Shown: positions 1-64,000 of the stretch, piece after piece
Layout: every line of letters begins with the position of its first letter
Position numbering within the stretch: position 1 is the stretch's first letter
Source: Candidatus Nanoarchaeia archaeon
GTDB taxonomy: Archaea; Nanobdellota; Nanobdellia; Woesearchaeales; GW2011-AR4
Reading direction: 5' to 3'
Length of the DNA stretch: 64,000 nucleotides
Assembly: GCA_035288865.1 (NCBI GenBank)
Contig: DATDZA010000026.1
Span: forward strand, 4,534 to 68,533
Notes under the pieces: model-generated
Told to the model about the DNA's origin: nothing
The model's database searches: none
Seen by the model: the letters and a program-made list of their open reading frames with translations, nothing else
Made by a program: the position numbers and the translations under genes

Positions 1-12
1 TATATACAACTC

Positions 13-414
13 TTGTTTCCTAAAATTATGTTAAGCCCGAGTTTAATTCAAGAATTAAATGGGATAGATCCTCACGGAGGTTCTATACATACCGATGCGG
101 AGTTACAAGATTTTTCTGGAAGACCAGGATTGCATGCGCTTTTGCAGAATCAAGGTTTGTCACTGGCAATAGACCAGCCAATGCCAGAAAGAATCTCCTA
201 TATTTTGGGAATTAGAATTCAGGAAGGCCAAGTTCAGGCAAGATATTCTAAAGATGATGGATCAACGCAGGTTTTGGTGATGAACCCCCACCCATTTGCA
301 GCAACGTTAGGATTTAAGGCAAGAATTGTTTTCTTTGATAAAAAATACGACCGTGCACCAGTACACAATTTAGTCGAACAACTTTTAGATAATGGCTATA
401 CCAGCAGGTCATAA
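13..414 (+). CDS. hypothetical protein, 133 aa; the frame stays open to the left edge, so it may be 5'-partial
   Basis: ORF track. No family recognised. Shares the blocks NGI-x(6-9)-DAEL and KYDR-x6-V-x-[EQ]-LLD with the ORF at 17591..18001 (paralog pair). Confidence 0.4.
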   Translation: MFPKIMLSPSLIQELNGIDPHGGSIHTDAELQDFSGRPGLHALLQNQGLSLAIDQPMPERISYILGIRIQEGQVQARYSKDDGSTQVLVMNPHPFAATLGFKARIVFFDKKYDRAPVHNLVEQLLDNGYTSRS

Positions 415-462
415 TATATTTCTTAATTAACAATCAAATAAAAAAAAGAAAAAAATAGCTGC

Positions 463-819
463 TTATTCTTTTGCAAGCTGATAGACTTCCTTGAGCGCAA
501 CTACGATACTTGCAGGAACTACAAATGTCAGCAAGCTGTCAAACACTCCGCTTAAGTAATCTCCAATCAACTCAACGTTTGCCCATCCAGAAACCTGGGC
601 GCTGCCCGCATAGGCAACAATTACTAAAGCAACCGTAACCATCAAAAAGTCTTTGGTCTCCTTGCCTGAAACATTTAAGAACCCTACTATAAGGCCCAGC
701 ACAACCAGAATTGACCAAAGCCACGCTTTAGCCGCTCCCAACTCCGCAGATGCCAAGCCAAGTACCAAGGCTATTATTACTCCAACGATGAAGGAATAAT
801 TCCCAATCCGCTTTTCCAT
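463..819 (-). CDS. small integral membrane protein (118 aa, about 4 TM); paralog of 1278..1634
   Basis: Hydrophobic throughout. Same length as 1278..1634 and shares GL(I/V)VGFLNVSxKET and VxPAxxVVALK blocks with it. Confidence 0.6.
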   Translation of the reverse strand: MEKRIGNYSFIVGVIIALVLGLASAELGAAKAWLWSILVVLGLIVGFLNVSGKETKDFLMVTVALVIVAYAGSAQVSGWANVELIGDYLSGVFDSLLTFVVPASIVVALKEVYQLAKE

Positions 820-849
820 GTTTGGTTCACCTCCAAGTGAAACTCATAA

Positions 850-866
850 GCTTCGAATTTCGAAGC
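850..866. promoter_or_regulatory. 17-bp perfect palindrome GCTTCGAA-T-TTCGAAGC upstream of the minus-strand membrane-protein gene
   Basis: Read directly. It lies 31-47 bp upstream of the start codon at 819. Candidate dimeric-regulator site or 5'-leader hairpin. Confidence 0.3.
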
Positions 867-1190
867 CCGCTAAGCATTCCGTTGGGAATACTTAGAATAT
901 CTACTTTTGAAACAAGGGTATATAAAACTTTCGAAAATTATTAATAATAAGGGAGCGTTTTTAATCCTATTTTGTTCAAATACGGGCAAATCGGGTTCCT
1001 AAAATTGAATAAGCTTTTATTTGCTATTTTAGAGTTGTAAGTTTGATCTTTTTTGGAGGATTTATATGAATCTTAAATAATAAAGATATACTAAAAGCAT
1101 GCTACTAAAATTAACTGTCCTAAAACAATCTGAAATTTCTAAATAAATCAATACTTGATTTTCAATTTAAAAGTCCGCGGATCGAAAACC

Positions 1191-1208
1191 CGCGAAACTT
1201 TTAAATAT
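1191..1208 (+). promoter_or_regulatory. BRE/TATA-like box (GCGAAAC-TTTTAAATAT) for 1278..1634
   Basis: A purine-rich CGAAA element directly followed by an A/T box. The same arrangement recurs upstream of several genes in this window. A GGAGGTG SD sits at 1261..1267. Confidence 0.35.
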
Positions 1209-1277
1209 TAGTTAATTAACATTGAGTAAAAAGTAAGATTTAATATATAACTATAAACACGGAGGTGTTATATTAAA

Positions 1278-1634
1278 ATGGGAAGTAAACTAGGACAATG
1301 GGCGTTTATTATTGGCGTCCTTTTGGCTATCGTGGTTGGAGTTTTTTCGGCTAATTTGGAGCCTAGTACTCAGGGAACACTAACCTTGGTATTAGTGGTT
1401 TTAGGACTAGTTGTAGGTTTCTTGAACGTAAGCGAGAAAGAGACAACTCCTTTCTTGGTGGCAGCAGCGGCTTTAATGTTAACTGCAACTTCAGTTGGCA
1501 CACTTCAGTCCATAGACTTGGGGATAAGCTTAGGTAAATACCTTGCTAACATAGTTAGTCAGATTGCAGTTTTCGTTGCGCCAGCAGCAGTAATTGTTGC
1601 TTTGAAGGCAATAAACTCGCTAGCTAAGGACTAA
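1278..1634 (+). CDS. small integral membrane protein (118 aa, about 4 TM); paralog of 463..819
   Basis: Strong SD (GGAGGTG) 11 nt upstream. Paralogy with 463..819. Confidence 0.65.
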   Translation: MGSKLGQWAFIIGVLLAIVVGVFSANLEPSTQGTLTLVLVVLGLVVGFLNVSEKETTPFLVAAAALMLTATSVGTLQSIDLGISLGKYLANIVSQIAVFVAPAAVIVALKAINSLAKD

Positions 1635-1641
1635 ATATCTG

Positions 1642-1676
1642 ATCGGAATTAAATTTCCGATATTTTTTATTTTTTT
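1642..1676 (+). terminator. hairpin (ATCGGAA / TTCCGAT, 7 bp) followed by T6 and T7 runs
   Basis: Read directly, 8 nt after the stop codon of 1278..1634. Oligo-T is the archaeal termination signal. Confidence 0.5.
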
Positions 1677-1710
1677 AATTTCGTAATAATTATATATCGT
1701 TTCAGATTTC

Positions 1711-2427
1711 TTGACAAAAATGAAGAACGCGTTGTATATGACTGACTCTTATCTGAAAGAATTCGAAGCGACAGTTGAAAGCGTGAAAGATGATAAGTTT
1801 ATTATCCTTAATCAAACTACTTTTTACCCAAATGGCGGAGGGCAGCCGCATGATACAGGAATATTAGTTTGCAATGGAGAAGAATATCCTGTTGTGTTTG
1901 TTGGCAAATTTTCAGGCCAGATAAGTCATGAAGTTTCGAAGCCCGGATTGAAAGTTGGTGACAAAATACAAGGAAAGATAGACTGGGAGAGAAGATACAG
2001 GCACATGCGGATGCACACAGCCGCTCACATAATAGATGCGATTCTTTACAATGAGGCGGGCGCTTTATGCACTGGCAACCAATTAGGCTTGGATAAATCG
2101 AGAATTGATTTTTCTTTGGATGTTTTAGATAGAGATAAAATACAAAAATATGTAGATATGTCGAACGAATGGGTTAGGAAAGCAATTGACGTTAAGATTT
2201 ATAGTTTACCAAGAGAAGAGGCATTAAAAATACCCGGAGTTGTTAAATTGGCATCAGTTATGCCGCCTGAAGTTTCAGAATTGAGAATTGTTGAAATTCC
2301 AGACATTGATTTGCAGGCAGACGGCGGGACTCAAGTCAAAAACACGTATGAAATTGGAAATATAAGCCTGGTTTCAGTTGAAAACAAGGGAAAGAACAAC
2401 AGAAGAATGTATTTTACATTGGATTAA
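1711..2427 (+). CDS. alaX: AlaX-type alanyl-tRNA editing protein (tRNA synthetase second additional domain family)
   Basis: The MRMHTAAHIIDAIL (HxxxH zinc motif) block and the overall size are typical of free-standing AlaX. The start may be the ATG at 1720 or 1738 rather than the TTG at 1711. Confidence 0.75.
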   Translation: MTKMKNALYMTDSYLKEFEATVESVKDDKFIILNQTTFYPNGGGQPHDTGILVCNGEEYPVVFVGKFSGQISHEVSKPGLKVGDKIQGKIDWERRYRHMRMHTAAHIIDAILYNEAGALCTGNQLGLDKSRIDFSLDVLDRDKIQKYVDMSNEWVRKAIDVKIYSLPREEALKIPGVVKLASVMPPEVSELRIVEIPDIDLQADGGTQVKNTYEIGNISLVSVENKGKNNRRMYFTLD

Positions 2428-2454
2428 TAATAAAGTTAAACTGGAGATAAAACA

Positions 2455-2814
2455 ATGCTGGAATTATTAATTGAGAATCCATTGAAAATAGATTTAGTGA
2501 ATAAGTCAATATCTGCCGAAAATGTAAATGCTGCGCTTGCTGTAGAACGTGAAAGCTACGTTTTACACCTCCTAGCCTGCAGATCTCTTGGCTTTATGGA
2601 TTTAGGAATTCCATTAGATGCTGAGTTTGATCCAGAGCTTGTAGGTAAATTTAATATAAAACCCCACGAGTACGATAGACTAATTTCAGAACTTGAACTG
2701 GCTCGGGGCTTTACTGCAGAAATACTCACAAAGTCAGTAGAAGGCTATCCTCGCACGGGCAGATCGTTCTCATATTTCTTGAGGCCGAGCGATTTCATTC
2801 CACTAGGTAATTAG
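2455..2814 (+). CDS. hypothetical protein, 119 aa
   Basis: ORF with an SD-like GGAGA upstream. No family recognised. Confidence 0.4.
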   Translation: MLELLIENPLKIDLVNKSISAENVNAALAVERESYVLHLLACRSLGFMDLGIPLDAEFDPELVGKFNIKPHEYDRLISELELARGFTAEILTKSVEGYPRTGRSFSYFLRPSDFIPLGN

Positions 2815-2837
2815 TAAGTACTTTCTAGTAGTTACAA

Positions 2838-3560
2838 ATGGAAAGATTTATAAAGGACATTATTATGACATTTAAGATGGAAACTATAGACTTAGAGAAA
2901 CGACTTACTTTGAAAAGGTTTGGTATTGGTTTGGGCACTCTATTCGGCGCTTCAATTGGATTTTCGGCTTGTGACAGCTCAAAGCACAATAATTCAATTC
3001 CAAATCCAAAAAATATCCCTGCAGTTGAGAAATATTTGATCCATTTGACTGGCCGCGAGAAGCCACAGGAAGTTAGCGAAATGCAGTATGATATATCTGA
3101 CAATAAAGGAGTCGCAAAGGGATCGGCCAGAGATTTTGCAAGAACTGAAGCGCTTCGTTACTTTGAAAGATTTCACGAACCAAACATTGCAGAAGAACTC
3201 TCAGCCTTAATAAAAAACAGCAACTTATATTCAAATCTAACGCCAGCAGAAACAAAACAGGGAATTAGTACTTATCTTGCTTCAAAACCCGGCAAGGTAG
3301 AGCTCAATCATTTAATTGAAGAACATATTCGTGATACTTTATTCAAGCAAATTAAAGATGCAAAAGCGGTTGCTATTCCCCAGTCCAGCACCGCGACTGA
3401 GCCGAAATACAAAATTTTTGTGTTTCCACGTATATTTGATTCGCGTACTGTTGAAATCAATGGCGAAAAGAAACTAGTTGAACCGAATTCTGGTTACATA
3501 AAGGCAACTATTTTAGGGGCTTATTATCGCAAGTCCAGGCTAACACCGAATAATAATTAA
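2838..3560 (+). CDS. hypothetical exported protein / putative lipoprotein
   Basis: N-terminal KRLTLKRFGIGLGTLFGASIGFSAC (basic region, hydrophobic core, Cys). No catalytic motif recognised. Confidence 0.5.
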   Translation: MERFIKDIIMTFKMETIDLEKRLTLKRFGIGLGTLFGASIGFSACDSSKHNNSIPNPKNIPAVEKYLIHLTGREKPQEVSEMQYDISDNKGVAKGSARDFARTEALRYFERFHEPNIAEELSALIKNSNLYSNLTPAETKQGISTYLASKPGKVELNHLIEEHIRDTLFKQIKDAKAVAIPQSSTATEPKYKIFVFPRIFDSRTVEINGEKKLVEPNSGYIKATILGAYYRKSRLTPNNN

Positions 3561-3564
3561 TAAA

Positions 3565-4560
3565 ATGCTTAAACAATCTATCAAAATAATCGAGGACATG
3601 CAGTATCCATCAGGTCTTTTTGCAGCCAGCAATCCAAATGTCAAAACAGGATATAATCTTTCATGGATAAGGGACAATGTTTATACTTTGATAGGATTGG
3701 AATCTGCTCAAAAATATAATTTAGTTAGAAAAACTTTGAGAGCTCTATTGGAAATTCTTTTAAAACATGAAAACAAAATAGATTGGGCAATTAAGGAAAA
3801 ACCAAAGCACGCATACCAGTATATTCACGCAAGATATAATCCAAACTCAATGGAAGAAATCTGGGAAAGCTGGGGCAACAAGCAAAATGATGCGATCGGC
3901 GCTTTGTTGTTTAAGATTGGTGACTTAGAGGAAAATGGAATAAAAATCATCAGAAATGAAAATGATTTGAGAATCATACAAAAATTGGTTAATTATCTTG
4001 AAAGCATTGAATACTGGCACGACAAGGATAACGGAATGTGGGAAGAGAATGAAGAAATACATGCGTCTTCAATCGGCGCGTGTGTCGCCGGCTTGAAGAA
4101 AATAAGGAAAATTGTTCATGTGAAGAATGAATTAATCAAAATAGGACAAGAAGAATTAAATAAATTATTGCCCCGCGAATCAGAAACAAAAGAAGTTGAT
4201 TTAGCTTTATTATCTTTGATTTATCCATACAATATCACAACTAAAGAACAAAGAAATTTAATTTTGAAAAATGTTGAAGATAAATTATTGAGGGACAAAG
4301 GAGTTTTAAGATATCTTGGTGACCAATATTATTTTAGAAATGGCGAAGCGCAGTGGACGATGGGACTGCCATGGCTTGCTATAATCTACAAAAAATTAAA
4401 TATGCCGGACAAATACGCTTTTTATTCAAGAAAAACTTTGGAAGCGATGAATGAAAGAGGGGAATTGCCGGAATTATATTACGCTGATAGTAATGAACAC
4501 AATGAGAATTGCCCGCTTGCATGGTCGCAGGCATTGTTTGTTGCGAGTTTAGAGGAATAA
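3565..4560 (+). CDS. glycoside hydrolase family 15-like protein (glucoamylase / glucodextranase fold)
   Basis: Blocks YNLSWIRDNVYT, NGMWEENEEIHASSIGACVAGL and CPLAWSQALF resemble GH15 six-hairpin motifs. Confidence 0.75.
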   Translation: MLKQSIKIIEDMQYPSGLFAASNPNVKTGYNLSWIRDNVYTLIGLESAQKYNLVRKTLRALLEILLKHENKIDWAIKEKPKHAYQYIHARYNPNSMEEIWESWGNKQNDAIGALLFKIGDLEENGIKIIRNENDLRIIQKLVNYLESIEYWHDKDNGMWEENEEIHASSIGACVAGLKKIRKIVHVKNELIKIGQEELNKLLPRESETKEVDLALLSLIYPYNITTKEQRNLILKNVEDKLLRDKGVLRYLGDQYYFRNGEAQWTMGLPWLAIIYKKLNMPDKYAFYSRKTLEAMNERGELPELYYADSNEHNENCPLAWSQALFVASLEE

Positions 4561-4562
4561 AA

Positions 4563-5633
4563 ATGAGGGAATCGATAGATTTAGTTGATAGAACCAAAAG
4601 AGATTTTCTTAGATTAAGCCTAGCTTTACCTACATTAGTTCTTCCTTATGAGGTAGATGCTCAAGAAAGCAGAAGAAACAAATTTAGAAGAAGTACTCCC
4701 TATAATATTAAATCTATATCAGTTACTGCAATTCCTCAATCAAAAAAAGATAGCGAGTTAACAGCCCAGGAAAGATTAGAACTTGAAAATGGAATTGCTC
4801 AAAAATACCCATTTTTTAAAGGAAGACAGCCACAATTTATAGAATCTTATAAAGAAAGAATCGTTAGATTAGAACCTGATGGAAACTATGCAGAGAGATT
4901 AATTGTAGAAGCAAGAAAATCTATAGAAGACATAATAAATTTCTTACAGAGTGATTATATTAAACCTTCCAATGTTGTATTAACTGCACCTTCGTCTCCG
5001 GCTGATGTAATATATGCAAACCAGCCCCATATTTTGTTTTATCTCGTTGCTGATTTTGGAACGCGAACAACAACAAACTTACGATTTAACATTGATGGAA
5101 AAATATTTTCCATCAGTTTTATCAAAGAAGAATTAGCTGGGTCTAACGACGCAACAATAGGGGAAACACAAAGAACCACCAAATTTAGGGCAACCGAATC
5201 AGGATTTAATGTTGAAGGTACACAATCAGAACCAATATTCTATAATACTTCAGCTAATCCTATTAAATTGACCGAAACGCCACCAATAGAAATGTTGCAC
5301 AGAGCCATGGAACCATATACTCTCAATAATATTAAGTCGGCAGTGAAAAATATAGGACGTACGTATAAAGCATTAGACCAAGCATTAAATAGAAATATTG
5401 CTATGGAAGAAAAATTTGTCCATGCTCTCTCGGTTTTATGGTGGGCTAGATATAACAAACAATTGAGATACCCTCAACAAGAATTAGAAGCTAGATTTAA
5501 TCAATATGAACTGGTTGAAAGGTACAAGGGCACTCGTGAGTTAAGTCAAAGAATTTCCAGAATTGGAATTCCAAAAGCCATTGAAATGTATGTGAAAAAT
5601 CTGTCAGAATTATTTAAAGGAATCCCAAGTTAA
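4563..5633 (+). CDS. hypothetical exported protein (Tat-like/Sec signal)
   Basis: I prefer the ATG at 4563 (MRESIDLVDRTKRDFLRLSLALPTLVLPYEVDAQ) over the track start at 4509, which overlaps the GH15 gene. Confidence 0.5.
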   Translation: MRESIDLVDRTKRDFLRLSLALPTLVLPYEVDAQESRRNKFRRSTPYNIKSISVTAIPQSKKDSELTAQERLELENGIAQKYPFFKGRQPQFIESYKERIVRLEPDGNYAERLIVEARKSIEDIINFLQSDYIKPSNVVLTAPSSPADVIYANQPHILFYLVADFGTRTTTNLRFNIDGKIFSISFIKEELAGSNDATIGETQRTTKFRATESGFNVEGTQSEPIFYNTSANPIKLTETPPIEMLHRAMEPYTLNNIKSAVKNIGRTYKALDQALNRNIAMEEKFVHALSVLWWARYNKQLRYPQQELEARFNQYELVERYKGTRELSQRISRIGIPKAIEMYVKNLSELFKGIPS

Positions 5634-7606
5634 CGAAACACTTCATCAATCATCTCCATATACATCGCATTGCTCCACGCCTGATTAAAACATCCAGTTG
5701 GAGAAAATTCTTTTGCAGAGCTCAATTCAGAAGCGCAGCCGATGCAGCCTTTCCATAAAATATCTTCAGTGCTTGCGGAAATTATTTTTTGAATTTGATT
5801 TTGGAATTTTTTAGAATTAATTTTATTTAATTCAATCGCAGCCAAATTATTTATCCAAAACCACGAATCTCCCCGATGATAGCTTCTGTTGTTTTCACCG
5901 GTGTTTGTATCGGCAAATAATTTGTTTTCTTTGTCTATTGTTGACAATCCGCCCCAGTCAAGCCACAAATTTTTTAGAGAATTTTCAAAACAGGTTTCCC
6001 ACTCTTTTGGGTGCAATAGTTCAGGATACACATAAGAAGCGATAAAAATATTTGGGCGTATTGTGAAATCTTCCAATCCGTCTGCTAGAATTTTTCCGTT
6101 CCAGAATTTGTGCCTCATTCTGATTTTTAAAGTATTTTCAAGAATTTTGTATTTGTGGTTCAATGTTAAGTCGTACATTAACCTGAACATATTGAGCCTT
6201 AACGCCTGTATTTCTACCCTAACACCCACCCTGCCATCATCTCCAAAATCCGTATCCATCCAGGTCTCTTTGGATGCGTTCGTTTCAAACTGCTCTTTAG
6301 TATGATTTTTCAATAAACCGTTCACAGATTTTTCAAGGGAACACTCTATTTCGTAAAGCAGTCGCTCATTTTCTTTTTCTTTTTTTGCAATCAGCACACT
6401 GCATTTCTTAAAATACTCTTTTATAGATGGAGATTTTGCCTCCTTGTTCTGTTTGATTAATTTTATCGAAGATTTTATTGAGTTGATTATCGATTTGTTA
6501 TTCTCGATTTTTTTGACAAAATCACTGCATCTTGCAAACAGCCATCCGGCAGCGTCGGCGCTCCCGGGCATTTTAGAATCATGATGGCCGGTTAAGTTTG
6601 GAAGCCTCCCGTCATTTTCTATTTTGCTGATATAGTCAAGCAAAATTTTTTCCGAAAAATTTTTGTCAATTTTAGACATTGCTTTCAAGGATATCAAGGA
6701 ATCTCTGGACCATAATTGAAAAAACCAAGGAAGTCCTGCAAATATTCCGTTACATATTTTATTTTTGAATGCCAGATTATTTAATGAATTAGCGGCGCTT
6801 AAATATGCTATTTTTACCTCACTGCTTATTTTGCTTCCAGACAAAATTTTTTTAATATTTTCATTTTTTAGGATTGCAAAGAAATTTTCTTTGTCCTTAT
6901 TTCTAATCTCATCAAGGTTATTAAAAATATATTCGCATTCCTTAACTGCTGAATTTTTGTTGTCAGAAATTGTGCAAACAAATGTTTTTCCCCTCAGTCT
7001 CACGGCATTATAAACCTGCCTTTTGTATGGGGGCGATTTTCTATCCCTGTCGGTAAAATAATCCCTTTCAATCCACTGGTCATTTTTTTGAAAATAATTA
7101 TTATCTGATTTTATTGCAAGGTAAATGCTAAACTCTTCTTGATTATGATTTTTATCTTCTTTATTGTCCGTCATCTTGGTGAACTTAACAATCAAAAAAC
7201 CACCCCCTTCCGATATTTCATAGCCCCTGCCCCATTCCCGGTTGTCAAATGCTTCCTTGCAATCTAAAATTAAGTCAATTTCATGCTCGCTATTCAGCTC
7301 ATATACTAGGGAATTAAACCCCTTTGGAACAAAAAATGATTCAATAATGTCCTCCCTTTTTCTCTCAACACTGTAAAAATTATTTTTCATAAGGTCAGTA
7401 TTTTTTCCGCCAACAATCTCAATATTCTCAATAAATTTGTACATCTTCATTTTTTTACTGTGAAAATAAAAAAATCCGTAATACCTTGATGAAGGCTCTG
7501 AAAAAAAACTGCAGTAACCGCCTTTATTGTTAGTTAAGAGAAATCCTATATTTTCATTGGCATCTTTGGCTGCATTTAAAATTCCAAGGCTGTGAATTAC
7601 TTTCAT
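5630..7606 (-). CDS. glycogen debranching enzyme, amylo-alpha-1,6-glucosidase (GDE_C) type
   Basis: Blocks GLPWFFQLWSRDSLISL, YHRGDSWFWINN and GCFNQAWS are typical of archaeal/bacterial GDE six-hairpin domains. Confidence 0.8.
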   Translation of the reverse strand: MKVIHSLGILNAAKDANENIGFLLTNNKGGYCSFFSEPSSRYYGFFYFHSKKMKMYKFIENIEIVGGKNTDLMKNNFYSVERKREDIIESFFVPKGFNSLVYELNSEHEIDLILDCKEAFDNREWGRGYEISEGGGFLIVKFTKMTDNKEDKNHNQEEFSIYLAIKSDNNYFQKNDQWIERDYFTDRDRKSPPYKRQVYNAVRLRGKTFVCTISDNKNSAVKECEYIFNNLDEIRNKDKENFFAILKNENIKKILSGSKISSEVKIAYLSAANSLNNLAFKNKICNGIFAGLPWFFQLWSRDSLISLKAMSKIDKNFSEKILLDYISKIENDGRLPNLTGHHDSKMPGSADAAGWLFARCSDFVKKIENNKSIINSIKSSIKLIKQNKEAKSPSIKEYFKKCSVLIAKKEKENERLLYEIECSLEKSVNGLLKNHTKEQFETNASKETWMDTDFGDDGRVGVRVEIQALRLNMFRLMYDLTLNHKYKILENTLKIRMRHKFWNGKILADGLEDFTIRPNIFIASYVYPELLHPKEWETCFENSLKNLWLDWGGLSTIDKENKLFADTNTGENNRSYHRGDSWFWINNLAAIELNKINSKKFQNQIQKIISASTEDILWKGCIGCASELSSAKEFSPTGCFNQAWSNAMYMEMIDEVFR

Positions 7607-7644
7607 TTTTTGATTCGCATTCTACTTATAATTTAAAATCTTAA

Positions 7645-7740
7645 GGGGGAATTCAATCTTCTTGCTCTTGCAGCGGCCCAATCTGTTCCCCAACCCTTTT
7701 CGCTTCTGTTCCTTCCTTGAGCAATAGCACGTTCCCCCTA
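7645..7740. ncRNA. candidate structured RNA element (nested helices); strand and function unknown
   Basis: AGGGGGAA (7645..7652) pairs perfectly with TTCCCCCT (7733..7740). The nested TTGCTC (7663..7668) pairs with GAGCAA (7720..7725). This is a GC-rich island in an AT-rich intergenic spacer. Confidence 0.25.
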
Positions 7741-7841
7741 ATCTAGCGTGGAGGGCAATTTGTTACACATTTAGTGAAATTATCAAATTTTTTCCCTTTG
7801 TAAACATTTTAAATAAATCAAATTGATTTATAATGATTGAT

Positions 7842-9626
7842 TTATTTGTAAACTTTCTCAATAGCCATATTATGCGCATCAATGTAGTTCTTCACAAAAC
7901 TTTTCCAATCTGCCATAGAAGCGACTTTCCTTGCTTCCATCATGTTTGCAATCCGCTCTTCTTTGGAAAAAGTCGCATAATTAAACATTACTTCAACCAG
8001 CTGATTAACTACAGATTCATCTTTTGTGTTCATCCTTTTTAATACATAAATGCCGGGCGAGTCTTTTTGTGCGCATTCTGTGCTGAAAAATCTCCCGAAT
8101 CCAGCTAAATCTGTGGTCACAGATGGGACACCTAGCGCGCCTGCCTCGAGCGGAGTGTATCCCCAGGGTTCGTAATAGCTGGGGAAAATTCCTAGGTGGG
8201 AACCCTGCATTGCCTCATAATAATTTAAGTTTAACAATCCGTCAGCACCGCTGAGGTAGATTGGATAATAAATTATCTTTACAGGGTCAGCTTCCTCATT
8301 CTTTAAATTTGCAGCAATTATCGCCTTGTAAATTGTGTCATTTTCATCATATAAATCATGCGTTGACAGCGGCGGCTTGCCATTCTTTATAAATCTCCCA
8401 ATCCTTATTTTCATTTCTGTAAGAAAATCAATGTCAAACAGGCTTTCCTTTGATATTTTTTTGTCTGAAACAAAAGAATAAACCACATTTTTCTCCACAT
8501 CGTCCAGATTTTCTTCGAGAGCGTCTTTTACATCCTGAAATAATATCTTATTTTCGAGCATCTCCGGCTTTATATTCCTAAAATTTGCAGGAACCCAGAT
8601 AAAAGCAATAATTGTCTTCTTGCTTTTGGACTGCTTTAACTTCTCATTTAATTTTCCAAGAGCCTTAATGTAAATATCTATTCCCTTATCGTGAAACTCG
8701 TATCTTCCAGCGAGAAAATAAATTAAAGTATCCTTCGGGTCAAAGGTGTAATATGGGAAGAAATAATACATCATGAATTCCCTTATCCTGTCGCGCTGGA
8801 GCTTGTGCTTGATTATCATCTCCTCAAATGTTGGAAACTTGCTGATGTCCAGCCCGTTAGGTAGCAACTTGTCAGGCTTTTTTCTTAGCAGGTATGAAGC
8901 TTCCATTCCGGTTATTTCGCTTACAGTGGTAAACACATCAGCGTACCATGCCGAGTTCTTCTCGACAAGATGCTTGGCTTCCACGCCATATTTATAGACC
9001 TCCTCATCAGGATTCATTTTATCCCATAAATTGTAAAGGTCAACATGCGCGCTTGCAAGAGCCCGTCCAAGGACGGTGGCATGAGTTGTAAAAGCAGTTG
9101 CGACTTTTGCATTTTTCTTTTTTACGTAAAGCAGTCCGGCTCCGGAAAGCCATTCATGAAAGTGGGCCGCTATCTTCTGGCTGCCGTGGTATTTGGATAT
9201 TTTTTCAAGAAGCATCCCTACGGTATAAGCCCATAAAACCGGCTCGTTATAATCCTGCGGCGCCCTTAATGAATCTATTTTGTACCAGTCCCACAACTCT
9301 TTCTTAATGTCATTTATTCTGTTTTTATAATTGACAAAATCAATCAGTATCACGGACGGCGAGCCTTCAATCAGCCATTTTCCAAAGTGGCATATTATCC
9401 CTATTCTCTTTAGCTCTTCAAATGATTCTTTAAAGAATTCGCTCGGCAGCTCTTCCTGAAATTCACCCATTGCCTTTGCTGCAAAATAAGGTCCCACCAT
9501 GAAATAATTATCTTGGTAAACTTCAATCATTTTTGCGGACTTTGACATCACAACAGTGTATATACCTCCGACTTTATTGCACACTTCCCATGAGATTTCA
9601 AATAAAATATCAGCCTTTTTTTCCAT
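7842..9626 (-). CDS. glycogen synthase, eukaryote-type (GT3 family)
   Basis: The N-terminus ILFEISWEVCNKVGGIYTVV is the hallmark start of GT3 glycogen synthases. 594 aa. Sits in a glycogen-gene neighbourhood. Confidence 0.8.
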   Translation of the reverse strand: MEKKADILFEISWEVCNKVGGIYTVVMSKSAKMIEVYQDNYFMVGPYFAAKAMGEFQEELPSEFFKESFEELKRIGIICHFGKWLIEGSPSVILIDFVNYKNRINDIKKELWDWYKIDSLRAPQDYNEPVLWAYTVGMLLEKISKYHGSQKIAAHFHEWLSGAGLLYVKKKNAKVATAFTTHATVLGRALASAHVDLYNLWDKMNPDEEVYKYGVEAKHLVEKNSAWYADVFTTVSEITGMEASYLLRKKPDKLLPNGLDISKFPTFEEMIIKHKLQRDRIREFMMYYFFPYYTFDPKDTLIYFLAGRYEFHDKGIDIYIKALGKLNEKLKQSKSKKTIIAFIWVPANFRNIKPEMLENKILFQDVKDALEENLDDVEKNVVYSFVSDKKISKESLFDIDFLTEMKIRIGRFIKNGKPPLSTHDLYDENDTIYKAIIAANLKNEEADPVKIIYYPIYLSGADGLLNLNYYEAMQGSHLGIFPSYYEPWGYTPLEAGALGVPSVTTDLAGFGRFFSTECAQKDSPGIYVLKRMNTKDESVVNQLVEVMFNYATFSKEERIANMMEARKVASMADWKSFVKNYIDAHNMAIEKVYK

Positions 9627-9646
9627 AATAAAACTATTTGCCTGTA

Positions 9647-9657
9647 TCTATATAAAT
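9647..9657 (-). promoter_or_regulatory. TATA-like box (minus strand ATTTATATAG) about 25-30 nt upstream of the glycogen synthase ATG
   Basis: Read on the reverse complement. The spacing implies a very short leader. Confidence 0.3.
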
Positions 9658-9835
9658 CTTTGATACTACTCGAAAGGAAAAATATATTGAATCCTATTCT
9701 GTTTATACTAAACTTCCCAATATTGTTGTTACGTAATTTTTGAGTTGGTCTATTTCGAATTGAGCAAGAATTATTATTAATTCTAGAGATAATAAAATCA
9801 ATATATATTAAAAAGAAAGAACGATTTCTAACTTT

Positions 9836-10132
9836 ATGGTAGCCTATAATATATACCCATTTTTAGAATATAATAAATACATAGGTAAACCATTATATAA
9901 ATTTTCAAAAAAACATTTTGGACGTTCAATTTTAATGGCGCTTAATGCAGCTGACCTTCCACCTTCTTTAGCATGGGGACTCACCTATTATGACGTAACT
10001 CAAAATTTAAGACAAGCATTATTTGTTTTTGCAGCTCACCAATTAGTAATACCCCTAGCTTTATTAGGAATCCATAATTTAAAGGTTAGAGAAAGAAACC
10101 AAAACACTTTAGAAAAAATGATAGAAAATTAA
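9836..10132 (+). CDS. hypothetical protein, 98 aa
   Basis: ORF only. A hairpin TTGATTC-ACGCC-GAATCAA at 10146..10164 follows it. Confidence 0.3.
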   Translation: MVAYNIYPFLEYNKYIGKPLYKFSKKHFGRSILMALNAADLPPSLAWGLTYYDVTQNLRQALFVFAAHQLVIPLALLGIHNLKVRERNQNTLEKMIEN

Positions 10133-10341
10133 ATAATTCTTGTCCTTGATTCACGCCGAATCAAAAACTTACCTTTCAACAATCACGTTGCATTTTCACA
10201 TTCGCTCGAAGTATTTAACAGGAATTCATTAAAATGCATTGAACACGTTACTATCCTGCACCATTTTTTTATCAAATCATCAAATCAAAACTTATTTATA
10301 CCTGTTCTATCCAGAATAGTTATAACCTAGTATTATACTGG

Positions 10342-10689
10342 TTGTATCATTGTATTAAAAATTATATTAAAAGTGGTGGTGTTGAAATTAGTGATATACA
10401 AAAGAGAACTTTTATAGAGATAAGAAAATTAATTCTTCTGTCGCTTGCATCGGGCCAGAAAACAATAAACCAGATTGCGGGCGAGACTCAGATTAATTGG
10501 AAAACTGTTGATAATCACCTTGTTCATCTTCTCGGAAAAAGCCTTGTGAGGGAGGCATTCAGCTCTTCTTACGTCAGGATTTTTGAACTGACCGCTTTTG
10601 GAAAAGATTACCTGAGAAAAAATCACGGCAAGAACCTGAGAATTTCAGACAAAAAATTAGTGAATGTTAATGGCGGTGTCTTAACATGA
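10342..10689 (+). CDS. winged-helix (ArsR/MarR-like) transcriptional regulator
   Basis: KTINQIAGETQINWKTVDNHLVHLLGKSLV resembles an HTH recognition segment. Its stop overlaps the downstream glycosyltransferase start (ATGA). Confidence 0.5.
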   Translation: MYHCIKNYIKSGGVEISDIQKRTFIEIRKLILLSLASGQKTINQIAGETQINWKTVDNHLVHLLGKSLVREAFSSSYVRIFELTAFGKDYLRKNHGKNLRISDKKLVNVNGGVLT

Positions 10690-11897
10690 AAGTCCTGATG
10701 TTCGGCTGGGAATTTCCGCCATTGAGCAGCGGGGGCTTGGGAACTGCATGCTACGGATTAACTAAAAGTCTGAGCGGGAAAGGAGTTGAAATAACTTTTG
10801 TATTACCGTCGGCCGCAGATATAACTGATGCTGATTTTATAAAATTCAGGTCTGCAAATGAAATTGTGAACCTTAAAATCAGAAAAATACCGTCAACTCT
10901 AAGGCCTTACATTACTTCAGAAAATTATTCCAGGTATATGTCGCAAAAGTCCGGCAGGATCGCAAAAATTTACGGCTCAACATTACTTGATGAAGTCTAC
11001 AGGTACACACTCGCAGCAGAAAAAATTGCCGAAGAGGAAGATTTTGATATTATCCACTGCCATGACTGGATGACTTTCGGCGCAGGCATCGGTGCAAAAA
11101 GAAAAAAGAACAGGCCGTTGGTGCTTCACGTTCATTCAACCGAGCACGACAGGACCGGCGGCCACTCGGTTAACCAGCACGTTTATGATTTGGAAAGGAA
11201 AGGGCTGCAAAAGGCGGACAAGATTATTGCTGTCAGCAATTTTACAAAAGACAGGATAATGAAGCACTACAGTGTGCCTTCGGGAAAAATTGCAGTCGTG
11301 CATAATGCAGTTGATTTCTCGCAAAATTACTATGAAGAGCAAATGCATCTTAAAGGAAGCGACAGGATTGTTTTGTTTTTGGGAAGGCTCACCCTGCAGA
11401 AGGGTCCGGATTATTTTGTCTATGCCGCAAAAAAAATCTTGGAGCACGAAAAAAATGTAAAATTCATAATTGCAGGCACTGGTGACATGGAGCCTTTTGT
11501 GATTGAGAAAGCCGCCGAGCTCGGGATATCAAGCAAAATAATGTTTGCAGGCTTCCTGAGCCCTGAAGACGTTGAAAAAGCATACAAGACTGCGGATATT
11601 TATGTAATGCCCAGCGTTTCTGAGCCTTTCGGAATTACAGCCCTCGAAGCAATGAAAAATAAGACAGCGGCAATAGTCTCGAAGCAAAGCGGAGTTTCAG
11701 AAGTTATAAACCACTGCCTTAAGGCGGATTTTTGGGATGTAGATGAATTAAGCAACCAGATTATTTCAGTTTTGCGCTATGACCCACTTCAGGATGCACT
11801 CAAGGAAAATGGGTATTTAGAATCCAGGAAATTTAATTGGGACACTCCGGCAGATAAATGCATTGATGTTTACAATCAATTGATTAATAAAGGTTAA
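10686..11897 (+). CDS. GT4/GT5 glycosyltransferase, glycogen(starch)-synthase-like
   Basis: N-terminal MKVLMFGWEFPPLSSGGLGTACYGL (K-x-GGL-like motif). C-terminal SEPFGITALEAM (E-x7-E region). Confidence 0.7.
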   Translation: MKVLMFGWEFPPLSSGGLGTACYGLTKSLSGKGVEITFVLPSAADITDADFIKFRSANEIVNLKIRKIPSTLRPYITSENYSRYMSQKSGRIAKIYGSTLLDEVYRYTLAAEKIAEEEDFDIIHCHDWMTFGAGIGAKRKKNRPLVLHVHSTEHDRTGGHSVNQHVYDLERKGLQKADKIIAVSNFTKDRIMKHYSVPSGKIAVVHNAVDFSQNYYEEQMHLKGSDRIVLFLGRLTLQKGPDYFVYAAKKILEHEKNVKFIIAGTGDMEPFVIEKAAELGISSKIMFAGFLSPEDVEKAYKTADIYVMPSVSEPFGITALEAMKNKTAAIVSKQSGVSEVINHCLKADFWDVDELSNQIISVLRYDPLQDALKENGYLESRKFNWDTPADKCIDVYNQLINKG

Positions 11898-11952
11898 ATA
11901 AAAGAAATATTAAATAGAAGTTATAAAATAATTATTTATCGGGCGGTTTAAT

Positions 11953-12618
11953 ATGAAAATGTTTTCAATTTTAGTATTATTGGTATCTGTAGCTCTATGT
12001 TTAGTTTTTGTTAAAGCACAGACTAATAATACGGTGCCATATTTAGATCCAAAAATCTTAGAAGAATTTAACAAAGCTTCTGAAGTTAGAGTTATTGTTA
12101 AAGTAATAGACACTACCGGTATTACTGTAACAAGTAAAGATTCTCAAGAAGAACAAGCTATAAAAGATTCAAAGAAACAAGAAACTTTAGGAAGAAAAAC
12201 AGATTTGGTATTGTCTAGATTACCTGAATCAGAGTTCAAATTAAAAGGAATATTTTTATGGAGAGATGGTTTTTATGGATATATTACTAAACCAGGTTTA
12301 GATATTTTAATGAACAATTCCGATGTTGGGGCGATTTATTTGGATGGAATAGCTTCTGTAGGTGGTCCCTCTTTTGTAATTATTAATAATCGCAATAACA
12401 CAAATGAAAGTACGGAACAAGAAGAACTAAAGCTAAAAATAATTGAAAATGAAACACCATTAAAAAATGTTTCAAGTGACAAAAATCAAAAATCAAATTT
12501 AACAATGCCTCAAAAAAATGCAGAACAAGAACTAAAAAAAGAAACGAAGCATATTTCAATATTTTCTAAATTCATTAATTTTTTAAAATCTTTTTTGTTT
12601 CATAGCAATCAAAAATAA
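11953..12618 (+). CDS. hypothetical secreted protein
   Basis: Signal peptide MKMFSILVLLVSVALCLVFVKAQ. Lys/Glu/Asn-rich C-terminal half. Confidence 0.5.
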   Translation: MKMFSILVLLVSVALCLVFVKAQTNNTVPYLDPKILEEFNKASEVRVIVKVIDTTGITVTSKDSQEEQAIKDSKKQETLGRKTDLVLSRLPESEFKLKGIFLWRDGFYGYITKPGLDILMNNSDVGAIYLDGIASVGGPSFVIINNRNNTNESTEQEELKLKIIENETPLKNVSSDKNQKSNLTMPQKNAEQELKKETKHISIFSKFINFLKSFLFHSNQK

Positions 12619-12661
12619 AGTTGAACATTAAATAAACAAATAATCAAATAAAACAACAAAA

Positions 12662-13867
12662 ATGGTAAGCGTGTGTTTTTATTTCCAGGTGCATCAGCCA
12701 ATTCGCCTTAGAAAGTATTCTATTTTTGAGATTGGAAAGCATGCTAATTATTTTGACGACCAGAAAAATGAAGCTATTATTAAAAAGATAGCGGGCAAAT
12801 GCTATCTGCCTGCCAATAAAATAATCCTGGACTTAATAAATAAAACTGGCGGGAAGTTTAAAGTTTCTTACAGCATGAGTGGGGTTGTGCTTGAAGAGCT
12901 GGAAAGGTTTGCGCCGGAAGTTATTGGCAGTTTCAAAAAGCTTGTCGATACTGGGAATGTTGAAATTCTGGATGAGACTTATCATCACACTTTGTCATGC
13001 CTTTATTCACAAGATGAGTTTAAGGAGCAAATTCAGCTGCATAATAAAAAAGTGAAGCAATTGTTTAATTACAAGCCAAAAGTTTTCAGAAACACTGAGC
13101 TGATTTACAATAACGGCATTGCAAAAACGGCTGAAGACATGGGCTACAAGGCAGTTCTTGCGGAGGGTGCGGACCATATTTTGCAGTGGAGAAGCCCAAA
13201 TTTTGTCTATAGGCCGAAAGGAACTTCCAAAATAAAACTGCTCCTGAAAAACTACAGGCTTTCCGATGATATTGCATTCCGATTTTCGGAAAAGAGCTGG
13301 AAAGAATTTCCGCTGACTGCGCCAAAATTTGCAGGCTGGATCAACAAAATCAACGGCAACGGAAATGTCGTCAATCTATTCATGGATTATGAGACTTTTG
13401 GCGAGCACCAGTGGGAAGACAAGGGGATTTTTGAATTTTTAAAGCATCTGCCGCACGAAATATTAAAACACCCAGATAATGATTTTGTGACACCGAGCGA
13501 AGCAGTAAAAAAATATAATGGTGTTGCTGAGCTTGATTATCCTAATTATGTAAGCTGGGCAGATGTTGAAAGGGACCTGAGCGCCTGGACTGGCAACAAA
13601 ATGCAGCAGGAAGCTATGAAAGAAATTTATAATCTTGAGCCGCATGTAAAATTGTCAAAAAATTCAGCGTTGCTGGACCAGTGGAGAAAACTGCAGACAA
13701 GCGATCATTTTTATTACATGTGCACAAAATGGTTCAATGACGGCGATGTGCATAAATATTTTAATCCTTATGACAGCCCATATGAAGCTTTCATAACGTA
13801 TATGAACGTATTAAATGATTTCAGGATGAAAGCGAATAAATTAGGCGAGATCGTGGTAGGGGATTGA
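12662..13867 (+). CDS. glycoside hydrolase family 57 protein (alpha-amylase / alpha-glucan-active)
   Basis: VCFYFQVHQPIRL and FMDYETFGEHQW blocks are characteristic of GH57. Confidence 0.85.
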   Translation: MVSVCFYFQVHQPIRLRKYSIFEIGKHANYFDDQKNEAIIKKIAGKCYLPANKIILDLINKTGGKFKVSYSMSGVVLEELERFAPEVIGSFKKLVDTGNVEILDETYHHTLSCLYSQDEFKEQIQLHNKKVKQLFNYKPKVFRNTELIYNNGIAKTAEDMGYKAVLAEGADHILQWRSPNFVYRPKGTSKIKLLLKNYRLSDDIAFRFSEKSWKEFPLTAPKFAGWINKINGNGNVVNLFMDYETFGEHQWEDKGIFEFLKHLPHEILKHPDNDFVTPSEAVKKYNGVAELDYPNYVSWADVERDLSAWTGNKMQQEAMKEIYNLEPHVKLSKNSALLDQWRKLQTSDHFYYMCTKWFNDGDVHKYFNPYDSPYEAFITYMNVLNDFRMKANKLGEIVVGD

Positions 13868-13868
13868 G

Positions 13869-14120
13869 ATGAAAATAAACTATAAGAATTTCAAAGCTTA
13901 TAAGAGAGCCGTTCAGGAGCAAAATCCAAATAAAATTTTGTTGAGAATTAAACTATTATCCGTTGTGTTTTTTATTATGGGCGTATACCTTTATTTCATT
14001 AACAGAATAGATATGTCTATCGCAATTTTTATTGGGGGAATGGCTGGGATTGTAGTAGGTGTTTTTTATTATAGGTTAGTTAAATCCGATAAAATAACAT
14101 TTGGTTATCGAAAACCGTAA
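13869..14120 (+). CDS. small membrane protein (83 aa, 2 TM)
   Basis: Its start is 1 nt after the GH57 stop. Two hydrophobic helices. Confidence 0.45.
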   Translation: MKINYKNFKAYKRAVQEQNPNKILLRIKLLSVVFFIMGVYLYFINRIDMSIAIFIGGMAGIVVGVFYYRLVKSDKITFGYRKP

Positions 14121-14165
14121 AATTTCGAAAATGTATCGATTTCGGTGCTTTTCGTGATTGAAATT

Positions 14166-14181
14166 CCGAAAAGTATAAATA
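14166..14181 (+). promoter_or_regulatory. BRE/TATA-like box (CCGAAAA-GTATAAATA)
   Basis: Lies 35-50 nt upstream of the GTG start at 14216, which has an AGGTGA SD at 14206..14211. Confidence 0.35.
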
Positions 14182-14215
14182 CCTAAAATAAAAGAATATA
14201 CTTTCAGGTGATTTA

Positions 14216-14566
14216 GTGGTTAAAAAAAGAGGAAGTAAGGGCAGAAGCAGCGCTGGTTCTAAAAAACAGCTTCAGTCAATTGAAGTTATAATCAGAAAAA
14301 AGATTCTTGGAGAGGCTCCAGTAGAACAGCATTTCGTTGTTGCTGACGGGAAAAAACTCAAGAACATTGTGGAGCTTGCAGACGCCCTTGAGACAATGAG
14401 TGAGGAGATTTTCAGGCATCATGCGAATGAATTTAGGAATGATTTCAGTTCATGGGTCAAGGACGTTTTTTACGACCACAGCCTAGCTGAAGACATTACA
14501 AGGTCAAAAAATAAGTTTGAAACGCAGATTGTTATTCTGCGAAGGCTCGTCAAGGAGCTGATGTGA
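14216..14566 (+). CDS. conserved-looking small protein, tandem paralog 1 (116 aa)
   Basis: Shares AP(V/A)EQ-F-x3-DG-x2-LKNI-x-ELA-x12-H-HAN-x4-NDFS-x-W with 14563..14868. Confidence 0.55.
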   Translation: MVKKRGSKGRSSAGSKKQLQSIEVIIRKKILGEAPVEQHFVVADGKKLKNIVELADALETMSEEIFRHHANEFRNDFSSWVKDVFYDHSLAEDITRSKNKFETQIVILRRLVKELM

Positions 14567-14868
14567 TAATGGTAACAAAGGAAGAGGCAATAAAATATTT
14601 GTCAGACGCTCCGGCAGAGCAGTGTTTTTGGGCCAATGACGGGCACGTTTTGAAAAATATATCCGAATTAGCCGGCGCCTTTTTGCAGATGAATAAGGAT
14701 ATTTATTCGTACCATGCCAACAAAGAAAAAAATGATTTCAGCAAATGGATTGGCGACATTATAGGTGACAAGAAGCTTGCAAATGATTTATTGAGTTCCA
14801 AGACAAAAGATTCCGCAGTAAAGAAATTAAACTCAAGACTGGCATTGCTGAAAAAGAAAGCAGAATGA
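14563..14868 (+). CDS. conserved-looking small protein, tandem paralog 2 (101 aa)
   Basis: Overlaps the upstream paralog by 4 nt. Same motif set. The start could be the ATG at 14569. Confidence 0.55.
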   Translation: MIMVTKEEAIKYLSDAPAEQCFWANDGHVLKNISELAGAFLQMNKDIYSYHANKEKNDFSKWIGDIIGDKKLANDLLSSKTKDSAVKKLNSRLALLKKKAE

Positions 14869-14952
14869 TTATTTTTTATTCTTTGATGGCTTGACAAATC
14901 AGCTAGATCAAAACTCGTTAATTTTCAAATACACATCCGAAATGCTTAAGCT

Positions 14953-14969
14953 TTCGATAAATTTAAAAA
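14953..14969 (+). promoter_or_regulatory. BRE/TATA-like box (TTCGATAAATTTAAAAA) for the zinc-ribbon/rpoK/rps17e unit
   Basis: Read directly, about 70 nt upstream of the ATG at 15037. Confidence 0.3.
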
Positions 14970-15036
14970 GAGTGTGATTTTCTGGAATGAAAAGAGCTAG
15001 CAACTATATTTAGGCATACCTAGAGGTGTTAAAAAG

Positions 15037-15153
15037 ATGGATTACGGTGAACAGAAAGAATGCCCGGGTTGCGGTACTATTATTGAAGAGGGGGAAGTTG
15101 AATGCCCTTCTTGCGGCGAAAGTTTTATGGATAATGATGACGAAGTGCATTAA
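15037..15153 (+). CDS. mini zinc-ribbon protein, 38 aa (MDYGEQKECPGCGTIIEEGEVECPSCGESFMDNDDEVH); absent from the ORF track
   Basis: My own translation. CxxC-x12-CxxC. Strong SD (GAGGTG) 9 nt upstream. The minus-strand ORF 15010..15270 covering it looks spurious. Confidence 0.5.
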   Translation: MDYGEQKECPGCGTIIEEGEVECPSCGESFMDNDDEVH

Positions 15154-15243
15154 ATCTTTATCGGGGTGAGCATCTTGAGAAACTTTTTTGAAGATGATGA
15201 CGATGACGATGATAGTGGTGGGGACGAAGACTGGTAAGTAACA

Positions 15244-15492
15244 ATGGAAGAATTCACAAAATATGAGCACGCACGGATTATCGGCGCTAGGGCGCTGCAG
15301 ATTTCTATGGGCGCGCCGTTCATGGTAAAATTAACTGATGAGGATTTAAAGAAAATGAGTTATAATCCTGTCGAAATAGCAAAGCTTGAATTCAGCAAGG
15401 GGTTAATACCTATTTCTGTGAAGAGGCCAATGCCCGGCGCTATGAAAAAAGAGAACACCAATAAGCCGTTCGACCAGACGAAATTGGAGTAA
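15244..15492 (+). CDS. rpoK: DNA-directed RNA polymerase subunit K (Rpo6)
   Basis: [22 protein letters not shown] is the signature RpoK/Rpb6 block. Confidence 0.9.
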
Positions 15493-15494
15493 AT

Positions 15495-15743
15495 ATGGGG
15501 AGGATAAAAACAAAACTGGTCAAGGGAATTGCAAAGAGGCTAATTAAGGAGCACGGTTCTGAGTTTACTTCTGAGTTCGATAAGAACAAAGCTTTTGTCA
15601 ATAAATATACAAATGTGGTTTCTCCAAAGATGAGGAATATAATTGCAGGGTACACATCAAGACTCGTAAAGCAAAGAACGATCGCAGAGAAAGAGCCAAG
15701 AAGAAGGCTGCATGAAGAGGATTTAAGCAAGTTCTATCAGTAG
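15495..15743 (+). CDS. rps17e: 30S ribosomal protein S17e
   Basis: MGRIKTKLVKGIAKRL...FDKNK...MRNIIAGYTSRLVK matches the eS17 pattern. Confidence 0.9.
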   Translation: MGRIKTKLVKGIAKRLIKEHGSEFTSEFDKNKAFVNKYTNVVSPKMRNIIAGYTSRLVKQRTIAEKEPRRRLHEEDLSKFYQ

Positions 15744-15761
15744 AGTTTTTATTCTATGGTT

Positions 15762-16946
15762 CTATAATGAAATTGGCTGTCTTGATCTTGAAGAGTTTAT
15801 GTGAAGTTGATTAAACAATTCAACAAAACTTTGAATATCTTTAGCTAACACAAGGTCAGTTGAGAATTTTTCAAAAGATGAGTGAGCGATTTGAACTTTG
15901 GGATGACCCTCAACAATTTCAGGCCTGAAGTACCCTTTTAATGTAAATCGAGTTATATTATCCAGATAGTAAGATAATAAATTAGTTTGGCTCCCATCGT
16001 TGGATAGTTTTACACCAAAGTGACCTATTAATTTTTCCAAGTAAATCTGCATGCTGGTTAAATACATAAACATGTCAAATCCTCTATAATTGCTTGCATA
16101 TTCCCGTTGAGATATGTCTACAATGCTTCCCAGATCAGTTATAAAAAGAGTGGTCCTATGGTTATCTTTTATCAAGCTCATATTTCCAATGTGCGGGTCC
16201 ATATAGGCCAGTTGCTTACCGTGTAAGTTTCTTAGCGTGCCTCCGACAAAATAGGATATCTCGCGTAAATATCTGACAAAATTATCATGATTTGAGTAAG
16301 CAAATTTATTAATTAATTGGCTTGGAAGCCTATTGACTGTTGGAACCCGATAAACTTGAAACTGCAGTTCAGTTCTATTATCATCGAGCATATGTGGAAA
16401 ATATCCCTCGGCGACAAGTATGGGAACCACAAAGCTTGTGCGTTTTCCTTTTTCATGAAGGCTGCTTACGGTCCTTTCTAGAATATTAGAATATCGGGCT
16501 CGATTTTCTGCTTCAGCATCGTCCATACCATGAAGAGGCACATATTGCCTGTATGTGGGTACAAATTTTCCATTTCCATTTACATGCCATAGTTGTGAAT
16601 TATGCTTAAGCAGATCTGCATGATTAGATGGGTCTACAGGAAATACTTCCATATCGTTTGGAATTTCCACAATCCCAGTTTGGACGAAAAAAGTATTGCC
16701 TCCAGCACCAATTAATTGAAGGCTGCTATATTCTCCTAATATTGCATCTTCCAGAGTTGATTTTCGCGTGGGACTATGAAATATTATACTTCTCCCGGCG
16801 ACTCCAAAAATGCGAGATGCCCAATCATCAGGATGGTTCCAATTCACAACTGAAGAAATCATTTCATGCTCTAGACTGTCAAGTTGGCTTGATGAAATAA
16901 CTGCTTGCTGGCCAAGTCCTTTTGGACTAAAAATATATCTTGTCAT
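15762..16946 (-). CDS. hypothetical protein, 394 aa, possibly protein-kinase-like fold
   Basis: LAYMDPHIGNMSLI...LFITDLGS resembles the catalytic-loop (HxxN) and DFG-like (DLG) spacing of atypical kinases. The match is weak. Composition differs from neighbours. Confidence 0.45.
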   Translation of the reverse strand: MTRYIFSPKGLGQQAVISSSQLDSLEHEMISSVVNWNHPDDWASRIFGVAGRSIIFHSPTRKSTLEDAILGEYSSLQLIGAGGNTFFVQTGIVEIPNDMEVFPVDPSNHADLLKHNSQLWHVNGNGKFVPTYRQYVPLHGMDDAEAENRARYSNILERTVSSLHEKGKRTSFVVPILVAEGYFPHMLDDNRTELQFQVYRVPTVNRLPSQLINKFAYSNHDNFVRYLREISYFVGGTLRNLHGKQLAYMDPHIGNMSLIKDNHRTTLFITDLGSIVDISQREYASNYRGFDMFMYLTSMQIYLEKLIGHFGVKLSNDGSQTNLLSYYLDNITRFTLKGYFRPEIVEGHPKVQIAHSSFEKFSTDLVLAKDIQSFVELFNQLHINSSRSRQPISL

Positions 16947-17013
16947 TTGAAAATAGCAAAGTATTTTAATTTAAAAACCTTTGTATTATTCCTATTTAGA
17001 AGTAGTTACAATT

Positions 17014-17496
17014 TTATTTCCTAAACTTCTCCTTTAATTTCTTGTCAACAATTTCCGGCACAAATCCTTTCACAGAGCCGTTAAACATCGCGATTTCCTT
17101 GACGATGCTTGAGCTGATAAAAGAGTAATCATCTTTGGTCATCAGGAAGATTGTTTCAATGTCTTTTTCCATTTCTCTTCCTATTAAAGCCCTTGAAAAT
17201 TCATATTCAAAATCAGAAATCGCCCTTAGCCCGCGCACAATTACATTTGACTTTTTGCTTTTAACATAATTTAATAATAATCCGTCAAAATATTCGACTT
17301 CAAACTTTCCTTTGTGTATTTTTAGCGCTTCCTTCAGCATTTCAACCCTGTCTTTTGCAGAGAATGTTGACGCTTTCTGCGGGTTGTCTGCAACAACTAT
17401 ATACAGCATGTCAAATAATTTCAGCGCCCTTTCAATTACATCAAGGTGCCCGTTTGTGACCGGGTCAAAAGTTCCGGGATAAACTGCGGATTTCAT
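17014..17496 (-). CDS. coaD: phosphopantetheine adenylyltransferase, bacterial CoaD type
   Basis: AVYPGTFDPVTNGHLDVIERA, VRGLRAISDFEYE and YSFISSSIVKE blocks. 160 aa. Confidence 0.9.
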   Translation of the reverse strand: MKSAVYPGTFDPVTNGHLDVIERALKLFDMLYIVVADNPQKASTFSAKDRVEMLKEALKIHKGKFEVEYFDGLLLNYVKSKKSNVIVRGLRAISDFEYEFSRALIGREMEKDIETIFLMTKDDYSFISSSIVKEIAMFNGSVKGFVPEIVDKKLKEKFRK

Positions 17497-17550
17497 ATTA
17501 ACGTTGGTTTTCTCATGGTTATTTAAATTTTATTGATTCAAGTAAATAAA

Positions 17551-17568
17551 AGAAGAAATATTTATATT
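17551..17568 (+). promoter_or_regulatory. TATA-like box (AGAAGAAATATTTATATT) about 25-30 nt before the ATG at 17591
   Basis: The spacing suggests a leaderless or near-leaderless transcript. Confidence 0.3.
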
Positions 17569-17590
17569 ATTTCACTAATAGCCAGCAATT

Positions 17591-18001
17591 ATGGGGGAAA
17601 TAAGACTAAGCGGCAGAAGCCTTTCAAGATATGCTCAAGAAGCCAACGGAATTGCAACACGCGTCAGCGATCCCGATGCAGAACTGTTTTTTGTACTTTT
17701 AGAGGGTCCTGATGGAAAAGGTTATTTGCGATGTGATACCGGCCCAACCCACAACCAAACTTACTCAAGGCTGGTAGAGCTAGTAAAAAAATTTGGTTTA
17801 GACTCATCAAAATTTGAAAATATGGGGGGTGGTAAAGTGTCGATTTACAGAGAACGCGGGAATATAAACCTTTTGTTCCATGGAACTGCATATAGGTTGG
17901 GAAAATACGACAGGCAATTTTTGGAAAGAACTGTTAATGAACTATTAGATTCTAAAATATTTATTCCCCATTATGAAAGCATGTCAATACATCACGGATA
18001 G
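17591..18001 (+). CDS. hypothetical protein, 136 aa; paralog of 13..414
   Basis: Shared blocks with 13..414 (see that entry). No family recognised. Confidence 0.5.
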   Translation: MGEIRLSGRSLSRYAQEANGIATRVSDPDAELFFVLLEGPDGKGYLRCDTGPTHNQTYSRLVELVKKFGLDSSKFENMGGGKVSIYRERGNINLLFHGTAYRLGKYDRQFLERTVNELLDSKIFIPHYESMSIHHG

Positions 18002-18003
18002 CT

Positions 18004-18588
18004 TTATTGGATTTTTAGCTTTGAAATAATATTTTTAACTTGTAATTCCATATTTCTTGAATCTTTGCTGTTATCAATAACAAAATCAGCTAATTTTAAT
18101 TTTTCTTTTAATGGCATCTGCGATTTTGTTATTCTTTCAATTTCTTTCTGGCTAAGCTTTCCTTTTTTTAGTAATCTTTTGATTCTAGTTTTGTCATCAC
18201 ACTTGACAACAATAATTTTATTTACAAGCTTTTTTGCATCAGACTCAAGAAGAAGCGGCGCATCAATAATCATATTCTTATTTTTACTTTTTTTAATTAA
18301 TTTTTTTATTTCATCTATTATCATAGGATGGGTTATGGAATTTAATTTTTTCAATTTCTTGTCATTAGAAAAAACTATTTTTTTTAATTTATCACGATTA
18401 ATGGATTTATCTGGATTAACAATCTTATTTCCAAATTCTTTTATAATTTTCCCATATATTAACTTTTTTGGTTTTGATATTTTGTGATACAATTCATCTG
18501 CGTTTATAACTTTAAAGCCATATTTCTCAAATATATTAGAAACTGTAGTCTTTCCCGAGCCGATTGCTCCTGTGATGCCAATTATCAT
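18004..18588 (-). CDS. coaE: dephospho-CoA kinase, bacterial CoaE type
   Basis: MIIGITGAIGSGKTTVSNIF (P-loop) followed by VINADEL, and ITHPMI. 194 aa. Confidence 0.85.
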   Translation of the reverse strand: MIIGITGAIGSGKTTVSNIFEKYGFKVINADELYHKISKPKKLIYGKIIKEFGNKIVNPDKSINRDKLKKIVFSNDKKLKKLNSITHPMIIDEIKKLIKKSKNKNMIIDAPLLLESDAKKLVNKIIVVKCDDKTRIKRLLKKGKLSQKEIERITKSQMPLKEKLKLADFVIDNSKDSRNMELQVKNIISKLKIQ

Positions 18589-18627
18589 TTAAACATTAGT
18601 GGACGCTCATTTTAAAAACATTTCTAA

Positions 18628-21219
18628 TTATTTGTCTTTAATCTTTATCTTTGCCATTACCTGCTCGTGCAGCTTTCTGATGAATTCAACCTTATCCTCT
18701 ATCTTCAGGATGTCGGTAAATCCCTGCAGCACGATATTAAATGCAAACGGAGAAGGCAAACTCGTCCTTATTTCCTTTACCAGAATTTTTTTCTGCTCGA
18801 TGCCTTCAATAACTTTTGCCGTATTTTCAATGTCCATAAGGTCTTCAAGAACTTCTCTCCGCGCTTCTTTCAGGATGCAGAAATTTGCGTCAATTCTTTT
18901 GACTGCACTCATCAAAATCATCGAGGAAACCTGCTGCTTTCCGACTCGTTTCTGATGGCCCATGTAGTTTCTCAGTATCATCAATGATCTTCCTGCACAG
19001 TGCCTGAACCTCCTTTTAAGTATTTCACTATGCTCGATAGCCATGTCCATGACTTTGCGCATCTCTTTCGCTTTAATTAAATTAAAAGCCTGCATGATAT
19101 TTATGCTTCTGTCGTATGCAACATAAAAACCGTTGTCATTTATGCCGATTTCAACATCTTTGTGCTGCGTTCTGGCGATAGCGAACGCAACTGCCCTTGA
19201 CAGGCAGTCATTTACCCTTCTTCCGTACAAACTATGAAAAATCGAATACTTTCTTCTGCTTTTGTCATCCGTATAGTGCTCAATTATAATTCTTGAATGC
19301 GAGGGAATCTCGGCATAATTGAACTGCTCATAAAAATAATCATAAATTGATTCCGCGGCATTTGCGTCAACGTAAAGATATTTGTTTATGAAATCCAAAA
19401 TTTCTTTCTTTGATTTGCTGTTGCAAAACAGTTCATTCATTAATTTCCTAAACCTTCCGATTTCCAAAGCCAGGTCAAAGCTTAATGGCAGCATTTCAGA
19501 AAACCAGGATGGAATTGTCGGAGACCTCATTACAGAAGCATTGACGTATGCAACCATTCCTTTTGCGTATAGAAATTCATATTTTTCTCCTCCCAAAACA
19601 AAAACATCCCCTCTTTTTAATCTCTCAAGAAATGCCTCGTCAATAGCGCCTATCGGCTGCTCGCCGGCTTTTACAGTTATGTAAGACTCTTCTGGGATAG
19701 TTCCTATATTTGTCATGTGAATAACTCTTGACATTTTCCCTTTCCTTCCCATTTCCATCGAGTCCTCATCAAACCAGATTTTGGCGTAAATATGCCTGTC
19801 CTCAAGTGAAACATATTTTCCGGCAAGATAATTCAAAACTTCATTGAAATCTTTTCTTTCGAGATTGCTGTAACAATAACTTTGCTTTACTAATCTCCAT
19901 AATTCTTCAACATCCCACTTTTGCTCAAGAGAAATTCCGTGAATCTGCTGCGCCAAAACATCAAGGCAGTTAGTCGGAATATGGATTCGGTCAATCTTTT
20001 TCTCGATTGCAGATTTTAGAAGAACGGCGCACTCAACCAAATCATCCCTGTCGAGGACAATTATCCTTGCTTTCACAGTTGAGTGCAATTTGTGTCCGCT
20101 TCTTCCGGCGCGCTGCATGAATCTTGCAACAGACTTCGGGGAGCCAAGGCAAATAACCAAATCAATAAATCCAATATCAATTCCCAATTCCAGTGATGTG
20201 CTTGACACAATCACTTTCAGTTCACCCTTTCTCAGCCTGCTCTCGATGCTGTGCCTCAACGATTTCGACAGCGAGCCGTGATGCGCTCCGATATTTTCCA
20301 TGTAGTTTTTTGGAAATTTTTCCTTTAGATAATTCACAACTCTTTCAGTCGCTGACCTAGTGTTTGTAAAAATCAAAGTTGTCCGGTGACTTTGGATTAA
20401 GTCATCAATCAAAGTGTACATTGAATTGTGAATTATTGCATGCTCTACGTCCACAAGATTTGGAACCGGAGAGAGAACTTTCAAATCCATCTCCTTGAGA
20501 AACTGGACGTCAACAATTTTGCAGTCCCTTAATTTTCCTTTTTCGTATCCAACAAGAAATTTTGCAATCTCGTCCAGCGGCGCTATCGTTGCGCTCAGGC
20601 CAATTCTGGTCATTGCTGGAGAAATTCTGTTTAATCTTTCAATTGACAGCGACAGATGGACGCCTCTCTTGTTTTCAGCCAGCGCGTGAATCTCATCTGC
20701 AATAAACCATTCCACATTCTTAAGAAGCTCCCTGAATTTTATTGAGCTTAACATAATTGCTAAACTTTCAGGAGTTGTTATCAGAATATGCGGAGGGTGC
20801 TTCAGCATTTTTGCTTTTTCAGACGCAGTTGTGTCTCCTGTTCTGACTGCCGCCCTTATATTCAGTTTTCTCCCCGCAATATCTTCCATTTCTCTCAAGG
20901 GCTCAGCCAAATTTACCTGAATGTCATTACTTAAAGCTTTTAATGGAGATACATAAACACAATAAACACGGTTTTCAAGAATTCCTTTTTCGCTTGAATC
21001 AATTAATTCATTTAAAATTGAAAGGAAAGCAGTCAAAGTTTTTGTCGCACCGGTCGGAGCGCTTACCAAAATATTGTTTCTTGAATGTATTTCCATAACC
21101 CCAAATAACTGCGGCAGCGAGAACTCCTTAAATCTCGTGAAGAACCAGTTATCTATCAAGGGATTCAATATGTGCCTTATCTGTTCAGATTTGTATGGCT
21201 TGTCTGTGTAGGTTATCAT
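18628..21219 (-). CDS. lhr: Lhr-like ATP-dependent DExH helicase
   Basis: Walker A APTGATKT, DExH box ADEIHAL, SAT-like LSAT, helicase C region HHGSL...RAGRSGH, and a long C-terminal DEAD-associated-type region. 863 aa. Confidence 0.85.
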   Translation of the reverse strand: MITYTDKPYKSEQIRHILNPLIDNWFFTRFKEFSLPQLFGVMEIHSRNNILVSAPTGATKTLTAFLSILNELIDSSEKGILENRVYCVYVSPLKALSNDIQVNLAEPLREMEDIAGRKLNIRAAVRTGDTTASEKAKMLKHPPHILITTPESLAIMLSSIKFRELLKNVEWFIADEIHALAENKRGVHLSLSIERLNRISPAMTRIGLSATIAPLDEIAKFLVGYEKGKLRDCKIVDVQFLKEMDLKVLSPVPNLVDVEHAIIHNSMYTLIDDLIQSHRTTLIFTNTRSATERVVNYLKEKFPKNYMENIGAHHGSLSKSLRHSIESRLRKGELKVIVSSTSLELGIDIGFIDLVICLGSPKSVARFMQRAGRSGHKLHSTVKARIIVLDRDDLVECAVLLKSAIEKKIDRIHIPTNCLDVLAQQIHGISLEQKWDVEELWRLVKQSYCYSNLERKDFNEVLNYLAGKYVSLEDRHIYAKIWFDEDSMEMGRKGKMSRVIHMTNIGTIPEESYITVKAGEQPIGAIDEAFLERLKRGDVFVLGGEKYEFLYAKGMVAYVNASVMRSPTIPSWFSEMLPLSFDLALEIGRFRKLMNELFCNSKSKKEILDFINKYLYVDANAAESIYDYFYEQFNYAEIPSHSRIIIEHYTDDKSRRKYSIFHSLYGRRVNDCLSRAVAFAIARTQHKDVEIGINDNGFYVAYDRSINIMQAFNLIKAKEMRKVMDMAIEHSEILKRRFRHCAGRSLMILRNYMGHQKRVGKQQVSSMILMSAVKRIDANFCILKEARREVLEDLMDIENTAKVIEGIEQKKILVKEIRTSLPSPFAFNIVLQGFTDILKIEDKVEFIRKLHEQVMAKIKIKDK

Positions 21220-21631
21220 ACTATTAATAGCTATGTTGAATTTCTGTATTAAAATTCATGAATATTAATACGAAAAAATAAAATTATTTGCGATATTGAA
21301 AATAAAATCTCATAACTTAAATGTTCTTATTCGATAATGCAAAGAAATTTATAAAAGTGTTGGTTCAGATTGTTAGAAAAAATTCAAAACTTAATTAATT
21401 CTAATTTTTCTAACGAATTGTCTAATTTGCCTGGTGTACTTTCCATTTACTTAATCTGGAGTTTTGATAATAACTAGTTTTATTACTACTGCTAAATAAG
21501 CACATATACCAAATATGACCGTAAACTTAATAAATTCAAGTGAATTACCATCACCTTAAAGTTATAATTACGATAGTTGGGGGGTTTGTTGTAAATGGTT
21601 GGAAAAGGGTTTAAGTTTGCACAGATACTTA

Positions 21632-21650
21632 TCGAAAAGATATTTATATT
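21632..21650 (+). promoter_or_regulatory. BRE/TATA-like box (TCGAAAAGA-TATTTATATT) upstream of the Cys-rich surface protein gene
   Basis: Read directly. About 100 nt upstream of the proposed start. Confidence 0.3.
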
Positions 21651-21748
21651 TGTAGTTTTGTTTCTAATGGCTGATTTTGCCGTATGCGCATCAGAGCAAG
21701 GCGGAACTCGTTATAATTCTGAAGATAATTTTATTTCGGGTAGGGGGG

Positions 21749-24517
21749 GTGTTGAAAATTAACAATAAAAAGGTAGTCTGGACAATGGCCTTTTTAATAT
21801 TAAACATGATTTTCTTAACACTCGGCTCAGTTTTTGCTCAAGCACAAGTTAGCATAACAAGTGAAGGCGTGCCTCCTTTTATTCCTGGCACTCTTTGCGT
21901 TAATGCAAAAGATGGTTCCCAATTTCATACACACACGATAACAGCTAATAATCCCACATCTGATTTAACTTTTGAATTTGACGGGGCAATTTTTCACAGC
22001 AATGAGGCTGGATGCGACGTGACAGGAGAAGATCCAAGCATCACAGGCGGCTCAGTTAGTGGGAAAACTACTTATGGGCCTGGCGAATCTGGTTCTCTCC
22101 TTGCTATCTTTGATACAAATGCATTTAACTGCGGAAGGGTTCAATATGACATCGGCTTTAAATTACAAGGACAGCCTGGAGTTCTGCAGGGCAATTACCA
22201 AGGCCTGTTTTATGGAATAGTTGTTAATTATGGAGTTGACTGTACACTCTGCGGCAATGGTGTACTTGAAACTGGAGAGCAATGCGACAGTGGTTCTCAA
22301 AATGGCCAGCCTTGCACTCCAACCTATGGCAACACATGCAATTACTGCTCCTCATCCTGCACACCAGTTACCGTTACGGGACCAACATGCGGTGACGGTA
22401 CAGTTCAATCACCAGAGCAATGCGACAGTGGTTCTCAAAATGGCCAGCCTTGCACTCCAACCTATGGCAACACATGCAATTACTGCTCCTCATCCTGCAC
22501 ACCAGTTACCGTTACGGGACCAACATGCGGTGACGGAATTGTCAGTGGAAACGAGCAGTGTGATGATGGAAATTTAAATAATAACGACGGATGCTCATCA
22601 TCATGTCTACCTGAGTATGCGAGACTTACAGTTAATAAGCAGGTTATAAATAACAACGGGGGCACAAAAACTGCATCACAGTTCCTACTATTTATTGATA
22701 GTAGTTCCGTTACAAATGGAGTTATTAACTCTGTATCAGCCGGATCCCATACAGTAAGTGAAACCTTAGACCCAAATTATGCAAAAACAATTAGCGGCGA
22801 TTGCAATTCTTTGGGGCAGGTCACAGTTTCCTATGGCCAGTCAAAAACCTGCACAATAACCAACGATGACGTCCCTCCAAAAATTACAGTAACAAAAATA
22901 GTCATCAACAACAATGGTGGAACAAAAACAGTTTCCAACTTCCCTCTATTTGTCAATTCCATATCTGTAATATCAGGGGTTCAATATACATTTAATGCTG
23001 GCGTTTACACAGTAAGTGAAACCCAACAGTCAGGATACTCATCATCAATAACCGGCGACTGCAATTCAAACGGCCAAGTCACTTTAGGCATCGGCCAGTC
23101 AAAAACCTGTATTATTACAAATGATGATTTGCCATCGTGCGGAAATGGAATAGTTGAGCCGCCAGAGCAATGCGACGATGGCAACACAAATAATAATGAT
23201 CAATGCACTAATAATTGTATAAAAACAATATGTGGAGATGGAATTGTTCAAACTCCAAATGGCAATGGCCAAAACGAAGAATGCGACGATGCAAATACTA
23301 ATAACAATGATGGATGTAACAGCAACTGCATGAATCAGAAAATATTGACATGCGAGGAAGCAATCTCAATGGGCTTGATTAACGGATCAGTAAGCGGAGG
23401 AACTGCAACATTAACAAATAATGCAAATGTGGGATTTGACTTTGGTTTTGCATCTTACAAAATGATAGATGATATTATCGAAAACCAAGTGCTATTCGAT
23501 TCTAGCCTTAAGGCAGCAGGCCCACATCAAACTATAACTTTCAGCATAAATGTGCCTAACTGCAAATACCAAACGGACCTTTTCTGCGGACCTCTTGTGG
23601 TAAAGTTTGATGCACAGCATAATTACATCGGCAGGCTCATCGCATCAGAAATAGATGAAGGAGTCGGTGGATTTTGCAATGCAACCTCTTCGCCAGGATG
23701 CTTTAGCAGACTAAAAGACGCAGACGCAAATTGCAAGGGCGGGACAATAATTCAGGATACCGTTTACGGATGCCGCTCGATTAAATGTCAGAATGGACTA
23801 AACTCATTACAGATTTTGGCGTGCGATAAGCCTGGAGATCAGAACCCAACTTACTTTGAAATGTACAAGACGCAGCAAACTGGCAACGGGTTAGAAATTT
23901 GCCTAGGAGAAAAAACTTGCATAGCACACAACGGTTTCGCAAAAAGTTTAAACTACCCGATTTGTTCTAACGGAACCATCACAACTGCCGTTTGTGGAAA
24001 TAATGTAAAGGAATCAGGCGAATTGTGCGATGACGGAAATTTGAATAATAATGACGGATGTTCATCGACTTGTAAAATTGAGTCATGCGGCGATGGTACA
24101 AAGCAGGCTAGTGAACAATGCGATGACGGAAATTTGAATAATAATGATGGTTGCAATTCACAATGTAAAACTGAATCTTGTGGTGATGGTGTGAAACAAT
24201 CCAGTGAGCAGTGCGATGACGGCAACAATAATAATGGTGATGGATGCAGCAGCACATGCACTTCAGAAGGCAGTGGAACATGCTACAGCTCAGTTCAGAA
24301 CATACCGGCATCATGCAGCACAAGTGATATAACAACTGACACTTTTAACGGATGCAGGAAAATAATTTGTTCAGGCAAACAGGTGCTAGGATGCGACAAG
24401 GCCGGTTTCTTTGAAATGTATAATCAAGGGGGAAGTTCCTTGATACAAATATGCCTAGGAAATGCCTGCATGACTAATGAGGGATTTATAAAGAGCAAGA
24501 GTTTCCCAATTTGCTAG
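21749..24517 (+). CDS. secreted cysteine-rich repeat protein: 8 myxo-type CGDG...EQCDDGN..NDGC repeats, 2 NNNGGTKT beta-sandwich-like repeats and 2 copies of a novel 8-Cys module
   Basis: GTG 21749 gives the signal peptide MLKINNKKVVWTMAFLILNMIFLTLGSVFAQA. Alternative starts are ATG 21785 and the track TTG 21677. The CG[DN]G-x5-7-[EQ]CD[DS]GN-x3-[ND][DG][CQ] repeats resemble the Myxococcus cysteine-rich repeat / DUF4215 class. Confidence 0.75.
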   Translation: MLKINNKKVVWTMAFLILNMIFLTLGSVFAQAQVSITSEGVPPFIPGTLCVNAKDGSQFHTHTITANNPTSDLTFEFDGAIFHSNEAGCDVTGEDPSITGGSVSGKTTYGPGESGSLLAIFDTNAFNCGRVQYDIGFKLQGQPGVLQGNYQGLFYGIVVNYGVDCTLCGNGVLETGEQCDSGSQNGQPCTPTYGNTCNYCSSSCTPVTVTGPTCGDGTVQSPEQCDSGSQNGQPCTPTYGNTCNYCSSSCTPVTVTGPTCGDGIVSGNEQCDDGNLNNNDGCSSSCLPEYARLTVNKQVINNNGGTKTASQFLLFIDSSSVTNGVINSVSAGSHTVSETLDPNYAKTISGDCNSLGQVTVSYGQSKTCTITNDDVPPKITVTKIVINNNGGTKTVSNFPLFVNSISVISGVQYTFNAGVYTVSETQQSGYSSSITGDCNSNGQVTLGIGQSKTCIITNDDLPSCGNGIVEPPEQCDDGNTNNNDQCTNNCIKTICGDGIVQTPNGNGQNEECDDANTNNNDGCNSNCMNQKILTCEEAISMGLINGSVSGGTATLTNNANVGFDFGFASYKMIDDIIENQVLFDSSLKAAGPHQTITFSINVPNCKYQTDLFCGPLVVKFDAQHNYIGRLIASEIDEGVGGFCNATSSPGCFSRLKDADANCKGGTIIQDTVYGCRSIKCQNGLNSLQILACDKPGDQNPTYFEMYKTQQTGNGLEICLGEKTCIAHNGFAKSLNYPICSNGTITTAVCGNNVKESGELCDDGNLNNNDGCSSTCKIESCGDGTKQASEQCDDGNLNNNDGCNSQCKTESCGDGVKQSSEQCDDGNNNNGDGCSSTCTSEGSGTCYSSVQNIPASCSTSDITTDTFNGCRKIICSGKQVLGCDKAGFFEMYNQGGSSLIQICLGNACMTNEGFIKSKSFPIC
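22276..22536 (+). repeat. 138-bp-period tandem duplication inside the CDS; 123 bp are identical at the nucleotide level (22276..22398 = 22414..22536)
   Basis: Base-by-base comparison. Both copies encode EQCDSGSQNGQPCTPTYGNTCNYCSSSCTPVTVTGPTCGDG. Confidence 0.95.
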
Positions 24518-24535
24518 TTATAGTAAATTCATTCA

Positions 24536-24542
24536 TTTTTTT
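24536..24542 (+). terminator. oligo-T (T7) tract 19 nt after the stop codon
   Basis: Read directly. Archaeal termination typically occurs at oligo-T. Confidence 0.3.
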
Positions 24543-24850
24543 CACGTAGCATTATTCGTATTTCTTTGACCTAAAATGCCGCAAGCAATTTGGCTATTTC
24601 CTAAATTACGAAAAGAAAAATACTCACCGCTTTTAAATGGGCCAAATATGAGTTTTTTTAACCAAAGTGGGTATTTTGAGTAGTGAAAAAAACCGAAAGA
24701 TTTATAAATGAGGCAATTGTAAGCTTCACTAACTAATGTGGGAATTAGTGGGTAGTTTCGCTTATAACTCGGAGTAAATCAGTAAAATTTATATAGAAAT
24801 TCTGATTTGTAACTACTTATCTATGATAACATAATATTGGGGGATTATAA

Positions 24851-27800
24851 ATGAATCTAAAAATCAACTTATCTTGCAAAAGTAATGTTCGCCCTTTAAG
24901 AAACTTGGTGCTATTGTTGCTTTTAATAGTTACGGCAGCTCCAGTTTACGCGGATTTAGTCGCTGTTTCACAGTTAGGATACCACCCGAATTCTACAAAG
25001 CAAGTTATAATATACACAAATAGCAGCACAAGTTATACTTCAGCTGAATTAGTCGATGCAAACAACGCAAATATTGTTAAAACAATTTCACTTCTTAAAG
25101 CCAAAAATTATGGTGGCACGAATGTGGAATGTCAGGGAAACGCACCTTGTTATGTTGGGGATTTTTCAGACTTTATGGTGCAGGGCAGTTATTATTTTGA
25201 TATCTCTGGAATAAAATCTCCGACATTTAAGATAGACAGCCAAATATTTAAGGATAATACGCCCACACTTCTTGAATTTTTTGACGCAATGCTTCAGCAG
25301 AATTCAGCATACCACGGGGATTTTCATTCAAATTACCAGCCATCATTTAATGCCATGGCCGATGGAAGTTTTATCATGGAGGCAGATCAGGCATCGCTTG
25401 CCCTCATTAGGCTCGGAAGCGCTTATAGGAAAAATCCTACTTTGTTCACAGGAATTGACAATTATAATATCTTATCTGCAAATAAGCCCGATATGCAAGA
25501 ATACATTTTATCATATGTCGACTATCTTGAAGGATTGCAAGGGCTGGAACTAGAGGAACTGACAGATGGAACTGGTTTCAGACTGAACCCAAATGTTGAA
25601 GTTCAGAATATATTTGTTCCTGGTCCTACAAACTTAACAAACTTGACTGTTTATATCCCGGGAAGCTCCCATGCCATATTAAAATCAGATGTACCAGTGG
25701 TTTCCTTATGCGGAAATGATACGGGAACGGAATGGCAGAAATGTGTGGATGACGCTGCTTTCTATTTCAAATGCCAGATAGACGAACCGTGCCTTAATAT
25801 GACTTATATAGAAAAGACGGGAAAAGTCAAATCAACAAACAATGGATATGCCGTTTCCAGGGGCTGGGGTTATGAGTTTGGATGCTATGTGGATGTTGAT
25901 TTAAATAGTGACATGTTTGACAGCGAGCCAAATCCATGCATGGTATTTTACCCCGAGACTTCTAGGTCTTACGATGTTTATGCGCTTCTTGGATTTTTAG
26001 AATCAGTTCCTGCGGTAAATGATTATTCCTCAATTGAAGGGAATAGTTTGCTTGCAAGGTCCATTAACACATATAATCATATCAAAATAAATGACTCGGT
26101 ATTTTCAGCTAATGACCCAGATGCAGGATTTTTCGGAGCATCTTTATTTTTGCTGTACAATTACACAGCAAACGCTTCATATTTGTTAGAGGCTCATTCA
26201 CTTAAAGACATAGTTGGCACAAATTTTGAATCCGACCACACAAGGGGAAATGAGTTTTACTGGGAAGAATACATTAAAAACAAAAATAATCTGGAGAGCC
26301 GGGGGCTTCCATACCAAGTAAATGCTAAAAATCCCGAAGAATTTTTTACGGCTAAAATATTGTCTGATTATAGCGATTTGGGAGCAGATTCTATGTCGAA
26401 TAACGGAGAAAGGATATTTCAGTATAACAATAACATCCAATTTCAAAACAGCAGGTATATCTTACTTGAAGGGCTTTATGCAACTAAAGCTAATCAATTA
26501 CATCCATCTGCCGATCCGTTTGTTAAAGAAGTCGGAGACAGCCAGCTTTCTTGGCTGACCGGAATGAATTCTGTGCAGAACGGAACCGCAATTGGAAGCC
26601 CGACATTATCAATTAGTTTTATTTTTGGCATAGGAAATTTTCCACAGCAATACCATTCAAGATTGCTCTACGATTCAGGATACAAAAGTTCCAGCGGCGA
26701 CGAGATTATAGGAGTTAGAGGAACAAGCCTGCAGTTCCTTGATCCAGTTAATAACGAATATGTTTATCTGGACGGAATGCAAAATATTTTAGGAAAGTCC
26801 CTGGGAGCTTCGGGCAATAACTGGAGAAATGAAACACAAATTGAACCGTTTCACGTCGGAACTATATTTAACAACGACAAAAGCTACATTCCTGGATGGA
26901 TAAGCGGGCCATATGATACTGTTTCAGACCAAGATCTAATTTTTAATTACAGGGACAATCTTAACACGTATGAATTCACAGAAACAACAAATGAGATCGT
27001 TGCAACAGCAGTCGAGCTATTTGCGTATCTTGATGCCGGCTATAATAACAAACCCCAACATAATGGAATTTATGTGAGCCCGCAAGTAACTCAGAATGCA
27101 ACACTGACTTTTATTACCAATCCAGCGAGCTCAAATATTTATCTCAATAGCCAGTTTAAGGGAATGACCAATTCCTCTGGCATATTTATTTTGCAAAATG
27201 TAGGGCAGGGCAACTACTCTTTTAAAGTTAACAAGTCAGAATATTTCGCATATGAAAAAAATATTTCGGTTTTGGAAGGGATTAATGCAACCATTGACGT
27301 TAATCTGTCATTGATTCCGGTCGTTTTGCAAAATTCAAGCCTTCATGTAATTTCTAATGCAGATAGTATTCAAGTTTACTTAGATAATTTATTGTATGGC
27401 CTAACTAATGCAAGCTATGAAATAAATATTAATAATTTAGTTCCAGGCGATTATAATTTAACGCTTAAGAAAACAGAATATCTCGACAGAGATGTAATTA
27501 TTTCATTGGTATCCGGGCAAAATAATTCAATTGTTCTTAACTTAACCAATATAGTACAAAATGGCACTGTAACAATTACCACTAGCCCCAGCATTGCAGA
27601 TATTTACGTGAATTCAAGCCTTGTTGGCACAACAAATGCATCTGGAAATATATTTTTGAATCTTAATCCCGGAATTTATAGCATAAAGGCAGCAAAATCC
27701 AATTACGTTCCCTCAACAATTTTAGTGGAAATTCAGCAATCGGTAAATAAATTTGCAAATGTATCTCTTGATTTAGATAATACCGTATCAGTTGTTTCAA

Positions 27801-29368
27801 CTGTAACAAATTTAGATTCTGCAGCACAAAATAATATTTATGGCGTAAATTATTCCATGTACGAGCTTGATAATGCCTCATTTTATTTAAGCTTAAATAT
27901 TAACGATACTGTAGCATGGTACATAGATGACATTTTTCAGCAGTCCGAGCCAGGAATTAATTCAACTTTTTATTGGAAGCCTGGAATATTCTGGGCTCCA
28001 ATAGGTCCCGATTACTGGAATGTTCGGCCAGTAAATATTTCAGCAAGACTAACCAATATAAACTTGACCTGGACGGTTGGTGTAGAAGATTTGGTTAACC
28101 CTTATTTTACGGCAATAGATGATTCTTTAGACGTGTCAGGAACTTCTGATACAAAGGTTCATGTGCAAACCAATGATAAAAAAATTAATTTTACAGCTCT
28201 GAATATATCATTGAAAAATATAGAATCTGGCGTGATTAGAAATTTTGCTCTTAATCGCATGCCTGACAATGCTACCGGCGGAACAAACTGGGAATTATCA
28301 ATGGTAAACATCGATTACGGAAGCAATTTTTTAGTAAAAATATATGGCATTAACAATGTTTCCGGCTCGTCAGGAATCTATGAGTTAACTAATGAGAGGG
28401 GGCATTACAGAAATTTTCCTTCGCAAGATCAGCCAAGCGGAAGTGACTCCCCTTCCTCGGACAGCGGAAATGGTGGAGGCGGCAACGGCGATGCAGGAGC
28501 CCAGTCATTTGCTCCTCCGGAAATAATTTATGTAATACTCGATAAAGATACTGTTTTGCCAAATGAGGAGCAAACTGTTACACTGGATGCAAAATACCTG
28601 CCAAACGGAGTAAGTAGAGTTTCGGCGCTATTTTTGCCTCCATCTGGCACTTCAATAATTAAAGAGCTTAGCATAATAAAAGGAAAACCCAGCTATGGCA
28701 CTTGGTTCGCTAGTTTTTCTGCTTCAACTCCTGGATTATACAAACTTTATTCGATAAAACTGTGGACCGAGGATGCTAAAGACCCCCCCACCGAGATTTT
28801 AATTTCAGACAGGTCTTTTTATATTGCCGGTGAGAATGCGATAAATGAAGGAAATCTTGAATTGATATATGAAATTTTAAGTGAAAGCAATGTAAAAAAT
28901 GGAACCAAAGTGCTCCTAACACTTGATGCAAAAGATAAGATCGGCGTTGGGCGAATTAGCGCAAATATAAAATCAACAGGCGGGGAAAATTATGATATAG
29001 AATTGAAACTTTCAAAGGGAAGTAAAAACTACGGCACATGGTCGGGGGAGTTTTTGGCCTCACAGCCAGGAACAACATATTCAGTAGCTTCAGTAACAAT
29101 ATCAAACGGTAAGGAATCAAAGACTTATCAAATTAAAGACAGAAACGTTTACGTAAGCCAGACTTCAAGAATCAGCTCTCTTAATTCAATTACTGCAAAT
29201 ACTATTTCTAATGTGCAAAGATTTTCCGCGCAGTGGGTAGATGCCCTGCTTAAGCGGCCGTGGCTGCCAACAGCTATTGGATTTGGAACAGTGATTGTAA
29301 TGCTAACCTTAATATTTTTTGGCTCTCGATTTACAAAACAGTTCAGCAGATTTAGAAAGAAAAATTGA
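24851..29368 (+). CDS. membrane-anchored surface protein (1505 aa): CelD_N-like Ig domain, GH9-like (alpha/alpha)6 domain, 3 PEGA-like domains, 2 Ig-like repeats and a C-terminal TM anchor
   Basis: VSQLGYHPNSTKQVIIY (CelD_N-like). QLSWLTGMN..SFIFGIGNFPQQYHSR and IPGWISGPYD..TETTNEIVATAVELFAYL parallel GH9 C-terminal blocks. PEGA-like SNPASSNIYLNSQFKGMT..GNYSFKVNKSEY. C-terminal hydrophobic helix plus RFRKKN. Confidence 0.7.
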   Translation: MNLKINLSCKSNVRPLRNLVLLLLLIVTAAPVYADLVAVSQLGYHPNSTKQVIIYTNSSTSYTSAELVDANNANIVKTISLLKAKNYGGTNVECQGNAPCYVGDFSDFMVQGSYYFDISGIKSPTFKIDSQIFKDNTPTLLEFFDAMLQQNSAYHGDFHSNYQPSFNAMADGSFIMEADQASLALIRLGSAYRKNPTLFTGIDNYNILSANKPDMQEYILSYVDYLEGLQGLELEELTDGTGFRLNPNVEVQNIFVPGPTNLTNLTVYIPGSSHAILKSDVPVVSLCGNDTGTEWQKCVDDAAFYFKCQIDEPCLNMTYIEKTGKVKSTNNGYAVSRGWGYEFGCYVDVDLNSDMFDSEPNPCMVFYPETSRSYDVYALLGFLESVPAVNDYSSIEGNSLLARSINTYNHIKINDSVFSANDPDAGFFGASLFLLYNYTANASYLLEAHSLKDIVGTNFESDHTRGNEFYWEEYIKNKNNLESRGLPYQVNAKNPEEFFTAKILSDYSDLGADSMSNNGERIFQYNNNIQFQNSRYILLEGLYATKANQLHPSADPFVKEVGDSQLSWLTGMNSVQNGTAIGSPTLSISFIFGIGNFPQQYHSRLLYDSGYKSSSGDEIIGVRGTSLQFLDPVNNEYVYLDGMQNILGKSLGASGNNWRNETQIEPFHVGTIFNNDKSYIPGWISGPYDTVSDQDLIFNYRDNLNTYEFTETTNEIVATAVELFAYLDAGYNNKPQHNGIYVSPQVTQNATLTFITNPASSNIYLNSQFKGMTNSSGIFILQNVGQGNYSFKVNKSEYFAYEKNISVLEGINATIDVNLSLIPVVLQNSSLHVISNADSIQVYLDNLLYGLTNASYEININNLVPGDYNLTLKKTEYLDRDVIISLVSGQNNSIVLNLTNIVQNGTVTITTSPSIADIYVNSSLVGTTNASGNIFLNLNPGIYSIKAAKSNYVPSTILVEIQQSVNKFANVSLDLDNTVSVVSTVTNLDSAAQNNIYGVNYSMYELDNASFYLSLNINDTVAWYIDDIFQQSEPGINSTFYWKPGIFWAPIGPDYWNVRPVNISARLTNINLTWTVGVEDLVNPYFTAIDDSLDVSGTSDTKVHVQTNDKKINFTALNISLKNIESGVIRNFALNRMPDNATGGTNWELSMVNIDYGSNFLVKIYGINNVSGSSGIYELTNERGHYRNFPSQDQPSGSDSPSSDSGNGGGGNGDAGAQSFAPPEIIYVILDKDTVLPNEEQTVTLDAKYLPNGVSRVSALFLPPSGTSIIKELSIIKGKPSYGTWFASFSASTPGLYKLYSIKLWTEDAKDPPTEILISDRSFYIAGENAINEGNLELIYEILSESNVKNGTKVLLTLDAKDKIGVGRISANIKSTGGENYDIELKLSKGSKNYGTWSGEFLASQPGTTYSVASVTISNGKESKTYQIKDRNVYVSQTSRISSLNSITANTISNVQRFSAQWVDALLKRPWLPTAIGFGTVIVMLTLIFFGSRFTKQFSRFRKKN

Positions 29369-30978
29369 AAATGGGCATTCCAATTAAGAAACAAGGCTGG
29401 AAGCATTTAATGCTCTATTTAATTTTCGGATTAATGAGTTTTGTTCTTATGATGTATTATTTATCGAATACTTTGATTCATTTCACATCATCCCAGCAGT
29501 TCCCAATAAATTCGTTTAAGAGGTTTCCGCTGACTTTTTTGATTTTCCCGGCAGAATTATTTTCATTTTGCTTTGCAATGTACTTTGTTTATAATTTGTT
29601 TACTGATCGGTATAGAAATGAAAAACCTGAAGAGTTGCTAAATAAATCTAGCATTAGAGTTGCCGTTCTAATCCCGGTTTACAATGAACCAAGGGAAATT
29701 GTAGAGAGAACAATTGCAGCATGCAAAAAATTAATCTGGCCTGGGGGTGTTAGGATTTATTTGCTCGATGATTCTTCCAGCGAGGAGGATATGGCAAGTA
29801 TGAAAATTTTATCCAAATATTACGGCTGTATGCTGGTAAGAAGGAGTGACAGGACTGGCTTTAAAGCAGGAAATATAAACAATGCGATAAAAAATGCAGT
29901 AAGAGAGGAATATTTTGTGGTTTTCGATTCAGATCAGGCTCCTGAGCCAAAATTTTTAGAGGAAGTAATGGATTACTTTAGCAACATTTCCGTCGGATTT
30001 GTGCAAACGCCTCAGCATTTTATTAATGTCACAACGCCGCTGGAAAGGGCAGCTAAGATTGGAACGGATATTTTTTATAATTCGCAATGTGTAAGTAAGG
30101 CCCACGATGGAGCGTTGCCATTTTGTGGAACCAATGCTGTTATAAGGACTTCGGCCTTTTTGTCTGTAAACGGCTTTTCGTATTTCTCATCCACGGAAGA
30201 TATTGAGCTTGGCCTTAGGTTGAATTCAGTTGGATACTTTGGCATTTATGTTCCAAAAATACTAGTATACGGCTACGCGCCTCCAGATTTTGTCGCATAT
30301 TCATCACAGCAGTACCGGTGGGCAAATGGGAATCTGGCAATTTTAAGAGAGCATTGGAAAAAAATTTTGTTTGGAAAATTTAACCTAAGGCAGCAAATTC
30401 ATACAGTTTTTACTTTGGGATGGTGGGTCATAGGTATTGTAACTTTAATTTATGTGATAGTTCCAATACTTTCATTACTATTGGGCGGAACCCATCATAC
30501 ATGGCTGCCAACGACATTGCTTCTGCTTTTATTTCTAAATGTTGTTACCGGCATAAGCATGATTTATTTTTCACAGCATGCACGAAATGACAATGATAAA
30601 ATAAGAATTTCAGATGCATTCTTACAGTATAGTCTGATAACCAATAGCATGTTTATTTACATTAAGGCGGCAATAAACGTGCTCCTTGGAAGATATGTGG
30701 GATTTATTAGAACAAATAAAAAAAGGACACAATCAGGATGGTGGAAAATAAAGTGGAACTTATTATTGTCAGCAATATGCTTTGGATTTAGCACTTTTGC
30801 ATTATACCATGCTGCAATTTCTAGTGATATGCAGCAGATAAGGACCTATCTTCCCGTATCGATTTGGCTTTTATTCTACAGTGTCATGCTTGCAAGCTCA
30901 ATTATATTTGTCGGATACGATTTACCAAAGAAAAATGAAAAACCACGCTTGGGCACGAAAGGTGTTTCAATTGGGTGA
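29365..30978 (+). CDS. processive family-2 beta-glycosyltransferase, cellulose-synthase (BcsA/CelA)-like, without a PilZ domain
   Basis: VLIPVYNEP, LLDDSS, VVFDSDQ, FCGTNAVIR, TED (30193..30201), QQYRW (30307..30321). TM helices both N- and C-terminal. The start is either the TTG at 29365 (4-nt overlap with the upstream gene) or the ATG at 29371. Confidence 0.85.
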   Translation: MKMGIPIKKQGWKHLMLYLIFGLMSFVLMMYYLSNTLIHFTSSQQFPINSFKRFPLTFLIFPAELFSFCFAMYFVYNLFTDRYRNEKPEELLNKSSIRVAVLIPVYNEPREIVERTIAACKKLIWPGGVRIYLLDDSSSEEDMASMKILSKYYGCMLVRRSDRTGFKAGNINNAIKNAVREEYFVVFDSDQAPEPKFLEEVMDYFSNISVGFVQTPQHFINVTTPLERAAKIGTDIFYNSQCVSKAHDGALPFCGTNAVIRTSAFLSVNGFSYFSSTEDIELGLRLNSVGYFGIYVPKILVYGYAPPDFVAYSSQQYRWANGNLAILREHWKKILFGKFNLRQQIHTVFTLGWWVIGIVTLIYVIVPILSLLLGGTHHTWLPTTLLLLLFLNVVTGISMIYFSQHARNDNDKIRISDAFLQYSLITNSMFIYIKAAINVLLGRYVGFIRTNKKRTQSGWWKIKWNLLLSAICFGFSTFALYHAAISSDMQQIRTYLPVSIWLLFYSVMLASSIIFVGYDLPKKNEKPRLGTKGVSIG

Positions 30979-33193
30979 TTATTACGGTTATAATGACGAG
31001 GAGATGATACATTCTCCAGGACAATTAAAGGGCGCTTATAAGTGGGTTTGCATCGCGCTTGCATTATTATTTATTTCAATGGTGTGGTTAGCACTTGATT
31101 ACAAGCTCCTGTTTGGAAAATCATGGATGTCGGATACTTACGATAACGAGGATTGGAGAACTAATGAAGGAAATTTGCACACTTTCGGAGCATGGGACTT
31201 GGAGAACCATATATGGAAGACTGAATATATTATTAAAAATTTTCCCAATTTTAACTGGAACCCTTACTGGTATTTAGGAATGCCTCTATTAAAGTACTAC
31301 CAAATCGGGTTTTATTTTCTGCATTGGGCAGTTGTTTCTTTGACAGGTCTTGACGTCGCAAGAGCATCAATAATTTTAATAATATTTAGCCATCTTCTGG
31401 CTACATATCTTACATTTTTACTCTGCTATAAAGTCTCAAGAAGAATTTTGATTTCTGCCCTTTGCTCAACTTTTATCTTATCATCCACTTTCATAAGTCT
31501 AAGAAGTTATGGTTGGGAGCCGATTACTGTAGTATTCCTGTTCCTGTATCCTCTTGGTCTCTTGCTTTTTCTAAAAAACCCGCTGAAGCCCTTTAGGTTT
31601 TGGCTAATTGCGGTCCTTGGCATTTCATATTTATGCCATCCGCTCTTATGGTTTTCCCTGTGCATGACAATGGGCATCTATCTTTTATCAATTATGGTTA
31701 GAAGAAAACACCGCGACGAAAAATTGGCGCATAAGCATTACTTATTCCAGTTTTTTGCGCTCGTATTTTGCAGCATTCTTCTGGGCGCAGTTCAGTTTTT
31801 CCCCCAGATAACTTACAAGCAAGCAACTTCTGGAGCCCACATGGGGGTTAAATATCTTCCTTACTACCAGGTTCCACCTAATATAATTGAGTTGAAAGAT
31901 TTTTTCTTCGATGCCGGCAACCTGAAGGGCCCAGGTCCAATAATTATGATTGCATTTTTTCTGCTTATAATATTTTCAATAATAAGTTACAGGGAAAAAA
32001 GAAAAATAGCCTCCCCAAAATTGTATAATCATGAGTTGGCAGCAGGCTTAACTTTGGTTCTTGCTACAATGGTTTTGTTTTATTACATGGAGTATTACAA
32101 TATTTTTCCCATGAATATTTTACGCTCGATCCAATACCACAGAATTATTCCAGAGTTTATCATAGCAGGGGCAGTTCTTGTCGCGTCCCTTTCAAATATA
32201 GCGAACACTTCCAAAAAGAAAGTGATGTATTACACCATGATTACTGCATTTGTGCTTGCAACAGGAATTATTATTTATAATGTGCAGAGCAAATGGATTA
32301 CAAGCGATTCTATACTTTCAAAACCAGAATTTATTAATGATAAATTTGTGGGACGCATCAGCTTTCCCTACACCGACCAAAGCCTTGCTGTAAGAAATTC
32401 ATTTACATATATACCTCAAACTTATGGTTATTATGAACAGGGCATAACAAATCCTTATTCTGACGAACTCTTTTCAGTTTCTTCGGGTTATCACAATGCA
32501 AATGTTAGCCTTATTTATCTTAAGGCTGCAAATATAGAAAGGCTATATGTTAATACTGAGGAGGGCGACAGGGACAAGATTGTAATGTACAGGATGAATA
32601 ACTCTCTAAACTTTCATTCAAACAATAATTCAAGATATTCATATTTTCAGGTGCCCCTTGAAGACGCGTCGTATGCCGAGGCGGTTGATGGCAAATTGGC
32701 AGCAGAAGTTCAATCTTTACAGCCAAAATGCCGAGTGTTTTTTAAGGAGAAATATTGCGGAAGTTATAATGAAGAGTTTGTGAGCATTGATAAAAGTGAA
32801 ATCTATTATCTTTCAGAGTATGTAAATCTTTTGGAATCATTTTATACAGCTGATGCCAACATGATAATGAAAGATCCCCAGCATTATTCAATCTTCGTCA
32901 AAAAAGCGAAAATAGATACTGCTGTTGTTGTAAAAATGACCTATGATAAGGACTTTGTGGCATCTATTGGCAATAAGAAAGTTAAGGTTGAGCCGTTCGG
33001 TCCTTATTTTATGCTTATTACACCACAACAATCAGGGGATTACAATATTGATTTAGTTTATCACGTCAGCAGGCCAATAGTTATAGGCGCATGGGTTAGT
33101 GTTATGGTTTTTATAGGTCTTGCTATTATATTCGGCCTTAAGCGAAAAATCAAAGCGCTAAAATTTATCAACTTTAACGATGGTGATATGTAA
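30935..33193 (+). CDS. large polytopic membrane protein (about 750 aa, 12 or more TM, extracytoplasmic C-terminal domain, terminal TM); GT-C-like topology, function unknown
   Basis: Hydrophobicity pattern read by eye. Start is ambiguous (30881 track, 30935 or 31004). No AglB WWDYG motif seen. Confidence 0.55.
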   Translation: MKNHAWARKVFQLGDYYGYNDEEMIHSPGQLKGAYKWVCIALALLFISMVWLALDYKLLFGKSWMSDTYDNEDWRTNEGNLHTFGAWDLENHIWKTEYIIKNFPNFNWNPYWYLGMPLLKYYQIGFYFLHWAVVSLTGLDVARASIILIIFSHLLATYLTFLLCYKVSRRILISALCSTFILSSTFISLRSYGWEPITVVFLFLYPLGLLLFLKNPLKPFRFWLIAVLGISYLCHPLLWFSLCMTMGIYLLSIMVRRKHRDEKLAHKHYLFQFFALVFCSILLGAVQFFPQITYKQATSGAHMGVKYLPYYQVPPNIIELKDFFFDAGNLKGPGPIIMIAFFLLIIFSIISYREKRKIASPKLYNHELAAGLTLVLATMVLFYYMEYYNIFPMNILRSIQYHRIIPEFIIAGAVLVASLSNIANTSKKKVMYYTMITAFVLATGIIIYNVQSKWITSDSILSKPEFINDKFVGRISFPYTDQSLAVRNSFTYIPQTYGYYEQGITNPYSDELFSVSSGYHNANVSLIYLKAANIERLYVNTEEGDRDKIVMYRMNNSLNFHSNNNSRYSYFQVPLEDASYAEAVDGKLAAEVQSLQPKCRVFFKEKYCGSYNEEFVSIDKSEIYYLSEYVNLLESFYTADANMIMKDPQHYSIFVKKAKIDTAVVVKMTYDKDFVASIGNKKVKVEPFGPYFMLITPQQSGDYNIDLVYHVSRPIVIGAWVSVMVFIGLAIIFGLKRKIKALKFINFNDGDM

Positions 33194-34447
33194 ATGACTA
33201 GCTTTGTTTGGCCCAAAAAGAGAATTTATTTTTTGATAGGGATGGTTGTCGTTTATATTGTTTTTGGAGTTTCGGTTAATTTGGCTTCCAATTCAGGTTT
33301 GATTCAAAAAGAGAAACCGACTCCGGTAGAGCATAATTTTGGAGATGTAATACCTGAGGGCATGCAGAAAAATTATGAGAAGCAACTAGAAACAGCCGAA
33401 GTATTTGTTGCAAAAAAATTACTGCAGCGAAATGGCCACATTAGATTGACTTATATTTTGTACAATAACGGGACATCCACTTATGACTATAATACAAACA
33501 GTGAGGCAATAAGCTATTATCTTCTATGGAATGCGATAGGTAAAAATAAAGAAGAATTTGACAATGCACTGGTATTTTTGGAAACTTACATGATTCATCC
33601 AGATCACAATTACATGATGTGGCGGTTAAACGCTTCAGAGATGCCGCAAGATGATGGAAGCAATATTGCATCCGATGCTGATTTGCGTGCGATTAAGGCG
33701 CTCCTGATTGCAGAAAAACATTGGGGCGATTTGCGATACTCCCAACTTATTGACAGGCTGTCTTTAGGAGTTGAGAAAGTTGCAATTACAAAAGATGGGC
33801 TTCTTGCACCATATGGCGGCTCATCAGGAAAAGATTCAATCTGGACTGCCCAGGAAGTTTGGCTTTCGTATAGCGATTTCACTGTGTTTGAGAGCCTTGC
33901 AAAAAGAAGGGGTGAGCCTTGGACAACTATGAATGAAAATATGAAAAAGTTAATATTAAAATCACAACTTTACAATGGGCTTTATAATTCACAGCTAACC
34001 GAAGAAAAGAAATTTGGAAACGGCATCGATGCAGGCGGCTATGGAATAAATTCTATGTGGATAATGATTAGAAACGCCGAAAGCCAGGATCCGGAGCTTA
34101 GGGCATCAGCGCAAAAATCACTTGACTTTTACAAGCTAAAATTTAGCCAGGACGGAGAGCTATATGCCCTCTACAGTTCAAACGGCGACGCTTTGAGCCC
34201 GTCTGATGCGCCTTGGGTTTATGCATTAGTGGGGAGAGCCGCAGTCCGCATGGAAGACGAGGAGTTTAGCAAACAAATTATTGATAAGCTCCTAAATAGC
34301 CAGGTCAATGATGAAAACTCGCAGCTTTTTGGGGCATTTCCTGAACCTGATAAAGATTTGACAAAAGTTAGCCAATTCACAATGCAAGAAAGCATCCTTA
34401 CTTTGCAGGATTTTATAGACATGCAGGAAAAGTCCTCAATTAAGTAA
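33194..34447 (+). CDS. membrane-anchored glycoside hydrolase family 8 (BcsZ-like endoglucanase)
   Basis: ASDADLRAIKALLIAEKHW (33668..33724) fits the GH8 signature at 17/19 positions. NSEAISYYLLWNA parallels the catalytic SEGQxYGM block. N-terminal TM anchor. Its ATG directly abuts the upstream stop. Confidence 0.75.
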   Translation: MTSFVWPKKRIYFLIGMVVVYIVFGVSVNLASNSGLIQKEKPTPVEHNFGDVIPEGMQKNYEKQLETAEVFVAKKLLQRNGHIRLTYILYNNGTSTYDYNTNSEAISYYLLWNAIGKNKEEFDNALVFLETYMIHPDHNYMMWRLNASEMPQDDGSNIASDADLRAIKALLIAEKHWGDLRYSQLIDRLSLGVEKVAITKDGLLAPYGGSSGKDSIWTAQEVWLSYSDFTVFESLAKRRGEPWTTMNENMKKLILKSQLYNGLYNSQLTEEKKFGNGIDAGGYGINSMWIMIRNAESQDPELRASAQKSLDFYKLKFSQDGELYALYSSNGDALSPSDAPWVYALVGRAAVRMEDEEFSKQIIDKLLNSQVNDENSQLFGAFPEPDKDLTKVSQFTMQESILTLQDFIDMQEKSSIK

Positions 34448-34449
34448 AA

Positions 34450-35403
34450 ATGGTAAAAAATTATTTTGTAATATTATTTATTTTTTTGACAATTATTTTT
34501 GTAGTCAACGCACATTTCATTGCCAGTGATCCCAAAAGCGAATATGAAATCTATCTTTTTTTTGACAACGCAAATCCGCTTTCACAAGAATCCGAAAAAT
34601 TCAGAATAAACATTTTAAATCCTGTGTCCGGGCTTCCCATCGAAACATTAGATAAAGGACACGAAAGTATTCTCCATGTTTTTATTGTCAGAAATGATTT
34701 GGATTTTTTCGACCACATGCGCGTCGAAGATTTTGCGGACGGGCTGGAAAATAGCATATGGGGGAGCTACACATTTAATTACACATTCCCTATGGCTGGC
34801 AAATATGCTATTGCGGTCTCCTATACCCCTCATGGAATTACTTTTTTAAATTTAGAAAACGCAAGCATTGCAGGCAAGGAAACTTTGGCAGCACCTAATT
34901 ATGATTTTGCTCTGGAAAAAAATTTTGATGGCTATGATATCACATTAAAACACCCAAAATACTTGGAAGCGGAAAAAGAGCATGAATTTAATTATTATAT
35001 CAGGAAAAATGGGGTAGAAATTAGTGACTTGCAGCTTTACTTAGGCTCCGAAATTAATTTATTTGTGATAAAGGATGATTTATCCTCTGCTGACCTTGCC
35101 CATTCTTACGTACCAAAGGAAACTAATGATTCCGAAGGGGCAATGCAATTATATTATGGGCCGACAGTTCCGGTTCACCTTATATTTAAGACGCCAGGAA
35201 AATATGTCTTATTTGGAGAATTCAAGCATGATGGAAAAGTAATTAAAACAAAATTTATGGTTGATGTAAAGCCTAAAATAACGAATCTAATGAATAGTGC
35301 TTATAACTATTACGCATATGTAAATTATGTATACATAATATTGATATTGGTTGCTGCCGCTATATCTTATATCATTTGGCGCAGAATGGGGAAACCTTTA
35401 TAA
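34450..35403 (+). CDS. bitopic envelope protein (signal peptide, two beta-sandwich-like repeats, C-terminal TM anchor)
   Basis: Internal duplication: ILHVFIVRNDLDFFDHM...FPMAGKYAIAV versus INLFVIKDDLSSADLAH...FKTPGKYVLFG. C-terminal YIILILVAAAISYIIWRR. Starts 2 nt after the GH8 stop. Confidence 0.55.
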   Translation: MVKNYFVILFIFLTIIFVVNAHFIASDPKSEYEIYLFFDNANPLSQESEKFRINILNPVSGLPIETLDKGHESILHVFIVRNDLDFFDHMRVEDFADGLENSIWGSYTFNYTFPMAGKYAIAVSYTPHGITFLNLENASIAGKETLAAPNYDFALEKNFDGYDITLKHPKYLEAEKEHEFNYYIRKNGVEISDLQLYLGSEINLFVIKDDLSSADLAHSYVPKETNDSEGAMQLYYGPTVPVHLIFKTPGKYVLFGEFKHDGKVIKTKFMVDVKPKITNLMNSAYNYYAYVNYVYIILILVAAAISYIIWRRMGKPL

Positions 35404-35512
35404 ATCAATAAGTTACTCCTGTTTAATAATAACTATACTAGGTATTTTTTGAAGTACATATGATAAATACACTTATTAAATTTATTTTTCAAGGGTGGAA
35501 AGCTGAAACATC

Positions 35513-38500
35513 ATGAATGCAAATAAAGGCAATTTTTATTTTAGTGGTTTACAGAATATAATTTTGTACTCTGTACTTATAGCCTTATCGTTTGTTTTAA
35601 TTTCAAGCCCTATTTTTGCTCAAGGAAGCCAGGGAGTGATCGTAAGGGTTACAGGCTTTGATCCAGTTACTAACGTATACAATTTTTCCTGCATAACGCC
35701 AGCCAAAACGCCTGCAAGTAATATGGCAAATGAAAAGTATTTTGACATTGATCCCAATCCATCATTTTATCCAAAAAAATATAATTTAAGGTCTCCTGAT
35801 GATAATGTAACATGGCACCTTGACCCTTTAAATTTTACAGAAGAGGTCCATAGTAACGCAATGTATCACATTTATTGTGAGATACAAAATTTTACAGCGC
35901 CAAACGGTTCTCAAAATTTAGCTTCTGAATTTCATGTTGATTTGCGGACAACCCACAATCAAAAAGAGCCAAACATTTATGTAATTGATTCTGAAGGTCC
36001 GAGAGTAACGCTAAAATGTGACCCGCCGCCTGGTGTAAAAAGGTATTCCATAAATTGGAAGCTAAGGGAACGGGGAAACACTATTTCTTATCCACAACTG
36101 GCCGACAAAAGAATTGTTAATATTACAACTCCAAGGTCTACGGCCGGATGGGATGTTGTATGCGACGTTACAGACAAAGACACAGGCAAATTTTCCACAT
36201 GGGATATGCCAATTGAGTTTTTTCCAAGTGGGCCGGCATATATTCCGACTATTGAGGGTTGCGTCGCTAACGAGCCATGCACCTGGGCCCCTAATATTAA
36301 CGGAGTTCCTTTGAATGGAAGTTTAATTGTTAATGTAACTCTTAATTCATCTCCTGCGGTGGTAAACTTATACATAAATGAGGTTTTCAAGGGCACTACA
36401 ACTCTCTCTGGATTCTTAACCATACAAAACATTACACCGGGCCTTCATAATTTAGTTATTAAAAAAGCCGGTTACGAAGAGATAAGCACTTTAATTCCCA
36501 TTGCATCCGGCAAAGAATTATACAGGAATTATTCCATAAGCGAGAATGTAAGTGAGCCGGTAACTTCGCAATGCTTTAATTCTGTTTCCACAATTCCAGC
36601 AAACTGCACTTCTGGAACTTTCATAACCGATTCTGCAAGTGGAAACTGTAGAACTCTGGTGTGTTCAAATGGTAGCTCGAGCATGCAGATTCTTTCATGC
36701 GACAAACCTGATAATTTGACGACGAAACAATTTTTCGAGCTATATAAACAATCCAAAGTTGGAACGGCTGTAACTCAAATATGTATTGGAAATACGTGCA
36801 TCAAAGACGGCGGATATGCAAAAAGCGATAATTTTCCGATATGTGTGGGAAATGCAACATCGCAAGGGCCCTTTAACGGCAGTCTTAGGGTTTCGACGAA
36901 TCCAAATCTTGCTGACATATATCTTAACGGCGCCTTTATAGATAACTCCGGGCTTATTGGTTTGCTAACCATTAATAATTTAATTCCGGGAAATTATCAA
37001 TTGCTTGTGAATAAGACGGACTATAAACCCAATTTAAGCCAGGTAATAATTGCAGCCGGTCAGCTTAAGGATGTTCAAATAAATTTAGTCCCAGAATCTT
37101 CACCGTCCAATACAACTGAAAATAATGCAACTAACTCAACAAATACGAACGTTACAACAAATGTAACTACAGTTTGTTTTTCTTCATTATCGACCTTGCC
37201 AGTAAATTGCAGCGGGGGAATTATTATGCAAAATGGATCTTCTGGCAACGGCAGAACAATTGTATGCACAAACGGGACAGACAGCATGAAAGTTCAGGGA
37301 TGGGAAAAGCCAGACAGCGGTGTAAAACAATATTTTGATTTGTATAAGCAATCGCAAGTTGGTTCAACAAAATTCCAGATATGCATAGGCACAACTTGCA
37401 TTAAAGACGGCGGATACGCAAAAAGCACGAATTATCCAATATGCATGAATCAAACAACACAAACGAACCCAACACCCCCCGTATCAATTCAAAATGCATC
37501 TTTAAATATTACAACAGTCCCATCAATAGCTGACGTTTATTTAAACGCAGTACTATTAGGAACAACTGATTCGAGCGGAAATTTAATAGTTAAAAATATT
37601 ACACCAGGAAACTATAATTTAATGGTAAAAAAATCAAATTACATTGATAACAGCAGCTCAATAATATTAAATCCGGGACAAAATTTATCGCTGAATAGAA
37701 CTTTGGCTCAGAGTACGAATAATCCTGTAAATGTAGATTCTTCAAAAGAAGTATTTGTTAGAATTGTGTCAGCAGATCCAGCAACGAGAACATACACTTT
37801 TAGCTGCAGGACCTATCCTGAAACTCCATTTGTTAAGGACTGGTTTATACGGCCGGATGATGGTGATAGTTTTTTTGACGATCCTGAAGAGAATATAACC
37901 CAAGATCTGCCTTCAAATGAATTCTTCACTTATACATTCAAGAATAACACGTTTTATCATATTAGTTGCCTTGTAGTTAATAGCTCAAATTTTAGTGATG
38001 TTGAAAGAGGAGATGTTCATATCGACCTAAGAAATTATTCATGGAATCCGCAAGTTGTCCCTCTAAGCGGAGACGGATTAACTGCTTCATACGAATGCAG
38101 ATATAACAGTTCAGATTATAATGTAGAATGGCAAATGTTTAATGCTGAAACCAATCAGTATAGCCAATTGGGTACAAATAAGATAATAACTTCAACAGTA
38201 CCGACCTCCGGAAATTATGATTATTTTTGTAACGTTAACGGGCAGAGTTTTAGGACAGGTTTGCCAATTGAATACTTCGACCAGGGAGCTCCTTATTTCC
38301 CGGATAAATTTGGAATTCCAGATGGAATAAAGCATGTATGGGTAAGAAATAATACAGCAAACAAACATAGTAAAGAACCAGTTATTGTAAGAGTTACAAA
38401 TTATAACTCCACTAAAAGAAATTATTCATTCTCATGCAACGTTGCAGTAAATGGTTTTACGACTCAAAAGCATTGGACTATAAGGGCAGGAGTTCCACAA

Positions 38501-41350
38501 GCTGATGCTCTATTTGACACTGAATCAAATCAAATATCGTATATATTAAATAAGGACGTTCTATATCATATTGGATGTGAAATTAACAATATCTCGAATT
38601 TCTCTCATGTTATCAGGGGAGATTTTCACGTTGAAAGAACTCTTCAAAGAAATTTTAGTTTGCCTGAAATCAACGTGCTTGATTCGAATGGATTATATTC
38701 AAGGCTTCAATGCAATCTTCCGACAAATATAACAAATTATGATTTGAGATGGAGATTAATTAATTACGAGCTGGATAATGAATTAAGCCAGTTTAATAAT
38801 AAATTAGTCATAAATTATACATTACCGTACGCCGGCTTATGGGATTATTCATGTATAGTTGACAACTTGGATGATTCAAATATACCGGAACAAATGATTT
38901 ATCCAATAGAATATTTCGATTCTGGTCCAGCTTATGTTCCAAATGAAAACGGTTGTGTTCCAAATGAGCCATGTCCATGGAAAAATCAAAACAATCAATC
39001 TAATGCAACAGGAACAAACACCCCACCTCAAGCACCAACTTGGCTTGAACCTTCACAGAATAAGATGAATATGGATCCTGTAGATTTCCACATACATGTA
39101 TTTCCAATGGTGGATGTAGAAAATGATGCCCATGTAGCTAGTGATTTTGAGATTTGGGATAATGAGTCAAACCAAAGAGTTTGGAGTTCACTGTACAATA
39201 AAGTTATACGAGAGCATATACATAATGCTGATGGAACATTTGAAGGGAGTTTATCAGGCAATAACAAATTACTTTCAAACCATAGCTATCAAGTAAGAGC
39301 ACGGTTTTATGAAAACGCGCCGATAAATAACATTAGCAATTGGAGTGAATGGAGATATTTCAAAACTAAGGCTCCATTTACCATTTCAAGTAATTTTAGC
39401 TGGACTGCCCAGCCTGGATATAAGATAGAGAAAGTTGCGTCCAACATTAGCTTTCCAGTAAATATCTATATGGCGCCTGACCTCTATTCACATCTTCCAG
39501 AAGGGGAACAACCGCTTCTTTACGTAACTCAGCTTTACGGCCAAATTGGAATGATCAAGAAAAACGGACAATATGTTCCCTATGCCACAAATTTATTGAA
39601 TTATCCACCAGGTGTACTTCCAGGAACTGGTGAATCTGGAGTCGTAGGATTGTATGTTGATGATTTAACAGGTGACCTTTTCGTGAGTTTGGTTTATATG
39701 ACCCCTAATGGTGTATTGAGGGGAAAAGTCGTTAAGTTCGTGACAAACAATGATGGAAACACTTTCGTAAATAACATGACCATACTTAACAACATATCAG
39801 TTGATTTTTCACATCAAGTACAAAGCATAACAAGAGGTCCTGACGGAAAGCTATATTTGAATACAGGAGACGCAAATACGCTAACTAATTATACATTAGG
39901 AGAAGGCACTAGCCTCAGCGCGACTAAGGATGTGACACAACTACAAGGCAAGGTCTTGAGATTCAATGAAGATGGTAGTATACCTGTTGACAATCCATAT
40001 CCAGGAACATATACTTATGCAGGAGGCTTTAGAAATCCTTTTGGGGCAGCTTGGCGCCCTGTAGCTAATGAGCTTTTTGTCACAAACAATGGAGCTGATT
40101 CAAATGATGGTATCTATCAAGTTAAACCTGGCGATATTTATGGGCATTGCTGCGATACAGCAACTGGAACTTGGCATCTTTGGCCTAACACCACCGCTCC
40201 AACCCAAGCTGTATTCAATCCTGGAATTGTTGGATTTCCGCACGATACTCATGGCAATTTATTTGTAGCTTTGTCCGGACCGACTTATAAAGAAGGACCC
40301 GACCCTGAAGGTAAAAAGATAGTCAAATTTACTTTTCAACCAAATGGAAGTCGTGGAACTGTTGAAGATTTTGTTGTTTATACAGGAACAGGCTATAGCG
40401 CCCCTATTGGTCTTGCTTTTGGTGAAGATGGGTTATATTTTACAGATATTTATGGAAAATTAGGAATAACTGATTGGCCAGTTACAAGCGGAAATATTTT
40501 TAGAGTTGTTCTTGGAGATCAAACAGAAGATCCAGACCCTACAACTACATTTATTGCAGCATTGGCGCCGAAACCATGGTATCCAAAATATCTTGATGTT
40601 GTATGGGAATGCAAGACAAGTGGAGGGAGCGGCAGTTACTCATACAGTTATTATTTTGGGGATGGGCAAACTCAGCTGAACTATAATCAAGATAATACAG
40701 AACATATCTATTCTGCGTCAGGAACTTACGCTGCAAATTGCAGTGTTTTCGATTTAATTACATTCAAAACAACTATCGCAAAAAATACAATAACCCTACA
40801 ATCAAATTCACCTCCCCCTCCTCCATCAACCCAAGCAAATGGCTCACTTCAAGTTAATTCAATACCCAACTTTACAAATATATTCCTTGACAATGTGCCT
40901 AAGGGGTTTACTGACGTAAACGGACAATTGTTACTTAAAGACCTCCTACCACAAAATTATAATTTAAAACTTACAAAAACTAATTATCAAGACTCTTCAT
41001 CAATAATTAACATATTATCAAACCAGACTTTGATATTTAATGTAACTCTTAACAAAGTGAGTAGTTCGAATTGTTATTCAAGTGTTGTTGACATACCTCA
41101 GAGTTCCATATCTTGTGCAGGGGGTACGATAACAACTGACAATCCAAGTGGCAGTTGCAGGACACTAATATGCAGCGACAGTGGAAACAGCATGCAGGTA
41201 ATGGCATGCAACAAGCCCGACTCAGGAGATCCGTTAAATTTTGAGATGTACAAGCAAGGAACTACCGGAAGCGGCATCACGCAGATATGCATAGGAACAA
41301 CATGTATAGCCGATGGCGGATATGCCAAAAGTTCTGATTTGTGTACTTGA
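35513..41350 (+). CDS. giant secreted multidomain protein (1945 aa): 3 copies of an unknown module of about 190-220 aa, 4 PEGA-like domains, 3 novel 8-Cys modules, a glucose/sorbosone-dehydrogenase-like beta-propeller and a PKD domain
   Basis: Signal peptide. The propeller region (about 39395..40520) has GKVLRFNEDGSIPVDNPYP...GGFRNPFGAAWRP...DGIYQVKPGDIYG. PKD-like YYFGDGQT..HIYSASGTYAANCSVFD. Many N-x-S/T sequons. Confidence 0.8.
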   Translation: MNANKGNFYFSGLQNIILYSVLIALSFVLISSPIFAQGSQGVIVRVTGFDPVTNVYNFSCITPAKTPASNMANEKYFDIDPNPSFYPKKYNLRSPDDNVTWHLDPLNFTEEVHSNAMYHIYCEIQNFTAPNGSQNLASEFHVDLRTTHNQKEPNIYVIDSEGPRVTLKCDPPPGVKRYSINWKLRERGNTISYPQLADKRIVNITTPRSTAGWDVVCDVTDKDTGKFSTWDMPIEFFPSGPAYIPTIEGCVANEPCTWAPNINGVPLNGSLIVNVTLNSSPAVVNLYINEVFKGTTTLSGFLTIQNITPGLHNLVIKKAGYEEISTLIPIASGKELYRNYSISENVSEPVTSQCFNSVSTIPANCTSGTFITDSASGNCRTLVCSNGSSSMQILSCDKPDNLTTKQFFELYKQSKVGTAVTQICIGNTCIKDGGYAKSDNFPICVGNATSQGPFNGSLRVSTNPNLADIYLNGAFIDNSGLIGLLTINNLIPGNYQLLVNKTDYKPNLSQVIIAAGQLKDVQINLVPESSPSNTTENNATNSTNTNVTTNVTTVCFSSLSTLPVNCSGGIIMQNGSSGNGRTIVCTNGTDSMKVQGWEKPDSGVKQYFDLYKQSQVGSTKFQICIGTTCIKDGGYAKSTNYPICMNQTTQTNPTPPVSIQNASLNITTVPSIADVYLNAVLLGTTDSSGNLIVKNITPGNYNLMVKKSNYIDNSSSIILNPGQNLSLNRTLAQSTNNPVNVDSSKEVFVRIVSADPATRTYTFSCRTYPETPFVKDWFIRPDDGDSFFDDPEENITQDLPSNEFFTYTFKNNTFYHISCLVVNSSNFSDVERGDVHIDLRNYSWNPQVVPLSGDGLTASYECRYNSSDYNVEWQMFNAETNQYSQLGTNKIITSTVPTSGNYDYFCNVNGQSFRTGLPIEYFDQGAPYFPDKFGIPDGIKHVWVRNNTANKHSKEPVIVRVTNYNSTKRNYSFSCNVAVNGFTTQKHWTIRAGVPQADALFDTESNQISYILNKDVLYHIGCEINNISNFSHVIRGDFHVERTLQRNFSLPEINVLDSNGLYSRLQCNLPTNITNYDLRWRLINYELDNELSQFNNKLVINYTLPYAGLWDYSCIVDNLDDSNIPEQMIYPIEYFDSGPAYVPNENGCVPNEPCPWKNQNNQSNATGTNTPPQAPTWLEPSQNKMNMDPVDFHIHVFPMVDVENDAHVASDFEIWDNESNQRVWSSLYNKVIREHIHNADGTFEGSLSGNNKLLSNHSYQVRARFYENAPINNISNWSEWRYFKTKAPFTISSNFSWTAQPGYKIEKVASNISFPVNIYMAPDLYSHLPEGEQPLLYVTQLYGQIGMIKKNGQYVPYATNLLNYPPGVLPGTGESGVVGLYVDDLTGDLFVSLVYMTPNGVLRGKVVKFVTNNDGNTFVNNMTILNNISVDFSHQVQSITRGPDGKLYLNTGDANTLTNYTLGEGTSLSATKDVTQLQGKVLRFNEDGSIPVDNPYPGTYTYAGGFRNPFGAAWRPVANELFVTNNGADSNDGIYQVKPGDIYGHCCDTATGTWHLWPNTTAPTQAVFNPGIVGFPHDTHGNLFVALSGPTYKEGPDPEGKKIVKFTFQPNGSRGTVEDFVVYTGTGYSAPIGLAFGEDGLYFTDIYGKLGITDWPVTSGNIFRVVLGDQTEDPDPTTTFIAALAPKPWYPKYLDVVWECKTSGGSGSYSYSYYFGDGQTQLNYNQDNTEHIYSASGTYAANCSVFDLITFKTTIAKNTITLQSNSPPPPPSTQANGSLQVNSIPNFTNIFLDNVPKGFTDVNGQLLLKDLLPQNYNLKLTKTNYQDSSSIINILSNQTLIFNVTLNKVSSSNCYSSVVDIPQSSISCAGGTITTDNPSGSCRTLICSDSGNSMQVMACNKPDSGDPLNFEMYKQGTTGSGITQICIGTTCIADGGYAKSSDLCT

Positions 41351-41427
41351 CTAAGTATTAAGTTAATGGAACAACCGTAACCAAGAAAACTACTTTTAGA
41401 ATATTTAACTAATTGTGATAAAATTAT

Positions 41428-44229
41428 TCATCCAAATTTTCTTAGCACAAAGAAAATTATTAAAAATAAAGATATGAACCCTACTGGTATTATTGCAAGA
41501 AGTGGGCTCAATTTGTCACTTGCTTTTTGATAAGTTATGCCTGCCACTTTTTGTAAGTCAGCAACAACAGGTGCCGTCGTTATTAATTTAATTCCGCTTT
41601 TCGTATTGGCTACAAAATCATTTGACATTGCATAGACTGTACTAAAACTTGCAATTTCCCCAGAATCCGGAAGCTTTACTAAGTATACTATAAACGGGCT
41701 GGGGTCAATTGCTGTAAACTCCCATATCAATGCCCTACCGTTCTGAAAAAATTTTAAAGTGTTGCTGGATTCATCGGCACCCACAACTGACCAGTCAGTA
41801 ATTATTGCCCCTTCTGGCAAGAGCTCATTAATGATAACTTTTTCATTTTGCCTTACATTGTTTAAAGCAAGTCGTATCGGGACAAGTTGGCTGTAACCTG
41901 CTACACTTGGCAGATCTCTAATTAACTCATTTGCCCAATTACCGGAAGATGGCTCACCTAGATTTTCGTTAGCTGATTCTAATGATTGTTCGGCTTGAAA
42001 TGAATCCACAATACTGGGTACTGCAAATCCGGAGCCTCCTGAGCCGCCAGATGATTGCGAAGAATCCTGATTTGTCCTTTCAGGAGCCGAGGGGCTTGCT
42101 GACGGCTCTTCTATTTCTTCTGTAGGTTTTGGGATGTTACAAATACTTCCCTCATCAATTTCATTGTTGCAATTGTTGTCAATATTATCACATACCTCTG
42201 GAGAGGGTTTGCATACCGGTACTGTTGGCTCGCACACATTCCCTTCGTCAATTTGCCCGTCGCAGTTGTTATCGGTGCCATCACATACCTCTGTCAAGGG
42301 AACACAAGCCTTTTTCGAGCTTGAACCGAGGGAGAACTTGGAAAAACCGTAACTCTCATTTACACATCCTTGATCTAAACAAACTTTGAAAATTGCGTTA
42401 GCCGGCGCAATCTGTCTGTACATTTCAATTATCCCCCCCTTGTCACACCCTTGAACTTTCAATTTCCCTTGTGATGACTCGTATTGTATGGTTCTACAGA
42501 CTCCGGAAGATACATCGCTTGTAAGTGTGCAGAGCTCATTGTTGACGAAGCAGGATTGGGACAAAGAAGCAATTGATAAATCAGAATTTACAGAACACAC
42601 ATTCCCTTCGTCAATTTGCCCATTGCAGTTATTATCTTTTTTATCGCATATCTCAATTAAAGGAGTGCAGGTACTTTGTGGTGAACATACGTTGTTTTCA
42701 TCAGCCTGGTTATTACAATTATTGTCCTTGCCGTCACAAATCTCATCTGCAGGTAAGCAGCTAGGCGGAGTTTGGCAAATATTGTTTTCATCAATTTGTC
42801 CGTTGCAATTATTGTCTATTCCGTCACAAGTTTCGGTTGCTGGTACGCATGGATTAGGCAAGGAATTGGTATTTGTAAAAACACTTGAGTCTCTTCCTAT
42901 TCCAAATCCTAGGGCTCGTACAGCAAACGCTTTGGTATAGATACCATAACAGGGTTCATTGTCCCAGACATTAGATTTATAGTGTTTTAGTGCGTTATCA
43001 AGCGTTGGCTGGAACAACGCTGTATTGTAGCCAGATTCAAACAATGCTTGGAGCCCTTGGTAATAATAACCGCCTATTGCAGATGATGCCGCACTTCCAT
43101 CGCTATTGTATTGCAAAACTACACTATTACTATTGGAGCCGTACTTGTCTCCCCATATTTTACAGTAGTTGTCAAGACCGGGAAGTTGAAAGTTAATTAG
43201 CTTTGCATAATAATTGGCCTGACACATTCCCAGTGCCCTCGGGGCATCAGCGAAATCCCACCGGTCCGGACTGCAGGTATTTGTACAGAGAGCTTTAGGA
43301 ACCGGACCGGAAAGGTCCCATTTAAAGCTTCTTCCTGGAGGCACACTAAATTTTACGCCATCAAATTTTGCCGCCTGAAGATAATTAAGAGTTAGGTGCC
43401 TTGAAACATCGCAATATTTTTGATTTGAAGTTTGCTTGCATGCCATAAGCATAGCAATAATAGCATCGGCATAATATCCGGTGTACCCATAGTCAGTGCT
43501 TGCCAGACCACCTTTTTTAGCCTGAGAGCCAGCTGCAAGCCAATAACAAATATCCCCATATCCAAGGTCGCTGTTCCTGCAATTCTGATCAATTTCATAC
43601 GAAAGCATGTCAGAAGAAAGCTGATTTGCGAGCGCCAGGTAACTATTTTTGCTGTCAGAATTTAAGAAATATTGATTATTTGCTGCAGTATAGAGTGCAA
43701 TTATAATTCTTGCGGTAGCATCTGAGGCAGTATCACAGTTGCCGTTGACGCCGGATTTGCAAGGCTCTAATGAATTTGCATTTCTATAAATTCGCCATGC
43801 AGGAATGCTTCCAAAATTACTCTTTATTGAGCCTACAGTATTATAGAATTGATCCATTCTCTGTTGGTTTTTAGACATGGAAACAAGTATTCCAACTTGG
43901 CTGAATTCATCAGTTACCATACAGTTATGTTCATAATCTATTACGGAGCCAGAGTTGCACCCTGAACCACTTTTAAGGTCGGCTAATTCACATTTTGAGC
44001 TGGATGAATACCAAGGTATCCACATTTTATTATCCACACTCGTTACAACCTTGTTGTTTGCAAACAAGGTATTAACCAGGTCTTCGTAGTTATCATTCCT
44101 GGATTTGGAATCAAATCCTATGCTATCCGGATTCATCAAGGATGCATGGGCATAACTTGCTAGCAGCACTATAATTAGTATCAAAACCACACTGTTTGTA
44201 AAAAAAGCCTTCTTTCCCATTTTTGGCAT
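41428..44229 (-). CDS. secreted/anchored protein (933 aa): GH8-like N-terminal domain, 5 MopE-type CDGxDNNCNGQIDE repeats, 1 novel Cys module, S/G-rich linker and a C-terminal TM anchor
   Basis: TDEFSQVGILVSM, IPAWRIY and TASDATARIIIALYTA (43684..43728) parallel the BcsZ/GH8 blocks SEGQxYGML, LPAW and ASDADxxIAxAL. The C-[VLKT]-P-x3-[EI]-CD-x-xDNNC-[ND]-x-[QE]-x-DE repeats were read directly. Confidence 0.7.
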   Translation of the reverse strand: MPKMGKKAFFTNSVVLILIIVLLASYAHASLMNPDSIGFDSKSRNDNYEDLVNTLFANNKVVTSVDNKMWIPWYSSSSKCELADLKSGSGCNSGSVIDYEHNCMVTDEFSQVGILVSMSKNQQRMDQFYNTVGSIKSNFGSIPAWRIYRNANSLEPCKSGVNGNCDTASDATARIIIALYTAANNQYFLNSDSKNSYLALANQLSSDMLSYEIDQNCRNSDLGYGDICYWLAAGSQAKKGGLASTDYGYTGYYADAIIAMLMACKQTSNQKYCDVSRHLTLNYLQAAKFDGVKFSVPPGRSFKWDLSGPVPKALCTNTCSPDRWDFADAPRALGMCQANYYAKLINFQLPGLDNYCKIWGDKYGSNSNSVVLQYNSDGSAASSAIGGYYYQGLQALFESGYNTALFQPTLDNALKHYKSNVWDNEPCYGIYTKAFAVRALGFGIGRDSSVFTNTNSLPNPCVPATETCDGIDNNCNGQIDENNICQTPPSCLPADEICDGKDNNCNNQADENNVCSPQSTCTPLIEICDKKDNNCNGQIDEGNVCSVNSDLSIASLSQSCFVNNELCTLTSDVSSGVCRTIQYESSQGKLKVQGCDKGGIIEMYRQIAPANAIFKVCLDQGCVNESYGFSKFSLGSSSKKACVPLTEVCDGTDNNCDGQIDEGNVCEPTVPVCKPSPEVCDNIDNNCNNEIDEGSICNIPKPTEEIEEPSASPSAPERTNQDSSQSSGGSGGSGFAVPSIVDSFQAEQSLESANENLGEPSSGNWANELIRDLPSVAGYSQLVPIRLALNNVRQNEKVIINELLPEGAIITDWSVVGADESSNTLKFFQNGRALIWEFTAIDPSPFIVYLVKLPDSGEIASFSTVYAMSNDFVANTKSGIKLITTAPVVADLQKVAGITYQKASDKLSPLLAIIPVGFISLFLIIFFVLRKFG

Positions 44230-44395
44230 GATAAATTGCGACTAGTATATATTAATATCGAAAGTGTTGAAAAAGGTATACTAGACTATAAAAGTTATAC
44301 GCGTTATTTATAAACATTTCTATTTTAGAACCCAAAGCCGAATAATTCACCATATATCTTTATAAACAAGTTATTGCTTTATAAGGTCGTTTACA

Positions 44396-44965
44396 ATGAA
44401 AAAAAGAGCCGATTTTGATCGCGAGTTGAATGAATATATAAAAAAACAGCTAAAAAATGGGCACGATGAGAAATCAATCCGCAAAGTTATGCTTAAATGT
44501 GGGTATGATAAGCCAAGAATTGATTTTCTGTTTCAGAGACATTATACTGCTCAAAAGACACAAAAATATGCCTTGGCTGCAATGACAGTTGCTTTTTTGA
44601 TAGTTTTTTCCTTAGTTTTTCCCATTCATAATAAATCCGACATAACTGCCCAGATTATTAAACAAGAACAATATCAGGCAAAGACTAATACTTCAAATAG
44701 CCCTCCGCTCTGGCAAGGCGAGAGTATTTTTTATATGAACACTTCCCTTACGCTAAATCTCAGTCAATTTTTTATAGACCCGGAAAGCGATAAGCTAATT
44801 TTTAACATAGCCTCGGAGCCGATTTTAAATGAGTCGATTAAAGGTAATATTGTAATCTTTGCGGACAATAATGGTACGTGGGATAACATATCCACCATTG
44901 TTACAGCTTATGATGGGTGGAATCTGGTTACTAAAGAGATAAATATAGTTCATCAAAATAAATAA
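44396..44965 (+). CDS. hypothetical bitopic membrane protein with a small extracellular Ig/cadherin-like domain
   Basis: Central TM (YALAAMTVAFLIVFSLVF). LNLSQFFIDPESDKLIFN resembles dystroglycan/cadherin-like repeats. This is a weak match. Confidence 0.45.
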   Translation: MKKRADFDRELNEYIKKQLKNGHDEKSIRKVMLKCGYDKPRIDFLFQRHYTAQKTQKYALAAMTVAFLIVFSLVFPIHNKSDITAQIIKQEQYQAKTNTSNSPPLWQGESIFYMNTSLTLNLSQFFIDPESDKLIFNIASEPILNESIKGNIVIFADNNGTWDNISTIVTAYDGWNLVTKEINIVHQNK

Positions 44966-45140
44966 TCTGATTCTAAGATATTGCAGACATTACTGACTAT
45001 TAAAGTTAATTACAGGCGCTACAAAAAATTAGTAAATAAATCTTACTTAAGCTTAGTGAATAAAAATCGTTACCACAATTTAGTAAATAATAACCAAAGG
45101 TTTAAATAGGCAAATCTATTCCCAATTATGGGGTAGTTTC

Positions 45141-46010
45141 ATGAAAGATGTTAGTAAATCGATTCCAAATAGCTCTAGTCTTAAGCAGGACACGAATTAC
45201 AGGCTGCAAGCTTGTATTATACTTCCGACTTACAATGAGGCCGGGAATATAAAAAAGCTTCTTGATGAGATTTTTCTATGCGAAATTCTTCAGCCATATA
45301 AAAATAACAAGTTATCTTTAAGCATTTTGATAGTGGATGACGGGTCTCCTGATGGGACTGCTGAAATTGTTAAAACGCACACTGAATTCAATAAGAAGGT
45401 CATCCTCCTTGAAAGATCAAAAAAACAAGGACTCGGATCTGCCTACGTGGCAGGAATGGAATATGCAATTAATAACCTAAAGCCAGACGTGGTTTTCGAG
45501 ATGGATGCAGATTTATCTCATGATCCAAAAGACATATTTAAGATGCTTCTCCAGATAAAGAAAGGGTCAGATTTTGTTATTGGCTCAAGATACACTCTCG
45601 GAGGCTCAATTCCTAAAGAATGGGGAATACATAGAAAAATCATTAGCAAAGTTGCAAATACTTATGCCAGGTTAATGCTTGGAATTTGGTCAATACATGA
45701 TTGCACTGGCGGATTTAGGGCGATAAGAGTTTCATCGCTGGAAAAAGTTAACCTAAGTTCTTTGAATGTGAGGGGTTATGCATTCCAGATTTCTCTTCTT
45801 AATGCTATGATTCAGAATAACTGCAGTATAAGCGAAGTGCCAATTTCATTTCGGGATAGGACTGAAGGTTCCAGCAAGATGAGACTAAGAGATATAACGG
45901 AAGTGGGTACTTTAGTGCTCCGTTTGGGACTGCAAAAACAACTTACACTTATGGACTTTACAAAGAATAAGAATTCAGGACCCACACCACAAACATTTAC
46001 AAATGACTAA
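45141..46010 (+). CDS. dolichyl-phosphate mannosyl/glucosyl-transferase-like GT2 (Dpm1 family)
   Basis: ILPTYNEAGNI, IVDDGSPDGT, EMDADLSHDP and IGSRY blocks. Confidence 0.85.
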   Translation: MKDVSKSIPNSSSLKQDTNYRLQACIILPTYNEAGNIKKLLDEIFLCEILQPYKNNKLSLSILIVDDGSPDGTAEIVKTHTEFNKKVILLERSKKQGLGSAYVAGMEYAINNLKPDVVFEMDADLSHDPKDIFKMLLQIKKGSDFVIGSRYTLGGSIPKEWGIHRKIISKVANTYARLMLGIWSIHDCTGGFRAIRVSSLEKVNLSSLNVRGYAFQISLLNAMIQNNCSISEVPISFRDRTEGSSKMRLRDITEVGTLVLRLGLQKQLTLMDFTKNKNSGPTPQTFTND

Positions 46011-46480
46011 TTCTATTTATTGACATAAATATATTAAAACAACTATTTATGCATCGATATTATTTATGGAAAATTTTCCTTCGCAGACAATAATTGGCTT
46101 TCAATGAACTGAGTGCAGCTTGTGTAGGTATTTCATATCCAATACCTTTTGTGGTGTTGATTCTATTCGTTTCGAATTTTCTGGCTTTAAATCTGACAGT
46201 TGCTGCCGGTTCAAATCATGCGCCAGTTTTGGACAATCAATTACGTTCTAATTGTTATTTAATACAAAAGACAAAACAAAAACATTTTTAAATAGCCATC
46301 ATATCCTGCAGTCTGTGCTAACCTTAGTTAGCCGTTCTGACACCGCAAGGTGTGGAAGAAAAGATTTGAGTTTGTATTTGAATTAAAGATTAGAAAAATT
46401 TGTGTAAAATATATTATCTGTTATTCACATTAGAAAATTAAGATTTTAAAAAAATAGAATAAATAATTTCAAAGCCAAAA

Positions 46481-47020
46481 ATGACAACAATGTATGATGT
46501 GGAATCACAGGAACTAATTTTGAAAGCGGCTGAAGAGCTGAAAAAAATCCCCGATGTAAAGCCGCCGGTATGGGCCCCTTATGTCAAGACTGGAATGCAT
46601 AAGCAAAGGCCGCCTGTAAGTGCTGACTGGTGGTATGTGCGAGTTGCATCTGTCTTGAGAACTGTTTATAGATTAGGGCCGGTAGGAACGCAAAAACTCA
46701 GGACAAAATACGGCGGTAAGAAAAATAATGGGGTAAAGCAAGAGCATTTCTATAAAGGTTCTGGTAATATTTTAAGAAAATCACTGCAGCAGCTTGAAAA
46801 AGCCGGCTTCCTTAAGCAGGCAGAAAAAGGGATACATAAGGGAAGAGTAGTTACGCCAAAAGGGAGGGCGTTTTTGGATAAAATAGCAACCCAGATTCTT
46901 GGAAAGGTGCCAAGACGGGAAGCTAAAGCAGAATCAAGAGCTGTTGAAAAAACTGAATTAAAAAAAGAAATTGTTGAAGTCCATCACGAACAGAAAGCTG
47001 TTGAGAATAAAAAACAATAG
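46481..47020 (+). CDS. rps19e: 30S ribosomal protein S19e (with a Lys/Glu-rich C-terminal extension)
   Basis: PPVWAPYVKTGMHKQRPP..DWWYVRVASVLRTVY..GPVGTQKLRTKYGG..GSGNILRKSLQQLEKAGF. Confidence 0.9.
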   Translation: MTTMYDVESQELILKAAEELKKIPDVKPPVWAPYVKTGMHKQRPPVSADWWYVRVASVLRTVYRLGPVGTQKLRTKYGGKKNNGVKQEHFYKGSGNILRKSLQQLEKAGFLKQAEKGIHKGRVVTPKGRAFLDKIATQILGKVPRREAKAESRAVEKTELKKEIVEVHHEQKAVENKKQ

Positions 47021-47052
47021 AATATTATTTAAAAAAATTTAAATCATACCAA

Positions 47053-47388
47053 ATGCCAACTCTGGATGACGTGAGAAAAAAAAAATTTGAAGAACTGGTG
47101 CGTTTGCAGCAGCAAAAAGGAAGCCAGCAGTCCGACGAGCAGTCGCAAATCCAGCAGCAGATTGAGCAGATGGAATCTGTTGTGAAAAAGTTTTTCACGA
47201 AAGACGCATTGGAAAGATACGGAAATTTGAAAGCAGCGCATCAGGAAAAATCAATTCAATTGCTAGTTGTTTTATTTCAGGCAATACAAAAAGGGCAAGT
47301 TCAGGGTAAGATTGAAGATGATTTGCTAAAAAAAATCTTGCAACAGATGACACCTGAGAAAAAGGATTTTAAAATCAGCAGAGTCTAG
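47053..47388 (+). CDS. PDCD5-like double-stranded DNA-binding protein (archaeal MTH1615 family)
   Basis: Gln-rich N-terminal helix, FFTKDALERYGNLK, QLLVVLFQAIQKGQVQGKIEDDLLKKIL. Conserved position between rps19e and rpl39e. Confidence 0.8.
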   Translation: MPTLDDVRKKKFEELVRLQQQKGSQQSDEQSQIQQQIEQMESVVKKFFTKDALERYGNLKAAHQEKSIQLLVVLFQAIQKGQVQGKIEDDLLKKILQQMTPEKKDFKISRV

Positions 47389-47410
47389 AATTCAATTTGG
47401 AAAAACAAAA

Positions 47411-47584
47411 ATGGCAAGATACAAGCACCCAAGCAGGAAAAAAAGGTTAGCAAAGTTTAGAAAGCAGACTCGATGGGCCCCTTTCTGGACAGTGCAAAAA
47501 ATTTATGGAAAAACACGAAGAGTTCATCCAGGCCGACATACGAAATTAAAAAGAAACTGGAGAAGAAACAAGAATAAGGCGTAA
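47411..47584 (+). CDS. rpl39e: 50S ribosomal protein L39e (57 aa; below the ORF-track size cutoff)
   Basis: My own translation: MARYKHPSRKKRLAKFRKQTRWAPFWTVQKIYGKTRRVHPGRHTKLKRNWRRNKNKA. Canonical position upstream of rpl31e. Confidence 0.85.
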   Translation: MARYKHPSRKKRLAKFRKQTRWAPFWTVQKIYGKTRRVHPGRHTKLKRNWRRNKNKA

Positions 47585-47586
47585 AA

Positions 47587-48147
47587 ATGGCAAAAAAGAA
47601 AGAAGAAGCACCGAAAATTGTACTCGAAAGAAATTATAACATTCCGCTTAGAATCGCGACTTTGAAGAGCCCATTTCACAAGAAGGCAAAAAAAGCAATT
47701 TCAACAGTCAAAATATTTATTGCCAAGCACATGAAAACCACGGATGTTAAAATCGGCCAATATCTTAATCTAAAAATCTGGGAGCACGGCATGAGAAACC
47801 CCCCCAATATGGTTAAAATTACTGCGACAAAAGACGACAAAGGTGTTGTATTTGTTGAATTGGTTGGAGCGCCAAAGCCGCAGCCCAAAGTGGAAGAAAC
47901 AAAGAAATCCGGAAAGAAAGAATCAAAATCAGAAAGAAAAATTGAAGCTGAATTCAAGGAGATTAAAGAAGAAAAATTAGAAAAACAAGTTAAAGCAGCT
48001 AAAGAAGAAAAAGCAGAGGAAGCGAAGGATATTGAAAAAGAAGAAATAAAAGAAATGCAGAAAGAGCACCCCCAACAGCAACCCCCTAAAGCTCCGCCAG
48101 AAACAAAATTCCAGCAGCAGCACCAGACGGCGCCTAAAAGTTTATAA
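47587..48147 (+). CDS. rpl31e: 50S ribosomal protein L31e with a C-terminal extension of about 95 aa rich in Lys/Glu/Gln/Pro
   Basis: ERNYNIPLR...KKAKKAISTVKIFIAKHMKT.DVKIGQYLNLKIWEHGMRNPP..VKI matches the eL31 core. The remainder is low complexity. Confidence 0.85.
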   Translation: MAKKKEEAPKIVLERNYNIPLRIATLKSPFHKKAKKAISTVKIFIAKHMKTTDVKIGQYLNLKIWEHGMRNPPNMVKITATKDDKGVVFVELVGAPKPQPKVEETKKSGKKESKSERKIEAEFKEIKEEKLEKQVKAAKEEKAEEAKDIEKEEIKEMQKEHPQQQPPKAPPETKFQQQHQTAPKSL

Positions 48148-48233
48148 GATAATTATTATTTTCCATTGCGATGAATAGTTCCCAGCCGGCTTAAACAAAT
48201 ACCTTTATTAAATCATTTAATTTTTCTTCTGTT

Positions 48234-49217
48234 ATGGAATCTTTATTGCCATTTGAAAAAATAAAAAGAAAAATTTTATTAAGAAAAGAAGCTGAAACGG
48301 ACTACAAAATCGGCTGCAACCCATCAGAAAGAAAAACAGAAGATATAATTAATTATGGCATCGTAAATATCGACAAGCCAAAAGGGCCTACTTCCCACCA
48401 GGTCTCTGATTACGTGCAGAAAATTCTTCATATAAATAAGTCCGGCCATTCCGGAACTTTAGACCCGGCAGTTACTGGTGTATTGCCCGTTGCATTAGGC
48501 AGAGGCACGAGAATAGTTCAGGGATTACTGACCGCAGGAAAAGAATATGTTGCAATAATGCATCTGCATAAAGAAGTTGAAGAAAAACTTCTAAAAGAAA
48601 CAATACAAAAACATTTCATTGGCAAAATTATGCAGTTGCCGCCGATAAAAAGTTCCGTGAAAAGGCAGCTGAGGCCAAGAACAATTTATTATTTGGATAT
48701 TCTGGAAATTGATGGAAATGATGTAATGTTTAAAATTGGTAGCGAGGCTGGAACTTATATCCGGAAACTAATACATGATCTCGGGCAAAAATTAAAAGTT
48801 GGCGCGCACATGGCTGAATTAAGGAGGACAAAAGCCGGCCCTTTTGATGAATCGACGCTTTTTCCCATGCAGGAATTAATTGATGCTTACTATTACTGGA
48901 AAGAAGAGCAGAATGACAAGTTTATAAGAAAGGCAATTCAGCCGATTGAAGCCGGGGCGAAACATCTTCCCAAAATCTGGGTTTTTGACACGACAGTTGA
49001 AAGCTTGTGCCACGGTACAGACCTGAAAGTTCCGGGAATCGGCAAATTAAACAGCCAAATAATCAAAAATGATAAAATTGCAATCATGACTTTGAAAGAA
49101 GAATTAATTGCACTAGGAACATCGCAAATGAGTTCTGAAGAAATGTTGGGAGAGAAAGGATTGGCAGTCAGGACAGAAAAAGTTTTCATGCAGCCGGGAA
49201 CTTATAAAATCAACTAG
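48234..49217 (+). CDS. cbf5: H/ACA RNP pseudouridine synthase Cbf5 (TruB family with PUA domain)
   Basis: GIVNIDKPKGPTSHQV, GHSGTLDPAVTGVLPV, and a C-terminal PUA-like region. Confidence 0.9.
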   Translation: MESLLPFEKIKRKILLRKEAETDYKIGCNPSERKTEDIINYGIVNIDKPKGPTSHQVSDYVQKILHINKSGHSGTLDPAVTGVLPVALGRGTRIVQGLLTAGKEYVAIMHLHKEVEEKLLKETIQKHFIGKIMQLPPIKSSVKRQLRPRTIYYLDILEIDGNDVMFKIGSEAGTYIRKLIHDLGQKLKVGAHMAELRRTKAGPFDESTLFPMQELIDAYYYWKEEQNDKFIRKAIQPIEAGAKHLPKIWVFDTTVESLCHGTDLKVPGIGKLNSQIIKNDKIAIMTLKEELIALGTSQMSSEEMLGEKGLAVRTEKVFMQPGTYKIN

Positions 49218-49267
49218 GCATTTCTAAAACAATTAAATTTATAAAGTAACTACTATTAAGTGGATAT

Positions 49268-50047
49268 ATGAAAGTGTGTGCGATATCGGACATCCATCAA
49301 ACGCCGCTGGAAATGGCAATTGATATGGAATTTGATATTCTAATATTTTTAGGCGACTACGATGGCTCAGACACTATCAGAAAAATCATGCAAATACAAG
49401 AAAGATTTAACAGAGATGATGAGAGAGTCATAGCGTTGCCTGGCAATCATGAGCATGCAGGTTTGCATGAAGGTCGATACATCCCTATAATCACATTTGG
49501 ACCTGCTCTAAGTCCCAAAGATTATCTATCACGTTTTGCAGAATACAGAAAAGAATTACAAAGTGACCCTCAAGTTGTAAATTATTTAAGAAAATTAATA
49601 GCTAGGCCGTGGTTCAATATTTATCTAGATGAAGAGGAAATATCCTGCAAGACATTGGCTCTCCATGGAGCGTTGGCTGGCGACCTTGGAACCCACATAT
49701 ATGGTGATAAGTTGGACCCAAATGGCGTGGAAGCCAAATTATGGTACAGATTGAAGACTGAAGATGATCATCGAAAAAATTTTAAGATGATGGAAAGATT
49801 AAATTTAAATGTTTTGATACGGGGGCATGATAGGAACCCTCAATTTGCATCCATGGATCCGCAAGGAAAAATTACGTTGTCAACGCCTAAGAGGGAAGAA
49901 GAATATGATTTAATGCCCGACAAGCGTCAAACAATTACTGTCGGTGAATATAGGAACGGCCATTACGTTTTGATTGATACAAAAGTTCCGGGCAAAACCA
50001 ACCCAGTAGCTTATTTCAAGCTGCTGCCTAATATCGGCAATCGTTAA
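49268..50047 (+). CDS. calcineurin-like metallophosphoesterase
   Basis: ISDIH, FLGDY, PGNHEH, ALHG and RGHD motif series. Confidence 0.65.
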   Translation: MKVCAISDIHQTPLEMAIDMEFDILIFLGDYDGSDTIRKIMQIQERFNRDDERVIALPGNHEHAGLHEGRYIPIITFGPALSPKDYLSRFAEYRKELQSDPQVVNYLRKLIARPWFNIYLDEEEISCKTLALHGALAGDLGTHIYGDKLDPNGVEAKLWYRLKTEDDHRKNFKMMERLNLNVLIRGHDRNPQFASMDPQGKITLSTPKREEEYDLMPDKRQTITVGEYRNGHYVLIDTKVPGKTNPVAYFKLLPNIGNR

Positions 50048-50084
50048 CTTTAAATATTTCTTTGCTATCTCCATTTTGTTTAAA

Positions 50085-50180
50085 ATGGAATCAAAACTCG
50101 AATGCCCATTATGCGGACTTGAAATTAACATAGAAGAGGAATATTGCCCTGAGTGCGGGGAAACTCTTAAAAAAGATTAA
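50085..50180 (+). CDS. mini zinc-ribbon protein, 31 aa (MESKLECPLCGLEINIEEEYCPECGETLKKD); absent from the ORF track
   Basis: My own translation. CxxC-x10-CxxC. The TATA-like TTTAAATATTT about 30 nt upstream suggests a leaderless mRNA. Confidence 0.4.
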   Translation: MESKLECPLCGLEINIEEEYCPECGETLKKD

Positions 50181-50218
50181 AAATAATTTTGCTTTTTCTT
50201 GATGCCGTTGTGATTGAT

Positions 50219-51745
50219 ATGGATGAAAAGGAAACAAAAAAAAATCTAAAATTTTCAATTTATGACGGTGCAGCTTTTGCTGTAATGGACGGAATGACAG
50301 CTTCTTTTCTGACGCCATTTGCGGTTGCATTAAATGCCTCAGTAAATCTTATTGCGGCTTTAAGCTATATCCCACAATTACTTGGGGCATTTGCCCAGCT
50401 TTTATCGACAAGAATTGCAGAGATATTCCGTGACAGGAAAAAAATTCTTGTGATAGGCTCATTTGTGCATGCAATTTTTTGGATACCTTTGCTTTTAATT
50501 CCATATTCAACCCCAAACCAAAAATATTTACTGGTGGTTTATGTGGCTGTTCAGGCAATTTTTGTTCAAATAATGCTGCCCGTTGGCAATTCTTTCCTGG
50601 GCGATATCGTTCCAAAATATAATCGGGGTAAATTTTTCGGCCTTAGAAATAAAATTATAGGTATAATCTCATTTGTCTCAGCCCTTGCAGCAGGTCTAAT
50701 TTTGGCTTATTTTTCTCCAAAAAATATTTTTTTGGGATTTGCAATACTCTTTTCTCTTGCATTTATCGGAAGGGTTCTTTCGGGAATTTTCAAATTATTT
50801 ATGGACAATCCCGCTCAGGACTTCTGGCATGAGGAAAAATTTTCGCTTGTCGACTTTGTCAAAAGAATGGACAGGACAAATTACGGGCATTTTGTAAAAT
50901 ATCTCACTCTTTTCAAATTTTCAACAAACATTGCGGCTCCATTTTTTACATTGTACATTCTACGGGACTTAAATTTCAATTATCTTCAATTTACAATTAT
51001 CATATCTTCTGAGCTTATAGCAAGCTTTATTGCAATGGGCATCTGGGGCAGGCTTATAGACGAGAAAGGGACCAAATTTGTTCTTTATATATGCGGATTG
51101 CTCACTCCACTTATCCCGCTTTTCTGGCTGTTTTCCGGCAATTTTTATTATTTGATTATTGTGGCGGCTTTTTCAGGTGTTGCCTGGGCGGGGTTTAATT
51201 TAAGCGCATCAAATTTTATATTTGATTCGGTGCAGCCCGAAAATAGAATAAGGTGCATTTCTTATCATAAATTTTTTGAGGGAATTGCGCTGTTCATTGG
51301 GGCAATTCTCGGCGGATTCTTGATAAATCATGCCCCAGCATGGATTTTTATTTCCAGCATTCCTATTGTTTTTTTGGTTTCGGGAATTTTGAGATTGATT
51401 GCATCTTTAATTTTATTGCCGACGCTAAAAGAAGCGAGATTAATAGAAATGGGAGTGGGGCATTCATTTTTTAAAAGATACATCACGATACGGCCAAGCG
51501 AAGGCCTGGTATTTGAGGTCATAGGAAAATACCGCAAGCACGAGGATGAGCAGAGCCATCAAAAAATAATGCAGAATTCGCAGAAACAAAGAGCTGAATC
51601 GAACGACAAAGATATTTATAAAAAGAAACTTTTGAAATACATTGACAAAAATATTTCCCCAGAAAAAGAGCAGCATGAGATTCTGGATATGCACGACATA
51701 GAGAATATTACGGAAGAGATTGAGAAGGGGAAAATCAGAAAATAA
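50219..51745 (+). CDS. major-facilitator-superfamily transporter with a hydrophilic C-terminal tail of about 100 aa
   Basis: About 12 hydrophobic helices. Inter-helix PKYNRGKFFGLRN loop (MFS motif-A-like). I prefer the ATG at 50219 to the TTG at 50189. Confidence 0.65.
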   Translation: MDEKETKKNLKFSIYDGAAFAVMDGMTASFLTPFAVALNASVNLIAALSYIPQLLGAFAQLLSTRIAEIFRDRKKILVIGSFVHAIFWIPLLLIPYSTPNQKYLLVVYVAVQAIFVQIMLPVGNSFLGDIVPKYNRGKFFGLRNKIIGIISFVSALAAGLILAYFSPKNIFLGFAILFSLAFIGRVLSGIFKLFMDNPAQDFWHEEKFSLVDFVKRMDRTNYGHFVKYLTLFKFSTNIAAPFFTLYILRDLNFNYLQFTIIISSELIASFIAMGIWGRLIDEKGTKFVLYICGLLTPLIPLFWLFSGNFYYLIIVAAFSGVAWAGFNLSASNFIFDSVQPENRIRCISYHKFFEGIALFIGAILGGFLINHAPAWIFISSIPIVFLVSGILRLIASLILLPTLKEARLIEMGVGHSFFKRYITIRPSEGLVFEVIGKYRKHEDEQSHQKIMQNSQKQRAESNDKDIYKKKLLKYIDKNISPEKEQHEILDMHDIENITEEIEKGKIRK

Positions 51746-51912
51746 AAAATCACGGGACAATTTGATTAATTTGTTGATATAATTAGATTAATATTAAATA
51801 GTAAAGCTTGAGAATTATACTTATTTTCCTAATTGCACCCTAACTTTTATAAACTGGAGTTTATTCTGGATCCTATTGCAAAATTCTGGTATTTGAGATT
51901 TTGTGCTTGAAA

Positions 51913-52452
51913 ATGACTACAATAAAAGTTAAGGGACATGAATTTGCTGTTGCAGCTACTAAGGACTCTTTTGACAGGAGGGCCCTGCAGTACAAGAACA
52001 AGATTATTACAGCTTTAGGGAGGATAGGATTAAGTGAAGATGATGTAGAAATAGAAATTAAGCCTGTTGCATTTAAAAGTGCGCCTGCGTCCGCTTCGTG
52101 GTATTTAAACGGAAATTACCTCCATTACAGCTATAAGTCCTCCCGCAAATATGTTGAAAATCTTTATGTTGTTCTTAAGGTTATTGAGCTTGAGGTGGAT
52201 GAGCTACTTGCCGAGCGAAAAACTCCGCAAGAGTTTATCAGCGAATTTTCTGAAGAGAAGGATGTTGAACACAGGCGCAATGCGGCGCGGGAAGTTTTAG
52301 GTGTTGATGCTGATTCCACAGATTTGCAGCATATCGATTCAAAATATAAAGAGCTGGCAAAAAAGCATCATCCGGACATGCCCGAAGGAGATGCCGAGAA
52401 ATTCAAGCAAATAAATCATGCGCATAAAGTCCTGAGGAGAGAATTACAATAA
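51913..52452 (+). CDS. J-domain protein (C-terminal DnaJ domain, unknown N-terminal domain)
   Basis: YKELAKKHHPDMPEGDAEKFKQINHAHKVL contains the HPD tripeptide in J-domain context. Confidence 0.7.
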   Translation: MTTIKVKGHEFAVAATKDSFDRRALQYKNKIITALGRIGLSEDDVEIEIKPVAFKSAPASASWYLNGNYLHYSYKSSRKYVENLYVVLKVIELEVDELLAERKTPQEFISEFSEEKDVEHRRNAAREVLGVDADSTDLQHIDSKYKELAKKHHPDMPEGDAEKFKQINHAHKVLRRELQ

Positions 52453-52469
52453 TTTTATTTTGCGAAAAA

Positions 52470-52808
52470 TCATCGCTTCCTTAATATTTCCAATATCGTG
52501 TCCAGCTTTTTGTTTATTTCATCAAACTCCGAATTATTTTGAGTTGGACCCCGGGATTGAAATTTTTCATTTTTTCTGAAACAATTGCTGCAGTAAACCG
52601 GTTTGTCTCCGGACGGCCGGAAAGGAACTTCGCATTTTTCGCCGCATTTGTCGCATATTGCGCTGTGCATTTCTTTCTCGAATTCAGATCTTCCAAAGCT
52701 GCTTCTTCCAGGCCTGTCAGAGCCCCTGCCAAATCTTCTTTGGCCACCGTAGCCTGACCTGCTAGAATCTCTTCTTCCAAATTCCCCTTCTCTTTTAAAG
52801 TGTCCCAT
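52470..52808 (-). CDS. RG/RGG-rich protein with a CxxC-x17-CxxC zinc ribbon
   Basis: CDKCGEKCEVPFRPSGDKPVYCSNCF was read directly and resembles the CxxC-x17-CxxC family common in small-genome prokaryotes. The N-terminus is rich in R, G and S. Confidence 0.65.
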   Translation of the reverse strand: MGHFKREGEFGRRDSSRSGYGGQRRFGRGSDRPGRSSFGRSEFEKEMHSAICDKCGEKCEVPFRPSGDKPVYCSNCFRKNEKFQSRGPTQNNSEFDEINKKLDTILEILRKR

Positions 52809-52939
52809 ATTATAATTATAGAGGATATATTGTCATTTATAAGGCTATGGTAGAATTTGATTCCAGAAAAGTAGACTGCGGCCATAGATTCAATAGCATT
52901 GTATAAATAGAAATAATTACCTCACATAACAAAAACCAA

Positions 52940-52951
52940 AAAATATTTATT
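52940..52951 (+). promoter_or_regulatory. TATA-like box (AAAATATTTATT) about 26 nt before the ATG at 52977
   Basis: The spacing is compatible with a leaderless transcript. Confidence 0.3.
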
Positions 52952-52976
52952 GTTCCTTGTAAAGTAGTAAGTTAAT

Positions 52977-53312
52977 ATGCCCCTTACTCCACTTTATGCC
53001 TGCACAAGATGCAAAAGGGAATTTAATTTTAATAATATTAAGTATGACGAAAACAAAAAATTAATTTGTGTTGAATGTTTGGAGAAGAAAGAAAAACTAA
53101 TTAAAAAACAGCTGGCCAAAGAAAAACCGGAGGACTACCGGCCGATAGACTTCATTTGCGTCAGCTGCAGATTCAAATTCTCGATGAAAAGAGATTCTCA
53201 GCAGAATTTCAAGTGCCCTTATTGCGGAAAAACAAAATTAATGGTAGTCAAGAAATATAAAGACGAGAATGACTTGATTAATGATTCAATGGATTCGAGA
53301 TTTGATAGATGA
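52977..53312 (+). CDS. double zinc-ribbon protein, 111 aa
   Basis: CTRC-x20-CVEC and CVSC-x16-CPYC pairs were read directly. Confidence 0.55.
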   Translation: MPLTPLYACTRCKREFNFNNIKYDENKKLICVECLEKKEKLIKKQLAKEKPEDYRPIDFICVSCRFKFSMKRDSQQNFKCPYCGKTKLMVVKKYKDENDLINDSMDSRFDR

Positions 53313-53362
53313 ATAAACTTATTCAATCTTCCCACTAGCCTCCAACGATCGATTTTTGATCC

Positions 53363-53776
53363 TTAGATTTTGAGACCCTCTAGCTTGTCCAGCATTGTCA
53401 CGTACCTTGCAGTTTGTTTTTCTCTTCGCATGATGACCTTTTTATCATAATTTGATCTCAAAGATTCTGGAAGTTGAAGTGATAATTCTAATCCCATTTC
53501 CGATTCACGTTTAAGTGTCGTGAGCATGGTATAAACTTCTGCATAAGGTTTTGTGCAAAAAAATGGCAGTCCAAAGGAGACGTAAACTATATCTCCTTCT
53601 AAAGTCCGGTTTACAATGTCTGAAGGTAAGTTGGGACAAGAAAAAGCAGATTCTTCAAGCTCAGAAGCTTGTCTAACTTCCACATTAAACGCCGTGATTA
53701 GAGTAATGGCATGTTCCGTAGTTAAATTAGGTAGACTCTCCTGGAATTTTTCCAGTTCTGCACGATCAAGAACCAT
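53363..53776 (-). CDS. hypothetical protein, 137 aa
   Basis: ORF only. No family recognised. Confidence 0.4.
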   Translation of the reverse strand: MVLDRAELEKFQESLPNLTTEHAITLITAFNVEVRQASELEESAFSCPNLPSDIVNRTLEGDIVYVSFGLPFFCTKPYAEVYTMLTTLKRESEMGLELSLQLPESLRSNYDKKVIMRREKQTARYVTMLDKLEGLKI

Positions 53777-53996
53777 TCCATGGAGAATGGACTCGGATTT
53801 ATTAATTTAAGGCTTTATAAAGGTTTAAAGATGGTAAATTTTATTTTCCATACTGAAAATAATTCTCTTTTCTTTTAATGCGTAATACCATACCAGTATA
53901 CAAAAACGTTACATTTATATACTAGTTCATATATTAAAACATTAAAATTTTATTAAAAATTTGACAATTTGAGAAAAAACTTTGAGGTGAATAAGA

Positions 53997-55076
53997 ATGG
54001 GAATGGATTTTGTTATCGAAAGCGCGCTTAAGCAAAGCGTAGCACAAACAGATGATTTGCAAATCGGCCACGCTAATATTAAAGTCATTGGCTGCGGCGG
54101 TGGCGGCAGTAATATGGTTAGTTGGCTGTACAAGAAAGGAATTCGGGGAGCTGAAATAATTGCCTGCAACACAGATAAGCAGCACCTCGAAATCACAGAA
54201 GCTGATAAAAGATTCTTGATTGGAAAAGAGCTTACAAGAGGGCTTGGATGCGGAGGTTTCCCGGACAAGGGAGCAAAAGCAGCCCAGGAGACTATTCAGG
54301 AAATTAAAGAAGTTCTGAAGGGCTCTGACATGGTTTTCGTCTGCGCAGGAATGGGCGGCGGAACGGGAACGGGTTCAGCTCCTGTAGTTGCACAGGTAGC
54401 AAAAGATGCAGGTGCAATCGTAATTGGAACAGTCACAATGCCTTTCAAAATTGAAAGGGCAAGAATCGACAAAGCGGAATTTGGTTTGCAACAACTAAGA
54501 CAAACTTCCGACACTGTTATTGTTATAGACAATAATAGGCTAGTTAACATTGCAGGAAACCTGCCAGTTCAGCAGGCTTTTGCAGTAGCAAACGAGCTGA
54601 TTTCAACAATGATCAGAGGGATAGTTGAGACGATCGCAGTGCCTTCACTGGTTAACTTAGACTATGCTGACGTAAAGGCAATAATGCAGGACGGTGGCGT
54701 GGCAGCTATCGGTGTCGGAGTTTCTGACACAACCAACAGGGTAGAAGAAGCAGTCAAAGGAGCTTTGTCAAACCCCTTGCTTGAGATAAGCTACAAAGGT
54801 GCAACAGGCGCTTTGATTCACATTGAAGGCGGGCCGGACATGACACTTGATGAAGTCAATAAAATCGGCGAGCTTGTAACAGAATCTCTTGATACAGATG
54901 CAAACGTTATCTGGGGAGCAAGAGTTTCCGACCAAATGAAGGGAAAAATTGCAGTTATGACAATTATCACTGGAGTGAATTCACCATGGATACTTGGAAA
55001 AGCTGACAAGAAGACAAGAGTTATCGAAGCCAAACGATTCAGCGATGAACTTGGAATAGACTACTTTACAGATTAA
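53997..55076 (+). CDS. ftsZ: cell division protein FtsZ
   Basis: [27 protein letters not shown] (tubulin signature), NDRL-like DNNRL. A GAGGTGA SD lies 6 nt upstream. Confidence 0.95.
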
Positions 55077-55106
55077 TTAATTTTTATTTTTTTGTTTTAA
55101 GTCCAA

Positions 55107-55279
55107 ATGTTTGGAGCAAAATGTTCAATTTGCAATAAAACTTTTTCAAAAGGCGAGTTTTATTGCGGTTACTGGAAAATGAATAGGTTTTTTCGCTAAC
55201 CAGACGCATTTGGCCACAGTTAGATGATAATACAAAGTATTGTGAATCATGTTTCAATAAACAATACAAGAAAAAATAA
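55107..55279 (+). pseudogene. split mini zinc-ribbon ORF (CSIC ... CESC) interrupted at a T6 run (55188..55193)
   Basis: My own translation. Frame a reads MFGAKCSICNKTFSKGEFYCGYWKMNRFFR* (55107..55199). Frame b reads ..SLTRRIWPQLDDNTKYCESCFNKQYKKK* (to 55279). One extra T, or a -1 slip, fuses them. Confidence 0.35.
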
Positions 55280-55303
55280 AAATCGAGGTTTAGGTGAAAC
55301 AAA

Positions 55304-55534
55304 ATGGGTACTCTTCAAGGCAGAATTGAGGCAGCACATAAAAAATTTGGAAGTTACAAAGTTGAAATTGCTTTTTATGATATTGGCGATATTGACAGAA
55401 ATTTTCCAATAGTAATTACGATGGATATAACAGGTTTTGGTAAATTAGTAAAAACAGCAGTTGCTCCTGATAATGTCAAGGGTTTTTTAAGACGAATAAA
55501 AGGCACGAATATATCTATAAATATGGATAACTAA
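55304..55534 (+). CDS. hypothetical small protein, 76 aa
   Basis: An AGGTGA SD lies 6 nt upstream. No family recognised. Confidence 0.45.
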   Translation: MGTLQGRIEAAHKKFGSYKVEIAFYDIGDIDRNFPIVITMDITGFGKLVKTAVAPDNVKGFLRRIKGTNISINMDN

Positions 55535-55638
55535 GATGATATTTAGGGAAAGCAGTTACCGAGTTAATGAAAATATTCAAATTTCATTTTCATTATTAAA
55601 CAAAAAGCCAGGAAAAAAGAGTTTAAATAAAAAATAAG

Positions 55639-55899
55639 GTGATTACCACGAGCTTACACTATTTGGAAGGGACACAACAAATTAATCGTACTAGCGATAA
55701 AGATTCATGCTTAAGATTAGAGTTGGTGCAAGGAGGCACAAATTCAATAATTAGAATTGAGATTGGAAGATTTTTTGCAGGACAGCTTGCTAAAATGCTT
55801 GAATTTCCACACCAAGATAAACCCGAACCAAGCATGAATTTCAAGGAATTTGCAGAATTTTTAGTCACAAGGAAAAAAATAAGATTGACATTTGAATAA
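55639..55899 (+). CDS. hypothetical small protein, 86 aa; distant paralog of 56721..57017
   Basis: Shares F(A/I)-x-(Q/E)L-x-K(M/L)-x-E and L-x2-RKKI-x-(L/I) blocks with 56721..57017. Confidence 0.4.
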   Translation: MITTSLHYLEGTQQINRTSDKDSCLRLELVQGGTNSIIRIEIGRFFAGQLAKMLEFPHQDKPEPSMNFKEFAEFLVTRKKIRLTFE

Positions 55900-55925
55900 A
55901 ATAAAAAACAGTAAAGGTGATATTT

Positions 55926-56678
55926 ATGCCAGTAGATGAAGATAAAATAGTTAGAAAGATGGTTGCGGAAATTGCAGACGCTAATGAAAAATTCATGGGC
56001 AAGCCACAGGATTTGGAAAATTTCAAGAGGATTGTTCCGGTTCTGCTGGAAAAAGGAATTGACAATGTAAACCTGTCAATGTTTGATGAGCCAACAAAAG
56101 GAAAGTTGCTGAACGCTCTTGGAGAGGAATATGTAAGGAGAGGCAACATGAATGATTCAGTTAAAGCGTTTATTCTTGCAGGAAACAGAATGAGGCTCGT
56201 TGAAGTCGGCGAACACTATGAGGAAGTCGGATTATTTGGAAATGCTATTGACACTTACAGGCTTGCTGATGCAAATGATCGGCTGTTAATAATGGGCAAG
56301 AAATGCCTTGAGAACGGGCATTTCGCTGACGCAATAAAAGCGTTTAGATTATGCAATGATGTTGAAAACCTGACAAAGGTAGGCGACGAATGTTTCCAGA
56401 AAGGCAAATGGGATTACGCAATCGAAATATTCAACGCAATCAACAGCACAGGAAAGCTTGTCGAGATAGGCGACAAATGCCTGAAAGACAGGCAAATTGG
56501 ATATGCTTCAAAAGCTTATGAACTTGCGCACGACAAAGATAAATTAAGCCAATTGGGTGATGTCTGCTTAAGGGAAGGATTGCTGGCAACGGCATTAAAA
56601 TCCTACCAGCTTGCAGGCAATGACATGATGGTAACTTTCATAAGGGAAAACTTCGGCAACAAACTGTCGAGTTATTAA
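55926..56678 (+). CDS. helical-repeat protein with six tandem repeats of about 30 aa (L-x3-G-[DE]-x-C-[LF]-x2-G-x4-A-[IL]-x2-[FY]-x-L)
   Basis: Repeats read directly, e.g. LTKVGDECFQKGKWDYAIEIFNAINSTGK and LVEIGDKCLKDRQIGYASKAYELAHDKDK. ATG 55926 has an AGGTGA SD 7 nt upstream. Confidence 0.55.
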   Translation: MPVDEDKIVRKMVAEIADANEKFMGKPQDLENFKRIVPVLLEKGIDNVNLSMFDEPTKGKLLNALGEEYVRRGNMNDSVKAFILAGNRMRLVEVGEHYEEVGLFGNAIDTYRLADANDRLLIMGKKCLENGHFADAIKAFRLCNDVENLTKVGDECFQKGKWDYAIEIFNAINSTGKLVEIGDKCLKDRQIGYASKAYELAHDKDKLSQLGDVCLREGLLATALKSYQLAGNDMMVTFIRENFGNKLSSY

Positions 56679-56720
56679 ATTTTATTTTTTTGATGTAAAT
56701 TTGAATTACCAGGTGAAGAA

Positions 56721-57017
56721 ATGGTCGTAGATGTAAACATTCCAGGAAGGTTGACTAAACTTGATCCTCGAGAGTTTAAGATTGAATCTGGAGATTTATA
56801 TTTAGATTTCGGGCAAAATTTATCACCAGCTGGTCGAGTTCTTTTACTATTTAATGAGAATTTTATCGCTGAATTAACGAAGCTTTTTGAGAAGGATGTA
56901 GGGAGGTTACGAGAACATATGGGGGGTAAAATTTACAGCTTGTCCCCCAGAGATTTGTTAATGCAGATACTTCAAAGAAAGAAAATATCTATTGTTATAG
57001 AACATGGGTTATTTTAA
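56721..57017 (+). CDS. hypothetical small protein, 98 aa
   Basis: AGGTGA SD. Distant similarity to 55639..55899. Confidence 0.45.
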   Translation: MVVDVNIPGRLTKLDPREFKIESGDLYLDFGQNLSPAGRVLLLFNENFIAELTKLFEKDVGRLREHMGGKIYSLSPRDLLMQILQRKKISIVIEHGLF

Positions 57018-57092
57018 CAAGAAAAATTACAGTTCGAAATAAATTAATTTTGCTTAGGAAAACGGATTTAAAAAAAAAGAGGTCTGATTAAT

Positions 57093-57497
57093 ATGGAACA
57101 ACAGCTTGATGCTTTTACACAGAAGAGATTTGAATTGATGGTTGAGATGGCGACAAAAAAACTGCAACATGAGATTGAGTCATTAAAGGTTGCTTTCAAT
57201 TCGTTAAATGCCGAGCTTAACTCCATGAAAAGCCAGGTTTCCAGGATACAATTCCAGCCACAGCAATCACATCACATTTCAAGGCCGGCTGCTGAAGGAT
57301 CTCAGCCTGCTTATGAAGATCAAAGCCTTTCGGTAAAAAAAGAGACTAAGATAGTAGACTGTAGGCCAGACGGTGAAAGGACAGTTGAATTCGTAAGCGG
57401 CTCTTCAAAAAACTCCGAGCCCATAAGGCCGAGATTTGGAGATTATAAGTCAGAAGATGTCAGCATTGACAAATTTTTCTATTTCGGAAGGAAATAG
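57093..57497 (+). CDS. coiled-coil protein, 134 aa
   Basis: Heptad-like N-terminal 60 aa (LQHEIESLKVAFNSLNAELNSMKSQVSRIQ). GAGGT SD. Confidence 0.5.
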   Translation: MEQQLDAFTQKRFELMVEMATKKLQHEIESLKVAFNSLNAELNSMKSQVSRIQFQPQQSHHISRPAAEGSQPAYEDQSLSVKKETKIVDCRPDGERTVEFVSGSSKNSEPIRPRFGDYKSEDVSIDKFFYFGRK

Positions 57498-57548
57498 ATT
57501 TTTTTATTTTAATAATATTTATAAAGAAGTTCTTTTAGGATTGATGCT

Positions 57549-57944
57549 ATGAAGATGATATTCGAGGCAGAGGATGCTATTGTAGGCATAATCTGCGGGC
57601 TGCTTGTTCTGGGATTGACTGGCAAGTATTTTACTCTGAAATTGCCTCCATTTGTATACGTTGTCGCATTCGGAATTCTGATATTTTTCATACTATTGGA
57701 TTTAGTTAATGAAGTAAAGGATTTATCAACTCATTTTGGGTTAATTGTTTTTTCTATTATCCATAATCTTATTGACCTTGTTATTTCGTTGACTTTAATA
57801 TCCTATTTTACAAAGTGGAATATTCCTTACATTACAGCCAATCTTGTTCCGTATCTGCAGAATGAACCAACGTTATACTGGATTGGGATGTTTTTGGTAA
57901 TAGGAAATGTCGTTTGGCTGTTTATATTTCCCTTTGCGACCTAA
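57549..57944 (+). CDS. small membrane protein (131 aa, 4 TM)
   Basis: Hydrophobicity pattern. Confidence 0.5.
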   Translation: MKMIFEAEDAIVGIICGLLVLGLTGKYFTLKLPPFVYVVAFGILIFFILLDLVNEVKDLSTHFGLIVFSIIHNLIDLVISLTLISYFTKWNIPYITANLVPYLQNEPTLYWIGMFLVIGNVVWLFIFPFAT

Positions 57945-58225
57945 TCCACCATAAACATTTTATTATCTTTTCCTACGTCGAAAAAACCCAATCTTGCACC
58001 GACATCCAAGAATGCATGCGAATAACAAACTGCTCCAAATGCATTTACTAAATCCCCTTTCTTATCAAAGAATTTAGCATCGTCAAAATATCTTTGCGCT
58101 AAGTCCAATAAATCTTCAGCTTGTTTTCTGTGATTTTCTACGATTTTTACTTTTTTAAGGGCGAGAGAAGTAAGTGAGAAGTATTTTGCGAGCTTGTCTT
58201 CGATTTTGGAGTTCATTTCAATCAA
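57941..58225 (-). CDS. small helical protein, possibly DUF357-like
   Basis: LLDLAQRYFDDAKFFDKKGDLVNAFGAVCYSHAFLDVGARLG resembles short archaeal DUF357 proteins. This is from memory only. Confidence 0.45.
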   Translation of the reverse strand: MIEMNSKIEDKLAKYFSLTSLALKKVKIVENHRKQAEDLLDLAQRYFDDAKFFDKKGDLVNAFGAVCYSHAFLDVGARLGFFDVGKDNKMFMVD

Positions 58226-58253
58226 ATAAATCTAATAAAAGAAAAAAATAAAA

Positions 58254-59039
58254 TCAAAGATGCTTTCTCAATTCTTTCCCTTTTTCAATCCCAATGTCCA
58301 GCATCTTGTCTATATCTTCTGCTGACAGCGGCATGTCTCCGCCTTTTTGCATTGCGCACAAGGTTCCGTTATCAATTGAAGAAACTGTAAGCCTTGCATC
58401 AACTACTTTCTCTTCTTCTGTGTCAGGATCAATAATAAATTTATTGCCTATCTTTATCACAGTAACTGCAATCGGAGTTTTTTCCAGCTGAAGTTTTTTA
58501 TCAGTCTTGTTTTTGTAATCAACTTTTACGCCGTTAAAAGCAGGGTATTTTGTGTCTTTCAAAGCTGCAAGCGCTGCTAGAGATGATGCATCAAATAAAT
58601 TGCCTGCGTCGTTTATGGGACATATATCTATTACTACCATCCAGATTTTTTCACCTGGAGTGATGCAAAGTTTCTTGAAATCAAGCGCCTTGCTTTCCCT
58701 AATCCCACGGTCAACGACCCTTGCTAGCTCAATTGCTTGGATTTGGGGAGGGCCCGGCTCAAATTCCGGGTTTGACATGGGCAACAATTCTGCTCCAACT
58801 ATTATTGTTCCTTCGTCTGGCGTGTCAGGATATGGCTCGCCAACTTCTAATTTGACACCAACTATTATATCAGTCTCCCCGATTTTAACCCTGGCTGAGC
58901 CTTCTGCAGTCTTTATCACGCCATACTCTATTGTGATTGGCTGCCTGTATTCTGTAAGTTTTCTGCCGTCTAATCTCGTATTTGCTTCAAGCAAACTTAT
59001 GATGTGGCTTCTTAGTTCTTTGTACATTTTAATCCTCAA
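58254..59039 (-). CDS. rrp42: exosome complex component Rrp42 (RNase PH-like, inactive subunit)
   Basis: RLDGRKLTEYRQPITIEYGVIKTAEGSARVKIGETDIIVGVK. Sits immediately after rrp41. Confidence 0.9.
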   Translation of the reverse strand: MRIKMYKELRSHIISLLEANTRLDGRKLTEYRQPITIEYGVIKTAEGSARVKIGETDIIVGVKLEVGEPYPDTPDEGTIIVGAELLPMSNPEFEPGPPQIQAIELARVVDRGIRESKALDFKKLCITPGEKIWMVVIDICPINDAGNLFDASSLAALAALKDTKYPAFNGVKVDYKNKTDKKLQLEKTPIAVTVIKIGNKFIIDPDTEEEKVVDARLTVSSIDNGTLCAMQKGGDMPLSAEDIDKMLDIGIEKGKELRKHL

Positions 59040-59739
59040 CTCCCTTGTATTTGTCTTTCAAAGCTTTTTTCTGGACTTCATAAATATCCATCAAAACCTT
59101 TTTGCTCATCCCTATCAGTTTCATCAATTCCTCTTTCGTTACTTCGCCATCCATCTGCAGCAGGCTGATTTTGCCTGAGTTTGGAAGCATCGCAATAGGT
59201 ATGTCCGCAACTCCACCGTCGGGATAGCTTTCCTCTGAATAGTCCAAATCAACAACAAGCTTGTCATCAACTTTTCCGAATGACACAGCGCTTACAAGGT
59301 CTTTCATGTCCAGTCCTGCATCTGCAAGGGCCATTGATGCTGCGCAAATTCCGGCGCATCTTGAGCCTGCCTCCGTCTGCGGCAGCTCGATAAAAACATC
59401 CACAACTGAATTTGGATAATCTTCCAGATTTAACACTGGCAATAATGCTTTTTGTGTTACAAGAGAAATTTCCTTTGATCTTCGGGATCCTCCGGGCCTT
59501 ACTCTCTCGCCTGAACTCGAGAAAGGCATCATGTTGTAACTGCATCTTAATATTCCGGTCTGCGGGTCCTGCATAAACTTTGGATGAAGATTTCTGGGAC
59601 CGTAAACAGCTGCATAAGCCCATGTGTTTCCTATCTTGAACATTGCGCTTCCGTCTGCCCTTGGAATCACTCCAACTTTTGCTTCAATCGGCCTCATTTC
59701 GTCAAATTTTCTTCCGTCTATTCTTTGTTTGTAAGTCAT
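59029..59739 (-). CDS. rrp41: exosome complex exonuclease Rrp41 (RNase PH-like, catalytic subunit)
   Basis: RIDGRKFDEMRPIEAKVGVIPRADGSAMFKIGNTWAYAAVYGPR, and the GGSRRSKEIS phosphate-binding-like block. Confidence 0.9.
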   Translation of the reverse strand: MTYKQRIDGRKFDEMRPIEAKVGVIPRADGSAMFKIGNTWAYAAVYGPRNLHPKFMQDPQTGILRCSYNMMPFSSSGERVRPGGSRRSKEISLVTQKALLPVLNLEDYPNSVVDVFIELPQTEAGSRCAGICAASMALADAGLDMKDLVSAVSFGKVDDKLVVDLDYSEESYPDGGVADIPIAMLPNSGKISLLQMDGEVTKEELMKLIGMSKKVLMDIYEVQKKALKDKYKGVED

Positions 59740-59751
59740 TTTTATTTCACC

Positions 59752-60465
59752 TTAATCCTGATGAGTTTTTTTGGGTACACTGTTCTGCTCCAAAAATCCC
59801 TTAATCTTGTCAGTCAATCCAGTCGTGTGGCTTTCGGCTGATATTTTTCTTATAGCTTGAATTGCAAGCAACTCATTCATAGGCCCGCCGTCAATCCAAA
59901 TCAACCCGTTCTGGCCGACGACAATGTTGCACTGGGTTGCTTCTTTTATCATCACTACCATTGAGCCCTGCTTTCCGATTATCCTCGGAACTTTGTTGGC
60001 GTCAACTTCAATTATTCTTCCGCCTTTCAATTTTCTTAATCCCGGCCCTTTCATTGTCACGTCAATCAGTTTCTGGCTTGTTACGTTCACAATCTGGCAT
60101 ACGATATGGTCGCCAAGGTCGTAATACTGAGTGAGATTTGCGCCTCTCTGTATAAATTCAGAGGTTGCATCTTTCATAGAAAGCATTGCCGAGTATGCGG
60201 AATTCGTATCAAGGCGCCAGCCGTTAAAGCCAACGTCGATAACTTTGCATATTATAGTGTCATTTGTTTTTGGCATGTATCTCCCTGACAAGGGGAGCAG
60301 TTTTATTGTCCTCCCGTCCATCATCACTAGCCCAAGCCTGTTTGCAACTATTTTTTCCCCTTCCCTGTAAGTTCCTGCGCCCGGCAGCACGTCCATTCCG
60401 ACTGCAAGCACTTCTCCCGGAACTGATATTTCCTTATCCTTAACTTTTATTTCTGACATTTTCAT
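59752..60465 (-). CDS. rrp4: exosome complex RNA-binding protein Rrp4 (S1 + KH)
   Basis: VPGEVLA..GTY, LSGRYMPKTNDTIICKVIDV..GWRLD (S1), KVPRIIGKQGSMV (KH GxxG). Confidence 0.9.
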   Translation of the reverse strand: MKMSEIKVKDKEISVPGEVLAVGMDVLPGAGTYREGEKIVANRLGLVMMDGRTIKLLPLSGRYMPKTNDTIICKVIDVGFNGWRLDTNSAYSAMLSMKDATSEFIQRGANLTQYYDLGDHIVCQIVNVTSQKLIDVTMKGPGLRKLKGGRIIEVDANKVPRIIGKQGSMVVMIKEATQCNIVVGQNGLIWIDGGPMNELLAIQAIRKISAESHTTGLTDKIKGFLEQNSVPKKTHQD

Positions 60466-60513
60466 CTCACCTTTAGTTTATATTTAAATGTAATATTTTG
60501 AATTGTAAATTTT

Positions 60514-60807
60514 TTAGTGGATGGCATACTGTTGTCTTGCTGCAATATAACGAAGCGTAAATCCGTAGGCTGCTCCTCTTTGTTGAAAGGCAAGTGAACT
60601 CCGGATAACATTTTCCATTTTTGAAAATAACCAATCTACATTATCGCTTAAACTACCCTCAGCAGATACGTCCCTAAGTTTTTTCTCACAATAATCAAAT
60701 TCTAAATGTGCCATTTCCAGACGTCTCTCTAGTTCCACCTTATCCAAAGCGCAAGTAGATGTGGGCTGCAATTGACTAATAATTTTATCAGGTTCTAAAT
60801 TGCTCAT
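60514..60807 (-). CDS. hypothetical protein, 97 aa (inserted in the exosome superoperon)
   Basis: ORF only. No family recognised. Confidence 0.4.
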   Translation of the reverse strand: MSNLEPDKIISQLQPTSTCALDKVELERRLEMAHLEFDYCEKKLRDVSAEGSLSDNVDWLFSKMENVIRSSLAFQQRGAAYGFTLRYIAARQQYAIH

Positions 60808-60837
60808 TTAATTTCAATCTCGTTTCATGATTTTGAT

Positions 60838-61110
60838 TCATAAGTCCATTATTTTTTGGAACTGCGTTTTTTCTTTCATCTTATTTTGTTCTGTAGATAA
60901 TAATGATTCAAAATGACCTAGCGCTGAAAGCACCTTCATTTCAGGGGCGATGGTTGCAAAAAGAATTTTTTCGTGAGCGATTGGCAATTTTTCATCGTCT
61001 GCAATTTTAACCATGCTCAATAAACTCTTGGATTCAATTATTTCTGCAATTCCAATTTTTTGCTGGAAACTTTCAAACCTTTGTCCGATTTCTTTTTGGT
61101 TTAGGTTCAT
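60838..61110 (-). CDS. hypothetical protein, 90 aa (inserted in the exosome superoperon)
   Basis: ORF only. No family recognised. Confidence 0.4.
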   Translation of the reverse strand: MNLNQKEIGQRFESFQQKIGIAEIIESKSLLSMVKIADDEKLPIAHEKILFATIAPEMKVLSALGHFESLLSTEQNKMKEKTQFQKIMDL

Positions 61111-61140
61111 CTTTTTAATTTAATGTTTATTTTTAACTTA

Positions 61141-61557
61141 TTAATCATGAGTGTTACACCTTTCTGCAAATGTATTGTAATCTTCCCTCAATGGCGCCCC
61201 CTCATGGTCAAAACCAAGAAGCAACGGATCATATTCTTCCCCGAACCGGGAGTTGTTTGTAATATACTTTCTTTCTAGAGGAAGATAAACCGATTGTGCC
61301 AAAGTCAAACCTTCATTTTTAAATCCATTCACAGCCAGGGCAAAAATTTCATCACCTAATCTGCCAAGTGCAACTCTTTCTCCTGTAGTTCTATCAGTTA
61401 ACTCTACTGCCACTGCGATAAGTTGAGCGCCTAAATTTATGCCTGCGTTTGTCCTGACTGATGATTGAGAAGAAGAGCCAATTAATCTATCAGGCACAGC
61501 ATTGATTCTTGCAACCAAATCAGTGTAACCGACTGGATTTTCCCTTGCGTCTGGCAT
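61141..61557 (-). CDS. hypothetical protein, 138 aa (inserted in the exosome superoperon)
   Basis: Its start codon overlaps the SBDS stop by 1 nt. Composition is R/G/A/L-rich, unlike neighbours. No family recognised. Confidence 0.45.
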   Translation of the reverse strand: MPDARENPVGYTDLVARINAVPDRLIGSSSQSSVRTNAGINLGAQLIAVAVELTDRTTGERVALGRLGDEIFALAVNGFKNEGLTLAQSVYLPLERKYITNNSRFGEEYDPLLLGFDHEGAPLREDYNTFAERCNTHD

Positions 61558-62267
61558 TATTTCACCTTCAAAATTTTTGATTCAACATTTCCGTGGCATA
61601 TCTTATTTAATCTATCATATAGGTCGCTTTCCATCCCGCCGGGAATTTCAACGACAGCCACCCAGTTTCCGTTTGTTTGCCATTCCTCTCTTAAAATTGT
61701 GGAGAACTGCTTTATTATTGAATAGCATTTAGGCGCAAACTCCGGAGTGATTTTAATTGCAATTTCTTTGACTTCAAATTTTATAGGAAGAATAGGTCTT
61801 AAAATCTTTAGCGCATCCTGAACCTGCAGTTGCACTGGCTTGAATTCATTAACATGAAATTTCGCCTCGGCAAATGCATTTTCAATCCTATTCGGAGGGT
61901 GAGGCATATGCGTTTTTGGGTCAACTCCATTGCGATGAATTATTGCAATTATCTGTTTTCTTTTTTCTTCCCTTAAATTTTCCCTGTATTCCTGAGTTAA
62001 TTGTATTTCGCCTTTATGAATAATCTGATTAGCCACATCGTTCACATCGTTCGTTCCGAAAATCTGCTTTATTGCATGCTCTGATGCAACTAATCCTTTG
62101 TGGGCATCAGAGAATATCTGCATAGCTGCGAGTACATCATGCATGTCAACGGTTTTGCCCTCTATAATAGCAAGCGCGTTTGCGCAGTCGACAAGAATCT
62201 CAAAATTATTTCCTTCAGTTTTCAACCTTGCAATGACTGCTTTATCTACGTCAACCATTTGGTTCAC
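61557..62267 (-). CDS. sdo1: ribosome maturation protein SBDS/Sdo1
   Basis: VIARLKTEGNNFEILVDCANALA (FYSH domain start). 236 aa. Canonical position after psmA. Confidence 0.9.
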   Translation of the reverse strand: MNQMVDVDKAVIARLKTEGNNFEILVDCANALAIIEGKTVDMHDVLAAMQIFSDAHKGLVASEHAIKQIFGTNDVNDVANQIIHKGEIQLTQEYRENLREEKRKQIIAIIHRNGVDPKTHMPHPPNRIENAFAEAKFHVNEFKPVQLQVQDALKILRPILPIKFEVKEIAIKITPEFAPKCYSIIKQFSTILREEWQTNGNWVAVVEIPGGMESDLYDRLNKICHGNVESKILKVK

Positions 62268-63017
62268 TTATTTCTTTGAGGGCTTTTTATCTTCCTTTAA
62301 ATCAGATGATAACTTTTCTATTCTGGATTTTAAAACTCTCTTGAATTTTCTCTCTGCGATTGTTATATAAGCCGCATCAATCCTCTCAACGTTGAAATTT
62401 TCTCCCAAAACCTTTTTTAATGATTTTAATGAAAGTTTTAATCCGTCTTCGATTGTTAATTCGGGCTTGTATTCGCTGTGCAAAATTTCCTCGACTTCAA
62501 CTTCCCCTTCTCCGATTGCAGTCGCTTTGTATTGGAAATATATTCCAATTGGGTCTGTCTCGAATAGTTTTGGAGTTGACTCGTCAATTCCCGCAATGAG
62601 TATGGATACCCCAAACGGCCTTAAGCCGCCGCTCTGTGTGCATATCTGCTTTAAATCACAGATGTCTTTTACAATAGTTAAAGTGTCAATTTCAGAATCA
62701 TAGGTAACCCTGTTCTGCTGTGCTTTTAATTGCGCCCTGTCAATCAAGACTCTCGCATCGCTTAAAATTCCGGATGCTGCGGCCCCGATATTCTCGTCAA
62801 TCTGCCAAATTTTTTCCACTGACTCTGGAACCATTAATGTGTCGACAACTCTTTTGTCCGCCACGAGCAGAACCCCGTCGGAACAAACCATCCCGATCGC
62901 TGTTGATCCCTGCCTGACTGTCTTTTTGGCATATTCTACCTGAAGTAGCCTGCCGTCCGGACTGAACATTGTGATTGCCCTATCGTAACCCATCATCTGA
63001 TGCTGCATTGGTTGCAT
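62268..63017 (-). CDS. psmA: proteasome subunit alpha
   Basis: YDRAITMFSPDGRLLQVEYA is the alpha-subunit signature. Confidence 0.95.
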   Translation of the reverse strand: MQPMQHQMMGYDRAITMFSPDGRLLQVEYAKKTVRQGSTAIGMVCSDGVLLVADKRVVDTLMVPESVEKIWQIDENIGAAASGILSDARVLIDRAQLKAQQNRVTYDSEIDTLTIVKDICDLKQICTQSGGLRPFGVSILIAGIDESTPKLFETDPIGIYFQYKATAIGEGEVEVEEILHSEYKPELTIEDGLKLSLKSLKKVLGENFNVERIDAAYITIAERKFKRVLKSRIEKLSSDLKEDKKPSKK

Positions 63018-63088
63018 TTTTTAATTCACCTCATGAATTTGTTTAATTTATAATTTTGATTGTTAAATTTCTTGTTTTATGATTTATT

Positions 63089-63451
63089 TTACTTCTTTAA
63101 ATAATTATTCTCAGCTTTCTTTAAAATGCCGGAAACACCCAAGCTACGGATTATTGCTTCATTGCTACCGATTTTTTTGGCAAAAACCAGAGATGCCTTG
63201 ACATCATCAACGTGCTTGTGGCTTACTTTCATAATCCCACGCTGCTTTTCAGCATCCCATTTGTTGTTGAGAACAACAATTCCCGCTTTTGCAGTTCCGC
63301 GCTGTCCCAAAAACTGCAGTGAAGACTGCAATATCGCCCTTGAAATACCATCAGCATCGCTGATTTTTTCTTTTGAAATGACCTCAAACACCAAGTAGCG
63401 CTTCTTTTCCCTTAAGCTGGGCAAAATGGGCTTCAGTTTCGTCTTAATCAT
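63089..63451 (-). CDS. rnp2: RNase P protein component 2 (Pop5/Rpp14 family)
   Basis: LPSLREKKRYLVFEV..., ...SLGVSGILKKAE, and its position upstream of psmA as in other archaea. Confidence 0.75.
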   Translation of the reverse strand: MIKTKLKPILPSLREKKRYLVFEVISKEKISDADGISRAILQSSLQFLGQRGTAKAGIVVLNNKWDAEKQRGIMKVSHKHVDDVKASLVFAKKIGSNEAIIRSLGVSGILKKAENNYLKK

Positions 63452-63746
63452 TCCAAAATTACTGAGAAGAAATCATAGTAACCGCGTTCTTCTCTCTCTG
63501 TTAATTATTTGAATTATTTTAAACTATATAAAGGTTACTGTGAATTTTGAATTTTTCAATTTTCAGTTGAACTTTAATTGCAAAAGATCAAATATGAATT
63601 AGAATGTGATATTAGAATCTAAACTAAACTTAAAATAATATCAGGAGATAGCACTTGAATCAAAAGTCTAAGTGTAAATTCCTAAATAATAATAATATTA
63701 GGTCTGACAGTAAACTTTTTATATAACTTCAGTTTAGTAGTGAATT

Positions 63747-64000
63747 ATGGGAGATAGTGCAGATACGATAATTCATAGTCCGGAATATGGTGTTTCTCAA
63801 CTAGCGGACTATGTTCTTCGTAATATACCTCAAGGTCAAGGAATGACTGGAATGGATCATGGCGCAGGCTCTGGTAGGCATACTTTTTATTATACGGGCC
63901 AAGGAAATAAGATGATTGCTGTTGAAAAGGATCCCACAAGAATAGCGGAGTTATCCAGGCGCGCAGACGCCATGACAAGAGTTCTTAGAGATACAGATTT
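63747..64000 (+). CDS. class I SAM-dependent methyltransferase, 3'-partial (runs off the window); absent from the ORF track
   Basis: My own translation: MGDSADTIIHSPEYGVSQLADYVLRNIPQGQGMTGMDHGAGSGRHTFYYTGQGNKMIAVEKDPTR.., with motif I (DHGAGSG) and the acidic motif II (VEKD). Confidence 0.55.
   Translation, partial: MGDSADTIIHSPEYGVSQLADYVLRNIPQGQGMTGMDHGAGSGRHTFYYTGQGNKMIAVEKDPTRIAELSRRADAMTRVLRDTD

Follow-up and report, generated by a model that had tools for sequence, protein, structure and literature searches.

The window analysed here, a 64,000-nucleotide stretch of DNA from a Candidatus Nanoarchaeia archaeon, encodes a cluster comprising a BcsA-like GT2, a 10-TM protein, a GH8, a CelD_N protein, a GSDH/PEGA protein and a GH8-fold protein (Table 1). 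As originally predicted, three genes carrying an unassigned cysteine-rich module flank the GT2/GH8 operon, and the products of all three begin with a hydrophobic, signal-peptide-like segment, in agreement with their proposed secretion. The NCBI names of these host proteins derive from DUF4215 and PEGA only. The longest ORF of host gene 1 begins at 21677. In addition to its modules, host gene 2 encodes four PEGA domains, a GSDH beta-propeller and PKD, and also three copies of a second unassigned repeat of ~200 aa. The GH8-like domain of host gene 3 was recognized from its predicted structure, for which the best Foldseek matches were CelA, CMCax and BcsZ (E 1e-8 to 1e-7); it matched no sequence family, and PDB sequence/profile searches returned nothing for this domain, the CelD_N region or the 770-aa membrane protein.

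Table 1. Module copies, host genes and neighbouring genes, with positions in the window
Feature	Position	Strand	Details
Host gene 1: signal peptide, DUF4215/myxo cysteine-rich repeats, 2 modules	21785..24517	+	HLC60746.1, 910 aa
Module copy 1 of DUF4215-repeat protein	23699..23965	+	Translation, HMM
Module copy 2 of DUF4215-repeat protein	24281..24514	+	Short 78-aa form, 8/8 Cys, C-terminal end
CelD_N + PEGA protein, C-terminal TM, module absent	24851..29368	+	
GT2, BcsA/CelA-like processive glycosyltransferase	29365..30978	+	Pfam GT2 families; TIGR03030 E 1e-51, under its cutoff
Conserved membrane protein, ~10 TM segments, no family	30881..33193	+	
GH8 (BcsZ-like) endoglucanase homologue	33194..34447	+	
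Host gene 2: signal peptide, 3 modules, further domains	35513..41350	+	HLC60752.1
Module copy 1 of 1945-aa protein, canonical 8-Cys	36572..36844	+	aa 354-444; translation, HMM 139 bits
Module copy 2 of 1945-aa protein, 6-Cys variant	37175..37444	+	aa 555-644; C3 to G, C5 to W
Module copy 3 of 1945-aa protein	41072..41344	+	aa 1854-1944; C-terminal end, 1 residue ahead of stop
Host gene 3: signal peptide, GH8-fold domain, MopE-like Cys repeats, 1 type-a module, C-terminal TM helix	41428..44229	-	
Divergent 6-Cys type-a module of GH8-fold protein	42337..42555	-	aa 559-631; C4 to Y, C8 absent, N-terminal Cys pair remodelled
GH8-like (alpha/alpha)6 domain of host gene 3	42865..44139	-	AF2 pLDDT 96.7; Foldseek

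The six module copies predicted in the window were confirmed by translation of all six intervals and by an HMM search of the six-frame translation, which detected these six and no more (domain E 2e-38 to 6e-28; next-best match E=0.86), three in ORF 35513..41350 (+), two in 21677/21785..24517 (+) and one in 41428..44229 (-). The alignment of the six spans ~90 columns, and the other copies are 27-59% identical to the first. As this HMM was trained on the same six copies, circularity was controlled with an HMM built from foreign 6-Cys domains only, which recovered all six (minus-strand copy 5e-28, the others 4e-6 to 2e-11); the minus-strand copy also scored 44.5 bits against a canonical-only HMM. 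We numbered residues on the copy at 36572..36844 (C1=1, C2=12, C3=26, C4=31, C5=43, C6=71, C7=76, C8=91). Translation bore out the cysteine substitutions claimed for the two variant copies, namely glycine and tryptophan at C3 and C5 in copy 37175..37444, a combination found again in other family members, and tyrosine at C4 with C8 missing on the minus strand. The module also forms the extreme C terminus of the first two proteins, the sequences of which end in ...FPIC* and ...SDLCT*.

An exhaustive profile search expanded the family to 236 representative protein clusters at E<=1e-3 (206 at E<=1e-10), nearly all from Woesearchaeota/Nanoarchaeia MAGs, with one member on a bacterial contig; a word-indexed protein search returned a single match (P0001) with the six copies and none with a 105-sequence alignment. 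We resolved 325 module domains in 153 proteins, with one to six per protein. Among the 145 complete members, an N-terminal hydrophobic signal-like segment was present in 117 and a C-terminal TM in three, whilst the module occupied the extreme C-terminus in 53 and started within the first 60 residues in 49, in the latter case often directly following the signal peptide. Counting against the retention role proposed below, many members carry the module mid-protein or after the signal peptide, and not at the C-terminus alone. Linkers were short (median 48 residues), copy number varied and partner domains were all extracellular or glycan-related (PKD, PEGA, GSDH, CelD_N, LamG, CARDB, malectin and cohesin), with PKD in 24 of 58 members and Cu-binding_MopE motifs and GSDH in 9 of 58 each. 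One member carries the source label 'plastocyanin'. The GC content of module loci ranged from 0.33 to 0.72.

Within a small synteny sample of 17 loci from ~10 genomes, chosen via the module itself, the cluster was syntenic in other genomes (loci L002, L008, L014, L017, L001, L004 and L007), the 10-TM protein lay between GT2 and GH8 in every case, and the module was carried by differing cluster proteins from genome to genome. At another locus, L011, the module gene has DsbD_TM and thioredoxin-like genes next to it. The weakest locus of the genome scan, L018 (Clostridium, E 3e-4), gave no HMM match and was discarded as a false positive.

AF2 modelling of the isolated 91-aa module (copy 36572..36844) produced a very confident all-beta structure of eight strands (pLDDT 96.2, pTM 0.85). 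Foldseek searches with this model gave no match in the PDB at E<=0.001 (best E ~1, TMq <=0.34 among the 50 best matches listed) and no neighbour in BFVD (best E 0.3, TMq <=0.44 among the 50 best listed), and the best hit of a PDB profile search had an E of 1.7. Pfam yielded noise only for the six copies alone at E<=10 (12-15 bits against cutoffs of 24.8-27) and no significant family for 105 family members, and NCBIfam gave no family for the module. The original assessment that the module is unassigned was upheld in Pfam, NCBIfam and PDB sequences, and in Foldseek searches of the PDB and BFVD; nor was the module described in literature retrieved on DPANN/Woesearchaeota cysteine-rich, disulfide, cellulose synthase or CBM topics or with its motif strings. 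Collectively, the module is an autonomous extracellular all-beta domain of roughly 75-95 residues, previously uncurated and largely restricted to Woesearchaeota/Nanoarchaeia (DPANN).

Paired cysteine losses had originally suggested two disulfides, C3-C5 and C4-C8, of which the family-wide data sustain the first. Across 314 family domains, C3 and C5 were jointly lost in 31 and singly in one (phi 0.98), through ~17 changes on a UPGMA tree; the pair was the top DCA coupling, and its two residues adjoin across the strands of the beta3-beta4 hairpin predicted by AF2. The family-wide counts did not support the C4-C8 pairing, which we reject. Loss of C4 required three changes on the tree and is essentially one ancient event that marks the divergent 6-Cys subfamily (type a), in which the second cysteine is shifted from column 12 to column 15 and the spacing from C2 to D20 is reduced from 7 to 4. 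Because the N-terminal cysteines of type a are also shifted, the minus-strand copy tells little of canonical pairing. Of the canonical domains keeping C2 and C4, 24 lacked both C1 and C8 and 11 appeared to lack only one of them; on inspection, at least eight of these 11 had the cysteine displaced by 1-3 residues. DCA ranked 1-90 third and 12-31 ~42nd, and the alternatives 31-90 and 1-12 were both absent from the 45 strongest couplings. Based on this family-wide co-loss of C1 and C8 with C2 and C4 retained, and on the DCA ranks, covariation indicates that the connectivity is most likely C1-C8, C2-C4, C3-C5 and C6-C7. The predicted secondary-structure string places C3-C5 and C6-C7 as hairpin neighbours and fits C1-C8/C2-C4 and C1-C2/C4-C8 alike, and one domain (P0057), with C4 and C8 present and C1 and C2 missing, misfits the favoured connectivity. 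A C1-C8 bond would join the N- and C-termini, as expected of a portable module in multidomain proteins.

Apart from the cysteines, six positions were near-invariant in canonical and type-a domains, respectively: D20 (0.90 and 0.94), R27 (0.97 and 1.00), K45 (0.96 and 0.96), E56 (0.97 and 0.98), Y58 (0.93 and 0.98) and an aromatic Y/F82 (0.96 and 0.98). These residues were mutually coupled in DCA. This polar/aromatic cluster, common to both subfamilies, is a candidate binding site, or its charged residues could form a buried structural salt-bridge network.

Distribution of the module relative to membrane anchors provided a further indication of its role. Modules were present in 35 of 66 GH8-fold orthologues, all 35 being free of a TM, and 13 module-free orthologues had a C-terminal TM (Fisher p=1e-5), an alternation involving at least 10 state changes on the tree. 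The CelD_N protein alternates similarly: the one in the window has a TM and lacks modules, and orthologues elsewhere have modules and lack a TM. The window's own GH8-fold protein is an exception, bearing module and TM anchor together. Since the terminal module takes the place of the membrane anchor in orthologues, a function in retention is implied, rather than mere spacing.

Genomic context adds strength to the originally suggested carbohydrate-binding or adhesion role, which is plausible. Our best explanation, at slightly less than even confidence, is that the module is a four-disulfide, all-beta, non-catalytic domain that binds an envelope or matrix polymer, and would thereby keep secreted proteins without a membrane anchor on the cell surface. 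The ligand would most likely be either the cellulose-like beta-glucan made by the neighbouring BcsA-like GT2/GH8 cluster or an envelope glycan, and binding may, by analogy, operate in the mode of a CBM or SLH-type anchor, with several copies providing avidity. A bolder proposal, that the module is a new protein fold and a Woesearchaeota-specific surface-retention device, is doubtful. On this view the disulfide-stapled domain would stand in for membrane anchors, its ligand being either a host envelope glycan or cellulose-like exopolysaccharide of the cell itself; if true, the module would organise the entire layer of extracellular enzymes and adhesins, and perhaps episymbiotic attachment as well, in organisms with ~1 Mb genomes.

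DPANN archaea are mostly episymbionts, and the module might instead mediate protein-protein adhesion or assembly, recognizing a partner on the host cell or on the archaeon's own S-layer or scaffold in a dockerin-cohesin manner, with no glycan bound. The lineage is known for cell-cell attachment (PMC8407392), the module occurs in several copies, at terminal locations and together with domains typical of adhesins (PKD, seen in 24 of 58 members, CARDB, Ig_3, LamG and one cohesin), and its exclusivity with TM anchors would fit any surface-retention mechanism equally. We nevertheless regard a protein partner as unlikely, given that the module is concentrated in, and shuffled among, proteins of the glucan synthase/hydrolase cluster, which points to a polysaccharide, that no domain co-varies with it as a candidate receptor, and that near-invariance of the candidate-site residues across organisms as diverse as the GC range suggests (0.33-0.72) disfavours recognition of a variable host protein.

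Internal copies between PEGA, DUF4215 or MopE repeats, the variable copy number and short linkers (median 48 residues), the four disulfides per ~90 residues and the apparent adjacency of the termini, if C1 pairs with C8, would all suit a spacer or stalk, stapled by disulfides and resistant to proteases, that holds the catalytic and adhesive domains out from the cell and has no ligand of its own. This purely structural role is improbable in light of the six non-cysteine polar/aromatic positions, conserved at >90% in both subfamilies despite only ~27% identity between them, which is rare for spacers, and of the substitution of terminal modules for membrane anchors. A metal-binding or redox function, for example as a copper or electron-transfer accessory to the MopE-like motifs and PQQ-type GSDH domain, appears least credible by far: the co-occurrence of these partners, the 'plastocyanin' label and the thiol-oxidoreductase genes of L011 are compatible with it, but pairwise cysteine loss is expected of structural disulfides and not of metal ligands, no His, Met or free Cys is conserved, and the L011 neighbours are equally explained by a need for disulfide formation or isomerisation.

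The presence of such a module is of consequence as DPANN genomes are very small, yet in this one ~25 kb is given over to the large secreted proteins that surround a cellulose-synthase-like operon. Neither Pfam nor NCBIfam currently captures this domain of at least 236 protein clusters, and no structural relative was found for its very confidently predicted structure. The alternation of anchor and module offers a concrete hypothesis for exo-enzyme retention in Woesearchaeota, the small module should be readily expressed, and the disulfide map drawn from paired cysteine loss can guide its expression and structure determination. Confirmation of binding would establish a new CBM- or anchor-type family, as well as a metagenome marker of the surface system.

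Some resemblance was seen to SVWC (PF15430), an arthropod and viral family, which like the module and other von Willebrand factor type C-like domains is small, extracellular and eight-cysteine, with weak Pfam matches over the C3-C5 region. SVWC identity was rejected at 14.7 bits for the window copy against a cutoff of 27 (profile positions 15-50 of 66); sub-threshold matches occurred in nine of 105 members (best E 0.0045, with no multiple-test correction). The similarity spans ~35 residues and is under threshold, no VWC-type structure appeared in the module's Foldseek results, and the resemblance most likely reflects cysteine spacing alone. DUF4215/myxo_disulf_rpt (TIGR02232) and MopE-like repeats are likewise cysteine-rich and extracellular and share proteins with the module, but comprise 30-47 profile positions with another cysteine pattern and match outside the module, which itself gave no score against these profiles.

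Functional parallels may lie amongst surface anchors and glycan-binding domains, although no CBM, lectin or anchor domain of solved structure proved similar to the module. Dockerin, a duplicated Ca-binding repeat of 22 residues, gave no match, neither dockerin nor cohesin structures appeared in the Foldseek output, and the cohesin noted above is a separate domain in one member only. SLH-bearing glycoside hydrolase Cel5I exemplifies a secreted enzyme anchored non-covalently at the surface (PMC4976890), and the module resembles SLH in forming terminal repeats on signal-peptide proteins without a membrane or covalent anchor (117 of 145 signal-like, three with C-terminal TM, 53 ending in the module). 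SLH itself is mainly helical, cysteine-free, bacterial and not homologous, and SLH (PF00395) matched in no profile scan. CBMs offer a further comparison. Where CAZy describes a CBM as contiguous within a carbohydrate-active enzyme, the module is fused to the GH8-fold domain in the window, to CelD_N proteins at orthologous loci and to GSDH, malectin or LamG in other members; where CAZy describes it as discrete and independently folding, the module shows a confident isolated model (pLDDT 96.2) and many architectures. PDB profile and Foldseek searches detected no sequence or fold similarity to CBM families with solved structures, and the module differs from CBMs in its four disulfides and its confinement to essentially one archaeal lineage. 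Like CBM2, CBM3 and CBM4_9, it is nonetheless a discrete, non-catalytic, beta-rich unit of ~90 residues with conserved aromatic and polar residues. Secreted glycan-active proteins (GH8-fold, CelD_N and GSDH) of a polysaccharide cluster bear it, singly or repeatedly, at their ends, and one GH8-fold orthologue that lacks the module bears CBM_4_9 (PF02018) instead.

The eight-cysteine module was found at all six stated intervals when the window was translated, with Gly at C3 and Trp at C5 in copy 37175..37444, C4 replaced by Tyr and C8 absent in the minus-strand copy, and a module at the extreme C-terminus of two proteins. Consistent with predicted secretion, a hydrophobic signal-like segment opens all three host proteins. 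Aligned across about 90 columns, the copies share 27-59% identity with the first, and cysteines C1 to C8 are numbered from copy 36572..36844 (residues 1, 12, 26, 31, 43, 71, 76 and 91). Profile searching of the six-frame translation detected exactly six domains (E 2e-38 to 6e-28; next match E = 0.86). As this profile was derived from the six copies themselves, independent profiles were also run: one made solely of foreign six-cysteine domains recovered all six copies, and one built only from canonical domains, excluding the divergent six-cysteine subfamily (type a), scored 44.5 bits against the divergent minus-strand copy.

Coordinates of module-bearing genes and associated features in the window
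Feature	Position	Strand	Description
Host gene 1	21677/21785..24517	+	DUF4215; two modules by profile search (23699..23965, 24281..24514)
Host gene 2	35513..41350	+	PEGA/GSDH, 1945 aa; three modules by profile search (36572..36844, 37175..37444, 41072..41344)
Host gene 3	41428..44229	-	One module by profile search (42337..42555); C-terminal TM
Host protein 3, N-terminal 425 aa (of 933)	42865..44139	-	GH8-like (alpha/alpha)6 barrel, AlphaFold2 pLDDT 96.7
Second ~200-aa repeat of the 1945-aa protein	35624..36298, 37742..38302, 38381..38980	+	aa 38-262, 744-930, 957-1156
CelD_N + PEGA protein	24851..29368	+	C-terminal TM helix aa 1472-1490; without Cys module
Conserved membrane protein, 770 aa	30881..33193	+	~10 predicted TM segments
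GT2	between/around host genes		Best match UDP-forming cellulose synthase CelA/BcsA, E 1e-51, under equivalog cutoff; PilZ region absent
GH8	within cluster		Best match BcsZ
YtkA-like protein	within cluster		
Glycogen/alpha-glucan metabolism block	3565..13867	both	GH15, amylo-alpha-1,6-glucosidase (GDE_C), glycogen synthase, GT4/GT5 starch-synthase-like enzyme, GH57

The module was originally described as unassigned, and this held in searches of Pfam-A and NCBIfam (no significant match for isolated copies or 105 family members) and in a PDB sequence profile search (no match). NCBI names the host proteins only as 'DUF4215 domain-containing' and 'PEGA domain-containing', and we found no description of the module in literature on DPANN/Woesearchaeota Cys-rich, disulfide, cellulose synthase or CBM proteins. 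AlphaFold2 modelled it from the 105-sequence alignment as eight beta-strands and one short helical turn (pLDDT 96.2, pTM 0.85). Among the 50 best Foldseek matches listed for each database, no neighbour of this model appeared in the PDB (best E 1.1, TMq <=0.34) or BFVD (best E 0.3, TMq <=0.44), and the predicted fold is possibly new in comparison with both. The eight-cysteine SVWC profile (PF15430) showed weak, sub-threshold similarity to module copies such as 41072..41344 and, across the family, to 9 of the 105 members (best E 0.0045), probably a resemblance in cysteine spacing only, and this kinship was rejected.

Exhaustive profile searching of 1.84 billion cluster representatives recovered 236 proteins at E<=1e-3, 206 at <=1e-10 and 88 at <=1e-30. 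A word-indexed protein search returned one match from the six-copy alignment and none from the 105-sequence alignment; k-mer prefilters easily miss families such as this. Examination covered the best 150 of these 236, which together with the three window proteins contained 325 domains (1-6 per protein). Where a source name or genome title is given, it is nearly always a Candidatus Woesearchaeota or Nanoarchaeia MAG, and the window itself, from a Nanoarchaeia MAG, encodes archaeal ribosomal proteins S19e and L31e, Cbf5 and FtsZ. Related loci range in GC from 0.33 to 0.72; high-GC locus L011 is archaeal because it encodes deoxyhypusine synthase. A further locus, L009, on a contig labelled Acidobacteria (NCBR01000057.1, GC 0.72), carries one module copy (10001..10270) among clearly bacterial genes (sigma-54 activator/response regulator, histidine kinase, ABC transporter), so the family is not confined strictly to archaea; either horizontal transfer or a chimeric contig would account for this copy.

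Cysteine retention was classified in 314 domains, with terminal cysteines detected in a flank-aware manner. C3 and C5 were both kept in 282, both lost in 31 and singly lost in one (phi 0.98), with Gly at C3 and Trp at C5 as the usual substitutes, as in copy 37175..37444. These losses span 20 proteins and about 17-18 state changes, counted, like the other events here, on UPGMA trees built from short domains. C3-C5 is by far the strongest direct coupling (DCA), and the predicted beta3 (26-33)/beta4 (36-45) hairpin places residues 26 and 43 next to each other across its strands. Covariation, coupling and the predicted hairpin together make the originally proposed C3-C5 disulfide a solid assignment. 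C6 and C7 (71, 76) are also predicted hairpin neighbours, rank 19th of the listed DCA pairs and are jointly lost in both copies of family protein P0081.

The other proposed pair, C4-C8, was rejected. C4 loss reflects only three changes on the tree and marks type a (50 domains), in which Tyr, Phe or Trp replaces C4, C8 is absent and the N-terminal cysteine pair is remodelled: in 77% of type-a domains the second cysteine falls in profile column 15, versus column 12 in canonical ones, the spacing to D20 is four rather than seven residues, and eleven type-a domains lack both N-terminal cysteines. The minus-strand window copy belongs to type a and is therefore uninformative on canonical pairing. 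Of the canonical domains retaining C2 and C4, 212 possess both C1 and C8 and 24 have neither (22 by flank-window count, from 14 proteins and seven sequence clusters at 55% identity); of 11 apparent single losses of C1 or C8, at least eight merely displace the cysteine by 1-3 residues. Of 32 domains lacking C1 together with C8, 30 agree in C2 and C4, with 22 retaining the two and 8 having lost them. Pair 1-90 ranks third by DCA, possibly inflated by end gaps of the local alignment, and pair 12-31 about 42nd, with columns 9 and 88 also coupled; pairs 1-12 and 31-90 fall outside the 45 strongest. The predicted secondary structure fits either scheme, and one domain, in P0057, retains C4 and C8 but lacks C1 and C2, at odds with C1-C8/C2-C4. 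Given the joint-loss counts and DCA ranks, we favour C1-C8 and C2-C4 as the quite probable canonical connectivity. At L011 (Woesearchaeota, GC 0.69), a DsbD_TM/CcdA-like membrane protein and a thioredoxin-like/Redoxin gene (2905..4765, minus strand) adjoin the module gene (4873..7389), an arrangement that would fit the forming or isomerising of disulfides outside the cytoplasm.

The suggested glycan context was borne out, with host genes flanking a CelA/BcsA-like GT2, a 10-TM protein and GH8. The 10-TM protein has no family or PDB match, yet it is conserved (48-60% identity): L002 and L008 encode it directly between BcsA-like GT2 and GH8, and in L014, a locus that starts within the gene for this protein, it lies immediately upstream of GH8; it may be a partner of the synthase. 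As annotated, with a GTG start, its gene shares ~100 nt with the GT2 gene, and the true start may be later. Past the CelD_N Ig-like domain, residues ~130-740 of the CelD_N + PEGA protein match no family and might form a divergent GH9-like catalytic domain. The N-terminus of host protein 3 matches nothing in Pfam, NCBIfam or PDB sequences; its top Foldseek matches are GH8 endoglucanases (CelA 1is9/1cem, CMCax 1wzz, BcsZ; E 1e-8 to 1e-7). This sequence-divergent GH8-fold family comprises 72 unnamed proteins, mostly from Woesearchaeota/Nanoarchaeia where sources are named, at whose C-termini Cys modules, a TM helix and a conserved '...LRxYY' tail replace one another. The ~200-aa repeat copies (30-32% identity; start 'V.VRV...DP.T..Y.F.C'), covered by no Pfam match, recur in 26 of 153 module-family proteins examined. 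Among 58 members scanned, partner domains were PKD (24), PEGA (11), GSDH (9), MopE-like (9), CelD_N (7) and DUF4215 (6), with LamG, CARDB, malectin, cohesin and others. Synteny of the whole cluster extends to Woesearchaeota loci L002, L008, L014, L017, L001/L005, L004 and L007, a small sample retrieved by way of the module itself. Which cluster protein bears the module differs between genomes, the CelD_N protein carrying it in L001, L002, L004, L006, L007 and L017 but not in the window.

Among the 145 complete members, a signal-like N-terminus occurs in 117 and a C-terminal TM helix in only three; the module forms the extreme C-terminus in 53 and starts within the first 60 residues, often right behind the signal peptide, in 49. 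Modules occur in 35 of 66 GH8-fold orthologues, at the very end in 30 of these and usually as two type-a copies, with a TM anchor in none of the 35. Another 13 have a C-terminal TM without a module and none of the 66 has both (Fisher p=1e-5), an alternation requiring at least 10 state changes on the tree. The CelD_N protein alternates likewise, with a TM and no module in the window, and 2-3 modules and no TM in L001, L002, L004, L007 and L017. From these sequence patterns, terminal modules seem to take the place of a membrane anchor, which would imply retention through binding at the cell surface.

Conservation reaches 90-100% in both subfamilies at six non-cysteine positions (D20, R27, K45, E56, Y58 and Y/F82), which are also mutually coupled. 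This suits a candidate ligand site, although these residues could also form a structural salt-bridge network. Because of the glucan synthase/hydrolase gene context, a polysaccharide would be the most likely ligand. Homology-based tests against Pfam-A, NCBIfam and PDB entries placed the module in no known family, CBM and SLH families among them, and we rate it as a new lineage-restricted family whose general kind would be accessory extracellular binding modules, resembling CBMs and SLH-type anchors in behaviour and architecture.

Follow-up and report, generated by a model that had tools for sequence, protein, structure and literature searches.

Does a tiny-celled archaeon encode the machinery for a cellulose-like surface polymer? 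The question is raised by a gene cluster in a 64-kb stretch of DNA (here called the window) from a Candidatus Nanoarchaeia MAG of the Woesearchaeota/Nanoarchaeia group, where a first-pass annotation made from the sequence alone had recognized a candidate cellulose-type operon of five same-strand genes in an archaeal context. That context is borne out by exosome Rrp4/Rrp41-type genes, proteasome alpha, Cbf5, and FtsZ in the window, and the NCBI source name of exact-match proteins is likewise Candidatus Nanoarchaeia/Woesearchaeota. All five open reading frames do lie on the plus strand (Table 1), and our literature searches found no account of a cellulose synthase operon in archaea, in agreement with the earlier statement that none is known to have been experimentally defined. 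Here we describe which genes the cluster contains, the folds and motifs of their products, the conservation of their order, and the domain fusions found in relatives.

Table 1. Features of the cluster and its surroundings, in window positions
Feature	Position	Strand	Evidence
Putative archaeal promoter and leader of ORF1	24784..24850	+	Direct sequence reading; inferred
ORF1 surface protein, 1505 aa, signal peptide and C-terminal TM anchor	24851..29368	+	ORF, Pfam, TM scan
ORF1 residues 37-122, CelD_N Ig-like domain	24959..25216	+	Pfam PF02927, 1.2e-09
ORF1 residues ~125-745, predicted GH9-fold (alpha/alpha)6 domain	25223..27085	+	AF2 model, Foldseek, family alignment
ORF1 residues ~751-1175, PEGA/CarboxypepD_reg-type beta-sandwich stalk	27101..28375	+	Pfam PEGA 3.2e-13, two stretches
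ORF1 C-terminal module	28376..29365	+	Alignment, profile searches, TM scan
GT2 synthase, PilZ-less, BcsA/CelA-type, predicted processive, 535-537 aa	29365..30978	+	Profiles, PDB matches, TM scan
ORF3, predicted GT-C-fold glycosyltransferase, 752 aa	30935..33193	+	AF2, Foldseek, hhalign, TM scan
ORF4, GH8 hydrolase, 417 aa, N-terminal membrane anchor	33194..34447	+	Pfam, alignment, TM scan
ORF5, bitopic protein, 317 aa, N- and C-terminal TM helices	34450..35403	+	ORF, TM scan, synteny
Possible accessory: secreted protein, 1945 aa, with PEGA, PKD, and GSDH-type beta-propeller	35513..41350	+	Pfam, synteny
Soluble DPMS-like small GT2 (polyprenyl/dolichyl-phosphate sugar synthase)	45141..46010	+	Pfam, PDB match, synteny

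Layout and conservation of the cluster

The stop codon of ORF1 (TGA) occupies 29366-29368, and the 4-nt overlap with the synthase gene that had been noted there is present only if a TTG start at 29365 is accepted; with the ATG at 29371, where the public gene call begins (P0001, 535 aa), a 2-nt gap results. The synthase gene ends at 30976-30978, and ORF3, whose longest reading frame covers 30881-33193 (770 aa), could start at ATG 30935, TTG 30971, or ATG 31004, the first of which is used by the public call (P0155, 752 aa). ORF3 and the GH8 gene abut with a 0-nt gap. The 333-nt AT-rich intergenic region 5' of ORF1 holds a TATA-like TTTATATA (24788-24795) and a Shine-Dalgarno-like GGGGGAT (24839-24845), read directly from the sequence, which we regard as its putative promoter and leader.

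The order ORF1-synthase-ORF3-GH8 is kept in about 20 related archaeal loci. ORF3 comes next after the synthase in 21 of the 23 loci with room (L020 and L086 are the two related loci where it is missing directly downstream), the GH8 gene follows ORF3 in 20 of 20, and the three core junctions of the relatives are all 4-nt overlaps or gaps of ≤2 nt. ORF5, which has a faint YtkA-like match and follows the GH8 gene in the same orientation after 2 nt, has no homolog in any of 24 related loci, which points to a lineage-specific passenger outside the conserved core. The earlier view of one coupled unit of five thus holds for the tight packing but not for the membership of the fifth gene. A homolog of the 1,945-aa secreted protein adjoins the cluster in five other loci, a loose association by which it is possibly an accessory. 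Bacterial relatives of the synthase carry independent fusions (GT2-GH8, GT2-GH26, and, in Rhodococcus, GT2-PMT_2, which adds a GT-C domain), and the Rhodococcus fusion gene is followed by a DPMS-like GT2.

The synthase and the hydrolase-type proteins

In the GT2 protein, a cytosolic GT-A domain lies between a pair of N-terminal TM helices and further TM helices at the C terminus. Every motif listed in the first-pass annotation (VLIPVYNEP, LLDDSS, VVFDSDQ, FCGTNAVIR, TED, and QQYRW) is found in its translation; the set we recognize comprises DDS, DSD, FKAGN, QTPQ, FCGT, TED, QQYRW, and a gating-loop-like FIRTNK, and the catalytic and gating motifs are invariant across the 31 family members aligned. 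Profile searches matched Glyco_trans_2_3 (5.7e-26) and, weakly, Cellulose_synt in Pfam, and in NCBIfam they matched CelA (TIGR03030) at 1.2e-51, with a score of 176 bits compared to 57 for PgaC, 39 for NodC, and 56 for MdoH, albeit far below the CelA equivalog cut-off of 699 bits. The CelA match spans profile positions 64 to 578 of 714 and ends where PilZ would begin; the PilZ domain is absent from the protein, as is BcsB from the cluster. The best PDB match is BcsA (7e-33 with the single sequence and 3e-49 with the family profile), followed among processive synthases by plant CesA and CslF6; the family profile matched plant CesA at about 1e-7 and no hyaluronan or chitin synthase structure at an E value of ≤0.01. 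Identity is 32% to Escherichia coli BcsA versus 22% to PgaC. The label "BcsA-like" therefore stands as far as nearest relatives go, yet the protein and its relatives form a long-stemmed clade of their own. On these comparisons, it is predicted to be a PilZ-less processive synthase of the BcsA type.

ORF4 matches the Pfam GH8 family (PF01270) at 8.4e-13, above the curated cut-off, and contains the string ASDADLRAIKALLIAEKHW on which the original GH8 call was made. That call is upheld, with the catalytic acid kept: Glu104 aligns with BcsZ Glu55 and Asp161 with BcsZ Asp116, both invariant in the family. The GH8 catalytic base was searched for in ORF4 and not located.

ORF1, named "PEGA domain-containing protein" by NCBI (HLC60747.1), is more composite. 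In GH9 enzymes of "theme B", CelD_N forms the N-terminal module; the family profile matches it in solved GH9 structures, that of CelD among them (6e-06). The region behind it, modeled with a pLDDT of 87.9 and also aligned by hhalign against validated GH9 sequences, is predicted to adopt the GH9 fold, with a large beta-rich insertion at residues ~233 to 370. Its top 36 Foldseek matches in the PDB are all GH9 (best, 1.2e-17; TM-score of ≤0.72 on target), and the top matches all act on beta-1,4 gluco-configured backbones, decorated ones included (xanthanase and xyloglucanase). In the family alignment, the head keeps SFIFGIGNFPQQYHSR and YRDNLNTYEFTETTNE, with Glu711/Glu715 as the candidate acid, and an invariant ADGS replaces the canonical DAGD. 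Of the two GH9-type modules, Pfam sequence searches matched only CelD_N in the ORF1 of the window and not the GH9 catalytic domain (PF00759), which was found in 2 of 30 relatives (including P0131, at 1e-08). Lacking DAGD, the head may be a binding domain instead of an enzyme; it is also missing from, and apparently dispensable in, several relatives, where the C-terminal Ig and TM module alone adjoins the synthase. The description "GH9-like" is accordingly apt for the fold behind a CelD_N domain but not for the canonical motif. The C-terminal module combines a linker rich in Ser and Gly with a pair of Ig-like repeats, both bearing an invariant YGTW, and with a KxPxxPT segment and a TM helix. 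It is the sole part of ORF1 that every related locus has immediately upstream of the synthase gene. Big_7 was matched in 14 of 21 members and no similarity to BcsB was detectable; by analogy to bacterial systems, this module is a candidate for the single-TM protein that partners the synthase.

CAZyme surveys would count GH8 and GH9, both classical families of cellulases, as cellulolytic capacity, and the locus could on that basis be taken as catabolic, with both proteins degrading environmental cellulose and the GT2 an unrelated neighbor. We consider this very improbable given that both are membrane anchored, that the junctions with a processive synthase are tight or overlapping and the order conserved, that related synthases are physically fused to GH8, that the cluster has no sugar transporter or beta-glucosidase, and that the GH9 head lacks DAGD.

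A backbone other than beta-1,4-glucan deserves more weight, although we still hold it to be unlikely. GT2 enzymes with QxxRW make chitosan- or PNAG-like polymers, beta-mannan, glucomannan, curdlan-type beta-1,3-glucan, and mixed-linkage glucan; GH8 includes chitosanases and licheninases; and GH9 includes exo-glucosaminidases, one of which (5dgq) is among the Foldseek matches of ORF1. The best solved relative of ORF4 is an uncharacterized Clostridium enzyme and not BcsZ, some bacterial synthase relatives are fused to GH26 (mostly mannanases and lichenases), and a nucleotidyltransferase adjoining the cluster in two lineages most resembles mannose-1-phosphate guanylyltransferase, which could equally point to a mannose-containing backbone. 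Against such backbones, the PgaC, NodC, and MdoH profiles score three- to fourfold below CelA, hyaluronan and chitin synthase structures go unmatched by the family profile, the cluster contains no deacetylase, and we know of no mannanases in GH8 or GH9.

ORF3 and the dolichyl-phosphate-sugar genes

ORF3 had been labeled simply a polytopic membrane protein, a description that can be replaced. It has ten N-terminal TM helices and, after an extracellular domain of ~260 aa, one last TM helix; no Pfam family matches it, although its distant relatives match YfhO, PTPS_related, and DUF6541. The AF2 model (pLDDT, 83.7) yielded 23 top Foldseek matches that are all GT-C enzymes (AftD, STT3, AftA, AglB, PglB, DPY19, and ArnT), and hhalign links ORF3 to PF10131/YfhO-type proteins with a probability of 99.95% (E value, 1.5e-38). 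Both share Asp-x3-His-x2-Lys in the first extracytoplasmic loop, which in ORF3 carries an invariant AWDLExHIWK (Asp88, Glu90, His92, and Lys95). By model and profile, ORF3 is thus predicted to be a previously unrecognized GT-C-fold membrane sugar transferase, within a divergent branch of the PF10131 "PTPS_related" superfamily.

The genes found with ORF3 in relatives suggest a lipid-linked donor. A DPMS-like small GT2 is the immediate upstream neighbor of the cluster in 13 related loci. The ORF1 homolog carries a fused GtrA/DPMS TM domain in 12, and in L017, L019, and L020 a separate gene just upstream of that homolog encodes the domain, so that it is fused or adjacent to ORF1 in most relatives. 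Together with the GT-C protein, these match a three-component extracytoplasmic glycosylation module. In the window this module is incomplete: no GtrA-like sequence was found within the 64 kb, and the ortholog of the small GT2 (49 to 56% identity) sits 10 kb downstream of the cluster. Its best PDB match is the Pyrococcus furiosus Dol-P-Man synthase (5mlz; 2.7e-29), followed by GtrB, and the TM scan found no TM helix in it.

This incomplete and dispersed module, with BcsA as the nearest solved and profiled relative of the synthase and GH8 and GH9 both present, would suit an operon for plain, linear beta-1,4-glucan, in which the GH8 and GH9-like proteins trim the product, the nearby Dol-P-sugar genes serve general protein glycosylation, and ORF3 is a noncatalytic scaffold or BcsB-like guide. 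BcsB has an extracellular domain and a single TM helix, and the C-terminal end of ORF3 recalls this topology. The invariant acidic, His, and Lys residues of loop 1 are common to the large GT-C superfamily, however, which argues for catalysis; the small GT2 and GtrA domain are tied to the cluster in most relatives, with GtrA even fused to ORF1; and a Rhodococcus synthase relative is fused to a GT-C domain beside a DPMS-like gene. We therefore regard plain cellulose as rather improbable.

Slightly less probable again is that the module glycosylates the ORF1 surface protein (O- or N-linked, in the manner of PMT or AglB) and not a polysaccharide. The Foldseek matches of ORF3 include protein-acting enzymes (STT3, AglB, PglB, DPY19, and PMT-like), ORF1 homologs carry the GtrA domain as a fusion, and ORF1 has a Ser/Gly-rich linker and 39 N-x-S/T sequons, a density of 2.6 per 100 aa compared with about 0.5 for the other cluster proteins. 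The GT-C gene nevertheless always lies beside the synthase and GH8 genes, ORF3 has no WWDYG-type OST motif, and in Rhodococcus it is the synthase that bears a fused GT-C domain, which better fits a nascent glycan as the acceptor.

Proposed function and comparison with known systems

The combination of a synthase, two glucanase-type proteins, and a GT-C enzyme makes it probable that the cluster makes and decorates a cellulose-like surface polymer. Our preferred reading, to which we assign a probability of roughly 60%, is a synthase-dependent surface glycan, probably beta-1,4 gluco-configured, that receives its decoration outside the cell, with a dolichyl-phosphate sugar as the donor. The GT2 would polymerize a nucleotide sugar at the cytoplasmic face and thread the growing beta-linked chain, most likely beta-1,4 and gluco-configured, through a membrane channel of its own. 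The part of ORF1 that comprises the C-terminal TM helix and the two Ig repeats would act as the obligatory single-TM partner, a contact we propose by analogy to the mutually nonhomologous bacterial partners BcsB, CcsB, and GlxA, while the stalk and GH9-fold head of ORF1 would hold the chain outside the cell or process it there. ORF3 would then move a sugar from the dolichyl-phosphate donor, made by the DPMS-like GT2 and handled by the GtrA-type domain, to the emerging chain (or, less likely, to the ORF1 protein), and the anchored GH8 would trim or release chains in the manner of BcsZ. As the first-pass annotation had already held for the polymer identity, we infer the polymer, donor sugar, acceptor, and protein contacts; sugar and linkage are deduced solely from the families of the associated hydrolases. 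If correct, this would be a kind of surface polymer never before shown in archaea.

Characterized bacterial cellulose systems all use a core synthase, a nonhomologous single-TM partner, and a glucanase (PMC11022532). Like bcsA-bcsB-bcsZ of Rhodobacter and E. coli and ccsA-ccsB-ccsZ of Clostridioides, the cluster has a processive-type GT2 that carries a gating-loop motif along with the BcsA set, an endoglucanase-type GH8 gene in the operon, an adjacent single-TM extracytoplasmic partner, and tight translational coupling. It differs in its archaeal host, in lacking the PilZ/c-di-GMP domain, BcsB, BcsC, and other Bcs subunits, in a partner encoded upstream and unrelated to BcsB, in the added GH9-fold head and GT-C enzyme, and in the distance of its GT2 from the CelA equivalog cut-off. 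The notion of a cellulose-type operon thus survives for the synthase, GH8, and gene order, but with ORF3 tied to a Dol-P-sugar synthase and GtrA in relatives, the cluster is no simple BcsA-plus-BcsZ analogue, and what it makes is probably a modified polymer and not plain cellulose.

In Streptomyces CslA-GlxA-CslZ (PMC11022532), a BcsA-like synthase is likewise coupled to an adjacent membrane-anchored non-BcsB partner and a downstream glucanase, illustrating that unrelated proteins fill the partner slot in different lineages. CslA keeps part of the PilZ motif and responds to c-di-GMP (PMC11022532), whereas the archaeal GT2 is PilZ-less; GlxA is a copper radical oxidase in place of an Ig/PEGA/GH9-fold protein, and the archaeal cluster has a GT-C enzyme and no LPMO.

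The donor module resembles GtrB/GtrA/GtrC and CsbB/GtcA/YfhO, in which a DPMS/GtrB-like GT2 loads polyprenyl phosphate and, with a GtrA-family protein, serves a GT-C transferase that decorates a preformed polymer outside the membrane (PMC5836110 and PMC8035078). Here, the module is embedded in a synthase-dependent polysaccharide cluster and not a teichoic acid or O-antigen pathway; its GtrA domain is fused to a GH9-like surface protein in relatives, and in the window the module is split and lacks GtrA.

Plant CesA and KORRIGAN also pair a cellulose-type processive GT2 with a membrane-anchored GH9-fold protein. There is no close sequence relationship, and in contrast to KORRIGAN, a type II membrane protein, ORF1 has a C-terminal anchor, a long stalk, and no DAGD. 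Lastly, phosphoethanolamine cellulose (BcsG) and acetylated cellulose (wss) offer a conceptual parallel in which an operon-encoded membrane enzyme modifies the chain leaving the synthase from a lipid-linked donor. BcsG has an alkaline phosphatase-type fold and a phospholipid donor, compared to the predicted GT-C fold and Dol-P-sugar here, and the predicted archaeal modification would be glycosyl instead of pEtN or acetyl.

Gene junctions and archaeal setting of the locus

The first-pass annotation had read five co-oriented genes as a candidate cellulose or beta-glucan synthase operon, and all five open reading frames lie exactly where it had placed them. Direct reading puts the ORF1 stop codon (TGA) at 29366 to 29368, and the synthase gene ORF2 begins either at TTG 29365, which gives the 4-nt overlap with ORF1 that had been proposed, or at ATG 29371, the start in the public gene call (P0001, 535 aa), with which the overlap becomes a 2-nt gap. 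The ORF2 stop codon occupies 30976 to 30978, and ORF3 has three candidate starts: ATG 30935 (used in the public annotation; P0155, 752 aa), TTG 30971, and ATG 31004. The spacing of 0 nt between ORF3 and the GH8 gene (ORF4) and of 2 nt between ORF4 and ORF5 was confirmed, and all motifs quoted in that annotation were found in the translations. A 333-nt AT-rich spacer with a TATA-like TTTATATA at 24788 to 24795 precedes ORF1, and a 109-nt T-rich spacer follows ORF5; both were read directly, and either may have a function.

Features of the locus and its surroundings in the window
Feature	Position	Strand	Length	Annotation or remark
Alpha-glucan/glycogen gene set	2838-13867			
GH15	3565-4560			glycogen set
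Amylo-alpha-1,6-glucosidase GDE_C protein	5630-7606	-		
Eukaryote-type Glycogen_syn	7842-9626	-		PF05693, E 1.6e-159
GT4/GT5 starch-synthase-like protein	10686-11897			
GH57	12662-13867			
Giant secreted protein	21677-24517			
ORF1 (surface protein)	24851-29368	+	1505 aa	NCBI: PEGA domain-containing protein
ORF2 (GT2 synthase)	29365-30978	+	537 aa	NCBI: cellulose synthase catalytic subunit
ORF3 (GT-C)	30881-33193	+	770 aa	
ORF4 (GH8)	33194-34447	+	417 aa	NCBI: glycosyl hydrolase family 8
ORF5 (bitopic protein)	34450-35403	+	317 aa	NCBI: hypothetical protein
Giant secreted protein, GSDH-type	35513-41350		1945 aa	
Giant secreted protein	41428-44229	-	933 aa	
Small DPMS-like GT2	45141-46010	+		
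S19e-like protein and adjoining small basic proteins	46481-48147			taxonomic anchor
Proteasome-alpha/Rrp4/RNase PH exosome superoperon	58254-63017			taxonomic anchor

The archaeal context that had been claimed is borne out by flanking genes for the exosome Rrp4 and RNase PH subunits, proteasome alpha, Cbf5 (DKCLD-TruB-PUA), FtsZ, and an Lhr helicase. The archaeal proteasome and exosome superoperon is a useful taxonomic anchor, and the S19e-like ribosomal protein, recognized by eye, with its adjoining small basic proteins is another; tRNA and Rfam scans of the whole 64-kb window returned nothing. Identical proteins are deposited in NCBI as HLC60747 to HLC60751 from a MAG titled "Candidatus Nanoarchaeia archaeon," and an ORF3 relative is annotated there, like ORF5, as a hypothetical protein. 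The class of the host is placed in the phylum Nanobdellota, part of the DPANN archaea, and three or more metagenome assemblies of this population show the five-gene arrangement.

Other carbohydrate-related genes lie elsewhere in the window. An alpha-glucan/glycogen gene set includes a GT3-type glycogen synthase, which is notable in a DPANN archaeon. The cluster itself is flanked by three giant secreted proteins with DUF4215 (six copies), PEGA/PKD/GSDH, and MopE repeat domains. By eye, all three seemed to share a Cys-rich module of ~90 aa with no Pfam model (C..G.I..D...GCR..C....C.K....FEMY...C.G..C...G..KS..P.C); a pattern search matched just the 1945-aa protein, and BLAST found the module repeated in cluster neighbors of many related loci. 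The N-terminal ~450 aa of the 933-aa protein also looked GH8-like by eye (TDEFSQVG, ASDATARIIIAL), a candidate that the searches did not support: phmmer against the PDB gave nothing relevant, and BLASTP against ORF4 gave an E value of 0.8.

The BcsA-type synthase and the surface protein upstream

The description of ORF2 as BcsA-like held in profile and sequence comparisons. By far its highest-scoring NCBIfam model was CelA (TIGR03030; 175.7 bits, 1.2e-51), a score far short of the 699.1-bit equivalog cut-off; NF008558 gave 126.4 bits against a cut-off of 992, and the scores of MdoH (~56 bits), PgaC (56.7 bits), and NodC (39.1 bits) were much lower and all far under their equivalog cut-offs. 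The TIGR03030 match runs from profile position 64 to 578 of 714, which is where the protein itself stops, so that it spans the transmembrane and catalytic core and leaves out the PilZ region. Pfam recovered GT2 families and a weak Cellulose_synt match in ORF2 and no PilZ domain, and Pfam and NCBIfam searches detected no BcsB, PilZ, or other Bcs subunit in any cluster protein, with ORF1, ORF3, and ORF5 each lacking a match to the BcsB partner. The closest solved relatives are the BcsA proteins of Rhodobacter (7e-33) and E. coli (6e-29). A profile of 31 family members reached BcsA at 3e-49 and plant CesA and CslF6 at about 1e-7, and it recovered no hyaluronan or chitin synthase structure in the PDB at an E value of ≤0.01. 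Pairwise identity is 32% to E. coli BcsA (119 bits) and 22% to PgaC (50 bits).

The residues expected of a processive synthase are in place: DDS (135 to 137), DSD (188 to 190), TED (277 to 279), and QQYRW (315 to 319) are invariant in the 31 family members, and the protein has two N-terminal and at least four C-terminal transmembrane helices. It also carries the BcsA-type accessory motifs FKAGN, QTPQ, and FCGT and a gating-loop-like FIRTNK (F-x-x-T-x-K), for which the reference motifs HAKAGN, QTPH, FFCGS, and the gating loop FxVTxK were taken in part from the literature (PMC11022532). Within these, Lys167, Gly169, Asn170, Gln214, Pro216, Cys254, Gly255, Thr256, Phe447, Thr450, and Lys452 are invariant in the same 31 members.

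About 109 homologs share >53% identity with ORF2, essentially all of them from Woesearchaeota/Nanoarchaeota MAGs, and identity then falls sharply to about 30 to 34% in bacterial and Thermoplasmata sequences. A neighbor-joining tree rooted on PgaC (100 bootstraps) recovered the archaeal proteins as monophyletic, on a long stem, in 100/100 replicates; their nearest neighbors were Thermoplasmata, Omnitrophota, and Planctomycetia sequences in ~80% of replicates, and E. coli BcsA fell within the ingroup. GC content is even across the cluster and its flanks (0.36 to 0.38 in the cluster, equal to the rest of the window), which together with the single archaeal clade led us to reject recent horizontal transfer into this genome. 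From these comparisons we conclude that ORF2 belongs to a separate, PilZ-less clade of BcsA-type processive synthases. Sequence alone does not reveal its product, for which beta-1,4-glucan made from UDP-glucose is a prediction; against a rival backbone, such as one of GlcN/GlcNAc, a mannan, or a mixed-linkage glucan, stand the BcsA matches and the far lower PgaC scores, and in its favor are the exo-glucosaminidases among the structural matches of ORF1.

ORF1 had been called GH9-like. By sequence, only a CelD_N Ig-like domain was found in it (PF02927, 1.2e-09, residues 37 to 122), and the family profile matched many solved GH9 enzymes solely through this domain. The Pfam GH9 model PF00759 was matched by 2 of 30 relatives and not by ORF1 itself; the sole match over the cut-off was the homolog P0131 (35.4 versus 27.7 bits, 1e-08, profile positions 166 to 441). 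An AlphaFold2 model of residues 1 to 750 (30 homologs, pLDDT 87.9) found GH9 structures as its best 36 PDB matches (E values of 1.2e-17 to 1e-4; TM-score up to 0.72 on the target), spanning endoglucanases, cellobiohydrolase, xanthanase, xyloglucanase, and exo-glucosaminidases. The family alignment contains an invariant SFIFGIG-x-FP-x-Q-[FY]-HSR and the pattern N-Y-x-D-x3-T-Y-E-F-T-E-[ST]-T-N-E; Glu711 and Glu715 are nearly invariant, and YRDNLNTYEFTETTNE fits a GH9 PROSITE-type pattern with a single deviating position. Using a T. fusca Cel9A reference sequence 100% identical to PDB entry 1js4, hhalign of ORF1 against GH9 sequences gave a probability of 42% (E value, 2.6e-4). In this alignment, the His/Arg signature (SFIFGIGNFPQQYHSR in ORF1, SYVVGFGNNPPRNPHHR in Cel9A) and the Arg317 region correspond, and the N-terminal half is unreliable.

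At the site of the canonical GH9 DAGD motif, which supplies the paired catalytic bases of Cel9A (Asp55 and Asp58), the ORF1 family invariably shows x-A-D-G-S-F. Asp171 might be equivalent to Asp58, judged from helix register alone, and the Asp55 position is variable in the family. Since the DAGD motif is not kept and the Asp55 site varies, the activity of this head is uncertain. The modeled structure thus supports a GH9 fold and homology for the head, with a candidate acid retained: the fold, the CelD_N domain, and the acid and His/Arg signatures speak for the GH9-like label, and the DAGD motif is missing.

The constant part of ORF1 is at its other end. We cut the protein into modules and searched each across 25 related loci (L numbers). 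The C-terminal ~300 residues lie immediately upstream of the synthase in every one; the GH9 head was found in 14, is missing in several (L010, L020, L021, L024, and L086), and is a gene of its own, downstream, in L023. The constant module comprises a Ser/Gly linker, two Ig-like repeats with an invariant YGTW in each, a KxPxxPT segment, and a C-terminal transmembrane helix. PDB and Pfam comparisons gave weak matches to Big_7 and filamin-type Ig domains alone, and its profile had no similarity to BcsB in either database. In all characterized bacterial systems, the synthase requires a neighboring, translationally coupled extracytoplasmic partner with a single transmembrane helix, a slot taken by the mutually nonhomologous BcsB, CcsB, and GlxA (PMC11022532). 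On the basis of this rule and of the constant position of the module upstream of the synthase, we infer that the ORF1 C terminus may take the partner slot in the archaeal cluster.

The GT-C protein, the GH8, and conserved gene order

ORF3 had been labeled simply a polytopic membrane protein, and that label gives way to a more specific one: by fold and profile-profile homology, it is a GT-C glycosyltransferase. Direct sequence searches gave no Pfam or NCBIfam match, and even the family profile found no PDB match at an E value of ≤10, so that identification came solely from structure prediction and from searching 1.84 billion representative sequences with a profile. The first 23 Foldseek PDB matches of an AlphaFold2 model (39 homologs, pLDDT 83.7) were all GT-C proteins (E values of 5e-7 to 9e-3), including AftD, yeast and human STT3, AftA, AglB, PglB, DPY19, and ArnT. 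Eleven transmembrane segments are predicted, and the protein has the GT-C architecture of a multi-helix N-terminal module, a long first extracytoplasmic loop, and a C-terminal extracytoplasmic domain. The family profile recovered 581 proteins; sampled distant relatives match PF10131 (PTPS_related), DUF6541, or YfhO, all families of the GT-C clan, and hhalign of the ORF3 family against 14 of them gave 99.95% probability (E value, 1.5e-38; 626 columns). GT-C enzymes carry a catalytic acid in the first extracytoplasmic loop. An invariant A-W-D-L-E-x-H-I-W-K of ORF3 aligns with the D-x3-H-x2-K in that loop of the PTPS_related-type proteins, and within it the invariant Asp88 aligns with their nearly invariant Asp. 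The family itself has 107 members, exclusively from Woesearchaeota-type MAGs. A rival explanation, in which the locus makes plain cellulose and ORF3 is noncatalytic, would draw on the BcsA resemblance of the synthase; on the other side stand the invariant Asp88 and, in most relatives, the small GT2 and the GtrA domain that adjoin the cluster.

The GH8 call for ORF4 passed the Pfam threshold (PF01270; 48.5 bits, cut-off 24). Its match to a solved Clostridium GH8 (PDB 3ren) is nearly full length (7.8e-14, residues 49 to 407), and that to BcsZ (3qxf) is weaker (9e-4). An alignment of ORF4, E. coli BcsZ, and 16 archaeal orthologs shows that the catalytic acid Glu55 of BcsZ is kept as Glu104 and the signature Asp116 as Asp161, both invariant in the 17 archaeal members. 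The position of the BcsZ base Asp243 lands in an alignment gap, and an invariant R-x-AES-x-D close by could provide the base, an arrangement seen in other subfamilies of GH8. With its one N-terminal transmembrane helix, ORF4 is a predicted enzyme anchored outside the cell.

Gene order was compared in 24 closely related loci of GTDB species representatives together with loci fetched by exact protein look-up. ORF3 comes next after the synthase in 21 of the 23 loci with enough flanking sequence, and the GH8 gene follows ORF3 in 20/20. Conservation holds for the synthase-ORF3-GH8 order and for the ORF1 C-terminal module upstream; the GH9 head is missing from some loci. No related locus carries a homolog of ORF5, which forms a singleton 90% cluster and which we treat as lineage specific.

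Fusion proteins occur among the bacterial relatives, which share ~30% identity with the synthase: GT2-GH8 in P0113 and P0120, GT2-GH26 in P0118 and in a Coriobacteriia protein (loci with fusions include L038), and, in Rhodococcus (L070, L072, L073, L074, and L079), a BcsA-like GT2 joined to a PMT_2 GT-C domain with a DPMS-like GT2 directly after. These fusions suggest that synthase plus hydrolase, and synthase plus GT-C plus polyprenyl-phosphate-sugar synthase, are functional units. They also bear on a catabolic role for the cluster: the hydrolase folds could suggest one, yet the membrane anchoring, the gene coupling, and the synthase fusions make it very unlikely.

Two observations concern the related loci themselves. 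Contigs titled Alphaproteobacteria, Acidobacteriota, Methanosarcinales, and Limisphaerales carry a Woesearchaeal-type synthase with 53 to 64% identity to the window protein (L005, L006, L009 to L011, L017, L020 to L023, and L027), and all but L027 also have the cluster flanking genes; these titles probably reflect mistakes in MAG binning or in taxonomic labeling. In a Nanoarchaeota contig (L002, 15118 to 21416), a phage-type integrase, a Prim-Pol, a D5-type primase-helicase, and a resolvase come right after the GH8 gene, a likely integrated mobile element.

In relatives, a small GT2 of ~290 aa opens the cluster; in 13 loci it lies upstream of the ORF1 homolog. The window has an ortholog of it (49 to 56% identity), 10 kb from the cluster, that has no predicted transmembrane helix; the best solved relative of this protein is the dolichyl-phosphate mannose synthase of Pyrococcus (2.7e-29), with GtrB and ArnC next. 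A GtrA/DPMS transmembrane domain is joined to the N terminus of the ORF1 homolog in 12 related loci, whereas L017, L019, and L020 encode it in a gene of its own that lies between those for the small GT2 and ORF1; tblastn detected neither a GtrA-like sequence nor a nucleotidyltransferase in the 64-kb window. Two lineages have an extra nucleotidyltransferase after the GH8 gene, whose best match, below the cut-off, is mannose-1-phosphate guanylyltransferase. The genomic association with the DPMS-like GT2 and GtrA domain, which adjoin the cluster in relatives, points to a polyprenyl-phosphate-linked sugar as the candidate donor of ORF3. Its acceptor would be the polymer or, in a less likely rival reading, a protein; the GT-C matches include AglB, PglB, and STT3, and the Rhodococcus fusion places a GT-C domain on the synthase itself.

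A predicted surface glycan pathway and its known counterparts

The evidence best supports a model in which a surface glycan is made by a synthase-dependent system. The BcsA-type GT2 would make and export the backbone, with the membrane-anchored ORF1 as its partner; ORF3 would decorate the backbone extracellularly from a dolichyl-phosphate sugar, and the anchored GH8 would trim the glycan. Because two unrelated hydrolase families whose known substrates are beta-1,4 gluco-configured backbones accompany the synthase, a cellulose-like backbone is the most likely; we put the probability of any beta-1,4 gluco-configured polymer at roughly 0.6 and rank plain cellulose lower. A fuller reading, which we regard as possible but doubtful as a whole, is that a PilZ-independent synthase extrudes a beta-1,4-glucan, that a new GT-C family glycosylates it outside the cell from a dolichyl-phosphate sugar, and that a GH9-derived anchor protein holds the polymer at the surface, a hybrid pathway undescribed in any domain; the Rhodococcus fused protein would then carry the same synthase and GT-C logic in one polypeptide. 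This fused protein is seemingly uncharacterized and may be a tractable model for that logic.

Automated annotation already names the GT2 and the GH8, and a Woesearchaeota GT2 has been reported to resemble the cellulose synthase core (Römling 2022; PMC10086821). Our literature search found no description of an archaeal cellulose synthase operon, in agreement with the first-pass annotation, nor of the GH9-fold partner, the GT-C enzyme, or a cellulose-type synthase combined with a GtrA/GT-C module. If the model is correct, a system for a cellulose-like exopolysaccharide would be defined in archaea for the first time, and the investment of about 10 kb by a lineage with very small genomes would point to a role in the envelope, matrix, or host attachment. 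It would also give a function to an uncharacterized GT-C family without a Pfam model and reveal a new pathway logic, independently supported by the bacterial fusions, in which a synthase-made backbone is decorated outside the cell from a lipid-phosphate sugar. Metagenomic CAZyme surveys would be cautioned as well, as archaeal GH8 and GH9 proteins are probably biosynthetic accessories here rather than signs of cellulose degradation. The compactness of the cluster suits heterologous expression and makes the question directly testable.

The locus also invites comparison with known systems. Three-component extracytoplasmic glycosylation combines a polyprenyl-phosphate-loading GT2, a GtrA-family domain, and a GT-C, as in GtrABC and CsbB/GtcA/YfhO (PMC5836110, PMC8035078). 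This set is encoded together in most relatives and is matched incompletely by the window, where the cluster includes the GT-C, the small GT2 lies at a distance, and GtrA is absent. The partner module of ORF1 would extend the rule that cellulose-type synthases have lineage-specific, nonhomologous partners with a single transmembrane helix. Finally, the 1945-aa protein next to the cluster has a GSDH-type (glucose/sorbosone dehydrogenase) beta-propeller, and a homolog adjoins the synthase cluster in L004, L012, L020, L023, and L086 (41 to 58% identity over the propeller). It might be a loosely associated accessory of the cluster, for which the oxidase GlxA that partners the synthase in Streptomyces offers a comparison.
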